Below are positions 1 to 53,334 of a stretch of DNA of 53,334 nucleotides, piece by piece. The stretch is from Thermoleophilia bacterium (lineage in GTDB: Bacteria > Actinomycetota > Thermoleophilia > UBA2241). Under the pieces are notes generated by a model. The model saw only the letters and a program-made list of their open reading frames with translations. It was not told where the DNA came from and did no database searches. The position numbers and the translations under genes are program-made. The stretch is taken from positions 1 through 53,334 of the forward strand of contig DASUMX010000253.1 in the NCBI GenBank assembly GCA_036277455.1, in the 5' to 3' direction. Each line of letters begins with the position of its first letter. Within the stretch, counting starts at the first letter, position 1.

Positions 1-183
1 CTCGAGGGCGACGGCATCTCCGTGGAGACGACCACGACGACGTTCGGTGACTTCGCCTTCGAGAAGCTGCCGAAGGGCAAGGCGTTCACGGTCACCGTGG
101 CACTCGACGGGTATGCGCGCCAGGTGTTCGAGGTGAAGACCCACACCGACGTGGACCTCGGCGAGGTCGTCCTCGCGAGGTAG
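1..183 (+). CDS. 3' end of a CDS cut by the window edge; C-terminal carboxypeptidase-regulatory-like beta-sandwich domain, plausibly the small BthL-like subunit of the adjacent transhydroxylase
   Basis: Frame 1 is open from base 1 to TAG at 181-183 (LEGDGISVETTTTTFGDFAFEKLPKGKAFTVTVALDGYARQVFEVKTHTDVDLGEVVLAR). The G.F.F..L..G..Y.V...GY pattern is typical of CarboxypepD_reg-like domains. The Pelobacter transhydroxylase beta subunit ends in such a beta-barrel domain. The stop lies 102 nt upstream of the AthL-like gene. Confidence 0.45.
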   Translation, partial: LEGDGISVETTTTTFGDFAFEKLPKGKAFTVTVALDGYARQVFEVKTHTDVDLGEVVLAR

Positions 184-285
184 GCGCGGCAAGGTCCGTG
201 ATATGGACGTCCTATTCCGTGCAATGGACCGTTCGGTGCGCTACGATGCCGGCACGCCAACGAACGCCTGGGTGGTGACGGGAGC

Positions 286-2886
286 ATGGACGCGACGCAG
301 CAGGGAGTCAGGCGACTCACCAATCTGACCACCGGCGGGCCGGTGCACGTGGACGTCGAGGACGGCCGGATCCGGCGCATCGTCCCGCTGCAGCTGGACG
401 AGAGCGATGCGCCGTCCTGGACGATCGCCGCGCGCGGCCGCTCGTTCACGCCGCCGCGCAAGACGACGCTCTCGCCGTGGACCGTCGCCCACCGGTCCAC
501 CATCTACGCGCCCAACCGCATCCTCACGCCGCTCAAGCGCGTCGACTTCGACCCGCAGGGCGCGCGCAACATCGACAAGCGTGGCGAGTCGGCCTACGAG
601 CCCATCGGGTGGGACGAGGCGCTCGACATGGTCGCCGCCGAGATGATCCGCCTCAAGCGCGAGTACGGGCCGGCGGCCATGCTGTCCACCGCCGGCTCGC
701 ACCACCTCTGGGGCAACGTCGGCTACCGCTTCAGCGCCTACAACCGGTTCATGAACCTCGCGGGCTTCACCTACGCCGAGCACAACCCCGACAGCTGGGA
801 GGGGTGGCAGTGGGGAGGCGCGCACATGTGGGGCTTCGCGCACCGCCTCGGCATCCCTGAGCAGTACGACCTCCTCGGGGACGCACTCGAGCACACCGAG
901 CTGATGGTCTTCTGGTCCGCCGACCCCGAGACCACGGGCGGCGTGTACGGCTCTTTCGAGAGCACCTCACGCCGCTTCTGGCTCAAGGAGCTCGGCGTGA
1001 AGATGATCTTCATCGACCCGTACGACAGCCCGACGGCGCAGCTCTTCGGCGACAAGTGGCTGGCGCCGCGGCCGGGGACGGACGTGGCCCTGGGCCTGGC
1101 CGTCGCGCACACCTGGCTCGACGAGGGCACCTACGACAAGGAGTACATCGCCGACCGCACGCACGGCTTCGGCGAGTGGCGGGACTACGTGCTCGGCAGG
1201 AGCGACAACGTCCCCAAGACGCCGGAGTGGGCGGAGGCCGAGTGCGGCGTCCCGGCCCGGCAGATCCGCGCCCTCGCCCGCGAGTGGGGCCGCAAGAGGA
1301 CCATGCTGGCGGCCGGCGGCATGGGCGGCTGGGGCGGCGCCTGCCGGGCCTCCAGCGGCAACGAATGGTCGCGGATGATGATCGCCCTGGCCGCCATGCA
1401 GGGCATGGGCAAGCCGGGCAGCAACATCTGGTCCACCACGAGTGGCGTGCCGTTCGACCCGGCGTTCTTCTTCCCCGGCTACGCCGAGGGCGGCATCTCC
1501 GGCGACACCGCCGGCACGGCCGCCGGCAAGAAGCTCGCCAACCGCATGTGGCCGGACGGGGGCACGTTCAGCAACCCACAGCATTCGCCCGAGGGACAGA
1601 CGGTCCCGCGCCTGCGCATCCCGGAGGCGATGAACCACGAGCGTCTCGAGTGGCACGGCAAGGGATTCTGCGGCTCGTCCATCGAGTCGCAGTTCCGCGA
1701 GTACCACTACCCCGCAGCGGGCTACCCGCACGTGCAGATGTACTACCGCTACGGCGGCTCGTTCATCGGGACGATGACCGAGACCAACCGCTACGTGCGC
1801 GCGTACCGCGAGGGCAAGATCCCGTTCGTGGTCAACCAGTCGATCTGGATGGAGGGCGAGGCCCGGTTCGCCGATATCGTCCTGCCGGCGTGCACCAACT
1901 TCGAACGCTGGGACATCGGTGACTGGGCTCACGCCTCAGGCTACGGCATGCACAAGTTCGAGCAGGTCAATCACCGGCTCATCGTGCTCGAGCAGAGATG
2001 TATCGAGCCGCTCGGCGAGAGCAAGTCCGACTACGAGATCTTCGCGGCGCTCGCGGGCAAGCTCGGCGTGGGCGACATCTACACGGAGGGCGGGCTCACC
2101 GAGCTCGACTGGGTCAAGCGCATCTTCCACGCCAGCGACCTGCCCGGGCGCGTCTCGTGGGACGAGTTCGCCGAGAAGGGCTACTACCTGGTGCCGGTCG
2201 GAGACGACCACCGGGCCACGCCGGCGCTGCGCTGGTTCGCCGAAGACCGCAAGCGCGACACCCCGGACTGGGGCCCGCCGCCGTGGGACACTGTGGGCGG
2301 CAAGGGCCTCGCGACGCAGTCCGGCAAGATCGAGTTCGTCAGTTCCAGCCTCAAGCGCTTCTACGCGTCCGGTGACGTGGTCGACGAGGAGCGCCCGGTC
2401 CTGGGCCCGCAGTACATCGAGAGCTGGGAGGGCCACCACACGGAGGAGCTCACCGCGCGCTACCCGCTCCAGCTCATCTCGCCGCACCCGCGCTTCAGCT
2501 TCCACACCATGGGCGACGGCAAGGACGCCTGGGCTGCGGACGTCGAGGACCACCGCGAGCTCAAGGATGACGGCTGGTACTACTGGCTCATCCGCCTCAA
2601 CCCCGACGACGCGGCGGCGCGCGGCATCGCCGACGGCGACCTGGTGCGCGCGTTCAACGACCGCGGCTCCGTCATCCTGTGCGCGCGCGTGACCGGGAAG
2701 ATCCGGCCGGGGACGACCCACTCCGCGGAGTCCTGCTCCGACTACGCGCCCATCGGCGCACACGGGCATTCGCCCGACCGCGCCGGCTGCGTCAACATCC
2801 TCACGTCCAGGCGCTTCATCACCCCCACCTCGCCCGGGCAGGCGTGCAACACCTGCCTCATCGAGGTGGAGCGCTGGAGCGGGTGA
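286..2886 (+). CDS. athL: Molybdopterin (bis-MGD) oxidoreductase, pyrogallol hydroxytransferase (transhydroxylase) large-subunit-like
   Basis: 866-aa ORF; ATG at 286 follows GGGAG. Segments RLTNLTTGGPVHVDVEDGRI, STAGSHHLWGNVGYRF, NPDSWEGWQWGGAHMWGF, GGWGGACRAS, LPACTNFERWDI and SPHPRFSFHTMGDGK fit the DMSO-reductase superfamily and the AthL pattern as I remember it. There is no Cys before about residue 300 (so no N-terminal Fe-S motif) and no Tat h-region. Confidence 0.75.
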   Translation: MDATQQGVRRLTNLTTGGPVHVDVEDGRIRRIVPLQLDESDAPSWTIAARGRSFTPPRKTTLSPWTVAHRSTIYAPNRILTPLKRVDFDPQGARNIDKRGESAYEPIGWDEALDMVAAEMIRLKREYGPAAMLSTAGSHHLWGNVGYRFSAYNRFMNLAGFTYAEHNPDSWEGWQWGGAHMWGFAHRLGIPEQYDLLGDALEHTELMVFWSADPETTGGVYGSFESTSRRFWLKELGVKMIFIDPYDSPTAQLFGDKWLAPRPGTDVALGLAVAHTWLDEGTYDKEYIADRTHGFGEWRDYVLGRSDNVPKTPEWAEAECGVPARQIRALAREWGRKRTMLAAGGMGGWGGACRASSGNEWSRMMIALAAMQGMGKPGSNIWSTTSGVPFDPAFFFPGYAEGGISGDTAGTAAGKKLANRMWPDGGTFSNPQHSPEGQTVPRLRIPEAMNHERLEWHGKGFCGSSIESQFREYHYPAAGYPHVQMYYRYGGSFIGTMTETNRYVRAYREGKIPFVVNQSIWMEGEARFADIVLPACTNFERWDIGDWAHASGYGMHKFEQVNHRLIVLEQRCIEPLGESKSDYEIFAALAGKLGVGDIYTEGGLTELDWVKRIFHASDLPGRVSWDEFAEKGYYLVPVGDDHRATPALRWFAEDRKRDTPDWGPPPWDTVGGKGLATQSGKIEFVSSSLKRFYASGDVVDEERPVLGPQYIESWEGHHTEELTARYPLQLISPHPRFSFHTMGDGKDAWAADVEDHRELKDDGWYYWLIRLNPDDAAARGIADGDLVRAFNDRGSVILCARVTGKIRPGTTHSAESCSDYAPIGAHGHSPDRAGCVNILTSRRFITPTSPGQACNTCLIEVERWSG

Positions 2887-2901
2887 GACGGAGCCGCCGT
2901 G

Positions 2902-2922
2902 TGCGCCGCTTCCCGCGGCGCA
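2902..2922. terminator. Bidirectional GC-rich hairpin between convergent athL-like and livF genes
   Basis: tgcgccgc (2902-2909), loop ttccc, gcggcgca (2915-2922): a perfect 8-bp stem in the 45-bp gap between the two stop codons. No U-tract. Confidence 0.45.
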
Positions 2923-2931
2923 TCTGGCTGG

Positions 2932-3648
2932 TCACACCTCGTCGTCGGTACCGACTCCGAGGTACTGGGCCTTCACGGTCTCGTTGTCGATCAGGTCCGC
3001 GGGCGCGGAGCCGTAGACGATGGAGCCTTTGCTCATGATGTAGGCGTAGTCGGCCACGCTCATGGCCATACCGAAGTCCTGCTCGACGAGGAGGATGGAC
3101 TGGCCGGCCGCCTTGAGCTTCTCGATGACGCGGTACACCTCCTGGACCACGATCGGCGCCAGCCCCTCCGACGGTTCGTCGAGCATGATGAGGTCGGGGT
3201 TGGTCATGAGCGCGCGCGCGATGGTGAGCATCTGCTGCTCGCCGCCGCTGAGGAGGTTGCCCTTGTTCCTGGCGCGCTCTTTCAGCCGCGGGAAGATCTC
3301 GTAGATCTTCTCGAGCGTCCACGGGTCGTCCTTGCCGCCGGTGCGAGCGGCCATGGTGAGATTCTCGGTGACGGACAGCGAAGCGAAGATCATCCGGCCC
3401 TGCGGCACCAGGCCGATGCCCGTGCGCGCGATCTGGTTGGGCGGCAGCCCGACGAGCTCGGTGCCGTTGAAGGTGATGCTGCCCTTGCGCGGCGGAGTGA
3501 GGCCGATGATGGAGCGGATCGTCGTGGTCTTCCCCATGCCGTTGCGGCCGAGGAGCGCTACCACCGTGGCGTCCCTGACCTCCATGTCGACGCCCTGCAG
3601 GATGTAGCTGTCGCCGTACCAGGTGTGGATATCGTTGATCGCCAGCAT
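2932..3648 (-). CDS. livF: Branched-chain-amino-acid-type ABC transporter ATP-binding protein (LivF-like)
   Basis: Internal ATG at 3648 of ORF 2932..4008 gives MLAINDIHTWYGDSYILQGVDMEV... It has Walker A GRNGMGKTT, signature LSGGEQQML and Walker B LIMLDEPSEGL. Upstream of 3648 the listed ORF only overlaps livG out of frame. Confidence 0.9.
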   Translation of the reverse strand: MLAINDIHTWYGDSYILQGVDMEVRDATVVALLGRNGMGKTTTIRSIIGLTPPRKGSITFNGTELVGLPPNQIARTGIGLVPQGRMIFASLSVTENLTMAARTGGKDDPWTLEKIYEIFPRLKERARNKGNLLSGGEQQMLTIARALMTNPDLIMLDEPSEGLAPIVVQEVYRVIEKLKAAGQSILLVEQDFGMAMSVADYAYIMSKGSIVYGSAPADLIDNETVKAQYLGVGTDDEV

Positions 3649-3653
3649 CCCGA

Positions 3654-4418
3654 TCACCCGGCCGCGGTGCTCGCCTTGTGCGAACCCATGTAGATGTCCT
3701 TGACGGTCTGGTTGGCGCGGATCTCGTCGCAGGTGCCCTCGCACGAGATCTCTCCGAAGTGCAGAAGGATGATGCGCTCCGCGACACCGAAGACGAGGTC
3801 CATGTCGTGGGCGATCATGAGCACGGTGATCTTCTTGCCCAGTGCGCGGATGCGCTCGGTGATGTCCTTGCTCTCGGTCGGCGTGAGGCCGCAGCTGGGC
3901 TCGTCGAGCATGAGCAGTTCCGGCCCGCTGGCAAGGCTCAGTCCCATCTCCAGCTTGCGCTGCTCGCCGTAGGCCAGCGAGCTGACCATCTCCTGGCGCT
4001 TCTCCCACAGGTCGATGGACTCGAGCAACCCCTGCGCCGCCGCGTACAGCGCCTTGTCCCGCTTGAAGACGCCCCAGACGCGATAGCGTCCGGCGCGCGT
4101 CCCCTGCAGAGCGATGAGCGCGTTCGTGAGCACGGATTCGTTGGGGAAGAGGCTGGTGATCTGGAACGACCGCGCGATGCCGAGCTGGGTGCGCGCGTAC
4201 ACCGGCTTGTGGGTGATGTCCTGGCCCTTGAAGACCACCTTGCCGCCGGACGGCTTGAGCTGGCCGGTGAGCAGGTTGAAGAGCGTGGTCTTGCCGGCCC
4301 CGTTGGGGCCGATCATGCCGAGGCGCTCGCCCTCCCCGATCGTGAAGGTGACGTTCTTGACGGCGGCGAGGCCGCCGAAGTGCACGGAGAGGCCCTCGAC
4401 CTCAAGCAGCGCGGCCAC
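3654..4418 (-). CDS. livG: Branched-chain-amino-acid-type ABC transporter ATP-binding protein (LivG-like)
   Basis: 254 aa, GTG start. Walker A GPNGAGKTT, LAYGEQRKLEMG signature region, Walker B LLMLDEPSCGL. Confidence 0.9.
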   Translation of the reverse strand: MAALLEVEGLSVHFGGLAAVKNVTFTIGEGERLGMIGPNGAGKTTLFNLLTGQLKPSGGKVVFKGQDITHKPVYARTQLGIARSFQITSLFPNESVLTNALIALQGTRAGRYRVWGVFKRDKALYAAAQGLLESIDLWEKRQEMVSSLAYGEQRKLEMGLSLASGPELLMLDEPSCGLTPTESKDITERIRALGKKITVLMIAHDMDLVFGVAERIILLHFGEISCEGTCDEIRANQTVKDIYMGSHKASTAAG

Positions 4419-5475
4419 GGAACACCTTCCTCCACAGGTCGAGGAGCATCACGCCGATGCCCTGCGGGATCACCATGATGACCACCACGATCAAGGCGGC
4501 CATGATGAGCGGCCAGCGCTCGGGCAGGTACACGCTCGCCAGGTACTCGACGCCGACGACCGCGACGGCTCCGATGACGGGGCCGAAGTAGATCGAGGCG
4601 CTGCCGAGGATGACGATGAGGAAGACGATGTCGGTCATGGCCATGCCCATGTTGCCTGGGACCATGACGCCGCCGAAGTAGGCGAAGAGCGCGCCGGCGA
4701 TGCCGCCGAACGCGCCGGCGATGATGTACGACGTGTACTTGTAGAGCCAGGTGTTGTAGCCGAGCGCCTGCATGCGGCGCTCGTTGTCGTGGATGCCGCG
4801 GAGCGCGTAGCCGTAGTGCGAGTTCACCAGCCTGTAGACCAGGATGAGGCACACGACGACGACGGCGAGCACGAGGAAGTAGTAGGTGTACGACGAGTTG
4901 ACGGTGATACCCGGTATCCCGAGGTCCGGCCAGGGAATGCCCGACATGCCGGTGGACCCGCCGGTGAGGGTGCGCGCCGAGATCGCGACGCGGACCAGCA
5001 GCTCGCCGAACGCCAGCGTCGCCAACAGGAAGTAGATCGGGTTGTCGGAGGCCCCCACGCCGTAGACGCGGAAGGCGGGGATGCCGAGTCCGGCTCCGAG
5101 CAGCGCGGTGAGCACGACCACGAGCACGAGGTTCACGAAGAAGTTGGAGATGCCCCCGTGGACGATGAGGATGCCGCAGGCGTAGCCTCCGAAGCCGAAG
5201 AAGGCGGCGTGACCGAACGTCGGGATGCCTCCGTAGCCCCAGAGGATGTTCATGCTCACCCCGAAGAGGGCGAAGATCATCATCTTCGTGACGAGGCTCT
5301 GGATGTACGACGGCACGAAGCTGGGCAGCACGAGCATCAGGAGGATGATCGCGATCGCCGGGGCCCAGGTCCTGAGCAGCGCGGCCGCGCTGCGCCCCTC
5401 CACCGGCACCGGCGGGGCGGCGACCGCCCTGCGCATCAGACGGCCGAGCAGCAGGTCGGCGGGCCTCGTCGCCAT
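4402..5475 (-). CDS. livM: Liv-type ABC transporter permease (LivM-like)
   Basis: 357-aa polytopic membrane protein with the typical LivM core (GYGGIPTFGHAAFFGFGGY). Its start overlaps the livH stop by ATGA at 5473-5477. Confidence 0.85.
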   Translation of the reverse strand: MATRPADLLLGRLMRRAVAAPPVPVEGRSAAALLRTWAPAIAIILLMLVLPSFVPSYIQSLVTKMMIFALFGVSMNILWGYGGIPTFGHAAFFGFGGYACGILIVHGGISNFFVNLVLVVVLTALLGAGLGIPAFRVYGVGASDNPIYFLLATLAFGELLVRVAISARTLTGGSTGMSGIPWPDLGIPGITVNSSYTYYFLVLAVVVVCLILVYRLVNSHYGYALRGIHDNERRMQALGYNTWLYKYTSYIIAGAFGGIAGALFAYFGGVMVPGNMGMAMTDIVFLIVILGSASIYFGPVIGAVAVVGVEYLASVYLPERWPLIMAALIVVVIMVIPQGIGVMLLDLWRKVFRGRAA

Positions 5476-6335
5476 CAGAAGACCTTTCTTCCGATGAGGC
5501 CGCTCGGGCGGACCAGCAGCACGACGATGAAGATCACGTACGACGTGAACAGCGCCACCGACGGGACGTACGCCTTTCCGAAGGTGTCGAGCAGCCCGAT
5601 GATGAGCGCGCCGAGCATGGTGCCCTGGATGTAGCCGGTGCCTCCGACCACGACGACCATGAGCGTGAGCAGGAGCAGCGCGTCACCCATGGACGGGTAG
5701 GCGCCGAGGACCGGCGTGCCGATGATCCCGGCGAAGCCGGCGAGCGCGGCGCCGAACAGGAAGACGAGCGTGCTGACGAGGCCGTAGTTGATGCCGAGGC
5801 TCCGCGTCATCTCCTTGTTGTCCATGCCCGCGCGGATGATGGCGCCCACGCGGGTCTTGTCCTGCATCCACCAGAGGAAGACCAGCACGGCAAGGCCGAT
5901 GCCGCAGATGACGAGGCGGTAGATCGGGAAGGCGAGGTCGCCCACGCGCACGACACCGGTGAACGTCTCGGGTGTGAGCCCCATCTTGGCGAAGGGACCC
6001 CAGACCCAGAGGACGATGTTGGCGATGGCGTAGCCTAACCCGATGGTGAGCACCGCCTGTTCCGGTACCTTGCCGTAGAGATGGCGCAGGAAGAAGTAGT
6101 AGATGCCGAGGCCGACCAGCCCCGTGCCGGCCGCCGCCACGACGACGCCCAGCCAGAACTGGTCGAGCTGGCTGATGATCGCGAGACCGAAGTACGCGCC
6201 GAGCACGAAGAGGGCGCCGTGCGCCAGGTTGAGGACTCCCATGACCCCGAAGGTGAGGGAGAACCCGGCGGCCAACAGGAACAGGATGAACGCGTACGAG
6301 ACGCCGTTCAGCGTCGTGATGATGAATGTACTCAC
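5475..6335 (-). CDS. livH: Liv-type ABC transporter permease (LivH-like)
   Basis: 286-aa polytopic membrane protein with a LivH-like N-terminus (LNGVSYAFILFLLAAGFSLTFGVMGVLNLAHG). Confidence 0.85.
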   Translation of the reverse strand: MSTFIITTLNGVSYAFILFLLAAGFSLTFGVMGVLNLAHGALFVLGAYFGLAIISQLDQFWLGVVVAAAGTGLVGLGIYYFFLRHLYGKVPEQAVLTIGLGYAIANIVLWVWGPFAKMGLTPETFTGVVRVGDLAFPIYRLVICGIGLAVLVFLWWMQDKTRVGAIIRAGMDNKEMTRSLGINYGLVSTLVFLFGAALAGFAGIIGTPVLGAYPSMGDALLLLTLMVVVVGGTGYIQGTMLGALIIGLLDTFGKAYVPSVALFTSYVIFIVVLLVRPSGLIGRKVF

Positions 6336-6442
6336 ACGCCCCCCTGGCGTCGAGACGAGTACTCCGTCGGCGATCCCGGCTTCACACCGGCTGGCACGGG
6401 CACGCTCTGCCTGACCTCAACCCTCCTGCCGCGTTACGGGAA

Positions 6443-6458
6443 TGATATACCGATATCA
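6443..6458. promoter_or_regulatory. Perfect palindrome TGATAT-ACCG-ATATCA, putative operator upstream of livHMGF
   Basis: TGATAT at 6443-6448 and ATATCA at 6453-6458, 108-123 nt upstream of the livH start. AT-rich island in a GC-rich gap. The same 6-N4-6 motif recurs at 10559, 18455 and 21250. An extra TGATAT half-site lies at 6566-6571. Confidence 0.6.
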
Positions 6459-6599
6459 GTCTTTGACAAGCGACCTGCCGGGATGGCCCTCCCGCCCGCC
6501 TCAGGCTGTGTGCTGGCTGCCCGTGTCAGGCACCGTTCGCCGCGCCTTCGGGCCGTCATCTCCCCTGATATCGGGAGTACAGCCACACGGGGGCAAGGG

Positions 6600-6636
6600 G
6601 GAGGGGGCTCACGGTCTTGCGCCGTGAGCCCCCTCC
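6600..6636 (-). terminator. Strong hairpin after the binding-protein gene (terminator or attenuator between the SBP and permease genes)
   Basis: 15-bp perfect stem (6600-6614 pairs with 6622-6636) with a 7-nt loop tcttgcg, starting 45 nt downstream of the SBP stop. No U-tract. Confidence 0.55.
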
Positions 6637-6680
6637 GTGCTCGCGAACGACGAGGCGCCGCGGGCGCCCGCGCCGCCGAG

Positions 6681-7919
6681 CTACTTCTGATCGTGCAACA
6701 GGCCCTCGTAGGTGAAGACCGGCACCCACGCGATGCGGTCGCCCACCTGCTTGGTCTCCATCATGTAGTAGTTGCCGGTGCCCACGAACATGTCCTGGTA
6801 CGCGCTCATCTTGTAGGGGCCGGCCGGCGTATCGATGGTCACGCTCGACATGGCCTCCTTGAGCTTGTCCGGGGAGGTGTCGCCGCCGTTGGCCTCGACG
6901 GCGCCGGCGAACAGGTTCACGGCCAGCCAGGCGCCGAACGACTGCATGGTCGGGTACTCGCCGTCCTCCTGCGCCTTGTAGGCCTCGACGAACTCCTTGT
7001 TCACGGGGTTGTCGATCTCCGGGGTGTAGAACTCGCCGCCGATCAGGCCGACTCCCACCTCTCCGAGGTCCCTGAGCTGCGGCTCGGTGAGGTTGCTGGC
7101 CATGGCCGTGATGAGCGGGGCCTCGAGGCCGTAGTCGTTGTACTGCTTGACGAAGGGCGCAGCGCCGTTGCCGAAGATCCACCAGTACGTGCAGTCGGCG
7201 TCCTTGAGCGTCGTGAGGTAGGAGCTGAAGTCGACCGCGTCGATCGGCACGAACTGCGTGCTCAGGATCTTGCCGCCGGCCTCTTCGAAGCCGTGGTTGA
7301 ACCCCTCCTGGAGCTGGCGGCCGGCCGTGTCCTCGTAATTGATGCAGTTGGCCGTCTTCCAGCCCATCTCCTCCGCCGCGTACTTGCCGGTCTGGTAGCC
7401 GGCGAACGAGAACAGGCCGCTGGGGACGAACGAGAGGCCGTTGGCGGTCTTCATGTTGTCGATCGGCTGCCCGTAGATGGAGATCGACGGGATGCCGCCG
7501 CCGCTCTTGGCCAGATAGTCGGTGACCGCCGCGTTCGCCGGTGAGAAGATCGGGCCGATCATGACGTGGATACCGTCGTTCTCGACGAGCTGGCGGGCCT
7601 TGTCCACTGCCTGGACGGGGTCGGAACCGTTGTCGGCCTTGATGTACTCGACGGGCCGGCCCGCGATCTGTCCCCCGAGCTGGTCGATGGCGAGCTTGAT
7701 GCCCTTGTCGGTCATCGTCGCATCGACCGCCATGAACCCGGTGAAGCCCTCATCGAACCCGATCTTGATCGGCTCGCCGGTCGCTGCGGCGGCGGGCTCG
7801 GCGGATTCGGTGCTGCGGGAGTCGGTCGTCTCCGACCCACAAGCCGCCAGAACGAGGGCGCCGAAGGCTCCGAGAACGAGTACGAGCGCCAGGACGGCGA
7901 ACACGACTTTCCTCTGCAT
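6681..7919 (-). CDS. Liv-type (type I periplasmic binding fold) substrate-binding lipoprotein
   Basis: Internal ATG at 7919 of ORF 6681..8498 gives MQRKVVFAVLALVLVLGAFGALVLAACGSE, a signal peptide with lipobox LAAC. The mature part (IKIGFDEGFTGFMAVDATMTDKGIKLAIDQL...) is LivK/ABC-type amino-acid or aromatic-acid binder-like. Confidence 0.85.
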   Translation of the reverse strand: MQRKVVFAVLALVLVLGAFGALVLAACGSETTDSRSTESAEPAAAATGEPIKIGFDEGFTGFMAVDATMTDKGIKLAIDQLGGQIAGRPVEYIKADNGSDPVQAVDKARQLVENDGIHVMIGPIFSPANAAVTDYLAKSGGGIPSISIYGQPIDNMKTANGLSFVPSGLFSFAGYQTGKYAAEEMGWKTANCINYEDTAGRQLQEGFNHGFEEAGGKILSTQFVPIDAVDFSSYLTTLKDADCTYWWIFGNGAAPFVKQYNDYGLEAPLITAMASNLTEPQLRDLGEVGVGLIGGEFYTPEIDNPVNKEFVEAYKAQEDGEYPTMQSFGAWLAVNLFAGAVEANGGDTSPDKLKEAMSSVTIDTPAGPYKMSAYQDMFVGTGNYYMMETKQVGDRIAWVPVFTYEGLLHDQK

Positions 7920-8242
7920 TGTCAGTCCCCCTGAGAAGATGATCGGAAAGTAGTCGGTGTGCTGCGCTGCCGAAACGGATGCGACGCGCCGGCGCTCCTG
8001 GGGTCCCTCCGCCGTGACCGCCCGTCCGCTGCGACGGGAGACGGCGACCCTGCTGCCGGTCGCGAAGCTGAGGTGCTGCGGGTCCCTGCTCCTTTCGTCG
8101 GCCCTCGCCGCTGTGAGGACGAGCCTCCCCTGAAGGCCCATTGTCCAGAACGGCCAGTTCTCTGCGTCCCCGTAGTGCAAAGGGTAAGGGTGCAAGGTAC
8201 CGCACGCGGCCGCACGCTGCAAGTGCCACGAGGCGAAGCGGA

Positions 8243-9064
8243 CTACTCGTGGGTCGTCACGTTGAGCAGGGTCGCCCGTGCAGAGATCGGCGTCGTGGCC
8301 AGAGCTCCGAAGTCGCTGCCCTCGTACCCGAACAGCCTGCCGTTGGAGCGCTTGGCTCTCCAGTCCACCAGGACCACGCCGAGCGTCGGGATGACCTTCT
8401 CGCGCCACACGAAGAGGTAGAGTTCCTCGCCGACCTTGCGGTAGTGACAGCGGTCGGTGTCGGCGAGTCCCCGCTCCGCCCCGCGCAGGCACTGCCACGT
8501 GTAGAGGTCCCGGCTCAGGTAGATGTGCTCGTACGCCTCGGTCTGGCTGTAGACGTACTGCACGCGCTTGCCCACGAGGTCGTCCGTGGGCACGTGCGGG
8601 TGCGCCCCGGGCACGAACGGACCGTCGATGACGGCCGGCACGATGCCGGCGGCGACGAGCGTGAGCTCCGTCCCTCCCGTCGCCAGCGCGAACGCCCCGC
8701 GCGCGGCCTGGTCCGCCGTCGGCAGGGTGCCGACGACGGTGGTCGCCGCGCTCCGCGCCAAGTCGAGCACGATGGTCACGGCCGTGGCTCGCCGGGTGCT
8801 GGCCACGTAGTCGACGACGGCCACCTCCTCGCGAGGCCGCGTGATGTGGCAGGTCTCCTCGCCCGTCTCACCCGCGCCCGGCCCGGCGGTGACCTCCCAG
8901 GAGAGCCGACCGCCCCGCGCGAACGACAGCGCCGTGACCGTCGCGTCCTCGGCGTGAAGGCTCAGTGACCTGCCGGCGAGGGCGTCGTCGGCCGGCAGGG
9001 TGCCCTCGCTGATGTCCTTGACGAGCTCACCGACCTGAATGAAGCGAAGGGCCTCGTCCGCCAT
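8243..9064 (-). CDS. MoaF-like protein (MoaF N- and C-terminal domain pattern), function unknown
   Basis: 273 aa. The N-terminus FIQVGELV...LPADDALAGRSLSLH and the C-terminal YTWQCLRGAERGLADTDRCHYRKVGEELYLFVWREKVIPTLGVVLVDW resemble the MoaF family as I remember it. No search was run. Confidence 0.5.
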   Translation of the reverse strand: MADEALRFIQVGELVKDISEGTLPADDALAGRSLSLHAEDATVTALSFARGGRLSWEVTAGPGAGETGEETCHITRPREEVAVVDYVASTRRATAVTIVLDLARSAATTVVGTLPTADQAARGAFALATGGTELTLVAAGIVPAVIDGPFVPGAHPHVPTDDLVGKRVQYVYSQTEAYEHIYLSRDLYTWQCLRGAERGLADTDRCHYRKVGEELYLFVWREKVIPTLGVVLVDWRAKRSNGRLFGYEGSDFGALATTPISARATLLNVTTHE

Positions 9065-9110
9065 GAGCGCCTCCCTTGTCAGATCACGCTCTCTCTGCGA
9101 CGCGCCGAGG

Positions 9111-10496
9111 TCAGTACCCCTTGAGGATGTCGATCATTATCTCCGTGGCCCTGACCGCGTAGTCGCGCGGCACGGTGAGCGGCGGCATGAAGCGGAACAC
9201 GTTCGCGTGCCGCCCGCATGGCGTCATGAGGATGCCGCTGTTGAGCAGCTTGAAGGCGATCTCGGCGACCTTCTCGCCGGCCAGCGGCTCCTTGGTGTCG
9301 CGGTCCTCGACCACTTCGATGCCGACCATCAGGCCGTTGCCGCGCACGTCGCCGATGACGGGCACGTTCGGCATGGCGTCGACGAACATCCCCTTGATCT
9401 CCTCGCCCAGGACGGCGGCGCGACCGATCAGGTCGGTGGCGGGATCGGTGAGGATGTCGATGTTGGTCATCGCGACCTCGCACCCCATCGCGTTGCCGGC
9501 GAAGGTGCTCGGCTGCGAGCCCTCACGCAGCGCCCCTTCCATCTCGGAGCGATAGGTGACTCCGGCCATGGGCATGTCGCCGCCCATGCCCTTGCCCCAC
9601 GTGAGCATGTCGGGGACGACCTTGGAGTGCTGGACGGCCCACATCCTGCCGGTGCGGCCGGCGCCCGACTGCACTTCGTCGGCGATGTACAGGCACCCGT
9701 TCTTCTCGCAGGCCGCCTTGATCATCTCCAGGAACTCCGGCGGGGGCGCGATGTAGCCCCCCTCGCCCTGCTGCGACTCGATGACCACGGCGGCGACGTC
9801 GTCGGCGCCCGTGTACGGGCCGTTGAGGATGTCGTCCACGTACTTGCCGCACTGGACGTCGCAGCCCGGGTACTCCAGGCCGAACGGGCAGCGGTAGCAG
9901 TACGCGTACGGCAGGTGCTGGACGCCGGCGATCAGCGGGCCCCAGCCGTGGCGGTAGTTGTAGGACGTGGTCATGGCCGCGGTGCCGCACCAGACGCCGT
10001 GGTAGGCGCCGTGGAAGGCGATGAGCTGAGAGCGGCCGGTGTAGGCGCGGGCGAACTTGATCGCCGTCTCGACGGCGTCGCTGCCTGCCTGATAGACGGC
10101 CGTGTGGCACTCGCCGGCAAGACCGTCGGGCATGATGCCCGAGACCTTCCTGGCAAGCTCGATGCGCTTGGGGTTGGTGATGTCCGTGGTGTGCATGATG
10201 ACGTCGCACTGGCGCCGGATGGCCGCGAGGACCTTGGGGTGGTTGCGTCCCACGGCGTTGACCGCCACGCCCGCGGCCATGTCGATGTACATGTTGCCGT
10301 CGGCGTCCTTGACGGTCACGCCCTTGCCCTGCTCGAGGATGACAGGGAAGCCGCCGCCGCCGCGAGTGAACGATTCGTACCTGGCCGACTCCTCCATCAG
10401 TGCGAGCACCTTGGGACCCGGCGCCTCGGTCACCATGCTCGGCGCATCCGGCCAGGACAGCTCCATCAGGTGTGCTTCGAGTGCTTCAGCGTTCAT
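9111..10496 (-). CDS. Class-III PLP-dependent aminotransferase (omega/beta-amino-acid or aminoacyl-CoA transaminase type)
   Basis: Motifs FHGAYHG, DEVQSGAGRTGRMWA and TWGKGMGGDMPMAG (PLP-lysine region). I prefer the ATG at 10496 (GAGG 8 nt upstream) over the track's GTG at 10514. Confidence 0.85.
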   Translation of the reverse strand: MNAEALEAHLMELSWPDAPSMVTEAPGPKVLALMEESARYESFTRGGGGFPVILEQGKGVTVKDADGNMYIDMAAGVAVNAVGRNHPKVLAAIRRQCDVIMHTTDITNPKRIELARKVSGIMPDGLAGECHTAVYQAGSDAVETAIKFARAYTGRSQLIAFHGAYHGVWCGTAAMTTSYNYRHGWGPLIAGVQHLPYAYCYRCPFGLEYPGCDVQCGKYVDDILNGPYTGADDVAAVVIESQQGEGGYIAPPPEFLEMIKAACEKNGCLYIADEVQSGAGRTGRMWAVQHSKVVPDMLTWGKGMGGDMPMAGVTYRSEMEGALREGSQPSTFAGNAMGCEVAMTNIDILTDPATDLIGRAAVLGEEIKGMFVDAMPNVPVIGDVRGNGLMVGIEVVEDRDTKEPLAGEKVAEIAFKLLNSGILMTPCGRHANVFRFMPPLTVPRDYAVRATEIMIDILKGY

Positions 10497-10558
10497 GGGC
10501 GTCACCTCGTTCACATCGAGTCTGCGACCGATCCGCTCGTCGCGGCAGAGTCGCTACA

Positions 10559-10574
10559 TGATACTGCAATACCA
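10559..10574. promoter_or_regulatory. Degenerate copy of the TGATAT-N4-ATATCA motif upstream of the aminotransferase/MoaF-like pair
   Basis: TGATAC-TGCA-ATACCA, one mismatch per half-site, 63-78 nt upstream of the ATG at 10496, inside a relatively AT-rich gap of about 200 bp. Confidence 0.4.
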
Positions 10575-10713
10575 CATGACGACAAGGAGACTACGCGTAC
10601 TGCGGCATGCGTGGCCGCGGTAGTTCGGAGAACGACGCAGCCGCGCAAACGGCGCTGGTGCAGGAGGTCGATGGTCGCGATGATCTGCCCGGTCTGACTG
10701 CGCACTCCGGATG

Positions 10714-11610
10714 TCAGATCGCGGCCAGGGCCTCTGCAACGAGGACGGGTGTCTCGTCTGGACGGCGGGCGACCGGGATGCCCGCCGCCTCGAGTGCAGC
10801 GGCCTTGGCGGCCGCCGTGCCCGACGACCCCGAGATGATCGCGCCGGCATGACCCATGCGCTTGCCGGGCGGAGCCGTGAAACCGGCGATGTAGGCGACC
10901 AGCGGCTTGGTGAGGTGCTCGGCTGCGAAGCCGGCGGCGCGTTCTTCGTCGTCGCCGCCGATCTCGCCCACCAGCACCACGGCCTCGGTCTGCGTGTCCG
11001 CCTCGAAGAGTTCGAGGCACTCCCGGAAGCCAAGCCCATGGATGGGGTCCCCGCCCATGCCCACGCAGGTCGACTGCCCCAGACCTGCGCGCGTGAGGCC
11101 CATGGCGATCTCGTACGTCAGGGTCCCGCTGCGGGAGACGATACCTACGCGGCCGGGCCTGAACAGCGACGCCGCCATGATCCCGGCATTGCACCCGTCC
11201 GGCGTGACGATGCCCGGGCAGTTGGGACCGATGAGGACGAAGGGCCGCTCGGCGACTCTGCCATCGTCCAGCTTGAGCTCCGCGACGGCCTCGCTCATGT
11301 CGCGGACGGGGATGCCCTCCGTGATGAGCACGGCGACACGGACGCCGCCCTCGGCGGCCTGGACGACGGCCGCCTTCGCGAAGCGGGCCGGTACGAAGAT
11401 GACGCTCACGTCCGCACCGGTGGCCTGGACGGCCTCGCCCACGGTGTCGAAGACCGGCAGTCCGCAGGCGGACTGGCCGCCCTTGCCCGGGGTGACGCCG
11501 GCGACCACAGAAGTGCCGGCGGCGAGCATACGCTCGGTGTGGAAGGTGCCTTCTCGGCCAGTCATGCCTTGCACAAGGACCCGGCTGGACTTGTCGACGA
11601 GGATGCTCAT
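10714..11610 (-). CDS. sucD: Succinyl-CoA synthetase alpha-subunit-like (ADP-forming acyl-CoA ligase alpha)
   Basis: Internal ATG at 11610 of ORF 10714..12231 gives [24 protein letters not shown]... It has the catalytic-His loop GHAGAIISG. The start overlaps the sucC stop (ATGA, 11607-11610). Confidence 0.85.
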
Positions 11611-12761
11611 GCCCGGCTCCCGGTCTTCGCCGCTGCGACGACGGACTCGACGGCCTCCTGGGCGCTCAGCGTGACGCTCAGGCCGTCGATCCCCGCCGCG
11701 GCGATCAGCTGCAGTCCCTCCGCGGCGTTGTTGCCGTCGAGGCGCACGACGAGCGGGAGATCGACGCCGGTCGTCTCGAGCCAGGCGAGCACGCCGCGGG
11801 CGACCTCGTCCCCGCGCGTGATACCGCCGAAGATGTTGACGAGCAGCGCCCGGACGCGGTCGTCGGACGTGATGATGTCGAGAGCGGCGGCGATGCGCTC
11901 TGCGCGCGCGCCGCCGCCGACATCGCAGAAGTCCGCCGCGGCGCCACCGGCGGCGCCGATCATGTCGAGCGTGCTCATGACGAGACCGGCGCCGTTGCCC
12001 AGCACGCCCACGTCGCCGTCGAGCGTGAGATAGGTGACGCCGGCCTCCCGAGCGGCGCGCTCCCGGGCGTCCTCGTCCGGCCGCTGCGCGGCGAGGTCGG
12101 GCTGACGGTACAGCGCGTTGTCGTCGATGGTCACCTTGGCGTCGAGAGCGACGAGTCGGGCGGGATCGCGAACGACCGCCAGCGGGTTGACCTCGACCAG
12201 CGATGCGTCGCGCTCGCGGTAGAGCGTCCACAGACGGTCCACGAGGTCGCCGAGCTGCTCGTCCAACTGCGTATCGCCGAGCGCCGCGGCGGCGACGACC
12301 GCGTCGCGCGGCCCGCCGCAGTCCGGCGACACAGCATCGAGCGGCAGCCGCAGCAACGCGGCGGGATCCTGCTTCGCCACCAGCTCGATGTCGACGCCGC
12401 CGCGCGCCGAGAAGATGAGCAGCGGCGCCTTGGCGTGGCGGTCAAGGGTGACGGCCAGATACAGCTCGCGCATCACCGAAGCGCCCTGCTCCAGCAGCAC
12501 GCTGTGGACCGGCTTGTCCTTGATGATCAGCCGGAGGATCGCCGAGACGGCCTCGCCGAGCTCCTGCGGCCGCGTGACCACGCGCACGCCGCCGGCCTTG
12601 CCCCGGCCGCCCGTGAGCACCTGAGCCTTCACGGCGAGCGGGTAGCCGAGCTCTGCCGCCGCGCGCTCGGCTTCCTCCTCGGTGAAGACGACCCGCGACG
12701 GAAGCACGGGGATGCCCGCGGCCGCGAAGAGCTCCTTACCCTGGTGTTCGAACAGGTCCAC
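11607..12761 (-). CDS. sucC: Succinyl-CoA synthetase beta-subunit-like (ATP-grasp)
   Basis: 384 aa, GTG start preceded by GAGG. N-terminus [19 protein letters not shown], and GGRGKAGGV typical of SucC. Confidence 0.85.
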
Positions 12762-12793
12762 TGGTCTACCTCATCGCCTGGCGGCCTCGGCCC

Positions 12794-13576
12794 TTACTGC
12801 CCGGTGCCGAAGCGGAAGGTCTGATCCGGGTCGATCACGGCCAGCACCCGCACCATGCAGCCGTCGCCGCCCGGCCAGCGCCACGGCAGCGCGAGAAACG
12901 TGCAGCGCTTGCCGGTGACCTCGTCCAGGTCGCCGCCGACGTTCTCGATGCCCGGGATGCCGCCCTCGCACATGAGGATCTTGTGCGCCGGCTCCCAGCT
13001 GGGGAAGTCCGCCTTGGCGTCGCGGCCGGTGAACTCCTTGTACTCGTCGATGAGGTGTGGCTGTGTCGGGCCGAGACCGTGGTCGACGAGCTTGGTGGCG
13101 ATGGGGTGATCGTTGGCCTGGTGGCCGTAGCCCACCAGCTTGACCTTTCTGTCGACCAGCCACCGGGCGCCCTCGGCGCCCATGCCGCAGCCGTAGGCGA
13201 AGTACTCGTCGGTGTCTCCCCACAGACGGTGGAAGCCCGTGTTGATCATGACGATGTCGCCCTCTTCGATCTTCGGCGTCGCGTTCTCCAGGTCCTCGGG
13301 CGTGATGACGCCCCACTTGCCCTTGGGGATGTCGACGCAGACGCCCGTACCGACGAGCCGCCAGAGCGGATAGTCGGCGATGCTCGGCGTGTTCTCGGTG
13401 ACGTGGAGCGGGGCGTCCATGTGGGTGCAGCGGTGCATGATGCCCTCCCACTCCACCTCGTAGACGCCGTCCTTGGCATGGAACTTGCTCACCTTGACGT
13501 TGACGCTCGGCGTGGACGGCCACTCCGGGATGAACTGGGTGAACGTGTGGCTCAGGTTGTAGACCTTCAGACTCAT
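12794..13576 (-). CDS. Cyclase-family metal hydrolase, paralog 1 (kynurenine formamidase/isatin hydrolase fold; candidate dihydrophloroglucinol cyclohydrolase)
   Basis: 260 aa. The family motif is present as HRCTHMDAPLH (Cys replaces the usual Gly). It shares the C-terminal block TGRDAKADFPSWEPAHK...GGDLDEVTGKR with the next gene. Confidence 0.75.
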   Translation of the reverse strand: MSLKVYNLSHTFTQFIPEWPSTPSVNVKVSKFHAKDGVYEVEWEGIMHRCTHMDAPLHVTENTPSIADYPLWRLVGTGVCVDIPKGKWGVITPEDLENATPKIEEGDIVMINTGFHRLWGDTDEYFAYGCGMGAEGARWLVDRKVKLVGYGHQANDHPIATKLVDHGLGPTQPHLIDEYKEFTGRDAKADFPSWEPAHKILMCEGGIPGIENVGGDLDEVTGKRCTFLALPWRWPGGDGCMVRVLAVIDPDQTFRFGTGQ

Positions 13577-13604
13577 GTCCGGTTCCCTTCTCGTCCGCGG
13601 ATCG

Positions 13605-14411
13605 TCAGTCGCCGGCGTCGATACGCAGGTCGCCGGACGGGTCGAGCATGGCGATCATCCGCACCGGGCAAGCGTCTCCGTGCTCGAACTTCCAGGGAGT
13701 CGCCGCGACGGTGGCGCGCTTGCCCTTGACGAGGTCGACGTCGCCGCCCACCTGCTCGACCGTCGGGATGCCGGCGGCGGCCAGGGTCTTGTGGGCGGGG
13801 AACCAGTCCGGAAAGTCCTCTTTGGCGTCCCGGCCGGTCGCCGCCGAGTACTCGACGGCGAGGCGCTTCATCTGCGGCCCGCCGCGGTGCGGCCCCATGG
13901 AGGTGGCGAGCGGCATATCGATGAACGGCGTGTCCACGGCCACGAGCTTCGGGTCCTTCTTGATGAGCCATTCGGCCGCGTCCCGGGTGAGGCCGGGAGC
14001 CTCGCCGAAGTACTCGAGACCGTCCGAGTAGTTGTGATGCCAGCCGGTGACGATGACGACGATGTCGCCGTCCTGCACCGCCGGCGTGGCCGCCTCGAGG
14101 TCGGCGGCCGTGACGGCCTCCCAGCTCTTCCTGGGGATATCGAGCACGGCGGCATTGCCGAACAGGCGGTCCGGGGAGACGGCCGCCAGGTCGTCGCCGC
14201 GCTGGACCATGTGGATGGGCGCGTTCATGTGCGTGCCCGTGTGCAGGCTGGTGGTGACGCGCCAGGCGAGCACGCCGTGCTGGGCGTGCTTGACGGCGCG
14301 CACCATGCGCACGTCCAGCTGTCCCGGCTCGGACGGGACGCCGTGGCCCCACACGTGGCTCAGCTCGATGAGCTGCAATCCCGAGTAGGGATCGGTGACC
14401 ACATCTGTCAT
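13605..14411 (-). CDS. Cyclase-family metal hydrolase, paralog 2
   Basis: The ATG at 14411 (inside ORF 13605..14873) is preceded by AAGGAGAGAGAG and gives MTDVVTDPYSGLQLIELSH... The motif is HTGTHMNAPIH (Asn replaces the usual Asp). It is paralogous to 12794-13576. Confidence 0.75.
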   Translation of the reverse strand: MTDVVTDPYSGLQLIELSHVWGHGVPSEPGQLDVRMVRAVKHAQHGVLAWRVTTSLHTGTHMNAPIHMVQRGDDLAAVSPDRLFGNAAVLDIPRKSWEAVTAADLEAATPAVQDGDIVVIVTGWHHNYSDGLEYFGEAPGLTRDAAEWLIKKDPKLVAVDTPFIDMPLATSMGPHRGGPQMKRLAVEYSAATGRDAKEDFPDWFPAHKTLAAAGIPTVEQVGGDVDLVKGKRATVAATPWKFEHGDACPVRMIAMLDPSGDLRIDAGD

Positions 14412-14452
14412 CTCTCTCTCCTTCATGGTGGTCAGCCCGGCGGACCTGCCGG

Positions 14453-15646
14453 CTACCCGACGGCCTCGACGATCGTGGCCATGCCCTGGCCGCCCGCGAT
14501 GCAGATGCCGGCGAGCCCGTACCGCGTGCCACGCCGGCGCATCTCGTAAAGCAGCGTCGTCAGGATACGGGCGCCCGAGCAGCCCAACGGGTGGCCGAGC
14601 GCGATGGCGCCGCCGTTGACATTGACGATCTCCTGGCCGAGCTCCAGCTCCTTGACCACGGCGAGGCTCTGCGCCGCGAAGGCCTCGTTGACCTCGATCA
14701 GGCCGACGTCCGACAGCGCGATCCCGGCGCGCTGGAGGGCCTTGCGCGCAGCGGGCGCCGGGCCGATGCCCATGATGCGCGGGTCCACAGCCGCGGTGGC
14801 CTGCGCACGGATGGTCGCCATGGGCCTGATGCGGCGGGCCTTGGCCGTCTCCGCATCCATGAGCACGAGACACGCGCCACCGTCGTTGCGTCCCGAGGAG
14901 TTGCCCGCGGTGACGCTGCCGCCCTGCTTGAAGACAGGCTTGAGCTTCGCCAGCTGCTCGAGGCTCGTCTTGCGTGGGTGCTCGTCGGTGTCGAACACGA
15001 CGGACTCGCCCTTGCGCTGCGGTACCACGACAGGGACGATCTCATCCTTGAAGCGGCCGCTCGCGATGGCGTCGGCAGCGCGCTCCTGACTCTGCAGCGC
15101 GAACGCGTCCTGCTCCTCGCGCGAGATGTCGTACTTCTCGGCGAGGTTCTCCGCCGTGAGGCCCATGGTGAGGTCGCCGTAGACCTCGTAGGGCTGGGAG
15201 CGCGGCTGGCTCTCCGTGTTGGAGTCGACCACGACGGTGTTGCCGGAGGTGAAGCCGAAGCGGGCGCCGCGCAAGTAGTACGGCGCCAGGCTCATGCTCT
15301 CGACGCCGCCGGCAACGACGATGTCGGCTTCTTCGGCGCGGATGACCTGGACTGCGTTGTGGATGGCCTGCAGCCCGGAGCCGCACTGGCGCATGACCGT
15401 GTAGGCCGGCACCTCCACCGGGAAGCCGGCCTTGAGCGCCGCCACCCGCGCGAGGTTGGCGGCGTCGGCGCTCTGCTTGGTCTGGCCGATGATGACCTCG
15501 TCGACCGACGGCGGCTCCACCCCGGCACGCTCGACGGCGGCGAGGATCACGATCTTCGCGAGCTCCTCGGGCTGGACGCTCTTGATGGCGCCTCCGACGC
15601 GCCCGAGGGCGGTGCGGGCGGCAGAGACGATGACGACGTCACGCAT
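14453..15646 (-). CDS. Acetyl-CoA C-acetyltransferase (thiolase II)
   Basis: 397 aa. MRDVVIVSAARTALG, active-site regions RQCGSGLQA, NEAFAAQ and GHPLGCSGARI, and C-terminal CIAGGQGMA. Confidence 0.9.
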   Translation of the reverse strand: MRDVVIVSAARTALGRVGGAIKSVQPEELAKIVILAAVERAGVEPPSVDEVIIGQTKQSADAANLARVAALKAGFPVEVPAYTVMRQCGSGLQAIHNAVQVIRAEEADIVVAGGVESMSLAPYYLRGARFGFTSGNTVVVDSNTESQPRSQPYEVYGDLTMGLTAENLAEKYDISREEQDAFALQSQERAADAIASGRFKDEIVPVVVPQRKGESVVFDTDEHPRKTSLEQLAKLKPVFKQGGSVTAGNSSGRNDGGACLVLMDAETAKARRIRPMATIRAQATAAVDPRIMGIGPAPAARKALQRAGIALSDVGLIEVNEAFAAQSLAVVKELELGQEIVNVNGGAIALGHPLGCSGARILTTLLYEMRRRGTRYGLAGICIAGGQGMATIVEAVG

Positions 15647-15661
15647 GGGCGACCACCATCC

Positions 15662-16438
15662 TCAGACGAAGGACATCGTGCCGCCGTCCACGTACAGGAC
15701 GGTGCCGGTGATGAAGTCGGAGGCCGCGGAGGCGAGGAAGACCGAGGGGCCCACGAGGTCGTCAACGTGGGCCATTCGCCCCATGGGCACGTTGAGCAGC
15801 ATGCGCTCGTAGCGCGCCGCCTCGTTGCTGATGCGCTCGGCCGTCATCGGCGTCACCGTGATGATGGGGCCGAGCGCGTTGACGAAGACCTTGTGCTGCG
15901 CAAGCTCGCAGGCGAGCTGCTTGGTGATCATGTCGACGGCGCCCTTGCTCGCGCAGTAGGCGCTGTTGCCGCCGAGCGCGCCGCGCTGGCCGCGCACCGA
16001 CGAGAGGTTGATGATCTTGCCCCCGCCCTGCTTGACCATCTGGGCGCCGAAGTGCTTGCAGGACATCATGACGCCCTTGACGTTGACGCTGAAGAGCTTG
16101 TCCCACTCGTCCATCGGGAACTCGGTGGCCGCGCCCTTGACGTTGTACCCGAGCGCGTTCACGAGCACGTCCACGCGGCCACCCATGTCGGCCACCGTGC
16201 TGTCGACCACACCCTTGACGCTGGCCTCGTCCGTACAGTCGATGACGTAGCTGCGCACCGGCTTGCCGGTCGCTTCCACGAGGGCCGCGGCGACCTGCTC
16301 GAGCGCCTCCGGGTTGACGTCCGCCAGCGCGACGTCCGCGCCGTAGCGGATGAGTCCCGCGGCGATGGCCCGGCCCATGCCGCCCGCGCCGCCCACGACG
16401 ACGGCGGACTTGCCCTCGAGTGAAAAGAGATCCTCCAT
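15662..16438 (-). CDS. Short-chain dehydrogenase/reductase (candidate phloroglucinol reductase)
   Basis: 258 aa. Rossmann motif VVGGAGGMGRAI and catalytic YCASKGAV (YxxxK). Classical SDR. Confidence 0.85.
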   Translation of the reverse strand: MEDLFSLEGKSAVVVGGAGGMGRAIAAGLIRYGADVALADVNPEALEQVAAALVEATGKPVRSYVIDCTDEASVKGVVDSTVADMGGRVDVLVNALGYNVKGAATEFPMDEWDKLFSVNVKGVMMSCKHFGAQMVKQGGGKIINLSSVRGQRGALGGNSAYCASKGAVDMITKQLACELAQHKVFVNALGPIITVTPMTAERISNEAARYERMLLNVPMGRMAHVDDLVGPSVFLASAASDFITGTVLYVDGGTMSFV

Positions 16439-16455
16439 TGCCCGGTCCCCTTCCC

Positions 16456-17313
16456 TCAGTACTTCTTGACGACGCCGAGGATCTCGCGAGCCTCGTCGGG
16501 CGTGGCAGGCTCGAGATTGAGCTCCCTGGCGATGCGGACGGTCCGTTCGACAAGCTGCGCGTTGCCCTCGGCAAGCACGCCCTTCTTGTAGTAGATGTTG
16601 TCCTCAAGCCCGACGCGCGCGCAGCCGCCCATGATCATGCCCATGGTGGTGATGGGAAGCTCGGCGGCGCCGGTGGCCGTCGTGTTGAAATAGGCGTCCT
16701 GCGGCATGAACTGGTACATCGAGTACAGGGTGTCGGGGTTCGCCTCGATCGCGCCCTGATGCATCATGCCGAGCACGAAGTTGATGTAGTACGGCGGCTC
16801 GATCAGGTCCTTCTTGATGAGATTGTGCACGTCCCGGTACATGCTCTGCGAGTAGCACTCCATCTCGGGCTTGATGTGCATCTCTTTCATCTTGGCCGCC
16901 CACGCCTCGATGTCTTTGGTCATGTTCGAGAAGGGCTCTCCGGCGTTCGGACCCGTCTGACGCATCAGCGTTCCCATGTTGAGCGAGGCCATCTCCGGGT
17001 CGGCGTCCAGACACGAGACGCGCTCCTCGATGGAGAGGTTGGTCCCGCCGCCGGTCGAGAACTGGACGATGACTTCCCTGCACTCGGCCTTGACGGCAGC
17101 CTGGATCTCGGCGAACTTCTCCTTCGTGCCGGCGGGCTTGCCCTGCTCGTCACGGGCGTGGATGTGGACGATCGCAGCGCCGGCGTCGTAGCACTCACGG
17201 GAGGCGCGCGCGATCTCGTCCGGCTGCTCCGGCACGTTGGGGTTCATGGCCTTGTTGACGAACGCGCCGTTGAGCGACGCGGTGATGATGACTTTGCCTC
17301 GCGGGAGCTTCAT
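16456..17313 (-). CDS. Beta-keto acid cleavage enzyme (BKACE, DUF849 family; candidate triacetate acetoacetate-lyase)
   Basis: The ATG at 17313 is preceded by GGAGGGA (the track starts at a GTG at 17328). VIITASLNGAF...IVHIHARDEQGKP and the TIM-barrel BKACE pattern are present. Confidence 0.8.
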   Translation of the reverse strand: MKLPRGKVIITASLNGAFVNKAMNPNVPEQPDEIARASRECYDAGAAIVHIHARDEQGKPAGTKEKFAEIQAAVKAECREVIVQFSTGGGTNLSIEERVSCLDADPEMASLNMGTLMRQTGPNAGEPFSNMTKDIEAWAAKMKEMHIKPEMECYSQSMYRDVHNLIKKDLIEPPYYINFVLGMMHQGAIEANPDTLYSMYQFMPQDAYFNTTATGAAELPITTMGMIMGGCARVGLEDNIYYKKGVLAEGNAQLVERTVRIARELNLEPATPDEAREILGVVKKY

Positions 17314-17384
17314 GGTCCATCCCTCCACTTCTTGCCGGGTGAGCCGGCCGGTCTCCGTGACTTCGCACGGCGCGCAGGCCGGTC

Positions 17385-18344
17385 TCAGACGCGCTTGTAG
17401 ATCAGGTCCTTCGACTGGTTGAAGACCTCGATGAGGGCATCGTCGCGGGTCCTGAGGACCTCACGCAGGTCTCTGTCGCTGTAGTCGAAGAAACCCTTAC
17501 CGCTCTTGACGCCCAGCTCGCCCTTCTCGACGTGCCCGACGAGGCTGCTCGGCGCATTGTCGATCGGCGGCTCGAGGAAGTCCGAGTTCTGCAGGTTGTT
17601 CAGACTCAGGTCGAGACCCGTGAAGTCATACCGCTGCACGAATCCCAGCACCATCGCCCGCGGGATGATGCTCGCCTTCACCGCAAGGTCGAGTTGTTCG
17701 GCAGTCATGTAGCCGTTGTCGAGGAGGAAGAAGACCTCGCGGCCGATTATGCGCAGGAACCGGTTGATGCAGAAACCCGGGACGAACTTCTCCATGACCA
17801 CGGGCACGCGGTCGACCTTCTTGAGCAGTGCGACGACGAGCTCGACCGTCTCGTCCGAGGTCGACTCACCCTTGACGACCTCAACGAGCGGGATGATCTG
17901 CGGCGGCGCGAACCAGTGAGCGATGACGGTGTCGGGCAGACGCCGCTCGGGGACCACCTGGTAGATGTCGAGGTACGACGTGTTGCTCGTGAAGATGGCG
18001 CCGTCCGGACACGCCCGGTCCAGGTCGGCGAACACCGCGCGCTTCGCCTCCAGGTTCTCGGCGATGCTCTCGATGACGAGGTCGGCGCCGGCGCCGGCCT
18101 CTTCGACCGACTGCGTCGTGGTGATACGAGCCAGCGCTGCCGACACGTCGTCGCGGCTGAGGAGGCCGTGCCCCGCGAACGTCTGCATGTTGGCGGCGGT
18201 GACGGACATCGCCTTTTCGAGCGTCGCCGCGGAGCGTGAGTACAGTGAGACCGGGTGTCCCGCACAGGCGAACACCTGGGCAAGACCTGGTCCCATGGTG
18301 CCGGCCCCGACGACTGCTACCTTCTTGACGTCCATGACATCCAC
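17385..18344 (-). CDS. 3-hydroxyacyl-CoA dehydrogenase-family NAD-dependent dehydrogenase (free beta-hydroxy-acid or acyl-CoA substrate)
   Basis: 319 aa, GTG start preceded by GAGGAG. KKVAVVGAGTMGPGLAQVFA Rossmann motif, with both the 3HCDH N- and C-domain pattern. First gene of the operon. Confidence 0.85.
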   Translation of the reverse strand: MDVMDVKKVAVVGAGTMGPGLAQVFACAGHPVSLYSRSAATLEKAMSVTAANMQTFAGHGLLSRDDVSAALARITTTQSVEEAGAGADLVIESIAENLEAKRAVFADLDRACPDGAIFTSNTSYLDIYQVVPERRLPDTVIAHWFAPPQIIPLVEVVKGESTSDETVELVVALLKKVDRVPVVMEKFVPGFCINRFLRIIGREVFFLLDNGYMTAEQLDLAVKASIIPRAMVLGFVQRYDFTGLDLSLNNLQNSDFLEPPIDNAPSSLVGHVEKGELGVKSGKGFFDYSDRDLREVLRTRDDALIEVFNQSKDLIYKRV

Positions 18345-18454
18345 TGCTGCGGCTCCTCACGTTCGACGCCGACCGTCCACTGGCGCGGTGAGGAGTCTCC
18401 CCCGCGTTGGAGGAAGTCCGCGGTCAAGAGGCGACCCGCCACGCTACCGCACAA

Positions 18455-18478
18455 TGGTATCGCCATATCACAATATCA
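18455..18478. promoter_or_regulatory. TGGTAT-CGCC-ATATCA plus an extra ATATCA half-site; putative operator of the hbd-like/BKACE operon
   Basis: A 6-N4-6 site with one mismatch at 18455-18470, 111-126 nt upstream of the GTG at 18344. A third ATATCA sits at 18473-18478. It lies between the iclR stop and the operon start. Confidence 0.5.
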
Positions 18479-18586
18479 GCGAGCGCGGACTGTAGCAACA
18501 TACGCGGGTCATCACGCGGACCTCCTGCATGCGAGGTCCTTTGCGCGGGTCGCGTGGATCCGGCGGCCGCGCGTGACGAGCCGGTG

Positions 18587-19435
18587 TCAGACTCGCGCGT
18601 CGGCCCCGGCGTAGCCCAGGAACCCCGAGAGCGCCGCGGCGGACGCCTTCACCGCGCTCACGCAGGTCTCGCGCTGCTCTGTGCCGAAGCGGCCGGTCGG
18701 CACGATGACGCCGATGCTGCCGATGACGTGACCCATCTGGTCCCGGACGGGCGCGGCCACGGCGCACGTGCCCAGGTTGCGCTCTTCGATGTCGAAGGCG
18801 ACGCCCTCCTCGCGCACCCGTCGCAGCTCCGCGGCGAGCTCCTCCGGATCGGTGATGGTCCGGGGCGTGAGCCGCTCGTGCGGCAGCGAGAGCAGGCGCT
18901 CGCGTTCGCCGTCCGGCATCGACGCCGCGTACATCTTGCCGTGTGCATTGGCGGTGTCGCCGATGACGCGGCCGACGGCGACCTCACGCTTGTGCGGCCG
19001 CGGGGAGTCGAGCATGTCGACGCACACGGCCACGCCGTCGACGTCCACGGCGAGCGTCGCGGACTCGCCCGTCTCCTCGACGAGCGCCTGCAGGTACGGG
19101 CGAGCGATGGCCACCAGCTCGGCGTAGCCCTCCGAGAGGTACGTCGCGGCGAGAAGGGCCGGGCCGAGACGGTAGCGCCCGCTCTGCGTGTCCGTGACGA
19201 GATAGCCGGCGCTCTGCAGGGTCCGGGCCATGCGGTAGCCGGTCATGCGCGGGAGCTGGAGCTCCGAGACCATCTCGTCGAGGGTCCACTCGCGATGCTC
19301 GGCGTCGAAGAGACCGAGCATCGCCAGCCCTTTCGCCAAGGCGCGGACGACGAACGCCTCTGCGCCCGCCTCCAGCGGTCCGTTGGCGGCCGGCTGCCGC
19401 TTCTTCTTCCCAGCCTTGCGCGTCTCTTTGGCCAT
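18587..19435 (-). CDS. IclR-family transcriptional regulator
   Basis: Internal ATG at 19435 of ORF 18587..19771 gives MAKETRKAGKKKRQ... It has the wHTH LDEMVSELQLPRMTGYRMARTLQSAGYL and a C-terminal IclR effector domain (GTCAVAAPVRDQMGHVIGSIGV). Confidence 0.85.
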   Translation of the reverse strand: MAKETRKAGKKKRQPAANGPLEAGAEAFVVRALAKGLAMLGLFDAEHREWTLDEMVSELQLPRMTGYRMARTLQSAGYLVTDTQSGRYRLGPALLAATYLSEGYAELVAIARPYLQALVEETGESATLAVDVDGVAVCVDMLDSPRPHKREVAVGRVIGDTANAHGKMYAASMPDGERERLLSLPHERLTPRTITDPEELAAELRRVREEGVAFDIEERNLGTCAVAAPVRDQMGHVIGSIGVIVPTGRFGTEQRETCVSAVKASAAALSGFLGYAGADARV

Positions 19436-19461
19436 GGCCCCTGTCTTCTTTCTCTCGTGGA

Positions 19462-21174
19462 TCAGCTCGTGAACATCGCGTCCAGGTCGGCCTCGGCGAC
19501 GTCGTACCGGGTACCGGACGGCAGGACCGCCTCCTCCGTGATGAACGCCGGAGGGCGGTCGTCCTTGGCCGTGAAGCCGGCGCGGCGGTTGAAGTCGCGC
19601 TCCCCGCGTACGATCTGGTCGCCCATCCTGATGAGGTAGTCCTCGGGGAGCGCCTCGCCGGTGATGGCCGCCGCAGCCTTGACGAACTCCCCCTGCAGCT
19701 CCGGCATGTCGAGCGCGGGGAGTGTCGCGAAGAGGCACATGCCCAGCGAGTCGATCGCGGCGAAGTAGCACTGCAGGAACTCGGAGATCTGTGCCTGCCC
19801 CTCGGCGGAAGCGGGATCGTAGGTCGGATTGGCCGGACTGGGCAGGGCGTTGCCCGCGGTGTGGTCGGCGCCCTGCGGGCTGGTGATGTAGGTGGTGCCG
19901 GTGCCCTTGAGCACGCGCGGGTCGTAGGCCGCGAAGCTCTGGCCTTTGACCGCGGGAACGCGGGCGACGCCGAGGCGCTGCCCGGTCGTGACGCAGCCGT
20001 CGGCGAGCATGCGCGCGTCGGCGTCGCCGTCCCTGAGCTTGCTGAGCAGCGCGAACGCCCCTTCGCCGTCGCCCCAGTCGAGCAGGCCGCCCTCCATGGC
20101 GACGCCCATGGCGGCGCCGACTTCCATCGTGTCGAGCCCGAGGTCGTCGCAGAGGCGATCGAGCCGTGCGATCTGGTCGAGGTCCTTGATGTGGCAGTTC
20201 GAGCCCATCAGCCCGAGCGTCTCGAACTCGACGCCGGAGGTGATGACCTCGCCGGCGTCGTCCGTGTACACCTGCGAGCAGTTGATGATGCAGCCCTTCA
20301 TGCAGCTGTGCTTGGTGGCCCCATTGGGACGCGCGGAGATGATCTCGACCATGTGCTCGCCGCTGATGTCCGGCGCGTTCTCCCAGGTCCCGGCGGAGAA
20401 GTTCCTGGTGGCCAGGCAGCCCATGGACTGCGTGACGGTGACGAGGAACGCCGAGCCGAGCGCCTCGAGGGCGGCCATGGCCGGATGCGAGTGGATGCCG
20501 GTGGCGAGAGCCTTGGAGGCCTCCTTGAGGGCGTCCTTGTCGGCGACGACGACGCCCGGCCCCCCTGCGGCGTCGACGACGATCGCCTTGAGGTTCTTGG
20601 AGCCCATCACGGCGCCCAGACCGCCGCGTGCAGCCGCGCGCATGTGATGGTCGGGCGTGGTGACGAGGACCGCGGCGGCCTTGGCGCCCATCTCCCCCGC
20701 CGGGCCGGTGCAGATGAGCGAGACCTTGTCGCCGTACTGCTCCCAGAGGCGCTCCGCGGTGGCGAACGAACCGAGGCCGGCGAGCTCCGGCGCCGGGACG
20801 AGCGTGCCGCCGCCCGCCGTGACCACCAGGACCGACGTCTCGTCGGCCTGCCCCGTCACCTTGAGGGCGCGCAGGCCGAGCTCGGCCAGCGCACGCGCGG
20901 CCGAGCCGCCGGAATTTGCCTCCTTGATGCCTCCGGTCAGCGGGCTCTTGCCCCCCACGGAGAGACGCCCGCCGTTGGGGACGACGGTGCCCGCGAAGAG
21001 TCCGGCGGCATACACCAGGACGTTGCCGGGTCCGAGGGGATCGGCCTCGGGATGGACTTCACCGCAGACGATGGCCGAGGTCAGGCCATGGCCACCCAGC
21101 GGCTCGAGGTCCGCACCCAGCGGCTCCCTCGCCACCGCGCCACTCGTCAGGTCGACGTTGAGGAGGTCGGTCAC
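19462..21174 (-). CDS. Aldehyde:ferredoxin oxidoreductase family (tungstopterin, 4Fe-4S)
   Basis: 570 aa. AOR N-domain GGHGLTSAIV...GGRLSVGGKSPLTGGIKEANSGG, a Cys cluster HSCMKGCIINC, and the later DSLGMCLF. Only 26 nt separate it from iclR. Confidence 0.85.
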   Translation of the reverse strand: MTDLLNVDLTSGAVAREPLGADLEPLGGHGLTSAIVCGEVHPEADPLGPGNVLVYAAGLFAGTVVPNGGRLSVGGKSPLTGGIKEANSGGSAARALAELGLRALKVTGQADETSVLVVTAGGGTLVPAPELAGLGSFATAERLWEQYGDKVSLICTGPAGEMGAKAAAVLVTTPDHHMRAAARGGLGAVMGSKNLKAIVVDAAGGPGVVVADKDALKEASKALATGIHSHPAMAALEALGSAFLVTVTQSMGCLATRNFSAGTWENAPDISGEHMVEIISARPNGATKHSCMKGCIINCSQVYTDDAGEVITSGVEFETLGLMGSNCHIKDLDQIARLDRLCDDLGLDTMEVGAAMGVAMEGGLLDWGDGEGAFALLSKLRDGDADARMLADGCVTTGQRLGVARVPAVKGQSFAAYDPRVLKGTGTTYITSPQGADHTAGNALPSPANPTYDPASAEGQAQISEFLQCYFAAIDSLGMCLFATLPALDMPELQGEFVKAAAAITGEALPEDYLIRMGDQIVRGERDFNRRAGFTAKDDRPPAFITEEAVLPSGTRYDVAEADLDAMFTS

Positions 21175-21248
21175 GGTCGCTCACATCCTTTCCCGGGCAC
21201 GGAGCGTCTCGCTCGCTCGTCCTCCCGCGCCCCGGTGCTGACCACGAA

Positions 21249-21266
21249 GTGATATGTATATATCAC
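21249..21266. promoter_or_regulatory. Perfect palindrome GTGATAT-GTAT-ATATCAC, putative operator upstream of aor-iclR
   Basis: 7-bp arms at 21249-21255 and 21260-21266, 76-91 nt upstream of the AOR GTG at 21174. This is the most AT-rich spot in the 158-bp gap. Confidence 0.6.
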
Positions 21267-21332
21267 TCCAACGACCTGAGCATTATGCGGCCAGACGCTC
21301 GCGCATGCAATAGAGCCGCGCGCGTGGACGCC

Positions 21333-24165
<2,833 letters not shown>

Positions 24166-24321
24166 CTATGTCCTCCCCGTCGCGCATCACGGCCGCTGCG
24201 GGACCCCGCGGCACAGGCCACACTTTCCATCAGGAGTGGACGGAAGTCAAGTAATAGAGGATACTGCTGCACAGGTCGGGTCTTTGACGCCCGCCACGGC
24301 GCTCCGCTACAGTCGAGGCCC

Positions 24322-24927
24322 ATGTCCCAGCCGCCCGCCAGAGACGATCGCTCCCGCGCCGATGAACGGTGGCCGGCCAGGATGGTGGGCGGGCGGCTGC
24401 GCGAGGCCCGCCGGAGCCGCGGCATGACGCTCGACGACGTCGCCCGCGAGGCGGGCCTCACGAAGTCGTTCGTGAGCGCGGTAGAACGTGGGGACACGTC
24501 GCCCTCGATCGGCTCGCTCTACCGCATCTGCGAGGTGCTCGGCATCCCCGTCGCATCGCTGTTCGAGACCGCGCCGGCGCCGGAGAGCAACGTCGTCCGG
24601 CACACCGACGTGCGCGGCGTCTCGTTCGGCGGCGAGGGCGTGGAGAACTACGTCCTCTCGCCTCGTGCGGAGCGCCGCGCCCAGGTGATCGAGACCCACG
24701 TCGCGCCGGGCGGGTCGCCCGGCCCCGAGCCCTGGTCCCACTCGGGCGACCTGATCATCGCGACGGTCCTCGAGGGCACGCTCGAGTTCCGCTTCGAGGA
24801 CCACACGACGGCGCTCCACGCAGGCGACACGATCTCGTACTCGCCGGCCGAGCCGCACTCGTGGGGCAACCCGAGCGACGACGCGCCGGCCGTCGCGCTG
24901 TTCTTCGGCATGCCGGCGGAGTACTGA
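24322..24927 (+). CDS. XRE-family HTH regulator with C-terminal cupin sensor domain
   Basis: Internal ATG at 24322 of ORF 24058..24927. HTH MTLDDVAREAGLTKSFVSAVERGDTSPSIGSLYRICEVLG, cupin GDTISYSPAEPHSWGN. Divergent from the mttB-like gene. Confidence 0.8.
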   Translation: MSQPPARDDRSRADERWPARMVGGRLREARRSRGMTLDDVAREAGLTKSFVSAVERGDTSPSIGSLYRICEVLGIPVASLFETAPAPESNVVRHTDVRGVSFGGEGVENYVLSPRAERRAQVIETHVAPGGSPGPEPWSHSGDLIIATVLEGTLEFRFEDHTTALHAGDTISYSPAEPHSWGNPSDDAPAVALFFGMPAEY

Positions 24928-25003
24928 GGCTCCGCGGCCCAGCGTCGACAGAGGCGCACCTGCCGCGCGTGCCCGAGCGGCCTGAGGGTAAGCTCCCCCA
25001 CAG

Positions 25004-26884
25004 ATGAAGACGTTCTGGCGCATCCTCAAGCTCCTCGGCGACTACAAGTGGCTCACCATCCTGGGCTTCGCCTTGGCCTTCACCCAGATGGGCCTCGGAT
25101 TGGTCGTGCCGCGCATCATCCAGCTCACGATCAACAACGCGCTGATCGGGGGCGAGACCGGCCTTCTGGTCACCTACGGTCTCGCCCTCTTCGGCATCGC
25201 CGTCGTCCGCCTCTTCGTCGGCGTCGGTCGCAGGCTCGCCAGCGGCAAGGCCAGCCTCGGCATCGAGTACGACCTGCGCAACCGCATGTGGACGCACATC
25301 CTGCGCCAGTCGTTCAGTTACTTCGACCGTTGGCCCACCGGCCAGCTCATGAGCCGGGCGATGAGCGACGTCCAGAACGTGCGCATGTTCCTGGGCTACG
25401 GTCTCATCTTCTTCGTCACCAACATCGTGATGATGGTGGCCATCGCCGCGATCCTCCTCGTCATGGAGTGGAAGCTGGCGCTCATGTCGCTGGCGTTCCT
25501 GCCGCTGCTGCTGCTGGTGACGGTCCGCTTCAGTCTCCGTCTCAAGCCGATCCTCGTCGACGTGCAGCAGAAGATCGCCGACGTCACGGCTGCGGCGGAG
25601 GAGAACGTGGTCGGCAGCCGCATCGTGCGCATCTTCGCGCGCGAGGACGACGAGCTCGTGAAGTTCAGCGACCGCAGCTACAAGGTGTTCGAGGCGAGCG
25701 TGGCCGCCGCCAGGACGCGAGCCGTCTACATCCCGCTCATCGCCTTCATCCCCAACCTCGCCGTGGCCTTCCTGCTCTACTACGGCGGGCGTCAGGTGAT
25801 CGAGGGCGACCTGAGTCTCGGCTCGCTGGTCGCCTTCTACAGCTACCTGATGATGCTCGTGTATCCGGCGCAGGTGATCGGCTGGCTCACCGGCCTCGCG
25901 CAGCGGGCGATCGCGAGCGGCGAGCGGGTCTACGAAGTGCTGGACTCGCCCCTCGAGATGACGGAGAAGCCGGATGCGCAGCCGCTGCGGGACGCGTTCG
26001 GGCTGACCGCCGCGCAGGCGACCGGGGATGGCGCGGCGGGCGGCGACGGGACGGCCCTCGCCGGCGCGGCCGCCCCGGTCGGCGGCGCCGGCCCCTCCGG
26101 CGCCGTCACCTTCGACGACGTCTGGTTCAGCTACGTGGACCGGCCGGTGCTGCGAGGCGTGAGCCTCGAGGTCCCGGCCGGCCACACCATCGCGCTCGTC
26201 GGCCACACCGGCTGCGGCAAGACGACGCTCACCAACCTCGTGCCGCGCTTCTACGACACCGGCGGAGGGCGCGTGCTCATCGACGGCCAGGACGTACGCG
26301 ACCTGCAGCTCGCCGACCTGCGCCGGCACATCGGCATCGTCAACCAGGACCCCTTCCTCTTCAGCGCCTCCATCGCCGAGAACATCCGCTTCGGGAGGCC
26401 GGAGGCGACAGACGACGAGGTCCGCGCGGCCGCCCGTACGGCGCAGACCGACGACTTCATCGAGGACCTCCCCGAAAGCTACGAGACCGTCATCGGGGAG
26501 CGCGGCTTCACGCTCAGCGGCGGCCAGCGCCAGCGCATCGCCATCGCGCGGGCGCTCGTCATGGACCCGCGCATCCTCATCCTCGACGACGCGACCAGCA
26601 GTGTCGACGTGGAGACGGAGTTCAGGATCCGGGCCGCGCTGCAGGAGGTCATGCGCGGCCGCACCACCTTCATCATCGCCCATCGCCCGAGCACCATCTC
26701 GCTCGCCGAGGAGGTCGTGGTCCTCGACCAGGGCCAGATCGTGGAGCGAGGCAGACACGTGGAGCTCATGGCCGCCGGCGGCGTCTACGCGCACATGTTC
26801 GGCGACGCCGAGCGCGAGGGCTGCTGCCTGGACGACGCCGGCGAGGAGAAGACCGGCCCGGCGGCCTCGGGGGGTGCGGCCTGA
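25004..26884 (+). CDS. ABC exporter, fused TMD-NBD half-transporter (heterodimer partner 1)
   Basis: 626 aa. Six-TM exporter domain, Walker A GHTGCGKTT, signature LSGGQRQRIAIARAL, Walker B ILILDDATS. Confidence 0.9.
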   Translation: MKTFWRILKLLGDYKWLTILGFALAFTQMGLGLVVPRIIQLTINNALIGGETGLLVTYGLALFGIAVVRLFVGVGRRLASGKASLGIEYDLRNRMWTHILRQSFSYFDRWPTGQLMSRAMSDVQNVRMFLGYGLIFFVTNIVMMVAIAAILLVMEWKLALMSLAFLPLLLLVTVRFSLRLKPILVDVQQKIADVTAAAEENVVGSRIVRIFAREDDELVKFSDRSYKVFEASVAAARTRAVYIPLIAFIPNLAVAFLLYYGGRQVIEGDLSLGSLVAFYSYLMMLVYPAQVIGWLTGLAQRAIASGERVYEVLDSPLEMTEKPDAQPLRDAFGLTAAQATGDGAAGGDGTALAGAAAPVGGAGPSGAVTFDDVWFSYVDRPVLRGVSLEVPAGHTIALVGHTGCGKTTLTNLVPRFYDTGGGRVLIDGQDVRDLQLADLRRHIGIVNQDPFLFSASIAENIRFGRPEATDDEVRAAARTAQTDDFIEDLPESYETVIGERGFTLSGGQRQRIAIARALVMDPRILILDDATSSVDVETEFRIRAALQEVMRGRTTFIIAHRPSTISLAEEVVVLDQGQIVERGRHVELMAAGGVYAHMFGDAEREGCCLDDAGEEKTGPAASGGAA

Positions 26885-28710
26885 TGGCCACCACCTCGCG
26901 ACACAGCGCACAGCACGGCACCGGCGCCAGCCTCGAAGAGCTGAAGGGCTGGCGCGCGTTCCTGCACCTGGCGAGCGAGCTCAAGCTCTCGCGGCTCGCC
27001 CGCCTCGCCTCCCCGTACCGACGGCGCGCCGCCCTGAGCATCGTCGCGATGGTCATCGTCACGCTCTCGAGCCTCGCCGTGCCCTACCTGCTCAAGGTCG
27101 CCATCGACGGCGGCATCACCGCCGGGAACGTGACCGTCCTCACCTGGGTCATCGTCGCCTTCGTCGCCGTCAGCCTCGTCAACCTCGGCGCCAGCTACCT
27201 GCAGACGTACCTCACCAGCTGGGTCGGGTCGCACATCATCTACGACCTGCGGCGGCAGCTCTTCGCCCACCTTCAGAAGCTCAGCCTCGACTTCTTCAGC
27301 CGGCAGAAGACCGGCTGGATCGTGAGCCGGCTGACGAACGACATCGACGCCCTGGACCAGCTCGTGACGGAGGGCGTCACGTCGCTGGTCACCAACTCGC
27401 TGACGTTCATCGGCTCCATCGTGTTCCTCTTCATCCTCGACTGGCGCCTGGCCCTCGCCACGCTCACGGTGATGCCGTTTCTCATCGTCGCCACGCTCAT
27501 CTTCCGCGCCAGGTCGGCGCGCGCCTACGCCCAGGTGCGCAACAAGATCGGCGACGTGAGCGCCCACCTGCAAGAGTCGATCTCGGGGGTGCGCGTCCTC
27601 AAGGCCTTCCGCCGCGAGGAGAGCGACTACGAGCGGCTCAAGGTGGCCAACGCCGCCTACCGCGAGGTCAACATGCGCACCGTCGTGCAGAGCGGCGTGT
27701 ACTTCCCGTTCGTGGAGTTCGTCTCGACGTCCGCCGTCGTCATCGTCCTCTGGTACGGCGGCTCCCTCATCGGGGGCGGCAGCCTCGAGATCGGCGTGCT
27801 GGTCGCCTTCATCGGCTACCTGAACAGCTTCTTCGACCCCCTGCAGCAGCTCAGCCAGCTCTACAACACCTTCCAGGCCTCGATGGCCGCCGTCCAGAAG
27901 ATCTACAAGGTGCTCGACACCGACCCCGACATGCTGGACGCGCCGGGCGCCGTGGACCTGCCCGACGCGCACGGCGCCGTGGAGCTCCGCGACGTGACGT
28001 TCGGCTACGACCCCGCCAAGCCGGTGCTGCACGAGGTGGACCTCCGGATCCCGGCGGGGAAGACCGTCGCGCTCGTCGGCGCCACCGGCGCCGGCAAGTC
28101 GACGGTCATCAAGCTGCTCGCCCGCTTCTACGATCCTCAGCAGGGCGAGGTGCTCATCGACGGTCACGACCTGCGCGAGGTCACACAGCGCTCCCTGCGC
28201 GAGCAGCTGGCCGTCGTGCCGCAGGAGGCGTTCCTCTTCAGCGGCTCCGTGCTCGACAACATCCGCTTCGCGCGCCCGCGCGCCAGTGACGACGAGGTCA
28301 AGCGCGTCGCCCGCATCGTCGGTGTGCACGACTTCGTCGAGGGCCTCCCGGACGGCTACGAGACGGAGGTGCAGGAGGGAGGGTCGGCCCTGAGCACCGG
28401 GCAGCGACAGCTGATCAGCTTCGCCCGGGCGCTGCTCGCCGACCCCAGGATCCTGATCCTGGACGAAGCGACCAGCAGCGTCGACGCGGAGAGCGAGCGC
28501 CGCATCGAGCGCGCCATGGAGGTGCTCTTCAGCGGGCGCACCAGCATCATCGTCGCCCACCGCCTGAGCACGGTGCGGTACGCCGACGAGATCGTCGTGG
28601 TCGACGGCGGCCGCATCCTGGAGCGCGGTACGCACGACAGCCTCGTCGCCTCCGGCGGGCGCTACGCCGGGCTGTACCGCGACTGGGAAGCGACCGGCCT
28701 GGCGCTTTGA
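26884..28710 (+). CDS. ABC exporter, fused TMD-NBD half-transporter (heterodimer partner 2)
   Basis: The ATG at 26884 overlaps the upstream stop (ATGA). MATTSRHS..., Walker A GATGAGKST, signature LSTGQRQLISFARAL, Walker B ILILDEATS. The upstream part of the listed 1220-aa ORF is out-of-frame overlap. Confidence 0.9.
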   Translation: MATTSRHSAQHGTGASLEELKGWRAFLHLASELKLSRLARLASPYRRRAALSIVAMVIVTLSSLAVPYLLKVAIDGGITAGNVTVLTWVIVAFVAVSLVNLGASYLQTYLTSWVGSHIIYDLRRQLFAHLQKLSLDFFSRQKTGWIVSRLTNDIDALDQLVTEGVTSLVTNSLTFIGSIVFLFILDWRLALATLTVMPFLIVATLIFRARSARAYAQVRNKIGDVSAHLQESISGVRVLKAFRREESDYERLKVANAAYREVNMRTVVQSGVYFPFVEFVSTSAVVIVLWYGGSLIGGGSLEIGVLVAFIGYLNSFFDPLQQLSQLYNTFQASMAAVQKIYKVLDTDPDMLDAPGAVDLPDAHGAVELRDVTFGYDPAKPVLHEVDLRIPAGKTVALVGATGAGKSTVIKLLARFYDPQQGEVLIDGHDLREVTQRSLREQLAVVPQEAFLFSGSVLDNIRFARPRASDDEVKRVARIVGVHDFVEGLPDGYETEVQEGGSALSTGQRQLISFARALLADPRILILDEATSSVDAESERRIERAMEVLFSGRTSIIVAHRLSTVRYADEIVVVDGGRILERGTHDSLVASGGRYAGLYRDWEATGLAL

Positions 28711-28947
28711 GCGTTCGGCCGTGCGCGCCGGATGGGCGGTCAGGCCACCTGTGCGAGCAGGTCCTTCATGCTCGTGAACCCGCCGTGCACCCAGCGTGAT
28801 GACGGCAGCTCAGCGCGCCATCCAGAGAATCCTCGTCGAGCGACCCTGAGAGCTCCACCTCCCCGTGTCCGCTTCGGGACGGCCATGGTCGATGGGACTT
28901 GAACGCCCTGCGAGCGACGGCAGTTCCGCACGGCGCCGCGCCGTCTC

Positions 28948-30300
28948 TCAACCGTCGAGGGACTTGGCCGCGTGAGCACCGGCTGGCTCGAGCGGTCCCA
29001 TGTCCTTAGGGGCGCGCACGTCCCTCCAGGAGACCTGGAAGGCGCTGACGAGAAGAGCCACGGTCGCGCTCCCCCAGAGCACGGTGTCGATGCCGAAGGC
29101 GTCCGCGAGCGGCCCGGCCAGCGCAAGCCCCGCCGGGTAGAAGGCCAGCGAGCCGAAGTAGTCGTAGCTGGAGACGCGGGAGATCATGCCGGGGGCCACG
29201 ACGCGCTGCATGCACGTGGTCCAGAACGGGTCGTACAAGCCCCACTCGACCCCCATGACGGCGAGCGAGACGTACAGCGTCCAGACCGGCGCCTCCATGG
29301 CGAGGAGTGCGACCGGCACCGCGGCGAGGCTCATCCCGGCGGCGATCACCAGCATCGGGCGCCGCGGCCGCCAGCGGAGGCTGAGCAGGCCGCCGGCGAT
29401 CTGCCCGACGCCCATCGCCGCCGAGGTGAAGCCCCAGGTCCGGGCGCCGTCGTAGACGTCGCGGGCGACGATCGGGCCGAGCACCTGGATGGGACCCTCG
29501 ATGGCGAACAGGAACAGAGAGACCCCGGCGACCATCACCCACAGCCACGTGTGACTCGTGAATTCGCGCCAGCCGGCAGTCAGATCACGGAGAAAGCCGC
29601 GGCTGCCCGGTCCGGCGGCTGCGATCTCCCCTCCGGTCGCGCCCTCTTCACCGGACAGGGCGCGACCAGGCGCGGCGGCCGGGGCGGCCGCCTCCCGGCG
29701 ACCGCGGAATGCCGCCGGCCGCAGGCGCAAGAGGAACCAGGCGCTCGCGAGATACGTGAGTCCATCGATGCCGATGCCCCAGCCGGGCCCGACGGCGGCG
29801 ACGAGCAGGCCGGCGAACACGGCGCCGAGCGTGATCGACATGCTCATCACGAGTCCGCTGAGCGCGTTGGCCTGCTGCAGCCGTGCGGCACTGACCACCT
29901 GCGGCACGAGGCCGACGGCCGCCGGCCTGAAGAAGGCCTCAGAGATGCCCATGCCGACCTGGAGCAGCGCGAGATGCCACACCTCCGCCACCCCTGCGAC
30001 CAGCAACGCCGCGGTCGTGCACTGGAGACCGAAGCGCAGGAAGTCCGCGACCAGCATGACCTTCTGCCGAGGGAGCCGGTCGGCCCACACGCCGCCGATG
30101 AGGAGGAACACCGCCAGCGGTACGAGATTGGCTGCTTCGACGATGCCGATGTCGGTCGCCGAGCCGCCGATCTCGAGCACGGCGAAGGGGAGGGCCACGA
30201 TCGTGAACATGACGCCGACCACGGAGGTGGCCTGCCCGAGGAACAGCTTGCGGAACTCGGGCTCACGCAGGGCGGCGGCGTTGTCGGCGAGCCTGGTCAC
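28948..30300 (-). CDS. MFS transporter (EntS/efflux-like)
   Basis: 450 aa, about 12 TM. N-terminal FRKLFLGQATSVVGVMFTIVALPFAVL...GGVWADRLPRQKVM is typical of the MFS_3/EntS-like subfamily. Confidence 0.8.
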   Translation of the reverse strand: MTRLADNAAALREPEFRKLFLGQATSVVGVMFTIVALPFAVLEIGGSATDIGIVEAANLVPLAVFLLIGGVWADRLPRQKVMLVADFLRFGLQCTTAALLVAGVAEVWHLALLQVGMGISEAFFRPAAVGLVPQVVSAARLQQANALSGLVMSMSITLGAVFAGLLVAAVGPGWGIGIDGLTYLASAWFLLRLRPAAFRGRREAAAPAAAPGRALSGEEGATGGEIAAAGPGSRGFLRDLTAGWREFTSHTWLWVMVAGVSLFLFAIEGPIQVLGPIVARDVYDGARTWGFTSAAMGVGQIAGGLLSLRWRPRRPMLVIAAGMSLAAVPVALLAMEAPVWTLYVSLAVMGVEWGLYDPFWTTCMQRVVAPGMISRVSSYDYFGSLAFYPAGLALAGPLADAFGIDTVLWGSATVALLVSAFQVSWRDVRAPKDMGPLEPAGAHAAKSLDG

Positions 30301-30376
30301 CTGGGAATCCTACTCGCCGGGCCGGCCGGCGGCCCGTGCGGAGAGGCGGGCCGTGGGTGCGCCGGCGCGCCGCCGG

Positions 30377-32677
30377 CTACTCGATCCGCGGCAGCCAGGC
30401 CAGCCAGCTCGGCAGCCACCAGTTCCAGCGGCCGAGCAGGCGCATGGCCGCCGGCACCATCAGCACGCGGATGACGGTGGCGTCCAGCGCGACGGCGACG
30501 GCGAGGCCGACACCGATCGCCTTGGTCACGACGATCGACGTGAACGCGAACGACAGGCCCACCACCACGATGATGAGCGCCGCGCTGGTGACGATGCGGC
30601 CGGTCCGCGCGAGCCCGAAGCTCACCGCGCGGACGTTGTCGTGGGTCGCGTCCCACTCCTCGCGCATGCGCGAGAGCAGGAAGACCTCGTAGTCCATGGA
30701 GACGCCGAAGACCGTGCAGAACAGCACCACCGGCAGTTCGGCGTCGATCGCCCCCGTCGCCGTGAACTGGAAGAGTCCCTCCAGATTGCCCTCCTGGAAG
30801 ATCCAGACCATGGCCCCGTACCCCGCGAGCAGGGAGCAGACGTTCATGACGACGGCCTTCACAGGGAGGACGACGCTGCGCAGCATCAGGAAGAGGACGA
30901 GCCCTGTCACCCCGACGACGAAGGCGATGATCCAGGGAAACCGGCTGTAGATGGCGTCCACGAAGTCGTGGACCGTCAGCGAGGCGCCGGCGACGTACGT
31001 GGTCGTGCCCGGCGGGCCGCCGGCGTCGGAGATGTCCACGGCCAGCGCCTGGGCCTCCTCGGAGGTCGGCGGCGCCTCGGGCACGACGCGGAGCAGAGCC
31101 GTGCCCGGCGCCGTGGTCGCCGCGGCGAGTTTCCGGGCGCCCTTGACCTGCTCGGCGCCCAGCATGCCCTGGACGAGGCCCGGCAGGCCGGACGCCTCAG
31201 TCTGCAGCGCCCCGTCCTCGCGCGGCGAAGCGGCCGCGGCCGCTTCGACCCCCTGCCAGAACGCGGCGGCGCCGGCAGCTGACTCCATGCCCGGCAGCGT
31301 CACGATGCTGGTGACGCGATCGACACCGGGGAGTGCCTCCAGTTCCCGTCCAAAGGCGTGCAGACGCGCGAGGTTCGCGGGCGCGAAGGGGTCGTCTTCG
31401 CCCTCCCAGGTGACCAGCACCTCGATGGGCGAGAGCGCGGCCGCGTCGAAGCGCCGCAGCAGCAGGTCATAGCCCTTCCGCGCCTCGGAGTCGCGCGGCA
31501 GGGCCGTCGCCCCCGGGATGTCGGACTCGATGCGCAACACCGGCCAGGCGAAGACGACCACCAGCGCGATGGTCCCGATCAGCACGGGCACGGGATGCCG
31601 CATGACCCAGTCGCTCCAGCGGGTCCAGAACACCCCGCCGCCATTCTTGCGCCGGATCACGCGCAGCGCGTCCACCCGCGGCCCGAGCAGGCCGAGCAGT
31701 GCGGGCAGCAACGTCAGGGCGGCGAGGACGCTGACGAGCACGACGAGCGCGCCGCCCAGCCCCATCGAACGCAGCGACATGTACGGGATGATCATGAGGC
31801 CGAGCAGGCCGACGACGACGGTGAGGCCGCTGAAGAAGATGGAACGGCCTGCGGTGGCCACCGTGGTCTCCACCGCCTCGGCGACAGCGACGCCGGCGGC
31901 GAGCTCTTCCCGGAACCGGCCGACCATGAAGAGCGCGTAGTCGATGCCCACGGCGAGGCCGAGCAGCGTCGCGACGTTCAGAGCGAAGACGGAGATATCG
32001 AGGACCTGGGCGATGAGCCAGAAGAGGCCCAGGGTGACGGTCACGGCCATGCCGCCGCCGATGACCGGCAGGGCGGCGGCCACCAGCGTCCCGAAGATGA
32101 GCACGAGCACGAGGACCGCCACCGGGATCGTGTAGGTCTCGGCCTTGCGCAAGTCATCGGCGGACCGCTGCTCGAGTTCCGCGTAGACGGCCGGGTCGCC
32201 GGTCAGGAGGGTCGTCAGCTCCGTGGGCTCGAGCGCCAGGCGCAGCGCCGGGATCTGCGCCTGCACCTCCTCGCTGGTGCCGTCGAACTCCAGCACGGCG
32301 AACGTGGCCGTGCCGTCCCCGGAGAAGAAGCTCGCGTCGCCGGAGCTCCACGCCGTCCGGATGCCGGTCAAGCCGTCCAGCCCTGCCTCCTCGACGCCCG
32401 AGAGGCTCTCCTCCACCTGCGCCCGGAACGCCGGGCCGCGAGCGGACAGCGTGTCGCTGGCGAACACGATGGTGAGGCTCGCGGGTCCGAATCCGAGGCG
32501 CTCCTGCATCTGGCGCTGGCCCTGCTGGGAGGGTGACGAGGGGTCGGTGAAGCCGCCGCCCTTGAGCTGGGAGGCCACGCTGACGCTGGCGGTGAGGCCG
32601 GCGGCGAACGCCAGCGACCACAGCACGACGATCAACTTGCGGCGACGGTACACAGACCGCCCAAGCGCGGCGAACAC
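30377..32677 (-). CDS. MMPL-family (RND superfamily) membrane transporter
   Basis: 766 aa with duplicated 6-TM bundles and two extracytoplasmic loops. Typical MMPL start FAALGRSVYRRRKLIVVLW and C-terminal RLLGRWNWWLPSWL. Confidence 0.85.
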   Translation of the reverse strand: MFAALGRSVYRRRKLIVVLWSLAFAAGLTASVSVASQLKGGGFTDPSSPSQQGQRQMQERLGFGPASLTIVFASDTLSARGPAFRAQVEESLSGVEEAGLDGLTGIRTAWSSGDASFFSGDGTATFAVLEFDGTSEEVQAQIPALRLALEPTELTTLLTGDPAVYAELEQRSADDLRKAETYTIPVAVLVLVLIFGTLVAAALPVIGGGMAVTVTLGLFWLIAQVLDISVFALNVATLLGLAVGIDYALFMVGRFREELAAGVAVAEAVETTVATAGRSIFFSGLTVVVGLLGLMIIPYMSLRSMGLGGALVVLVSVLAALTLLPALLGLLGPRVDALRVIRRKNGGGVFWTRWSDWVMRHPVPVLIGTIALVVVFAWPVLRIESDIPGATALPRDSEARKGYDLLLRRFDAAALSPIEVLVTWEGEDDPFAPANLARLHAFGRELEALPGVDRVTSIVTLPGMESAAGAAAFWQGVEAAAAASPREDGALQTEASGLPGLVQGMLGAEQVKGARKLAAATTAPGTALLRVVPEAPPTSEEAQALAVDISDAGGPPGTTTYVAGASLTVHDFVDAIYSRFPWIIAFVVGVTGLVLFLMLRSVVLPVKAVVMNVCSLLAGYGAMVWIFQEGNLEGLFQFTATGAIDAELPVVLFCTVFGVSMDYEVFLLSRMREEWDATHDNVRAVSFGLARTGRIVTSAALIIVVVGLSFAFTSIVVTKAIGVGLAVAVALDATVIRVLMVPAAMRLLGRWNWWLPSWLAWLPRIE

Positions 32678-32760
32678 CTCCGACCCCTCCCCGAGATGAG
32701 CCGTTCGAACGATATACTACGTGGAAGCAAGGGGTCCGCCCCGATGGCGGGCCGATCAGC

Positions 32761-33198
32761 ATGCCTGGACCTGTCGAACGCACATCCGCCGGTGGCGTCG
32801 TCGTCCGCACGGACGACGGGGTCGAGGTGTGCCTCATCCGGCCTGTGGGACGCTCCGTCTGGGGACTCCCCAAAGGCGGCGTGGAAGAGGGCGAGACCCT
32901 CGCCGAGACCGCGCTGCGCGAGGTCGCGGAGGAGACGGGGCTGGCGGGCGTGGTCGAGCAGGAACTGGGCAGCATCGACTACTCCTTCTACTCGCGAGAG
33001 CAGGGCGGGCGCATCCACAAGACCGTGCACTACTTCCTGGTGCGCGCCACCGGCGGGGACACGTCGCAGCACGACCACGAGGTGAGCGACGCCAAGTGGG
33101 TGCGGCTGCGGCAGGCGCTGCGGCTCATGACCTATCCCAACGAGCGGGAGATGGTGCGGCGGGCGGCCGAGGCTTTGGGCCGCCCGGTCACCGACTGA
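32761..33198 (+). CDS. Nudix hydrolase
   Basis: 145 aa with the Nudix box GLPKGGVEEGETLAETALREVAEETGL. Confidence 0.85.
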   Translation: MPGPVERTSAGGVVVRTDDGVEVCLIRPVGRSVWGLPKGGVEEGETLAETALREVAEETGLAGVVEQELGSIDYSFYSREQGGRIHKTVHYFLVRATGGDTSQHDHEVSDAKWVRLRQALRLMTYPNEREMVRRAAEALGRPVTD

Positions 33199-33207
33199 CG
33201 CCGGCCG

Positions 33208-34137
33208 CTACGCCCAGACGATCGGCTGACGCGCCTCCCTCGCCTGCTCCACGCTGCGGCCGAGCACGGTGAGCATCTCCTGCGCGTTCACGTCCACGAA
33301 GTCGTAGTGGGCGAGCGCGAAGGTGAGCTCCGGCGTCGCACCGTGACGACCGCCGCAGGCGTCGAGCTCGCGGCGCAGACGCTCCGCCGCCCCCGCGAGC
33401 CCGCGGCGGCTGATGTCCGGCAGCACGAGCACCAGGTCACCGCCGTCCGTGAGACCGACGCTGTCGTAGCCACGCAGGTTCTCGCGCACGCAGGCGCCGA
33501 GGCGGCCGACCTCGGCGCGCGATGAGCTGCCGGTGGCGCGCCACTCTCCGTCGTCTCCCTCGACGGCGAGCTCGACCAGGCCCAGCGGCAGGTCCATCCG
33601 CTGGCAGCGCTCGACCTCGAGCGAGAGCCGCTCGCCGAACTCGGCGGGCTTCATCGCGCCGCTGTCCGCGTCGAGCGGCGACGCCTCCACGGCGTCGCGC
33701 CGGAGCCGGTCGATCGTGTCGGTGAGGCCCGCGGCATAGCCTGCCGCGACACGGGTGAGCGCCGCGTGCTCGAGTGCGAGCAGCCGCCGAACGGCGGCCT
33801 CGGCGCCGTCTCCGCCGCGCCGCAGCAGCCCCGCACGCACGACCTCGCCGCCACGGCTGTAGGCGTCGAGCAACTCTGCCATGGGCACCTTCTGGGTGAT
33901 GCCGGCGCCACGGCCGGCGGATTCGAGTGCGTCGAGGAAGGCGCTCTCGCTGCCGGCGATGGCCTCGGCCAGATGCGAGAAGGCAGGTTCCCAGAGATCC
34001 GCCGCCTCCTCGTCGAAGGGGAGGTCGGCCGCTGAGATATCGCGCGTGAGATCCACTCCGGCTCCGATGGCCGCTTCAGGAGCGTGACTCGCTGCGTCGC
34101 CTTCCAGGAGATTGTACCGTCGGCCAGAAAAGTACAC
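33208..34137 (-). CDS. Protein with degenerate GGDEF-like C-terminal domain; N-terminal region unknown
   Basis: The C-terminal half follows a GGDEF-domain pattern (LPLGLVELAVEG..., RGYDSVGLTDGGDLVLVLPD, RRGLAGAAERLRREL), but the GG(D/E)EF signature reads GGDLV. The start (GTG at 34137) is uncertain. Confidence 0.5.
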   Translation of the reverse strand: MYFSGRRYNLLEGDAASHAPEAAIGAGVDLTRDISAADLPFDEEAADLWEPAFSHLAEAIAGSESAFLDALESAGRGAGITQKVPMAELLDAYSRGGEVVRAGLLRRGGDGAEAAVRRLLALEHAALTRVAAGYAAGLTDTIDRLRRDAVEASPLDADSGAMKPAEFGERLSLEVERCQRMDLPLGLVELAVEGDDGEWRATGSSSRAEVGRLGACVRENLRGYDSVGLTDGGDLVLVLPDISRRGLAGAAERLRRELDACGGRHGATPELTFALAHYDFVDVNAQEMLTVLGRSVEQAREARQPIVWA

Positions 34138-34175
34138 ACTCGTTGGCAGGCCAACGAGGACGAAGGTGAGGACAC

Positions 34176-34982
34176 ATGGACGTCACTCTGCTCGGCACGT
34201 TGGGCTGGATGCCGCGCGGCGCGCGGGAGACCACCTGCTTCGCGGTCCGCGAGGGACCGGCGCTTCTCGTGTTCGACGCCGGGACCGGCCTCCGCCGCCT
34301 CCTCGACCCCGAGCACGCCGGTCTGCTCGAGGACGCCCGCGAGGTGCACCTCTTCCTCAGCCACTACCACCTCGACCACGTCTGCGGACTGGCCTACCTC
34401 TCCGGGGTGTTCGCCGGGCGGGACGTCGTTCTCCATCCGCCCGGCCGGGAGCTGACGGGCGTCGACCCGCTGGCCGCCGTGGCGGAGCTCGTGCGCCGGC
34501 CGTACAACCCCGTGGACCTGGCCGACATGAAAAGGGTCCGCGTGGAGCCCACCGCGCCCGGCGAGAACGACGTCGCCGATCACGTGGTGAGCGTGCGCGC
34601 CCAGCAGCACTCGGACACGAGCGTGTCGTTCCGCCTGGACGACGCCCTCGTCATCGCGACCGACACGCAGGTCGACCCGGCCGCCGTCCCGTTCGCCGAG
34701 GGCGCCGGCCTCTGGTTGCACGAGGCCTGGTACTGGTCCGGCGACCCGGGCCTCGCCGGCGTGCCCGGGGAGTTGCGCCCCGGATACTCGGCGCACAGCG
34801 AGGCGACGGCCGTCGCGGGCCTCGCGGCGCAGGCCGCCGTCGCCCGCCTGATCCTCGTGCACCTCAACCCGCTCGCGGGCGAGGCCTCCTACCTGCCCAT
34901 GAGGGACGCCGCCCGAGCGGTGTTCCCACGCACCGACGTCGTCGCCGACGGCACGGTCGCGACGACTGCGGCGTCCGTTTGA
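34176..34982 (+). CDS. MBL-fold metallo-hydrolase (RNase Z/ElaC-like small form)
   Basis: 268 aa with the motif SHYHLDHVCGL. ATG is preceded by GAAGGTGAGGA. Confidence 0.8.
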   Translation: MDVTLLGTLGWMPRGARETTCFAVREGPALLVFDAGTGLRRLLDPEHAGLLEDAREVHLFLSHYHLDHVCGLAYLSGVFAGRDVVLHPPGRELTGVDPLAAVAELVRRPYNPVDLADMKRVRVEPTAPGENDVADHVVSVRAQQHSDTSVSFRLDDALVIATDTQVDPAAVPFAEGAGLWLHEAWYWSGDPGLAGVPGELRPGYSAHSEATAVAGLAAQAAVARLILVHLNPLAGEASYLPMRDAARAVFPRTDVVADGTVATTAASV

Positions 34983-35025
34983 CACGCCGGGCCGCGCGCC
35001 GCGAGGATTCCTCCGTGGCCCCGGG

Positions 35026-35556
35026 ATGATCCGCTTCCGCGACAAGCGCTTTCTCGCCGTGGCGATCGTCGTCGCCGCGCTCCTCGTGTTCGCGCTGCCC
35101 GCGTTCCTCGCCTTCCGCTACTCGGCGCCGGAGCAGCGTGGGCAGTTCCTCTCGCGTCCGTGGCGCGGCTGGAGCTTCGCCTACGCGGCCCTCGCCGTTC
35201 CCGGGGGGGCCGAGCTCAAGACGTCCGGCATGGCGCTGCGCAAGGCCGACTGGATCTACAAGGGCACGGCCGTCGATCCGCGTGAGGTGCAACTCCTGTT
35301 CGTCAGCAGCAAGCGTCCCTATACCTTCGCGCACTCCATCGACGGGCGGACCGTCACGAGCACCGTCGTCCCCAGCTACCGCTTCATCTGGCAGGTCCAG
35401 GGGACGGTGGGCACCATCTCGGACAAGGCCGACACCGTCGTCGCGCTGCTGGACTACGACTCCGGGCGGCTGCTCTACGACGTCAGGGACGACCTGACGC
35501 CGGACGAGCTCGCGCCGCGACCGGCTGACGGCGCGTCTCCCAGTCCGGCGCCGTGA
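35026..35556 (+). CDS. Hypothetical membrane-anchored protein
   Basis: 176 aa with an N-terminal TM (FLAVAIVVAALLVFALPAFLAF) and a Pro-rich tail. Coding-like GC3. No family recognised. Confidence 0.4.
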   Translation: MIRFRDKRFLAVAIVVAALLVFALPAFLAFRYSAPEQRGQFLSRPWRGWSFAYAALAVPGGAELKTSGMALRKADWIYKGTAVDPREVQLLFVSSKRPYTFAHSIDGRTVTSTVVPSYRFIWQVQGTVGTISDKADTVVALLDYDSGRLLYDVRDDLTPDELAPRPADGASPSPAP

Positions 35557-35584
35557 GGCGCGAGACCACCGGCGGAGGGGACCG

Positions 35585-36400
35585 TTGATCATCGCCACCG
35601 CGTTCTACGAGACGAACTGGTTCAAGGCAGTCGTCTACGTCGTCATCGCGATCGTCGTGGCGCGCGTGGTCGACTTCGTCCTCGCGCGCCGCGACAGGGC
35701 CATGCTCAGGCTCCTCGGCAAGCAGCCTGACCACGCCGACCGCACCCGGTACATCATGATCCGGCGGCTGGTCTTCATCGGCATCCTGTTCATCGGGGTG
35801 GGCATCGCGCTCATCCAGATCCCGGCGGTCAGCACGCTCGCACGGGCCATGCTGGCCTCGGCGGCGATCATCGCCGGCGTGATCGGGATCGCCGCCCGGG
35901 CCCCCATCGCCAACCTCGTCAGCGGCATCATGATCGCCTTCTCCCAACCGGTGCGGCTGAACGATTACATCAGCGTCGACGGTGAGTTCGGCACGGTGGA
36001 GCAGATCTCGCTCATCTACACCTACATCCGCGCCGGCGACGGCCGCCGCGTCGTGATCCCCAATGAAGCCTTCGCGATGAAGGCGGTGCACAACTACTCC
36101 ATGGGCTCACCCGGCGGCATGGTCCACGTCGACCTCTCGCTGCCGCTCGACGCCGACGTGGAACGGATCGCCCAGGCGATGCTCGAGGTCGGCGAATCGC
36201 TGGCTCCCGCCCCCGTGGGAAAACAGGTCAGCGTCGAGGTCGCCGACATCTCGGGCGGCGGCGTCACGCTGCGGCTGCACGCGTGGGCCTCCGATCCGCT
36301 GCGGCGGCGCGAGATCGCCAGTGACCTGCGCGCCGCGCTGCTCCGCCGGCTCACCGGCGACGGCCTCCTCGGCGGGGAGGAGGCCGGTGGAGGCGACTGA
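35585..36400 (+). CDS. mscS: Small-conductance mechanosensitive channel (MscS family)
   Basis: 271 aa, TTG start preceded by GGAGGGGA. Pore helix and beta domain IIAGVIGIAARAPIANLVSGIMIAFSQPVRLNDYISVDGEFGTVEQISLIYT. Confidence 0.8.
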   Translation: MIIATAFYETNWFKAVVYVVIAIVVARVVDFVLARRDRAMLRLLGKQPDHADRTRYIMIRRLVFIGILFIGVGIALIQIPAVSTLARAMLASAAIIAGVIGIAARAPIANLVSGIMIAFSQPVRLNDYISVDGEFGTVEQISLIYTYIRAGDGRRVVIPNEAFAMKAVHNYSMGSPGGMVHVDLSLPLDADVERIAQAMLEVGESLAPAPVGKQVSVEVADISGGGVTLRLHAWASDPLRRREIASDLRAALLRRLTGDGLLGGEEAGGGD

Positions 36401-37733
36401 CGTGCAGGGGGGCTCCGAAGACGCGGCCGGCGGCGGGGAGGCCGCAGCCCCCACGGTCGAGGCCGTAGCGGCCGACGACGACGGATCAGCCGCGGGCGCC
36501 GAGCCCGACGCGTCCTTGCCCAGAGGCGGGCGTCCTCTCACCTGGGCGCTCGCCACCGCAATCGGCAGCCGCGTCCTGATCTTCGCCGTCGCCTTCGCCG
36601 CGGCCGCCCTCATCGGTATCGGCGGCCTGCCCGTCGGCTGGCGCTTCCCGCTCCGCGCCGAGGTCTTCTCCGGCTGGCTCGGCTCGCTCTTCAACCCCTG
36701 GGCCCACTGGGACGGCGTCTGGTACATCAAGATCGCCACGAGCGGCTACGCCGAGGCCGACGGCAGCACGGCGTTCTTCCCGCTCTTCCCGATGCTGCTG
36801 CGCTACGTCGGTGTCCTGCTCGACGGCAACCTGCTGATCACGGGCATCGTCATCTCGCTGCTGTGCTACGCCGGGTGCGTGTGGCTCCTCTACCGCCTTG
36901 TGCGACGGGACTTCGACGAGAAGATCGCCGCCCGCGCCGTGATCTACCTCGCCATCGGGCCGCTGTCGTTCTTTCTGCAGGCCGTCTACACGGAGTCCCT
37001 GTTCCTGCTCCTCTCGCTCGCCTGCTTCGTGTTCGCCCGCGAAGGCCGCTGGCGGCTCGCGGGCGTCATGGGCCTGCTCGCGACGCTCACCCGCAGCACC
37101 GGCGTGCTTCTCCTCATCCCGATGGCCTTCTACTACTACAAGCGGCGCGGCTGGGACTTCAGGAAGACCGACTCCCACGTGGCCAACCTGCTCATGGTCG
37201 TCGAGGGTCTCCTCGTCTGGATGACGTATCTCGCCCTCGCCTTCGGCAAGCCGCTCGCCTTCTCGTCCGCGCAGGCGCAATGGGAGCGCGGCCTCGGCGC
37301 TCCCAACTACACGGTGACACGGGCGGTGGTGGCCACGGTGTGGGGGTTGCGCAAAGTCGTCTCGGCCGAGTACTACCGCTGGCTCTGGGAGGCTCCGCGG
37401 CCCGGATCCGAGTACAGCAATCTGGCCACCAATGTCCTCAACCTGCTGTTCCTCGCCGCCGCCGCGCTGCTGCTGTGGTACGGGGCGCGGCGGCTGCCCG
37501 GTGCCTACTCCTGGTACGCGCTGGCGGCGCTGGCGTACCCGCTCTTCTTCCCCAGCAAGTACGTGCCGCTGATGTCGTATCCGCGCTTCACGCTCACCGT
37601 CTTCCCGCTGTACGTCGCCCTCGCGCTGTACACCAGCGACCGGCCGCGGGCGCACAAGGTGGTGGTGTCGCTGGGGGTCGTCCTCCTCATCGCGTTCACG
37701 GCGAAGTTCGCCCTCTTCAGCTGGGTGGCCTGA
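36387..37733 (+). CDS. Polytopic GT-C-type glycosyltransferase, PIG-V/mannosyltransferase-like
   Basis: NPWAHWDGVWYIKIATSGYAE...AFFPLFPMLLRY motif plus about 9 further TM segments. I prefer the GTG at 36387 (GGGGAGGAGG upstream, overlapping the mscS stop) to the track's start at 36321. Confidence 0.55.
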   Translation: MEATDVQGGSEDAAGGGEAAAPTVEAVAADDDGSAAGAEPDASLPRGGRPLTWALATAIGSRVLIFAVAFAAAALIGIGGLPVGWRFPLRAEVFSGWLGSLFNPWAHWDGVWYIKIATSGYAEADGSTAFFPLFPMLLRYVGVLLDGNLLITGIVISLLCYAGCVWLLYRLVRRDFDEKIAARAVIYLAIGPLSFFLQAVYTESLFLLLSLACFVFAREGRWRLAGVMGLLATLTRSTGVLLLIPMAFYYYKRRGWDFRKTDSHVANLLMVVEGLLVWMTYLALAFGKPLAFSSAQAQWERGLGAPNYTVTRAVVATVWGLRKVVSAEYYRWLWEAPRPGSEYSNLATNVLNLLFLAAAALLLWYGARRLPGAYSWYALAALAYPLFFPSKYVPLMSYPRFTLTVFPLYVALALYTSDRPRAHKVVVSLGVVLLIAFTAKFALFSWVA

Positions 37734-37749
37734 AGGACGGGCCAGACCC

Positions 37750-39399
37750 TCAGGGAGCGGCCGGGGAAGCCGTCTCCCCCGGCGTCGGCGTCGCGGCGGG
37801 GGTCTGGCCGCCGGGGACGGAACCCCCACCGGCGCCGATCCGCTCGAACACGAGCACGCCGTCCTTGGCGAACACCGAGCGGAAGTTCGGGTCGAGCACC
37901 AGCCGGCCGAGGGCGAGCGAGTGCATCTCCTCGTCCTCCCTGTCGTAGAAGAACGGGTGCCGCTGGTCGACGATGACCCAATCCGCCTTCGCGAAGTACG
38001 GGAAGATGTACGCGACTCGCCGCGCCGCGAGCTGTGCGCCGGCGTTGTTGTTGGCCGAGACCCTGGCATCCTCGGGGATCAGCGCGATCGCCTCGTCGAG
38101 CACGGCGTCGTGCGCCGTCCTGGCGTAGTCGGCGCCGCCGTAGGCCGCTCCCGGCAGGGAGAAGGGGAGCGGCCCCAGCACGAAGTTGCCCGCCAGGGCA
38201 CAGAGAAGGACGAGGAGGGCGAGCGTGGAGCGCTGGATACGCTCGCCCCTCATCAGCTCCTCACTCCTGCGGAGGCCACCGCCCAGCCAGCGCCACAGCC
38301 GCGAGACGCCGAGCACGGCGGCGGCGAACAGGAAGGGGATCTCGAGCGCCGTGTAGTGGAATTCGATGCGGCGCTGGAACACCGTGGCCGACAACGCGTT
38401 CAGCGCGTACTCGGGAAGCGCGATGAGCGCCGTCAGCGGGCTCAACACCGAGGTGAAGCCCAAGGGCCACAGCAGCGACAGCAGGTAGCGCAGGTTGGAC
38501 TCCGCGAACACGTCTTCAGCGGTCTGTCCGGGGTGCAGCAGCGCGTTCTTCGCGACCTCTCCCGCGCCGCTGCCGTAGTCCCCATAGCGGGAGATGAAGG
38601 CGCTCTGGTCGCCGTTGTAGTGCGGGATGACGACCCACACCGCGACGGCGAACCACGCGACGGCGAGCAGGGTCACGACGAGCGGCCACGGCGAGCGCTT
38701 GCGCACCGCGAAGTAGGCGCCCATGAAGGCGATCACGAGCGGGACGGTCTCTTTGCACGCCGCCGCGAGGACGAGGAACACGGCGGCACGTACCCAACGG
38801 TCCTCCTCCATGTACAGGAACGCCCAGAGCAGCAGCGGCGTCGCCAGGGCGACGGGGTGGAACTCGTTGAGGACGAGGAAGCCGAGCGCCGGATACAGCA
38901 GGTACGCGCCCGCGAAGAACGCCCCTGCCGTCGGGTCGCGCATGACGCGCGTGCCCAGCCTGAAGGCCGGCCACGCGCCGGTGGCCGCGATCGCGGCCTG
39001 GCCGACGAGCAGCATCACCGGGCTCGGCCAGACCAGCCACGGCAGTGCGAACAGCGCGAGGATGGGGTCCACGTGCGAGCCGAGCCGCGACATCTGCCGC
39101 GGCTCGAGGTCTCCGGTGGTGATCTCGAGGAAGTGGCCGTGCGCCGTGTTGTACACGGCCTGCACCATGTTGCCGAGGTCATAACGAGCGTCCATGTACG
39201 CCCGGTACTTGAGCCACGAAAGCAGGGCGTAGACCACCGTGAAGAGGATCGCGCCGCCGATCACGTAGAGGGCGCGGCGGCGCAGCAGGATCTTCATGCG
39301 CTCATCGTCGAGCTCCTCGATGGGAGCGGGCGCGAAGAAGCCGCCGGCCGGCCCCGTCATGCGCGTCGGGGCCTTCGCCGTCCGCCTGCGCCGGCTCAC
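37750..39399 (-). CDS. DUF2079-family polytopic membrane protein (predicted GT-C-like glycosyltransferase)
   Basis: RYDLGNMVQAVYNTAHGHFLE...LGSHVDPILALFALPW...GQAAIAATGAWPAF is the DUF2079 hallmark. The GTG at 39399 overlaps the upstream stop (GTGA). An alternative ATG lies at 39360. Confidence 0.7.
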   Translation of the reverse strand: MSRRRRTAKAPTRMTGPAGGFFAPAPIEELDDERMKILLRRRALYVIGGAILFTVVYALLSWLKYRAYMDARYDLGNMVQAVYNTAHGHFLEITTGDLEPRQMSRLGSHVDPILALFALPWLVWPSPVMLLVGQAAIAATGAWPAFRLGTRVMRDPTAGAFFAGAYLLYPALGFLVLNEFHPVALATPLLLWAFLYMEEDRWVRAAVFLVLAAACKETVPLVIAFMGAYFAVRKRSPWPLVVTLLAVAWFAVAVWVVIPHYNGDQSAFISRYGDYGSGAGEVAKNALLHPGQTAEDVFAESNLRYLLSLLWPLGFTSVLSPLTALIALPEYALNALSATVFQRRIEFHYTALEIPFLFAAAVLGVSRLWRWLGGGLRRSEELMRGERIQRSTLALLVLLCALAGNFVLGPLPFSLPGAAYGGADYARTAHDAVLDEAIALIPEDARVSANNNAGAQLAARRVAYIFPYFAKADWVIVDQRHPFFYDREDEEMHSLALGRLVLDPNFRSVFAKDGVLVFERIGAGGGSVPGGQTPAATPTPGETASPAAP

Positions 39400-40391
39400 G
39401 CCGCGCCCCTCCGGCGCACGAGCAGCTCGACGCCGACGACGACACCGACGAACACCAGTTCCATCGCCGTCACCCACAGGCGCAGCAGCAGCGCCCAGGT
39501 GAGGGCGACGCCGCCGGGCAGCTCCCTGGACAGCGACGCGGTGAGCACCGCTTCACGCACGCCGATGCCGCTCGGGATGATGAACGCGACCATCCCGGCC
39601 ACGTAGGCGAGCGCGTAGGCGACGATCACGAGCGGAAGCGCGTCCACACCGAGGCCGGTGACGGCCCGCGCCAGCAGCCACGCGCCCGTTCCCGCGACGA
39701 GCCAGTCGAGCGTGAACAGGATCAGCATCACGAGCACGGAACCGAACCCGACGGTGACCTCGAGCGGCGGTCGGTGCAGCAGCCGCAGCGCCCATCCCGC
39801 CAGCGGCCCGAACACGCGAGGGTGCATGAGGGCCACGAGCACGGGGATGACGATCAGGCTGAGCGCGGTGACGCCGGGGCGGTACTCCCAGAAGGGGAAC
39901 AGGACGGCCACGGCCAGCAACGCCCCACACACACCGAGCGCCTGCTCGTAGACCATCGCCGCGGTCACCCGCTCGATGACCAGGCCACGGGAGTGACTCA
40001 TCCAGGCGCGACCGACGAACATGAAGACGTTGCCGGGCACGTAGCGCGCCAGGATCGACTTGCCCCACACCGACGCGGCCGGCCAGAACGGGCTCGGCGC
40101 GCCGCAGCCGCGCAGGAGCAACCACCAGAACCCGGCCTGGGCGAAGTAGTAGACGAGGAAGGCGGCGCCGGAAGCCGCGAGCCAGCCGGCGTCGAACGTC
40201 CAGTCGAACTCCTGGATGCTGCCCCACGAGCGGGCCAGATAGGCGGCGAGGAAGTACACCGTCGCCGCCACGATCGCCGCCTGGGCCAGACGGACGAAGA
40301 GGCGCCGGCGCGAAGAGGGGCGGCGGACCGCCCCGTCGGGCTCCCGCGGAGCCTCCTCGGGACGCCGGCCGGCGGTCTCCCCGGCGCTCAC
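39396..40391 (-). CDS. Flippase-like membrane protein (lysyl-PG synthase TM region / UPF0104 family)
   Basis: The GTG at 40391 (inside ORF 39396..41543) overlaps the GT1 stop (GTGA). About 8 TM with the motif WGKSILARYVPGNVFMFVGRAWM. Confidence 0.65.
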   Translation of the reverse strand: MSAGETAGRRPEEAPREPDGAVRRPSSRRRLFVRLAQAAIVAATVYFLAAYLARSWGSIQEFDWTFDAGWLAASGAAFLVYYFAQAGFWWLLLRGCGAPSPFWPAASVWGKSILARYVPGNVFMFVGRAWMSHSRGLVIERVTAAMVYEQALGVCGALLAVAVLFPFWEYRPGVTALSLIVIPVLVALMHPRVFGPLAGWALRLLHRPPLEVTVGFGSVLVMLILFTLDWLVAGTGAWLLARAVTGLGVDALPLVIVAYALAYVAGMVAFIIPSGIGVREAVLTASLSRELPGGVALTWALLLRLWVTAMELVFVGVVVGVELLVRRRGAA

Positions 40392-41506
40392 GCGCGCTCC
40401 AGGGCGGCGAGCAGCGCGCCGGCGACCGCGGTCGGCGTGAACGCGCGCCGGTACAGCACGAGGGCGGCCGCACCGAGGCGGGCCCGCTCGCGCTCGTCGA
40501 GCAGCCGGCGCAAGGCGGCCGCAAGGGCGGCCGCGTCGCCGGCCGGCGTGAGCAGCGCGGTCTCGCCGTCTCGCAGCCACTCGCGCGCGCCGTCGCTGTC
40601 CGCGCTGATGACCGGCCGGCCGCAGGCGAGCGCGTCGAAGACCTTGTTGGGCACGACGCGCCCGGCCTTCTCGGAGCCGCCGAAGACGCCCAGGCAGACG
40701 TCGGCGGCGAGCGTGTGGCGGCGCAGCTCGCCGGCGGGCAGCTGACCGAGCCACTCCACGTTCGTCAGGCTGCGCGCGGCGATCGCCGCGCGCAGGTCGG
40801 CTGAGAGCTGCCCTTCGCCGATGAGCACGAAGCGGAACGGCTCGGCTCGGAGCAGTTCCGCCGCACCGAGCACGACCTCGGCGCCGTGCAGCGGGCTCCA
40901 CTTGCCGTACTGCAGCACCGTGAGCGGCTCGCCGGGGCCGAGCTCCCGGGCAGCGCCGTCCGCCCTCGGCTCTGGCAGCGCACCGACGGGGACGACCGCC
41001 ACGCGGCGCCGCGCCAGCCCGAACAGTCCCTGATAGTAGGCGGCGTGCGCCCAGGTGTCGGCGAGCACCAGGTCCGGGAGGCGGAAGGCGACCTCGTCCA
41101 CGGCACGGATCGCGGCGGCCCTGGCGCCGTCCGCGCGCACGAGGGCGCGGTCGCCGGCGAACGTGTCCAGCAGGGACACCAGTGGGTCGAACACCAGGCG
41201 CGCGTGGCGAAAGGCGGCGAGCACACGCCCGAACGGCACCAGGAAGTGGCCGGGATAGCCCACGACGACCGCGTCGACCTCGAGGACGACGCGGTGCTGC
41301 GCGAACAGGCGCGCGTGCGCCGCGAGGACGCCGGCGGCCAGGCGCGCCGCGCCACTCGCGCCGGCCATCTCGGCCGCGCTGAGGCGCGGCAACGCGGCGT
41401 GGAACTCGTGGACCTCGACGCCGTGTTCGCGGAGGCCCGCGATGAGCACCGCGTTGCGCGGGTAGTCCGGCTCGTAGGTCCCGAAGTACGCGACGGCCCG
41501 CGTCAC
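40388..41506 (-). CDS. Glycosyltransferase family 1 (GT4-like, GT-B fold)
   Basis: 372 aa. The C-terminal nucleotide-sugar domain reads FGGSEKAGRVVPNKVFDALACGRPVISADSDGAREWLRDGETALL. The GTG start overlaps the GT2 stop (GTGA). Confidence 0.8.
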   Translation of the reverse strand: MTRAVAYFGTYEPDYPRNAVLIAGLREHGVEVHEFHAALPRLSAAEMAGASGAARLAAGVLAAHARLFAQHRVVLEVDAVVVGYPGHFLVPFGRVLAAFRHARLVFDPLVSLLDTFAGDRALVRADGARAAAIRAVDEVAFRLPDLVLADTWAHAAYYQGLFGLARRRVAVVPVGALPEPRADGAARELGPGEPLTVLQYGKWSPLHGAEVVLGAAELLRAEPFRFVLIGEGQLSADLRAAIAARSLTNVEWLGQLPAGELRRHTLAADVCLGVFGGSEKAGRVVPNKVFDALACGRPVISADSDGAREWLRDGETALLTPAGDAAALAAALRRLLDERERARLGAAALVLYRRAFTPTAVAGALLAALERA

Positions 41507-42531
41507 GGCTGTGCGGCGGCTCCGGCGGCGCCCCGCGACGCAACGTCTCCGCCGCCTTCGGCGGGCGGCTCGGGCGCCGCGGCCGACGTCTCCGGCCCGA
41601 GCAGCGCGGCGATCTGCGCCGGGTCCGGACCGCGTCGTGCGCGGGAATTGGCGATGAGCTCGCCGATCAGCCCGAGGCTGAGCAGCTGCACGCCGACGAT
41701 GATGAGCAGCGCCCCGAGGAGGAGCAGCGGGCGCTGCCCGATGGGATTGCCGAACACGAGCTTGTCGATGGTCAGGTAGACCTCGATCAGCACGCCGACG
41801 AGGATGAGCAGCGTTCCGAACCCGCCGAAGAGATGCTGGGGGCGATGCTGGTACCGCCCGAGGAACAGCACCGTGAGCAGGTCGAGGTAGCCGCGCATGT
41901 AACGCTGCCAGCCGTACTTGGAACGACCCGCGGTGCGCCGGCGGTGACTGACCTTGGCCTCCGTGACGCGGAATCCGGCCTGCGCGGCGACGACCGGGAT
42001 GTAGCGGTGCAGCTCACCGTAGACGGAGATCGTGTCGACGACCTCGCGCCGGTACGCCTTGAGGCCGCAGTTGAAGTCGTGCAGCGGGATGCCCGAGGAG
42101 CGGCGCACCGTCCAGTTGAAGAACCGGGACGGCAGGGTCTTGTTCAGCGGGTCCTGGCGCCGCTGCTTCCATCCCGAGACCAGGTCGAAGCCTTGAGAGA
42201 GCGGAGCCGTGAGGTTGGGGATCTCCGCCGGGTCGTCCTGGCGGTCGCCGTCCATCGTGACGATGGTGTCGCCGCGGGCGGCGGCGAAGCCGTGGGAGAG
42301 CGCCGCCGCCTTGCCGAAGTTGCGCCTCAGCTTGACGACGCGCACGTCGTCGCGAGCTTCGGCGAGCCCCTGCATGACCTCGAAGGAGCCGTCGCTGGAT
42401 CCGTCGTCCACGAAGACGATCTCGTAGGGGCTGCCGTACGCGGCCAGCGCCTCGTCGATCTCGGCGACGAGCGGCACGAGGCTGTCCGCCTCGTTGTAGA
42501 CGGGGATCACGAGTGAGAGCAGGGGGCCCAT
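41503..42531 (-). CDS. Glycosyltransferase family 2, polyprenol-phosphate sugar synthase type (DPM1/GtrB-like) with C-terminal TM helices
   Basis: Internal ATG at 42531 of ORF 41503..42651 gives MGPLLSLVIPVYNEADSL... Motifs VDDGSSDGS and MDGDRQDDP, plus two C-terminal TM segments. Confidence 0.8.
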   Translation of the reverse strand: MGPLLSLVIPVYNEADSLVPLVAEIDEALAAYGSPYEIVFVDDGSSDGSFEVMQGLAEARDDVRVVKLRRNFGKAAALSHGFAAARGDTIVTMDGDRQDDPAEIPNLTAPLSQGFDLVSGWKQRRQDPLNKTLPSRFFNWTVRRSSGIPLHDFNCGLKAYRREVVDTISVYGELHRYIPVVAAQAGFRVTEAKVSHRRRTAGRSKYGWQRYMRGYLDLLTVLFLGRYQHRPQHLFGGFGTLLILVGVLIEVYLTIDKLVFGNPIGQRPLLLLGALLIIVGVQLLSLGLIGELIANSRARRGPDPAQIAALLGPETSAAAPEPPAEGGGDVASRGAAGAAAQP

Positions 42532-42601
42532 ACGGCTCTCTAGGATACATCCTCGGTGCACGCTGGCGGGGGGCAGAAGCGCTTGGTAGCATGGAGCGAC
42601 G

Positions 42602-44425
42602 ATGCTGATGAGCAGGAAGACCTGGCTCGTGCTCGCAGTCGCCGCTCTCATCGCGGTGTCCTTCGCCGCGAGCGGGATCGCCGCGAAGAAGTCGTCCGAG
42701 GACCGGCCAAGGTACGTGACGCGCGGGCTTGACTACCTGCACGCGCGGCAGCTGGACAACGGAGGATTCTCGACCGCGGCGAACACAGCCTGGGCCGTCC
42801 TGGGCGCGGTGGCCAGCGGAGAGCGCATGGGCTCCAGCGCGTGGACCAAGAAGGGCAAGAACCCGTTCGAGTACCTGCAGAGCGTCAACCACGAGGCGGC
42901 GGCCACCAGCGCCACCGTGGACAATGCGCCCGTCTACTACGCCCGCATGATCATGGCCTACGTAGCCGTGGACCGGCGAGACCGGGTCTTCGTCGCCGGC
43001 ACCCCGCACGTCGACCTCCTCGCCAAGCTGTACACCTACCAGGACATGGCCGACGGCTCGTCCACCAAAGGCAGCTTCTCGCCGTCCAGCTCCACGCGGA
43101 ACTTCGACGCCGTGAACACCACTTCGTGGGCCGCCCTCTCCATGTACAACTTCGGCCTGTCCACCGAGGAGCGCTTCCTGCTCGCCGAGACGTGGCTGGC
43201 GGGCATGCAGAGCGGGTCGGACGGCGGGTTCCCCGCGGAGGCCGGCAAGAGCTCGGACTGCCGCACCACGGCGCTCGCCATCCAGGCGCTCAGCGTCGGG
43301 CCCGGCAGCCTGTCGTGGGACGCGGCGGCGGCGCGGCAGTTCCTCAAGGACAACCAGAACGCCGACGGCGGGTTCCCGGTGTCGCCCGGCGGCCGCACCG
43401 ACGCCGAAGCCACGTCGGCCGCCATCCAGGCCATCCTCGCCCTCGGCGAGCATCCGGACGACGCCTTCTGGATGGCCGGCATCAACACCCCGACGTACGC
43501 CCTCGGCGTCCTCCAGCAGACCAACGGCGCGTACCGGCTGACCTCCCGCGAGCGCCTGCGCCCACTCGCCGTGACCAGCTGGGCGCTGACGGCGATGCGG
43601 CGCAAGAGCTTCGCCTCGTTCCCCAGGAACATCGGCGTGGCGGAGACGGCGTTCAAGTTCCGCCCCGTGTTCCGCACCGTCTCGCCCAAGAACGGCGCCA
43701 AGTTCAAGTCGCATGTAGTCCTGATCAGGGCGACCTACACGGATTTCTATCCCAAGGGGACCGGCATCAGGCCCTCGGCCTGCCGGCTCTACGTGAACAA
43801 CGAGAACAAGAGCCGCCCGGCGGACATCGAGAAGTACGGGCTCCGCCTGCTGCTCAAGAACGTCCCCAACGGCGCGCACACCTACAAGATCGAGTTGCGC
43901 GACCAGGCCGGTAACGTCAAGGTGATCGAGCGCCGGTTCACCGTCGCGGTCCCGAGCCCGTCTCCCACGTACACGCCGGCCCCCCGGCCTACCTACAATC
44001 CCGGCCCTGTCTACCCGACGGTACTTCCCACCAGCGTCCCGACGCCCAGGCCGTACACCACGCCCACCCCCACGCCCACACCGACGCCGTACTCCACGGT
44101 GACGCCGTACCCGTACTACAGCCCGTCGCCCGCGGCGAGCCCCGTGGTCACAGGGTCGCCGCTCCCCTCGCCCAGCGCGTCGGCGAGCCCAGCGGGAGCA
44201 GGTGACGGCGAAGAAGGTAGTGCCGCAGGCTTCGTGGGTGGTACCCTGCTCGCCATGCTTCCCATCGGCGCCGTCATCTCCTATCTGCTCCTGCAGCGCC
44301 GCGAGGAGAGCCTCGCTGCGGCCAGCCAGGGTACGGTGCTGGACGGCGGAGGCAGCGCCTGGGATCGGTTCAAGCAGACCCTCGCCCGGTCCAAGGACCT
44401 GACGCGACCTTCGTCGCGGGAATGA
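42602..44425 (+). CDS. Exported, C-terminally membrane-anchored protein with prenyltransferase/squalene-cyclase-type alpha/alpha-toroid repeats, an Ig-like module and a Pro-rich stalk
   Basis: 607 aa. N-terminal signal MLMSRKTWLVLAVAALIAVSFAASGIAA. Repeats RQLDNGGFS, MQSGSDGGFP and NQNADGGFP. A beta-rich segment FKFRPVFRTVSPKNG...KIELRDQAGNVKVIERRFTV. About 90 aa of P/T/S/Y-rich linker, then TM FVGGTLLAMLPIGAVISYLLL and a charged tail. Confidence 0.7.
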   Translation: MLMSRKTWLVLAVAALIAVSFAASGIAAKKSSEDRPRYVTRGLDYLHARQLDNGGFSTAANTAWAVLGAVASGERMGSSAWTKKGKNPFEYLQSVNHEAAATSATVDNAPVYYARMIMAYVAVDRRDRVFVAGTPHVDLLAKLYTYQDMADGSSTKGSFSPSSSTRNFDAVNTTSWAALSMYNFGLSTEERFLLAETWLAGMQSGSDGGFPAEAGKSSDCRTTALAIQALSVGPGSLSWDAAAARQFLKDNQNADGGFPVSPGGRTDAEATSAAIQAILALGEHPDDAFWMAGINTPTYALGVLQQTNGAYRLTSRERLRPLAVTSWALTAMRRKSFASFPRNIGVAETAFKFRPVFRTVSPKNGAKFKSHVVLIRATYTDFYPKGTGIRPSACRLYVNNENKSRPADIEKYGLRLLLKNVPNGAHTYKIELRDQAGNVKVIERRFTVAVPSPSPTYTPAPRPTYNPGPVYPTVLPTSVPTPRPYTTPTPTPTPTPYSTVTPYPYYSPSPAASPVVTGSPLPSPSASASPAGAGDGEEGSAAGFVGGTLLAMLPIGAVISYLLLQRREESLAAASQGTVLDGGGSAWDRFKQTLARSKDLTRPSSRE

Positions 44426-44432
44426 GCCGTCA

Positions 44433-45440
44433 GTGAACGACCTTCAGCAGCTCATCTACGACATCGCCAGGATCCTTCTCTGGCCCGTCCTCATCGCCGC
44501 CGTCATCTGCCTCGTCTGGGTGCTCATCGAGCTCGGCGTGCTGCTGTACGAGCTGTGGCTGCGGTTCCGTTACCGCGACCTTGACGCGCTCGAGGTCCGC
44601 GCCCTGCGCGCGCGCAAGGCGTTCCGCGACGGCAAGCCGCGCACGGCCTACAGGTACCTGCAGGAGAACACCTACTCCCTGGTCGTCGTCCGCTTCCTCT
44701 ACGATCTCATCCGCAACTACCAGACGGAGCGCCTGGCGGCCAAACCGCTGAAGCTCCTGCAGGAGTACGAGTTCTACACCATCAAGCGACTCGAGCGGAC
44801 CCGGATCCTCGTGCGCATCGGCCCCATGCTGGGCCTCATGGGCACGCTGATACCGCTGGCGCCCGCCCTGGTGGGTCTGGCCAGCGGCGATGTCCAGGAG
44901 CTCTCCGACAACCTGGTCACCGCGTTCTCTGTGACCGTGATCGGCCTGCTCATCGGCGGCCTCGCGTTCCTGGTCAGCATCGTGCGCGACCGCCTCTACT
45001 CCCAGGACATCTCGGACATGGAGTATCTGCTGGAGCTGCTCGAAGGCTCCGATGTGAGACTGCGCTCCGGCCGTCGCCTCTCCAAGACCGGCGTCTGGGA
45101 CACCGAGGCGCCGGTCGAGTACGAGGTCGCCGACGAGGACGCGGAGCGCACCGCGATCATCACGCTGCCGGCGACGCCGGACGAGCCGCTGCTCCCCGTG
45201 GCCACCACGCCCGGCCGCAACGGCGGCTCCGGACAGGCCGCCGCGCAGCGCTCGCCGGCGGTCCCCGCAGGGCCGGCGCCGGCGGCTCGGCCGGACGACG
45301 GCGTCGGCCTCACGTTCGACGACCCCAGCATGGACTGGACCCGGGACGACGACCCGTTCGCCGGCCTCGGCCTCATCGACCCGGAGGGCACGGACGATCC
45401 CAAGCCCCGCGGGTCCGGTGGGCCCTTGCGCCGTCGCTGA
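44433..45440 (+). CDS. MotA/TolQ/ExbB-family proton channel protein
   Basis: 335 aa, GTG start 8 nt after the upstream stop. TM1 ILLWPVLIAAVICLVWVLIELGVLL. The signature pair is RIGPMLGLMGTLIPLAPAL and VTAFSVTVIGLLIGGLAFLVSIV. A C-terminal tail of about 120 aa is acidic and Pro-rich. Confidence 0.75.
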   Translation: MNDLQQLIYDIARILLWPVLIAAVICLVWVLIELGVLLYELWLRFRYRDLDALEVRALRARKAFRDGKPRTAYRYLQENTYSLVVVRFLYDLIRNYQTERLAAKPLKLLQEYEFYTIKRLERTRILVRIGPMLGLMGTLIPLAPALVGLASGDVQELSDNLVTAFSVTVIGLLIGGLAFLVSIVRDRLYSQDISDMEYLLELLEGSDVRLRSGRRLSKTGVWDTEAPVEYEVADEDAERTAIITLPATPDEPLLPVATTPGRNGGSGQAAAQRSPAVPAGPAPAARPDDGVGLTFDDPSMDWTRDDDPFAGLGLIDPEGTDDPKPRGSGGPLRRR

Positions 45441-45443
45441 GCG

Positions 45444-46046
45444 ATGCCGGCGAACGACGACCACTCCAGGCTGCAGAACCTCGGCACCGTGATGGGCGCG
45501 CCCGAGAGCGGCTTACGCTACATGCGGCGGCGCAGGGTCGGCACGGCCGACCGCAACGGCGACCCGCTCTACGGTCTCGCCAATCTGTTCGTGGTGGCCA
45601 TCGCGCTCGCCGTGGGCCTTCTCGTCGCGGCCCTCGCGGCGGCCGGTGTCAGTGGCTTGCTCACCAGCGAGAACATGACGATCGTCACCAACCCGGGCAC
45701 GCCCGAGATGCAGGTGATCGTCAAGGAGGGTGACCAGATCACCAAGCTCGACATGCAGTCGGGGGCTGAGGTGGCGGGCGTGGGAACGCTCATCGGCTCG
45801 TTCTACAGGCTCGCCGACGGCACCGTCGTGTACGTCCCGGCGGGGACGACGGCGCCGACCGGCTCCACGCCGGTACCCGGGACGACCCCTGCGCCCGTCG
45901 TGACGCCCACGCCGGGGATCACGCCGACGCCGGGAGCGACGCCGACGCCGGGAGCGACCATCCCTCCCACGGCGCCCCCGACACCCGGCACGACGGCCTT
46001 CCCCACGCCGACGCCGGCGGTGACGCTCACCCCCGCTTCGCTCTGA
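45444..46046 (+). CDS. Single-pass partner protein, DUF2149-like, with extracytoplasmic domain and Pro/Thr-rich tail
   Basis: 200 aa; ATG 4 nt after the exbB-like stop. [31 protein letters not shown] (Asp at the membrane boundary) resembles the DUF2149 N-terminus as I remember it. The C-terminal 60 aa are TP/PG repeats. The true start could be a later Met. Confidence 0.55.
45921..45956 (+). repeat. Perfect 18-bp tandem duplication inside the Pro/Thr-rich tail coding region
   Basis: acgccgacgccgggagcg occurs at 45921-45938 and again at 45939-45956, encoding TPTPGA twice. Confidence 0.85.
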
Positions 46047-46052
46047 CGCGCG

Positions 46053-47036
46053 TCAGCCGAGCGAGCGCAGGAGGTCGACGAGCCGCTGCAACTCGGCCGC
46101 GTCTTTGAAGCCGATCTGGATGGACCCGCCGCGTTTGCCGCTGCGGATCTTCACCGGAGCGTCGAACACCCCGTAGAGTTCGTCCGCCAGCTCGGTGAAG
46201 TCCCGGCCGGCGGCAGGGCGAGGCGCGGGTGCAGCCATGTCCGTCCCCTTCTCGCCCAGCCCGCGCACAAGCGCCTCGACCTGACGCACCGTGAGACCGT
46301 CGGCCACCGCGAGGCGCGCGACGCGGCGTCGCTCACCGTGGTCGGGCAGCGCCAGGAGGGCGCGCCCATGCCCCTCCATGAGGTCGCCGCGCTCGATCAT
46401 CGCCTGTACCTCATCCGGCAGGTCGAGCAGGCGCAGCAGGTTCGTGACGGCGACCCGGCTGCGCCCGACGAGCTGGGCGATCCGCTCGTGGGTGAGATCG
46501 AACTCGTCCACCAGAGCGGCGTAGGCCAGCGCCTCCTCGATCGCGTTGAGATCCTCGCGCGCCACGTTCTCGGCAAGCGCGATCTCCAGCGAGGAGATCT
46601 CGTCCGCCGGACGCACCAGCGCAGGGATGTAGTCGAGACCGGCGAGCTTCGCGGCGCGAAGACGCCGCTCGCCGGCGATGAGCTCGAAGCGGATGCCGGT
46701 GGGGGCAGGCACGCCCGCGGCCGCCTGCCCCTCCGGGTGCAGCGGCCGCACCACCACAGGCTGGACCACGCCGAGCGCCTCTATGGAGGCGGCCAGCTCC
46801 CGCAATTCGTCGTCGGCGAACGTCCGCCGCGGTTGCCGCCGGTTGACGCTGATGTCTGCCAGCGGAAGCTCGCGGAGGCGGCCTTCGCCCAGGGTGGGGA
46901 CCGCGCCGGAGCGCCCCAGCGCCGCGCGGCTCTCGCCGATCAACGCCCCGAGGCCCTTGCCCAGAGCCTTCTTTCCGACGCCGCCGGACCGTCCCGCGGA
47001 CTGGCTCTCAGTGTCGGGATCGCGTGCGTCACTCAC
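46053..47036 (-). CDS. parB: Chromosome partitioning protein ParB/Spo0J
   Basis: [12 protein letters not shown], ParB box [20 protein letters not shown], and [26 protein letters not shown] prefer the GTG at 47036 (8-nt overlap with parA) over the track's start at 47096. Confidence 0.9.
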
Positions 47037-47790
47037 GGGAGACGACCTCCTTGGCGAGATCGAAGTAGGCGTCGCTGCCGGCGCAGGTGGCATCATAGCG
47101 CGAGATCGGCAGGCCGTGGCTGGGCGCCTCGCTCAGCCTGACGTTGCGCGGGATGATGGTCTGGAAGACGTGCTCGCCCAGGTGCTCGCGGACCTCTCCG
47201 GCGACCTCACGCCCGAGTCGCGTGCGCCCGTCGTACATCGTCACCAGCACGCCCAGGATGGTGAGGCCGGGGTTCAGGTGTTCCTGCACCAGCCCGATCG
47301 TCTCGAGCAGCGCCGCCAGCCCCTCCAGCGCGTAGTACTCGGCCTGCACGGGGACCAGGACCTCTTGCGCCGCGACCAGCGAGTTGACCGTCAGCACCCC
47401 CAGCGAGGGCGGGCAGTCGATGAAGACGAAATCATACGTCTCGACGTGACCCGCCAGCGCATACTCGAGAACGAACTCGTTCCCGTCGGCATTGGCGAGT
47501 TCGACCACGGCCCCCGCCAGGTCCGGGCACGCCGGAACGATCGAGAGGTGCCGGAGCACGGTCGTCACCGTGGCCTCGGCGATGCCGGCGGCGCCACCGA
47601 GCACACCGTAGCTGGTGAGCCGGGGGTCCCCGGGGCGCACGCCGAGGCCGGATGACGCGTTGGCCTGCGGGTCCATGTCGAGCAGGAGCACGTCGAACTC
47701 AGCCTCAGCCAGGCAGGCGGCGAGGTTGACGGCGGTGGTGGTCTTGCCGACGCCGCCCTTCTGGTTGGTCACGGCGATGACGCGGGTCAC
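47029..47790 (-). CDS. parA: Chromosome partitioning ATPase ParA/Soj
   Basis: The GTG at 47790 (inside ORF 47029..48054) is preceded by AAAGGAG and gives VTRVIAVTNQKGGVGKTTTAVNLAA, a deviant Walker A. Confidence 0.9.
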   Translation of the reverse strand: MTRVIAVTNQKGGVGKTTTAVNLAACLAEAEFDVLLLDMDPQANASSGLGVRPGDPRLTSYGVLGGAAGIAEATVTTVLRHLSIVPACPDLAGAVVELANADGNEFVLEYALAGHVETYDFVFIDCPPSLGVLTVNSLVAAQEVLVPVQAEYYALEGLAALLETIGLVQEHLNPGLTILGVLVTMYDGRTRLGREVAGEVREHLGEHVFQTIIPRNVRLSEAPSHGLPISRYDATCAGSDAYFDLAKEVVSRE

Positions 47791-47906
47791 CGGGCTCCTT
47801 TCGCGGGGCACCGATACTAGCAGAGATGACCCGTGGTCCTGGCGGGCGCGGAGGCGGCTCTGGTGAAAGGGCGCGACCCGATGGGAGCGTCGCGAGCGCG
47901 ACGCGG

Positions 47907-48644
47907 TCAGACGCCCAGCGGTCGTTTGCCGGCCACGCCCTCGCGTCGGGGGAGCCAGTCGGCGGTCGGCTCTCTCTTCCGGAAGACGACGCAGACGGCC
48001 TCGTCCAGTGGCGACGCGGACAGCACCACGGGCGGCTCGGGCGCGAGGCCGCACCGGCCTGCGGCCACGGCCGCGGCCTCACCCTCCTCCTCGAGCGCGC
48101 GCCGTGTCTTGCTGGCCAGCAGCACGCCGCCCTCCGCGAGGAGAGGGGCGGCGAGCTCGACGAGCACCGGCAGCTCCGAGACGGCGCGCGCGAGGACCAC
48201 GGTGTAGGCATCTCGTCCGGGCGCGCCCGCGGACGCGTGGTGCTCGCTGCGGGCGCACACCACGTGCGCGCGGCCGGTGAGCCCGGCTGCGGTGACGGCG
48301 GCCTCGAGGAACGCGCACTTCTTGGCGACCGCATCGAGCAGCGTGACGGTCGCGTCCGGCACCGCCACCGCCAGCGGGATGCCGGGGATGCCGGCGCCGG
48401 CGCCGAGATCGAGCCAGGCGCCGGCCTCGCGTTGCCGCAGCTGCGGCACCGAGAGCAGGGCCAGAGAGTCGCCGATCAGCGTGTCGACCACGGCGACAGG
48501 GTCGGTGAGTCCGGTCACGTTCGCACGCCGCCAGCCGAGCAGCAGCTCCACGAAGGCGGAGAGTGCATCGGTCTGCTCGACCTCCAGGCTGTGCGTGGCT
48601 GCCACGCGCTCCAGCGCGGCCCGCGTCCTGAAGTCTGTGCTCAT
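47907..48644 (-). CDS. rsmG: 16S rRNA (guanine527-N7)-methyltransferase RsmG (GidB)
   Basis: Internal ATG at 48644 of ORF 47907..49607 gives MSTDFRTRAALERV... SAM motif WLDLGAGAGIPGIPLAV. Positioned directly upstream of parA. Confidence 0.85.
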   Translation of the reverse strand: MSTDFRTRAALERVAATHSLEVEQTDALSAFVELLLGWRRANVTGLTDPVAVVDTLIGDSLALLSVPQLRQREAGAWLDLGAGAGIPGIPLAVAVPDATVTLLDAVAKKCAFLEAAVTAAGLTGRAHVVCARSEHHASAGAPGRDAYTVVLARAVSELPVLVELAAPLLAEGGVLLASKTRRALEEEGEAAAVAAGRCGLAPEPPVVLSASPLDEAVCVVFRKREPTADWLPRREGVAGKRPLGV

Positions 48645-48661
48645 GGTTCCCGTCACCGCCC

Positions 48662-49696
48662 TCAGCCGGACACGGCCTCCCGCAACGCGCCGGCAAGAGC
48701 GTCGACGTCCCCCGCGCTGGTCTGCCAGGAGCACATCCAGCGCACGACCCCCGCATCCTCGTCCCACACGTAGAAGTGGTACCGCTCGTGCAGCCGCTCG
48801 ATGACGGCCGCCGGCAGCGCCGCGAAGACCGCGTTGGCCTGCACCGGATACGCGAGCGTGACACCCGGTGTGGTGGCGACCGCATCGCCGAGCCGCCGGG
48901 CCATGGCGTTGGCGTGCCCCGCGGTCTCCCTCCAGAGGTCGCCTTCGAACAGGCGGAGCAGCTGCGCCGAGATGTAGCGCATCTTCGAGGCCAGCTGCGT
49001 CCCCTGCTTGCGCGCATACAGGTAGCCGGCAGCGAGCTCCGGCCGGAAGAAGACGGCGGCCTCGGCGCCGAGCAGGCCGCTCTTGGTCCCCCCCAGCGTC
49101 AACACGTCGACGCCACAGTCCGTGGTCAGCTCCCGCAGCCCAAGTCCCAGCGCCTGCGCCGCGTTGACGAGCCGGGCCCCGTCCATGTGGAGGAGCAGCC
49201 CGGCCTCGTGTGCCGTCTCCGCCAGCGCGGCGATCTCCTGCGGAGCGTAGACCGTGCCCAGCTCGGTCGACTGGGAGATCGAGACGACCCGCGCCTGCAC
49301 GTGATGCTGGTCGCCGAAGCCGACGAGCCGGGGGCGCAGCAGCTCCGGCGTCAGCTTGCCGTCCGGCGTGGGCACGTCGACGAGCTTGGCGCCGGCGATG
49401 CGCTCCGGAGCGCCGCACTCGTCCACGTTGATGTGCGCCGTCTCCGGGCAGATCACCGCCTCGTAGGGGCGAAGCAGTGCGGCGAGGACGGTCACGTTGC
49501 CGCCCGTGCCGTTGAAGACGGGGAAGGCCTCGACGTCGCCGAGCACCTCGCGAAGGCGCTCGCGCAGGCGCCCGGTCCAGGGGTCGTCCCCATAGGCGGG
49601 CGCCCATCCCTCGTTGGCGGACGCCACGGCCTCGAGAACGGCGGGATGCGCTCCCGCGTAGTTGTCGCTGGCGAAGAGCGTGAGCGGGGCACTCAC
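48662..49696 (-). CDS. ltaE: Low-specificity L-threonine aldolase (PLP-dependent)
   Basis: The GTG at 49696 (inside ORF 48662..49993) overlaps the upstream stop (GTGA). FASDNYAGAHPAVLEAV, FNGTGGNV, and the PLP-lysine region LTLGGTKSG. Confidence 0.8.
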   Translation of the reverse strand: MSAPLTLFASDNYAGAHPAVLEAVASANEGWAPAYGDDPWTGRLRERLREVLGDVEAFPVFNGTGGNVTVLAALLRPYEAVICPETAHINVDECGAPERIAGAKLVDVPTPDGKLTPELLRPRLVGFGDQHHVQARVVSISQSTELGTVYAPQEIAALAETAHEAGLLLHMDGARLVNAAQALGLGLRELTTDCGVDVLTLGGTKSGLLGAEAAVFFRPELAAGYLYARKQGTQLASKMRYISAQLLRLFEGDLWRETAGHANAMARRLGDAVATTPGVTLAYPVQANAVFAALPAAVIERLHERYHFYVWDEDAGVVRWMCSWQTSAGDVDALAGALREAVSG

Positions 49697-51762
49697 GTCG
49701 CGACCTTCTTCTTCAGCGACTCGTAGAACATGTTGAGAGGGAACTCGTCGTCCAGCACCCTGTCGATCCAGGCGCGCGGCTCGGCCTCGTCGGAGTAGAC
49801 GCGCGCCTCCTTGCGCCACTGGGAGCCGACGTTGGGGGTCACGTACGGGGAGATGAGGTCGTGCGCGGCGATCCAGTACGTCACCTTGCTGGTCTCGATC
49901 CCGTGCCGATACAGCTGCTCGACCTGCCCGCGCAGCTCGGCGACGGCGGAGTCGATCCGCTCCCAGTCGATGAGCAGCCGGTTGTCGGTCCACCGCACGA
50001 CGCCGTGCGCGTGCAGAAAGCCGAAGAGCAGCTGGCCGCCCAGACCGTCGTAGTTGCGCACGCGGTTGCCGGTGATGGGGAAGCGCAGGAGACGGTCGAA
50101 GAGGATCGCGTACTTGACGTAGCGCGCGAAGGGGAAACTCGCCGCCAGCTCATCGGCCGTGCCGTAGGTGGCGAGGTCGACGCGCAGCTCCTCGAGCGAG
50201 TACATCCAGTACGGCAGCCGCTGGCGGATCATGAACGGGTCGAAGGGCAGGTCGCCGTGGCTGTGCCAGCGATCGTGGATCATGTCCCAGAGGATGTACG
50301 TCTCGAGCGCCAGGTCCGGCGACGACGCCAGCGCGCGGGCGTCCGGCGGCAGGTCGATGTCGAGGACCTCCGCGCCCCAGAGCGTGGTGCGCCGATAGCG
50401 CGCCGACTCGCGGTCACAGAAGATCGCGCCGAAGTGGTTGGTAGGCCGCTCGGCCACGCTCACCGTCTCGGGGAAGAGCACCGCGCACTCGCTGTCGTAG
50501 CCCGCGGTGTTGTCCACCAGCTGCACCGGGACGAACTTGGGGTTGTCGTAGAGCTCGCGTTCGATCTGCGAGACGAACTCCGGCCAGGGAGTCCGTGTGA
50601 TCAGCGCCTCGAAGCGCGTGTCGGGCGAGCCGTTGGGCGTGTACATCGGAAAGACGACGAGGTGCTCCACGCCGTCGCGCCGCTCGAGGTCGGGGCGGAA
50701 GAGGGCGAGCGAGTCCTTGAAGTCCGGCTTGCCGCAGCCGCTCTCCACCCAGGCGTCCAGGTCCGCGACGACCTGGGCCAGGTACTCCTTCTGGTGCGGG
50801 AACCGGGGCGCGAGGTCCGCGATGGCCTCGGCCATCGCCACCACGAGCGCCCGCACCTCTCCGGCATCGTGCCGGCTGAGGTCGACCTCGCCCTTGGGCT
50901 CCTGCAGAAGACGCAGCGCGCCGGTCGCCTCCTTGAGGTGCAGCCACGCCGGATCCTGCGCCGCCTCCGAGACGATGGGCGTCGCGTCGGCGCGGAATGC
51001 GGCCAGGGACACCCAATACAGGAGGTTCATCCAGAGCCGGCGGTTGTCGCGCCGCGACAGGTAGTCGTCGCCGAAGAGGTCCGAGTCGGCGACGACCACG
51101 ACGCGGCCCTCCTTGTACTGCGTCGCCGCGGCGAGCGCAGCGCCGGGCGGGTCCGCCGTCGCGCGCGTGCGCAGTACGACGGCGCCGGGGTCGTCTGTGG
51201 ACAGAGCCCCGGCGCGGTAGAACCCGACCTCTCCGACGCCGTGCAGGATGCCGGGGTCGGCGGGTTTCGGCGCCGACTCACCCACCACCCACGAGGGGAC
51301 CCCGTCCCCCGGGTCGTACTCGAACACGATCGTGTTCTCGAACCGGACCCCGAAGGGGGCGAGGAGGTCGTTGAGGTTCCCGCCGTACTTGTCCTCCTCC
51401 TCTTCTCCCAGCACGACGAGGCCGCCGCCGCGGGCGACGAAGTCCTGCACGGCGGCGATCTCCGCCGGCGAGAACACAGGGGAGTCTGCGCCCACCGTGC
51501 GCTCCCATTTGGGATCGCTCGGATGGGCGATGACGAGGACGTCCACGTCCGCCAGCGCCACTTCATCCAGAGGCCGGCCGGCCGTGGTGACGGCGTCGAA
51601 GTCTCGGGCCGTGAGCTCCGCGGCGGCTGTCGCGTAGGAGGCGGCCGCCGGATGGGACGGCCGCATCCTGGCCGCCGCCTCCGGCCGGATCGACCAAGCC
51701 TCTCCGTGATGTTCGTCGAACAGCACCTTGGCCACGGTGCGCTGGCGCAGGGCATCGAGCAT
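49693..51762 (-). CDS. Uncharacterised 689-aa two-domain protein: N-terminal GATase1-like/DUF4350-like domain plus a large C-terminal domain with a His-rich motif
   Basis: Internal ATG at 51762 of ORF 49693..52164, preceded by GGCAGGAGG. The N-domain pattern is DVLVIAHPSDP...FSPAEIAAVQDFVARGGGLVVLGE...VVVVADSDLFGDD. The C-domain contains WDMIHDRWHSHGDLPFDPFM. I recognise no characterised family for the C-domain. Confidence 0.6.
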   Translation of the reverse strand: MLDALRQRTVAKVLFDEHHGEAWSIRPEAAARMRPSHPAAASYATAAAELTARDFDAVTTAGRPLDEVALADVDVLVIAHPSDPKWERTVGADSPVFSPAEIAAVQDFVARGGGLVVLGEEEEDKYGGNLNDLLAPFGVRFENTIVFEYDPGDGVPSWVVGESAPKPADPGILHGVGEVGFYRAGALSTDDPGAVVLRTRATADPPGAALAAATQYKEGRVVVVADSDLFGDDYLSRRDNRRLWMNLLYWVSLAAFRADATPIVSEAAQDPAWLHLKEATGALRLLQEPKGEVDLSRHDAGEVRALVVAMAEAIADLAPRFPHQKEYLAQVVADLDAWVESGCGKPDFKDSLALFRPDLERRDGVEHLVVFPMYTPNGSPDTRFEALITRTPWPEFVSQIERELYDNPKFVPVQLVDNTAGYDSECAVLFPETVSVAERPTNHFGAIFCDRESARYRRTTLWGAEVLDIDLPPDARALASSPDLALETYILWDMIHDRWHSHGDLPFDPFMIRQRLPYWMYSLEELRVDLATYGTADELAASFPFARYVKYAILFDRLLRFPITGNRVRNYDGLGGQLLFGFLHAHGVVRWTDNRLLIDWERIDSAVAELRGQVEQLYRHGIETSKVTYWIAAHDLISPYVTPNVGSQWRKEARVYSDEAEPRAWIDRVLDDEFPLNMFYESLKKKVAT

Positions 51763-51904
51763 TGGGGGCCTCCTGCCCTTCGAGGTCGTGACGCGACTTG
51801 GGCGCGCGACGTGTCGCGTCCTGGTGAAGGAGTTCTTCCTGCCCCGGCGGCGGCCCCAAACCTGCCGACGCCGACGGCGGCGCGGCCGGCGCCGGGACGG
51901 CCTG

Positions 51905-52327
51905 CTAGAGGTCGCGGCGCTTGGTGAGGACGAGGACCGTGCCGCCCTCGTCCGGCTTGCGCAGGTCGAAGTCGTCGACCACCGCGCGGATGATGGAGAT
52001 GCCCATACCGCCTTCGGCCAGCTGATCGGTGAGCGTGCGGCACTCCGGACAGTCGTCGTCGTCCTCGTGGAAGCCCCCGCCCTGGTCCTTGATGAGCACC
52101 GTGACGCAGTCGCTGTGCACGGTGAACTCGAGGTGGACCTGACCCTGGTCGTGGTCGTACGCATGCCGGACGGAGTTGGAGCAAGCCTCCGTGAGCGCCA
52201 GCTTGAGGTCGGCGACCGCGTCGTCCGAGTATCCGCCGCGTGAGCGGAGAAGGCCGGACAAAGCGAGCCGACCGAGCGACACGAACTCGGCCTTCGCGGG
52301 GATATCGAGCTTCACGTAGTCTTCCAC
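51905..52327 (-). CDS. Anti-sigma regulatory factor-type Ser/Thr kinase (RsbW/SpoIIAB-like HATPase domain)
   Basis: 140 aa. N-box-like LALTEACSNSVRHAY and G-box region EGGMGISIIRAVVDDF. GTG start. Confidence 0.65.
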   Translation of the reverse strand: MEDYVKLDIPAKAEFVSLGRLALSGLLRSRGGYSDDAVADLKLALTEACSNSVRHAYDHDQGQVHLEFTVHSDCVTVLIKDQGGGFHEDDDDCPECRTLTDQLAEGGMGISIIRAVVDDFDLRKPDEGGTVLVLTKRRDL

Positions 52328-52395
52328 GACCGCTGAATCCTATCGAGTTGTGGGCGTTCGGGCCAAGAGCTCAGCCATTACGTCTACCGTGACGG

Positions 52396-53334
52396 TCATT
52401 TCTTGAGGGAGGTCCGGACGTTCACGTTCTGTCCGCACATCGCACAGAATGTTCCCCGGAGCGCGACATCCTCAACCGCCGACCCGGTACGGCGGACCAG
52501 GAGCCGTTTACAGTTCGGGCAGACCGTGTTCTCCCCTTCATGACCGGGCACGTTGCCGAGGTACACGAACTCCAGGCCGGCGTCGTGACCGGTCTTGACC
52601 GCCGCCTCGAGCGTGGCGATCGGCGTCGGCGGGAGATGCGCGAACTCGAGGTGGGGCATGAAGCGCGTCACGTGCCAGGGCGTCTCCGCGCCGAGCCGCT
52701 CCACGATCCACCCGGCGATGCCGCGCAGCGTCGCGGCGTCGTCGTTGAAGGTGGGGATGACGTTGGTGACGATCTCGACGTGGCAGCCGTGCTCCGTCTT
52801 GGCACGCTCGGCCGACTCCAGCACCGGCGTGAGATCGGGGATCTTGCACAGATCCTTGTACTGCTGATCCGTGAAGCCCTTCACGTCGACGCGGTAGGCG
52901 TCGATGTGCGGCCCGAGGATCGAGAGGGCGTCATCGGTGATGTAGCCGTTGGTGACCATCACCGTGTACAGCCCATGCTCGTGCGCCGCCTGGGCGCCGT
53001 CCAGGATGTACTCAAGCCAGATCGTGGGCTCGTTGTACGTCCAGGCCACACCTTGGCACTCGTTGTTCGCGGCCAGCACGGAGAGGTTGCGGATGGGCAG
53101 GTCGCGCAGGTCGCGCGTGGCCTCCGCCGGGTCCGCGTGCGCGATCTGCCAATTCTGGCAGTGGCGGCAGGCGAAGTTGCAGCCCAGGCTGCCGAGCGAG
53201 AGCACCGTGGTGCCGGGGAAGAAGTGGTAGAGCGGCTTCTTCTCGATGGGGTCGGCGGCGACGCTGCACACCTTGGCGTAGGTGATGGCGTAGAGGACGC
53301 CGTCGCGGTTGACCCGCGCCCGGCACACGCCGCT
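52396..53334 (-). CDS. AmmeMemoRadiSam-system radical SAM enzyme, 5' end cut by the window edge
   Basis: DPIEKKPLYHFFPGTTVLSLGSLGCNFACRHCQNWQIA contains the CxxxCxxC cluster in its typical context, with a C-terminal Cys pair CPNC...CAMCG. The frame stays open to base 53334, and the family's N-terminal Cys-rich segment is missing. Confidence 0.8.
   Translation of the reverse strand, partial: SGVCRARVNRDGVLYAITYAKVCSVAADPIEKKPLYHFFPGTTVLSLGSLGCNFACRHCQNWQIAHADPAEATRDLRDLPIRNLSVLAANNECQGVAWTYNEPTIWLEYILDGAQAAHEHGLYTVMVTNGYITDDALSILGPHIDAYRVDVKGFTDQQYKDLCKIPDLTPVLESAERAKTEHGCHVEIVTNVIPTFNDDAATLRGIAGWIVERLGAETPWHVTRFMPHLEFAHLPPTPIATLEAAVKTGHDAGLEFVYLGNVPGHEGENTVCPNCKRLLVRRTGSAVEDVALRGTFCAMCGQNVNVRTSLKK

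Follow-up and report, generated by a model that had tools for sequence, protein, structure and literature searches.

A palindrome, TGRTAT-N4-ATAYCA, recurs at the four promoters of a phloroglucinol-type gene cluster in the stretch of DNA analysed here (the window, 53,334 nucleotides), and comparison of related loci supports it well as a real, conserved control site. The palindrome is most likely the docking site of an IclR-type repressor encoded in the cluster, and that protein (18587-19435) probably controls four units through it, its own operon included. Local gene control of this sort would be nothing unusual.

The palindrome in the window

A search of the window for TGATATNNNNATATCA with two or fewer mismatches gave matches at exactly five places (Table 1), compared with 0.03 expected from 100 dinucleotide shuffles, in which the largest count was one and none reached five. 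The search recovered the copies described in an earlier, sequence-only reading (perfect at 6443 and 21250, one mismatch with an extra half-site at 18455, two mismatches at 10559), but the arms at 21250, given there as 7 bp, in fact extend to 8 bp (21248-21267). When the cut-off was loosened to three mismatches, the sole additional match was at 6566-6581. Every copy lay in a non-coding gap, 63-111 nt ahead of a start codon on the minus strand; the measured distances of 63, 76, 108 and 111 nt agree with the 60-125 nt first reported, and the flanking genes were on the minus strand throughout. No extra sites occurred in the other 30 kb of the window. Recurrence by chance, already judged unlikely in that reading, was excluded by the shuffle statistics together with the specificity of the weight matrix described below.

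Table 1. Candidate operators, predicted promoters and genes in the window
Feature	Position	Strand	Description
Operator A (candidate), aor-iclR	21248..21267, core 21250-21265	(-)	0 mismatches, TGATATGTATATATCA; AGTGATAT-N4-ATATCACT; 76 nt before aor GTG 21174
Predicted aor promoter	21282..21310	(-)	-35 TTGCAT (21310-21305), 17-nt spacer, -10 CATAAT (21287-21282); from sequence
Operator B (candidate), pathway operon	18455..18478	(-)	main site 18455-18470, 1 mismatch, TGGTATCGCCATATCA; overlapping extra half-site 18463-18478, 2 mismatches; 111 nt upstream of 3-hydroxyacyl-CoA-dehydrogenase-like gene, GTG 18344
Predicted pathway-operon promoter	18470..18498	(-)	-35 TTGCTA (18498-18493), 17-nt spacer, -10 TATTGT (18475-18470)
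Operator C (candidate), aminotransferase-MoaF-binding-protein unit	10559..10574	(-)	2 mismatches, TGATACTGCAATACCA; TGGTATTGCAGTATCA in transcription direction; 63 nt upstream of aminotransferase ATG 10496
Predicted aminotransferase promoter	10558..10585	(-)	TTGTCG-16-TATCAT, 9/12 matches; spacer and -10 filled by operator C
Operator D (candidate), livHMGF	6443..6458	(-)	0 mismatches, TGATATACCGATATCA; TGATATCGGTATATCA in transcription direction; 108 nt upstream of livH GTG 6335
Predicted livH promoter	6442..6469	(-)	TTGTCA-16-TATCAT, 10/12 matches; spacer and -10 filled by operator D
Auxiliary half-operator	6566..6581	(-)	degenerate arm + N4 + ATATCA; 3 mismatches; 123 nt upstream of operator D
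iclR	18587..19435	(-)	282-aa IclR-family regulator; second in aor-iclR operon, 26-nt gap after aor
aor	19462..21174	(-)	aldehyde:ferredoxin oxidoreductase family; first gene of operon; Pfam AFOR_N and AFOR_C
Pathway operon	10714..18344	(-)	Pfam
Aminotransferase-MoaF-binding-protein unit	6681..10496	(-)	Pfam
Class-III aminotransferase	9111-10496	(-)	Pfam
MoaF	8243-9064	(-)	Pfam
Periplasmic binding protein	6681 to about 7900	(-)	Pfam
LivHMGF-type ABC importer	2932..6335	(-)	2 permeases and 2 ATPases; Pfam, second ATPase via tblastn
XRE-cupin regulator, PuuR-like	24322-24927		3 kb from operator A

Conservation across related loci

Orthologues of the IclR protein (68-95% identity) were present in loci of 18 species-level Thermoleophilia, and the palindrome stood at the same promoter gaps in all 18. 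Across these loci and about a dozen metagenome contigs the flanks diverge and the palindrome persists at the same four promoter positions; on this comparison it is under selection. Two checks proposed in the sequence-only reading, of orthologous clusters and of density in coding DNA, failed to refute the proposal. The orthologous clusters kept the motif, and a weight matrix run at a threshold of at least 12 bits over the window and some 385 kb of loci with an IclR orthologue gave no match outside the orthologous promoter positions. Within the window the matrix scored operator C lowest (23.9 bits vs 30-33).

Operator A recurred some 75-78 nt ahead of aor in L001, L004-L008, L010, L013, L062, L065, L072 and L160, with weaker copies in L003, L074 and L159. 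The main site of operator B, between the iclR stop codon and the first pathway gene, was found in all 18 IclR loci and in L002, L159 and L160, its extra half-site being specific to the window, and when this gap was aligned with MAFFT without regard to the motif, operator B was the only block with at least 90% conservation. Orthologues of operator C (TGATATTGCAGTATCA) lay upstream of the aminotransferase gene in 11 loci, mostly directly 3' of a second IclR paralogue. Operator D, including its CGGT spacer, was kept in L013 and, among metagenome sequences, in about a dozen independent contigs (livH 76-93% identity), and an element of the auxiliary type stood 113-123 nt upstream of it in 10 of 15 loci. 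The two arms were equally invariant and symmetric across loci, and the wider consensus was (A/T)(A/T)G-TGRTAT-N4-ATAYCA-YT.

The regulator that the palindrome follows

The protein encoded at 18587-19435, for which a start codon and a ribosome-binding site were assigned, belongs to the IclR family according to Pfam and PDB comparisons. The N-terminal winged helix-turn-helix HTH_IclR (PF09339; residues 144-194 of the long ORF) scored 33.5 bits (cut-off 22) and the C-terminal effector-binding domain IclR_C (PF01614) 112.7 bits (cut-off 24), while a PDB search returned 17 IclR-family chains at E <= 1e-10, including 2g7u (best, 3.3e-26), 2ia2, 8eju and 2xrn. The best-scoring named subfamily was PcaR/PcaU/PobR (TIGR02431, 5.6e-38, 130.7 bits). 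The NCBIfam scores were all below the curated cut-offs for PcaR/PcaU/PobR, BhcR, KdgR, IclR and AllR (130.7/284.75, 124.8/350, 97/275, 80/380 and 64/406), so no characterised orthologue backs an assignment of the effector.

Three gene orders occurred (aor-iclR, iclR alone and iclR-aor), and the palindrome accompanied iclR in each. It was directly before iclR in L009, where aor is absent, and still before iclR in L014, where aor was deleted; in L158, with the order iclR-aor, a perfect TGGTAT-CTAA-ATACCA was found 82 nt before iclR. These loci support the autoregulation of iclR proposed from the window alone. It is not universal, since L011 and L015, which both have the IclR gene, lacked a site before it.

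The proposal that a single regulator co-controls all four units fits the palindrome's presence at the same gaps in 18 of 18 loci, but in some genomes this regulator may be two paralogues because the aminotransferase site adjoins a second IclR in most relatives. This paralogue (IclR2, 57-65% identity) was encoded directly upstream of the aminotransferase gene in 10 related loci, with the class C site between the two genes. A less probable alternative is a split regulon, in which the IclR protein of the window reads operators A, B and D and an IclR2 encoded elsewhere in the genome mainly reads operator C. The class C signature, a right arm that starts with G (GTATCA), is also present in operator C of the window, which is its weakest site. 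However, there was no IclR2 gene in the 53-kb window, and L014 kept a class C site when tblastn found no IclR2 in the approximately 3.8 kb upstream of it. Moreover, the recognition helices of the two proteins (VSRMTAYRMARTL vs LPRMTGYRMARTL) differed at only 3 of 13 positions, so that different specificity is not evident and, even in a split regulon, cross-talk between the paralogues would be possible. In L005, L011 and L158 the aminotransferase gene had no site and was adjoined by a TetR-type gene (called from Pfam domains in L158 and from the C-terminal sequence by eye in L005 and L011), which makes the aminotransferase arm of the regulon variable.

It is unlikely that another transcription factor, either unlinked or the PuuR-like XRE-cupin protein, binds the palindrome with IclR as a co-regulated passenger. 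The sequence-only reading had taken IclR to be the only regulator in the set, which is true inside the interval considered (6443-21266), but it overlooked the XRE-cupin gene just outside, close to operator A. The palindrome fits neither canonical IclR consensus, and in seven loci of another Actinomycetota clade a related motif was located 39-50 nt upstream of the cyclase pair with no IclR gene within ±10 kb; in L073, the only one of these with Pfam-scanned ORFs, no regulator of any kind was found within the same distance. Apart from this clade, high-GC loci without an IclR orthologue lacked the palindrome. Against the XRE-cupin protein, just 7 of the 18 IclR loci had an orthologue (one a partial match), it co-occurred with tyrosine phenol-lyase/MttB genes and not with the palindrome, and its own divergent gap (24166-24321) had no site. 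A global regulator should have further sites in the rest of the window, where there were none, and the palindrome adjoins two independent IclR paralogues in addition to tracking iclR through its rearrangements.

Promoter positions and direction of control

Only two sigma-70-like matches were present in 6000-22000, the predicted aminotransferase and livH promoters, and both overlapped the palindrome. TTGTCA or TTGCCA occurred at the same offset from operator D in orthologous loci. Conserved, putative -35/-10 pairs stood 14-16 nt ahead of operators A and B. Operator A begins 16 nt 3' of the predicted aor -10, at approximately +9 relative to the putative start site, and TTGAAT/TTGCAT-17-CATAAT was kept in most class A loci. 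In the window, base 18470 is both the last base of the predicted pathway-operon -10 and the first base of operator B; the predicted promoter of the relatives is TTGAAT-17-TACGGT, with the operator 14 nt further on. Operators that overlap predicted promoters or lie just downstream of them fit repression. The earlier reading proposed co-control without a direction, and the promoter overlap points to repression.

It is quite improbable that IclR binds instead as an activator or dual regulator, like PobR and PcaU. Its closest subfamily, PcaR/PcaU/PobR, has several members that are activators, but the score was below the cut-off, the only good promoter matches each have an operator (C or D) in their spacer and -10, operators A and B are downstream of conserved, putative -35/-10 pairs, and the place of class I/II activators, upstream of a -35, is taken by none of the four. 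Least probable is that the conserved block is no protein operator at all, being a promoter element (an unusual or extended -10) or a product of chance: with one further base the right arm becomes TATCAT or TACCAT (TANNNT) and the left arm of the second clade, TGGTATAGT, is extended -10-like, but the left arm, as invariant as the right, would fall in a spacer, which is unconstrained in promoters, separate -35/-10 pairs precede operators A and B, and chance is excluded by the shuffles and matrix scans.

Proposed mechanism

IclR proteins are dimers or tetramers, negative autoregulation is common in the family, and release by a small-molecule effector is the usual mechanism. In the favoured reading, repression by the cluster-encoded IclR protein, a dimer would bind one operator at each of the four promoters. 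Since the operator takes up the predicted spacer and -10 of the livH and aminotransferase promoters and lies at or just 3' of the presumed start of the aor and pathway-operon promoters, RNA polymerase would be blocked in each case. Binding of an effector to the C-terminal domain would take the protein off the DNA and the four units would be switched on together: 1) the phloroglucinol-type pathway operon, with SDR reductase, two cyclase-family hydrolases, dehydrogenase, BKACE lyase, thiolase and CoA ligase, 2) aor-iclR, whose place among the controlled units implies negative autoregulation, 3) the aminotransferase, MoaF and binding protein and 4) the LivHMGF-type importer. The effector would most plausibly be phloroglucinol or an early pathway intermediate.

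Comparison with known IclR systems

E. coli IclR, AllR and KdgR and P. putida TtgV (PDB 2XRO) have the same N-terminal winged helix-turn-helix and C-terminal effector domain as the protein described here, which is orthologous to none of them; TtgV was among its PDB matches (2xrn, E 7.6e-16). As with IclR-family repressors, the inverted repeats, 16-20 bp long, are on or next to the promoters of the regulator's own and neighbouring operons and regulation would be local, repression here being deduced from geometry. The boxes of IclR and AllR are of the TGGAAA/TTTCCA type, unlike TGRTAT-N4-ATAYCA, and in contrast to TtgV, which binds 42 bp of operator as a tetramer, each site here is a single palindrome of 16-20 bp, with no tandem partner at a distance of 18-22 nt. 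PcaR, PcaU and PobR likewise control the breakdown of aromatic compounds from genes beside their target operons, but they serve the beta-ketoadipate pathway, whereas the present cluster would serve a reductive phloroglucinol route with a geometry that points to repression. PobR and PcaU activate transcription from sites that lie upstream of the promoter, PcaU having three boxes (PMC8222616).

The regulons of Suvorova and Gelfand 2021 (PMC8222616) were deduced in the same way, by phylogenetic footprinting of palindromes beside IclR genes; Thermoleophilia are absent from the taxonomic groups of their Table 2. The site centres here, -70 to -120, are within the range observed there and the length is similar to that of the even-length NGT-12-ACN subgroup. 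However, the palindrome fits neither published consensus, GKTYCRYW3-4RYGRAMC or TGRAACAN1-2TGTTYCA, having GATAT/ATATC in place of the group 1 core YCR/RYG and the group 2 core GRAACA, and no predicted site of this kind was listed in the parts of the supplements consulted. The recognition helix, PRMTGYRMARTL, contrasts with the xKSTAxRLLxTL typical of the tables consulted.

The gene cluster

The gene names of the sequence-only reading agree with Pfam. The pathway operon is transcribed in the order 3-hydroxyacyl-CoA-dehydrogenase-like, BKACE, SDR, thiolase, cyclase 2, cyclase 1, SucC-like and SucD-like, the last two being CoA ligase subunits, so that the five families SDR, cyclase, 3-hydroxyacyl-CoA-dehydrogenase-like, BKACE and thiolase are together on the minus strand at 12794-18344 (Pfam). 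None of the enzymes reached an NCBIfam equivalog cut-off; the BKACE protein scored 294 vs 382 for Kce and 209.7 vs 430 for 3,5-dioxohexanoate transferase. The same enzyme families make up the anaerobic phloroglucinol cluster of Clostridium scatologenes (PGR, DPGC, TfD, TAL and thiolase), which is induced by phloroglucinol and holds a transporter and an unnamed transcriptional regulator, its family and operator not being described (PMC10470551). In the window two cyclase genes form a conserved tandem pair, the CoA transferase is replaced by a SucCD-like ligase, and the candidate regulon extends to AOR, aminotransferase, MoaF and an ABC importer. Homologues of the five families were also co-located on a Flavonifractor contig (L053), F. 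plautii being named as a carrier of the cluster (PMC10470551). The host of the window is an uncultured actinobacterium of soil or sediment.

A broader reading, possible but doubtful when its three parts are taken jointly, is that 1) TGRTAT-N4-ATAYCA represents a third IclR operator class, outside both published consensus groups and read by a subfamily with the helix PRMTGYRMARTL, 2) the effector of this subfamily is phloroglucinol or the first product formed from it by reduction or ring opening and 3) the regulon includes an unrecognised feeder route. The last part is suggested because the regulon would hold a tungsten/molybdenum-type aldehyde oxidoreductase, an omega-type aminotransferase, MoaF and an amino-acid-type importer. 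If true, imported amines would be converted to aldehydes and then acids by a route coupled to polyphenol catabolism in uncultured Thermoleophilia, organisms that are widespread in soils and sediments.

Position of the motif in the window

A search of the whole 53,334-bp window (roughly 69% G+C) with TGATATNNNNATATCA, allowing at most two mismatches, gave five matches; the expectation from 100 dinucleotide-preserving shuffles was 0.03, with a maximum of one match in any shuffle. At 21250 the palindrome arms are 8 bp long (AGTGATAT/ATATCACT). Gene calls, made from third-position G+C and Pfam, showed that the genes between about 2.9 and 24.2 kb follow one another on the minus strand. The pathway genes are, by coordinate, SucD-like, SucC-like, cyclase 1, cyclase 2, thiolase, SDR, BKACE and 3-hydroxyacyl-CoA-dehydrogenase-like, and are transcribed in the reverse order. 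Each of the four intergenic gaps holds one site, located 108, 63, 111 and 76 nt upstream of the start codons of livH, the aminotransferase, the dehydrogenase and aor, respectively, so that the coordinates, distances and gene labels of the earlier sequence-only reading were right.

Genes, motif copies and predicted promoters in the window
Feature	Position	Strand	Remark
Pyrogallol-hydroxytransferase large-subunit-like molybdoenzyme	286-2886	+	adjoins the cluster
livHMGF-type importer	2932-6335	minus	followed by gap 1
Motif copy (operator D)	6443		perfect
Promoter TTGTCA-16-TATCAT	6469-6442	minus	operator within spacer and -10
Binding protein, MoaF, class-III aminotransferase	6681-10496	minus	followed by gap 2
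Motif copy (operator C)	10559		two mismatches
Promoter TTGTCG-16-TATCAT	10585-10558	minus	operator within spacer and -10
Pathway genes	10714-18344	minus	followed by gap 3
Motif copy (operator B)	18455		one mismatch
Motif copy	18463		two mismatches; overlaps the 18455 copy
iclR	18587-19435	minus	
aor	19462-21174	minus	followed by gap 4
Motif copy (operator A)	21250		perfect
aor promoter hexamers	21310-21305 and 21287-21282	minus	
Tyrosine phenol-lyase and MttB	21333-24165	minus	
PuuR-like XRE-cupin regulator	24322-24927		divergent from MttB

That reading had named iclR as the only regulator gene inside the set and had overlooked the XRE-cupin gene. When three mismatches were allowed, a single match was added, at 6566-6581, which had been dismissed as an isolated half-site. 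It proved to be conserved: in 10 of 15 loci a degenerate arm followed by N4 and ATATCA precedes operator D by 113-123 nt, and the element may be an auxiliary low-affinity site. No full site precedes the pyrogallol-hydroxytransferase-like gene in the window; there is a GTGATAT half-site alone (199-206), about 80 nt upstream, that is not kept in three of the related loci (L009, L015 and L159).

GC-rich perfect hairpins lacking a T-tract follow the binding-protein gene (6591-6640) and iclR (18500-18560), the latter kept in relatives, and are probably terminators separating the four transcription units. The gene at 21333-22736 scored above the NCBIfam equivalog cut-off for tyrosine phenol-lyase (784.9 vs 720.7) and forms one unit (21333-24927) with a non-pyrrolysine MttB-family methyltransferase and the divergent XRE-cupin regulator; no IclR-type site was found in this unit.

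Specificity and conservation

A symmetrised 20-bp weight matrix was built from the sites with at most one mismatch and used at a threshold of at least 12 bits. In about 385 kb of IclR-containing loci and the window, the matches were confined to orthologous promoter positions. Over the other 30 kb of the window the matrix found nothing more, which argues for a local rather than a global regulator. Because the matrix had been trained on pattern matches, a motif-blind check was added, in which the whole iclR-to-pathway gap, excised by gene coordinates only, was aligned with MAFFT. The sole block with at least 90% identical columns was a-TGATAT-N4-ATAnCATT. The specificity of the matrix and this sole conserved block together indicate that the motif is a cis element under selection rather than a product of chance.

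A scan with the cyclase-2 protein, taking one genome per species, recovered 77 loci with ±10 kb of flank (numbered with the prefix L), the closest of which are Thermoleophilia MAGs with 75-92% identity. When all cluster proteins were mapped by tblastn, an IclR orthologue (68-95% identity) was found in 18 of the 77 loci; these 18 are closely related to the window, and almost all bear the label Thermoleophilia. The motif is present in 18/18 of these, always at orthologous places. Thus neither of two outcomes that the sequence-only reading had named as telling against it, a similar density of the motif in coding regions or its absence from orthologous clusters, was encountered in the loci scanned.

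The class A site lies about 76 nt upstream of aor, and the class B site about 130 nt past the iclR stop, before the first pathway gene, which is the dehydrogenase or, where the dehydrogenase, BKACE and thiolase are missing, the SDR. The class C site is upstream of the aminotransferase. This arm is variable, three loci (L005, L011 and L158) having no site at that gene, which a TetR-type gene adjoins. Class D is downstream of the binding-protein gene, a region reached by L013 alone among the 18 loci. A metagenome scan with LivH found the class D site in about a dozen independent contigs (LivH 76-93% identity), where it reads TGATATCGGTATATCA, including the CGGT spacer, with TTGTCA or TTGCCA before it at a fixed offset.

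The aor leader, the 75 nt from operator A to the GTG (21175-21249, minus), hardly varies across 12 species-level loci, including those in which AOR protein identity falls to 70-74%. Within it are a GAGCG...CGCTC hairpin and, immediately following GGAAAGG, an ATG-TGA start-stop. RNAalifold detected no covariation in the leader, and a known RNA element was discarded as a candidate when Rfam returned nothing across the window at gathering thresholds, or at E <= 1 in the gaps 6300-6700 and 21150-21340.

The protein likely to read the motif

The IclR protein of the cluster is likely to be the reader of the motif, and the computational tests that the sequence-only reading had proposed support its interpretation. 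The linkage between motif and iclR outlasts rearrangement, the site lying before aor-iclR in most loci. In L009, which has no aor, the site directly precedes iclR, and in L014 (4831-5110) aor is nearly all deleted, with the promoter, operator A and the leader kept directly before iclR. L158, whose IclR is 66% identical, has the order iclR-aor, and 82 nt before its iclR stands a perfect TGGTAT-CTAA-ATACCA. The proposed autoregulation through the aor promoter can be called probable, since the site stays before iclR when the gene order changes.

Ten loci (L001, L003, L004, L006, L007, L013, L062, L065, L072 and, near the locus end, L074) have a second IclR paralogue (57-65% identical) directly upstream of the aminotransferase, with the class C site between the two genes. 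The 53-kb window lacks this paralogue, which accompanies the aminotransferase-MoaF-binding-protein unit in most relatives. The recognition helices of IclR and this paralogue are nearly alike (VSRMTAYRMARTL vs LPRMTGYRMARTL). L015 carries a third paralogue (49% identical, helix LLRMTTYRMVRTL) that is divergent from a pyrogallol-hydroxytransferase-like gene and faces a gap with two ACGATATCG palindromes. The arrangement at 18700-18731 of that locus is ACGATATCGT-N12-ACGATATCGG, a pair of GATATC palindromes whose centres are 22 nt from each other, and gives soft support to the idea that this type of helix would read GATAT-like half-sites.

The assignment stops at likely mainly because a related motif occurs in a second clade with no linked IclR. 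In 501 kb of high-G+C loci without an IclR orthologue, the matrix gave seven matches, all 39-50 nt upstream of the cyclase pair, before the cyclase-2 start, in another Actinomycetota clade (L020, L023, L025, L049, L071, L073 and L076), with the form GTGGTAT-N4-AT[TA]TCAC. In none of the seven did tblastn find an IclR gene within ±10 kb, and no regulator of any kind was found among the ORFs of L073, the one second-clade locus scanned with Pfam. One possible explanation is an unlinked IclR orthologue that acts at these sites; another is that the motif is read by a different protein. The XRE-cupin protein was rejected as the regulator: its orthologue is in only 7/18 IclR loci (one of these hits being partial) and keeps to the tyrosine phenol-lyase/MttB genes rather than to the motif, and its own divergent gap in the window has no site. 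A global regulator such as CRP/GlxR or Rex was dismissed on the GTGA-to-TCAC spacing, 10 nt here and 6 nt in their consensuses, and on the lack of sites outside the cluster.

Promoter geometry

A consensus promoter scan found only two sigma-70-like sites in 6000-22000, those overlapping operators D and C. Class A sites are preceded by a conserved TTGAAT/TTGCAT-17-CATAAT pair, with the operator starting 16 nt past the -10. Most class B sites have a TTGAAT-17-TACGGT pair 14 nt before the operator; in three cases, the window, L009 and L011, the -10 reaches up to or into the left arm. The operators thus overlap or follow the predicted promoters and none lies upstream of a -35, a geometry that, judged from consensus matches alone, fits repression. 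An IclR dimer-type repressor would then sit on promoter-overlapping operators, acting locally and probably on its own gene, and a regulon of this kind, with its new operator sequence, is a solid prediction. Public metatranscriptomes over the cluster yielded only short, low-depth contigs of mixed strains, too broken up to place 5' ends.

Comparison with known IclR systems

Both Pfam domains and PDB homology identify the regulator as a member of the IclR family, and it scored below every NCBIfam cut-off for the named subfamilies PcaR/PcaU/PobR, BhcR, KdgR, IclR and AllR. The largest comparative study of IclR operators reports sites of two consensus types (GKTYCRYW3-4RYGRAMC and TGRAACAN1-2TGTTYCA), frequently in tandem at a spacing of 18-22 nt (PMC8222616). 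The present operator resembles these sites in palindromic form and overall length but differs in core sequence and is single. Tandem, tetramer-type sites at that spacing were not found, the 18463 copy in the window being offset by 8 nt and not conserved, and there was no match to published IclR motifs, including the examined portion of the supplementary sites of that study. In kind this would be an ordinary, locally acting repressor with a palindromic operator. It would work like a classical IclR-type repressor-operator pair, with an operator sequence not described before, and would add to the DNA specificities known for IclR proteins.

Proposed function of the regulon

The pathway operon has the five enzyme families of the characterised anaerobic phloroglucinol cluster of Clostridium scatologenes, namely an SDR phloroglucinol reductase, a cyclase-family dihydrophloroglucinol cyclohydrolase, a dehydrogenase, a BKACE-family triacetate lyase and a thiolase, and that cluster is induced by phloroglucinol (PMC10470551). 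No enzyme of the phloroglucinol-type cluster reached an NCBIfam equivalog cut-off, and the substrate is therefore assigned by cluster composition only. The SDR-plus-cyclase-pair unit is under the motif in 18/18 IclR loci, aor in 14/18, and the aminotransferase arm varies; from this we infer that the effector is most plausibly phloroglucinol or an early intermediate. The literature searched contained no IclR regulator, and no Thermoleophilia, tied to phloroglucinol catabolism, and no regulator-operator pair for the anaerobic phloroglucinol pathway.

The regulon ties AOR, the transaminase and the importer to the pathway, which makes these genes candidates for upstream steps; the co-regulated module may reveal a new feeder route. 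The prediction provides a concrete, testable regulon for anaerobic breakdown of phloroglucinol (a polyphenol) in an actinobacterial class that is uncultured and present in many soil, sediment and freshwater metagenomes. It would gain in interest should the protein turn out to sense phloroglucinol and to have a new DNA specificity, and the operator-regulator pair could be used as a phloroglucinol-type biosensor.

A tandem pair of cyclase-family genes with about 40% mutual identity (12794-14426 in the window) is present in nearly all 77 loci, including a Flavonifractor contig. For the characterised cyclohydrolase of C. scatologenes one protein only is described; the two cyclases may form a hetero-oligomer. 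The window also carries parB and parA at 46053-48054 and is therefore probably near the chromosomal origin region.

Follow-up and report, generated by a model that had tools for sequence, protein, structure and literature searches.

A MotA/TolQ/ExbB-DUF2149 pair syntenic with a stalked toroid surface protein in Thermoleophilia: a possible derived corrinoid acquisition operon

The closest described counterparts of the locus studied here are connected to tetrapyrrole handling. In the hmuYRSTUV heme operon of Bacteroidota, a MotA/TolQ/ExbB protein, HmuU, is encoded together with a DUF2149 protein, HmuV (PMC11681262, PMC12583661, PMC12094164), and a role for the two has been hypothesised (PMC12583661, PMC12094164). 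An ECF operon encoding a GGTase-like, 'transcobalamin alpha-like' protein and an extracellular DUF4430 'beta-like' protein has been described in L. sakei (lsa1836-1840) for heme uptake (10.1101/864751). In loci of other lineages, we find that the MotA/DUF2149 pair adjoins CobN-type chelatases, TonB-dependent receptors and cobalamin biosynthesis genes, and in further ones it accompanies HtaA heme-binding proteins and a heme-type ABC importer (Peripla_BP_2/FecCD). The window, by which we mean the whole 53,334-nucleotide stretch of DNA analysed here, comes from an uncultured Thermoleophilia, an actinobacterium from soil and sediment that is presumably single-membraned (monoderm) and devoid of an outer membrane. 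It carries three co-directional genes on the plus strand, A (42602-44425), B (44433-45440) and C (45444-46046), spaced by 7 and 3 nt. The observation at the origin of this work is confirmed, and its interpretation is partly supported. The profile searches that it had proposed all scored above the Pfam cutoffs: 29.0 bits for A against Prenyltrans PF00432 (cutoff 26.5), 29.8 bits for B against MotA_ExbB PF01618 (cutoff 22.9) and 70.1 bits for C against DUF2149 PF09919 (cutoff 27.1).

Gene B encodes a MotA/TolQ/ExbB-family channel of 335 aa, of the HmuU type, with three hydrophobic segments in a 3-TM core (residues 1-195) and, as anticipated, a long acidic, Pro-rich cytoplasmic tail of ~140 aa (residues 196-335) ending in 'DDPFAGLG'. 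When it is aligned with E. coli ExbB, TolQ and MotA, the Pro and Thr of TM2 ('GPMLGLMGTLIP') and the Thr of TM3 are retained. Gene C encodes an HmuV-type, single-pass DUF2149 protein of 200 aa, with a basic N-terminus, a TM helix at about residues 41-72, inside a hydropathy segment spanning 39-75, a small beta-rich outside domain (~75-132) and the expected Pro/Thr-rich tail (133-200, 68 aa); its AF2 model was poor (pLDDT 50.6) and placed the helix at 41-66. B and C represent the pair known as HmuU/HmuV and, in archaea, as COG4744-TolQ: family membership and gene order are identical to those of HmuU/HmuV, and the subtype signatures, 'GPMLGLMGTLIP' for B and 'DP....NLFDV' for C, are shared as well. 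Both systems are already in the literature, and the pairing is therefore not new; the function of the DUF2149 partner is at present hypothetical. The window differs from HmuU/HmuV in the Pro/Thr-rich extension of C, the long acidic tail of B and the replacement of the TM Asp by Val, from the hmu operon in being devoid of HmuY, HmuR, HmuS, HmuT and an outer membrane, and from the hmu and CobN systems in having a toroid protein as partner instead of a CobN-type dechelatase. The CobN-like partner found at one locus (L004) is nevertheless, like A, a large extracytoplasmic protein ending in a C-terminal TM anchor.

Protein A (607 aa) has the predicted architecture of an exported, C-terminally anchored surface protein, with a signal peptide and a C-terminal TM segment (540-565) according to sequence reading and a hydropathy scan. 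The AF2 model of residues 1-450 (overall pLDDT 86.6, the toroid mostly >90) consists of a helical toroid at ~37-332 and a beta-sandwich at 357-448. We delimit the alpha/alpha-toroid, with its three Q/N-x-x-(D/N)GGF repeats, as residues 31-345 (42692-43636, plus strand, as are the following segments), and the linker with the Ig-like beta-sandwich as residues 346-450 (43637-43951); Foldseek sub-hits of the latter are CopC and the Ig-like domains of sulfite dehydrogenase, and homologues of A have faint Pfam matches to Big_7/Big_13 in this region. The Pro/Thr/Ser-rich stalk of about 85-90 aa (residues ~451-535, 43952-44206) is the least conserved stretch of A, with a column conservation of 0.55-0.63 vs 0.6-0.8 elsewhere. 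It is followed by a TM anchor ('LLAMLPIGA') and a cytoplasmic tail (residues 536-607, 44207-44422), both conserved, with many almost invariant columns; relative to the toroid protein of L056, one of the basal relatives described below, identity is 61% in the TM region and 37-40% in the ectodomain. The window toroid resembles the SCO2321 family of actinobacterial membrane toroids, but its 60 bits against the NCBIfam SCO2321_fam profile are far under the 300-bit cutoff. The three proteins together recall ExbB-ExbD-TonB and TolQ-TolR-TolA: B is a 3-TM channel protein with the conserved Thr residues of TM2 and TM3, C is a single-pass, N-in partner whose TM segment resembles that of ExbD/TolR, and A supplies the third protein, in which a Pro-rich spacer links a TM anchor to a globular head. 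Unlike in the Ton and Tol systems, the ExbD/TolR periplasmic fold is absent from C by Pfam, A is anchored C-terminally with a toroid as head in place of a TonB C-terminal domain, the essential Asp position is Val in the window copy, and the host is presumably a monoderm, with no TonB-dependent receptor. As the original prediction had noted, ExbD, TonB_C, OmpA and flagellar domains were not found in the Pfam-scanned neighbouring genes.

The triad is a conserved unit, as had been supposed. Among 52 species-level genome loci of Thermoleophilia, 48 show A-B-C synteny, the toroid gene lying immediately 5' of MotA in 48/52, and DUF2149 follows this MotA subtype in 48/49 genome loci and in 48/48 testable metagenome loci. 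We call the ECF-less clade of the window type I, and the basal relatives with an ECF operon type II. In the latter, the order is two DUF4430 genes, EcfT, EcfAA', EcfS, toroid, MotA and DUF2149, so that the triad closes the operon. ECF genes precede the triad in 12 type II loci; DUF4430 and EcfT are also found in L006, L047, L051, L053, L056 and L078, which have enough upstream sequence, and in L089, which has most of it. In every type II locus that extends far enough upstream (seven loci), the operon is headed by an Rfam Cobalamin riboswitch in the same orientation, scoring 60-84 bits vs a gathering score of 31.5 bits, and in L053 cobA adjoins the operon. Type II loci thus resemble the L. sakei system in encoding an exported prenyltransferase-like toroid with DUF4430 and an ECF transporter; the MotA/DUF2149 pair is, in contrast, not described in such systems. 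Midpoint rooting of the MotA NJ tree puts type II at the base, and the type I loci, including that of the window, form a derived clade, in which the locus has lost the riboswitch as well as the DUF4430 and ECF genes. In the window, neither DUF4430 nor ECF genes are present at the locus, an Rfam search at the gathering score gave zero matches anywhere, and the short divergent intergenic region in front of A (42538-42601), which contains no riboswitch, showed no match to the sigma-70 consensus. The basal relatives lend strong contextual support to the corrinoid-like cargo that had been suggested, whereas the window locus itself is without these elements, and the corrinoid link therefore holds by descent from relatives and not for the window copy itself.

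We propose, with a probability of about one half for this reading as a whole, that A, B and C constitute a single operon, the derived and stripped-down version of a Thermoleophilia operon for acquiring corrinoids (the vitamin B12 family), combining an ExbB/ExbD-like energiser with a surface binder of tetrapyrroles (corrinoids). It can be hypothesised that B, most likely as an ExbB/TolQ-like pentamer, and C, in the role of ExbD/TolR, would assemble in the inner membrane into an HmuU/HmuV-type complex that conducts ions. A would be a non-catalytic ligand-binding toroid with an Ig-like domain, held outside the cell wall by the Pro-rich stalk and fixed in the membrane by a TM helix and cytoplasmic tail whose conservation is unusually high; its anchor, spacer and head would be TonB-like parts in reversed chain order. 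We infer that the B-C complex uses the PMF and is physically coupled to A: ion flow would perform conformational work on the anchor and stalk, and this mechanical action may let a very tightly bound, surface-captured corrinoid go toward a membrane importer. In the basal relatives, the importer would be the co-encoded ECF transporter, with the DUF4430 proteins as co-binders. This type II context hints that single-membrane bacteria may take up large cofactors by means of an ion-driven motor.

Whether the window copy is still driven by ions is uncertain. The TM segment of C aligns with those of ExbD and TolR ('NLFDVAxV' vs 'FIDVMLV' and 'LLDVLLV'), and TM peptides of ExbD and TolR are among the only six PDB matches of the DUF2149 profile, although their E values, 3 and 6.8, are not significant. 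The original prediction had taken D40, the Asp of 'GDPLYG', for the analogue of the essential Asp of ExbD and TolR. This assignment has to be corrected. The true equivalent is position 50 (family motif 'NLF-D-V', codon GTG at 45591-45593): in the alignment it falls on D25 of ExbD and D23 of TolR, and the window has Val there. An Asp at this position is essential in ExbD, TolR and MotB, and it is present in 119 of 120 DUF2149 proteins retrieved by profile search, the single exception being a pattern mismatch and not a true non-Asp. Of the 44 genome loci of type I, 15 have a residue other than Asp here, as does one locus of type II. The Asp was replaced at no fewer than nine independent places, nearly all within the ECF-less clade; the nearest relative of the window, L012, still has Asp, and the Val is therefore a recent change. 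These replacements, together with the partner genes missing from the locus, would fit a decaying relic, in which energy transduction by the B-C motor has ceased following the loss of the riboswitch, DUF4430 and ECF genes, and A is a passive surface binder with inert partners, heading for loss. We consider this unlikely, because about 45 species have the three ORFs intact, purifying selection acts on the three genes alike (dN/dS 0.09-0.45 overall, 0.10-0.34 for B and 0.09-0.27 for C), about two thirds of type I loci retain the Asp, and the TM motifs of B and the TM segment of A are still conserved. The same is true of the 'DP' motif D40-P41 (45561-45566), located where the TM helix of C begins on the cytoplasmic side, which is invariant among close relatives and at least 90% conserved across the wider family alignment. 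For the corrinoid operon that we favour, the gene losses and the Asp-to-Val change suggest that the module of the window may use a transporter encoded elsewhere, with altered or weakened ion coupling.

The cargo itself may have changed. The window toroid is about 35-40% identical to the riboswitch-linked type II toroids, so its ligand may differ, and dN/dS is higher for A (0.19-0.45) than for B or C. Transcobalamin, intrinsic factor and haptocorrin gave no sequence match to the toroid even at E <= 10 and are not in its Foldseek top 50, which sets it apart from transcobalamin-like systems. A toroid that works independently of B12 and has been retuned to, for example, heme, a different metal chelate or a component of the wall or of a glycan would agree with this divergence, with the lost B12 regulation, with the heme systems (HtaA, hmu) served by MotA/DUF2149 pairs in other lineages and with the heme link of the L. 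sakei system of toroid, DUF4430 and ECF proteins. Such a switch seems rather improbable to us, since no heme-related or otherwise informative gene is present in the window operon and both position and architecture match the B12-linked toroids. Moreover, the window encodes an enzyme of the corrinoid-dependent MttB family, so the host organism probably needs corrinoids.

The region 42538-42601 separates A from a GT2 glycosyltransferase gene on the minus strand, and GT2, GT1, LPG_synthase_TM and DUF2079 genes adjoin the triad on the opposite strand in every case. This invariable adjacency, and the envelope functions of TolQR-type motors in diderms, could point to a Tol-like envelope-maintenance or wall-remodelling module partnered with the divergent glycosyltransferase, DUF2079 and PMT cluster. 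There is little likelihood of this in our opinion: parAB-rsmG adjoins the whole block, so that the adjacency looks positional; the GT cluster of type II loci is set apart from the triad by the cobalamin riboswitch and ECF genes, which makes cluster and triad separate transcription units; and none of the three proteins has a peptidoglycan-binding or hydrolase domain according to Pfam and NCBIfam. The wall remodelling entertained in the original prediction has thus found no specific support.

The fold of A is that of class II terpene cyclases and prenyltransferase beta subunits, including their QW-like repeats: the top Foldseek matches of the toroid are drimenyl-PP synthase, squalene-hopene cyclase (SHC) and RabGGTase beta, with single-domain class II terpene cyclases among them, and the PDB profile comparison with SHC-like domains gave E = 1e-19 to 1e-20. 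Despite this similarity, and despite the 'DVDDTA' present in the type II homologues L056 and L053, it is most improbable that A acts as a catalytically active terpene cyclase or prenyltransferase with no functional relation to B and C, as DxD[DT] occurs in 0/30 type I members of the A family and no conserved Cys for a Zn site is found across them, which rules against a conventional enzyme, the place of the SHC motif DVDDTA is taken by 'SDCRTTA' in the window and by 'VDQTA' or 'IDQTA' in other type II toroids, and A, unlike these enzymes, is exported, stalked and membrane-anchored outside the cell, in strict synteny with B and C.

Judged on their sequences, the three plus-strand genes A (42602-44425, 607 aa), B (44433-45440, 335 aa) and C (45444-46046, 200 aa) most likely specify an ExbB/ExbD-like energiser of the HmuU/HmuV type together with a stalked surface binder of tetrapyrroles, and the triad most likely descended from an ECF corrinoid uptake operon under the control of a B12 riboswitch. 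From the general idea of the original prediction, the reality of the triad stands and a link to corrinoids was found in its relatives; the residue named there as the essential Asp did not hold, and the locus in the window is devoid of the riboswitch, DUF4430 and ECF genes. The ORF listing and the Pfam matches bear out the three adjacent genes, with gaps of 7 nt (A-B) and 3 nt (B-C), and each expected domain scored above its Pfam cutoff: Prenyltrans (PF00432) in A at 29.0 bits (cutoff 26.5), MotA_ExbB (PF01618) in B at 29.8 bits (cutoff 22.9; E = 5.6e-7) and DUF2149 (PF09919; COG4744; HmuV) in C at 70.1 bits (cutoff 27.1). Hydropathy scans predicted a signal peptide and a TM segment (540-565) in A, three hydrophobic segments in B and a single TM segment (39-75) in C, and a Pro-rich stalk in A (~451-535), an acidic, Pro-rich tail in B (196-335) and a Pro/Thr tail in C (133-200) are evident from the protein sequences themselves. 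No ExbD/TolR domain (PF02472) was matched in C by Pfam or NCBIfam, and no TonB_C domain by Pfam in A, B or C. In contrast to TonB, which has an N-terminal TM anchor and a C-terminal TonB domain, A has the reverse layout, its hydropathy placing the anchor at the C-terminus. A promoter and terminator scan of the triad operon gave no signal above shuffle expectation.

The B-C pair is obligate across the family and the A-B-C triad is lineage-wide, as established by gene-order counts in genomes and metagenomes. When protein B was searched against a set with a single genome for each GTDB species, 52 loci came back, and almost all of them bear titles of uncultured Thermoleophilia or Actinomycetota MAGs. 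HMMs built for this analysis place a toroid gene immediately upstream of MotA in 48 of these 52 species-level loci, which confirms that the triad is syntenic in other genomes, and DUF2149 immediately downstream of it in 48 of the 49 that could be tested. In a metagenome scan keyed on the MotA-subtype signature 'GPM[LI]GLMG / TLIP..PAL', DUF2149 followed MotA in every testable locus (48/48) and a toroid preceded it in 19 of 40, these being the Thermoleophilia-type ones. Pairwise dN/dS values (NG86) between the window and ten relatives ranged from 0.19 to 0.45 for A, 0.10 to 0.34 for B and 0.09 to 0.27 for C, and indicate that all three genes are under purifying selection, the Asp-less C included. 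Four Thermoleophilia MAG loci (L030, L043, L052 and L054) hold additional MotA copies, usually with DUF2149, that lack a toroid; their settings are unrelated to one another and include a GGDEF/HD-GYP sensor, flavodoxin-like proteins and an ABC_cobalt-like membrane protein. These contexts are uninformative or possibly mis-assembled; L030 or L057 may be a mis-assembly, since the two belong to one MAG and match MotA and DUF2149 at identical coordinates and with identical percentages of identity.

The connection with cobalamin comes from a second form of the operon. Type I and type II loci share one chromosomal slot, between a GT2 gene and parB. Type I, found in the window and about 42 species, consists only of toroid, MotA and DUF2149. 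Type II, found in genome loci L006, L047, L051, L053, L055 and L056 and metagenome loci L078, L081, L082, L083, L089 and L090, reads in order: exported DUF4430-like protein, DUF4430 lipoprotein, EcfT, fused EcfAA', ECF S component, toroid, MotA, DUF2149. A Cobalamin riboswitch (RF00174, Rfam gathering score 31.5 bits) stands on the same strand at the operon head in all seven type II loci with enough upstream sequence (L006, 83 bits; L056, 84; L047, 83; L051, 81; L053, 60; L078, 82; L089, 68), and cobA, for an ATP:corrinoid adenosyltransferase, adjoins the operon in L053. The Rfam scan found no RF00174 in the window, in type I loci L001 and L007 or in L048, and tblastn gave no match to DUF4430, EcfT or the S component in the window, where the locus is not itself a cobalamin-riboswitch ECF corrinoid uptake operon. 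An NJ tree of MotA, rooted at its midpoint, has the type II loci as a paraphyletic set at the base and all type I loci in a single derived clade. Most simply, the ancestors of the window lost the riboswitch and the DUF4430 and ECF genes from this locus; that polarity is provisional, NJ with midpoint rooting being a rough method. Owing to this loss and to the replacement of Asp by Val at residue 50 of C (D50V), continued corrinoid handling, ion coupling and the importer served are all uncertain for the window copy. In L053, the first gene after the riboswitch (1700-3235) encodes a DUF4430-like exported protein whose C-terminal half resembles, by eye, SLH (S-layer homology) repeats; such a protein would be a B12 binder attached to the cell wall.

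The function of A was approached through its fold. An AlphaFold2 model of residues 1-450, computed with 30 homologues (pLDDT 86.6), predicts that residues ~37-332 form a helical toroid and residues 357-448 a beta-sandwich of eight strands. In Foldseek comparisons with the PDB, the former groups with single-domain class II terpene cyclases (drimenyl-PP synthase, SHC) and RabGGTase beta, and the latter with CopC and Ig-like domains. Together with a PDB profile match at E = 3e-19, the model assigns the predicted toroid to the prenyltransferase/squalene cyclase alpha-alpha toroid superfamily. By its score of 60.1 bits against the NCBIfam SCO2321 family of membrane toroids (NF053823), under the 300-bit equivalog cutoff, A is a relative of that family and not a member. 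A conventional terpene cyclase or prenyltransferase, the alternative on which the original prediction would have fallen, is contradicted by the 30 type I family members: the DxD[DT] motif (the DxDD/DxDTT acid of class II terpene cyclases) is absent from the window protein and 29 type I homologues, and the 30 share no conserved Cys such as that of the Asp/Cys/His zinc site of prenyltransferase beta subunits. The motif DVDDTA, which we take to be that of squalene-hopene cyclase, was matched by eye to SDCRTTA in the window. The type II toroids read DVDDTA in the basal loci L056 and L053, VDQTA in L006 and IDQTA in L051, and these type I and type II variants show that the site is not maintained across the toroids. 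The intact SHC-like motif thus occurs in riboswitch-linked toroids (L056 8204-9970 and L053 7823-9976), though these are exported and stalked, and it was lost in all type I and the remaining type II toroids. Since A is exported, stalked and motif-less, its sequence is best read as that of a binding module.

Kinship of A with the B12 carriers transcobalamin, intrinsic factor and haptocorrin was also considered and gained no support, as none appears among the PDB profile matches of two alignments built here (A1 at E <= 1, A7 at E <= 10) or among the best 50 Foldseek matches of A; the likeness is that of the general alpha6/alpha6 fold only. Nor is A the equivalent of HmuT, because the toroid has no similarity to the HmuT-like polytopic proteins of loci L004 and L005.

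B has the hallmarks of a MotA/TolQ/ExbB channel in its sequence, namely three predicted TM segments, of which TM2 carries a conserved Pro/Gly-Thr and TM3 a Thr. In an alignment with E. coli ExbB, TolQ and MotA, the Thr of the TM2 stretch 'GPMLGLMGTLIP' and the Thr of TM3, the equivalents of ExbB T148 and T181, are kept; alignment A6, built here, shows no variation at these residues (T138 and T168), and the position equivalent to ExbB E176 is a Thr. The TM segment of TonB contacts ExbB and ExbD. The TM segment of A is 61% identical to that of L056 and 48% to that of L053, against 37-40% and 30-35% for the respective ectodomains, and among type I proteins the TM segment and tail are conserved as much as the globular domains, the stalk being the least conserved part. 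Such conservation fits a specific intramembrane contact, without proving one. The tail of B (window 45018-45437; compare L006 9798-9971 and L051) ends in a conserved 'F/LDDPxMxW ... DDPFAxLG', a motif common to type I and some type II loci and absent from the short-tailed L053 and L052; it may be a docking site for a cytoplasmic partner.

D25 of ExbD and D23 of TolR are the essential Asp residues of their families. The original prediction had placed their analogue at D40 of a 'GDP' in C. When C is aligned with the E. coli proteins, D25 and D23 fall instead on the Asp of the DUF2149 motif 'DP....NLF-D-V', at residue 50, which in the window is a Val (codon GTG); the window protein has neither the TM Asp of 'NLFDV' typical of DUF2149 nor the essential Asp of ExbD/TolR. 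D40 and P41 are invariant among close relatives, D40 standing at the start of a helix predicted at 41-66 in an AF2 model of C whose quality (pLDDT 50.6) is below what fold comparison needs. A DUF2149 profile had only six matches in the PDB, among them the TM peptides of ExbD and TolR, whose E values (3 and 6.8) are not significant. The motif Asp is widespread: it is present in 104 of 121 pattern-matched cluster representatives (50% identity), in all but one, a pattern mis-hit, of 120 DUF2149 profile-search matches, in all 52 non-toroid metagenome cases, in six type II loci (five genome loci and L006) and in L004 and L005, both of diderm type and linked to TonB receptors. Of the type I genome loci, 29 keep Asp and a further 15 carry T, V, N, Y, L or A instead, with substitutions at nine or more separate places on the MotA tree, and Asn occupies the site in the type II metagenome locus L083. 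The nearest relative of the window, L012, keeps Asp. These naturally Asp-less variants of C are built-in mutants with which to probe the ion-coupling site.

Outside the toroid lineage, a recurring theme is that the motor pair is accompanied by a large extracytoplasmic protein, often tetrapyrrole-handling. A DUF2149 profile search from a diverse alignment gave mostly the lineage of the window itself, and new contexts came only from P0391, P0476 and P0394. L005 holds a TonB-dependent receptor followed by a polytopic protein, MotA, DUF2149 and CobN. L004 has a CobN-like protein, TM-anchored at its C-terminus, followed by a polytopic protein, MotA, DUF2149, a TonB-dependent receptor, CbiK and cobalamin biosynthesis genes; its DUF2149 ORF (4906-5448) is an exact tandem duplication of the N-terminal half, TM segment included, and is maybe an assembly artefact. 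L136 reads CobN, DUF2162, MotA, DUF2149. On five high-GC metagenome contigs (L100, L107, L110, L124 and L127) a PKD-domain exported protein adjoins MotA and DUF2149, with HtaA heme-binding proteins in L107 and L124 and a Peripla_BP_2/FecCD ABC importer in L127; this is a second, heme-flavoured context, the hosts being probably monoderm. Two low-GC contigs, which may be archaeal, have the pair flanked by giant CARDB/NosD/beta-helix surface proteins and DUF11/BatD-like exported proteins (L133 3604-11998, L137 2217-12020), and a 2245-aa surface protein of L137 holds a squalene-cyclase-like toroid domain.

The pair itself is already known as HmuU/HmuV of the Bacteroidota hmuYRSTUV operon (PMC11681262, PMC10434189), in which it has been drawn as the energiser of the outer-membrane receptor HmuR (PMC12583661), and its role was termed unclear in a review (PMC12094164). 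DUF2149 has been described as COG4744, 'linked to TolQ' and conserved in methanogens (PMC9425974). An ECF operon of L. sakei with GGTase-like 'transcobalamin alpha-like' and 'beta-like' (DUF4430) extracellular proteins was tied to heme uptake (10.1101/864751). Full-text literature searches yielded no paper joining the ExbB/DUF2149 pair to an ECF, B12 or toroid/prenyltransferase-like system. Of wider interest would be the pattern suggested here, in which a Ton-like motor serves the uptake of cofactors where there is no outer membrane.

It can be hypothesised, tentatively and with more doubt than confidence, that a Ton-like system operates in monoderms, in which the ExbB-like/DUF2149 motor would use ion flow to pull on stalked binders and unload their corrinoid or heme, the window triad being its minimal form. 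The binders, toroid, PKD/HtaA or CobN-type proteins, would be membrane-anchored and stalked, and very tightly bound corrinoid or heme would be unloaded across the cell wall towards importers of the ECF or ABC type. Were this Ton-like reading true, the repeated loss of the Asp would imply a coupling site other than that of ExbD, TolR and MotB. The matter bears on how single-membrane bacteria bring large, scarce cofactors such as B12 and heme across a thick wall, from the binders at their surface to their ECF or ABC importers, as well as on the roles of HmuT, HmuU and HmuV in the heme operon of gut Bacteroidota, which is an abundant one. Both questions are tied to one conserved two-gene motor, ExbB-like plus DUF2149, present in diderms, probable monoderm Actinomycetota and archaeal-looking low-GC contigs; the Thermoleophilia make the link explicit by placing the motor inside a cobalamin-riboswitch operon with an ECF transporter. 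This offers a system in which PMF-assisted cofactor uptake could be tested where neither TonB nor an outer membrane is present.

The triad is bordered upstream by divergent GT2, GT1, LPG_synthase_TM and DUF2079 genes and downstream by convergent parB, parA and rsmG. Anaerobic metabolism genes, including AFOR, an MttB-family methyltransferase and BKACE, are found in the rest of the window. MttB enzymes are a corrinoid-dependent family. The MttB-family methyltransferase (22771-24165, minus strand), a beta-eliminating lyase (21333-22736, minus) and an aldehyde:ferredoxin oxidoreductase (19462-21174, minus) adjoin one another and suggest an anaerobic, B12-using organism. A minus-strand block at 14453-18344 (thiolase, short-chain dehydrogenase, BKACE or beta-keto acid cleavage enzyme, and 3-hydroxyacyl-CoA dehydrogenase), together with the class III aminotransferase gene at 9111-10514, has the look of a cluster for fermenting amino acids or keto acids. 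At 286-2886 (plus) lies a molybdopterin oxidoreductase with a domain like that of the pyrogallol hydroxytransferase large subunit (AhtL-like_1st). Downstream of rsmG, a large protein, an anti-sigma-type HATPase and a radical-SAM protein are encoded (49693-52164 and 52396-53328, both minus); the whole block is kept in L001, where the counterpart of the large protein carries DUF4350 and DUF6421.
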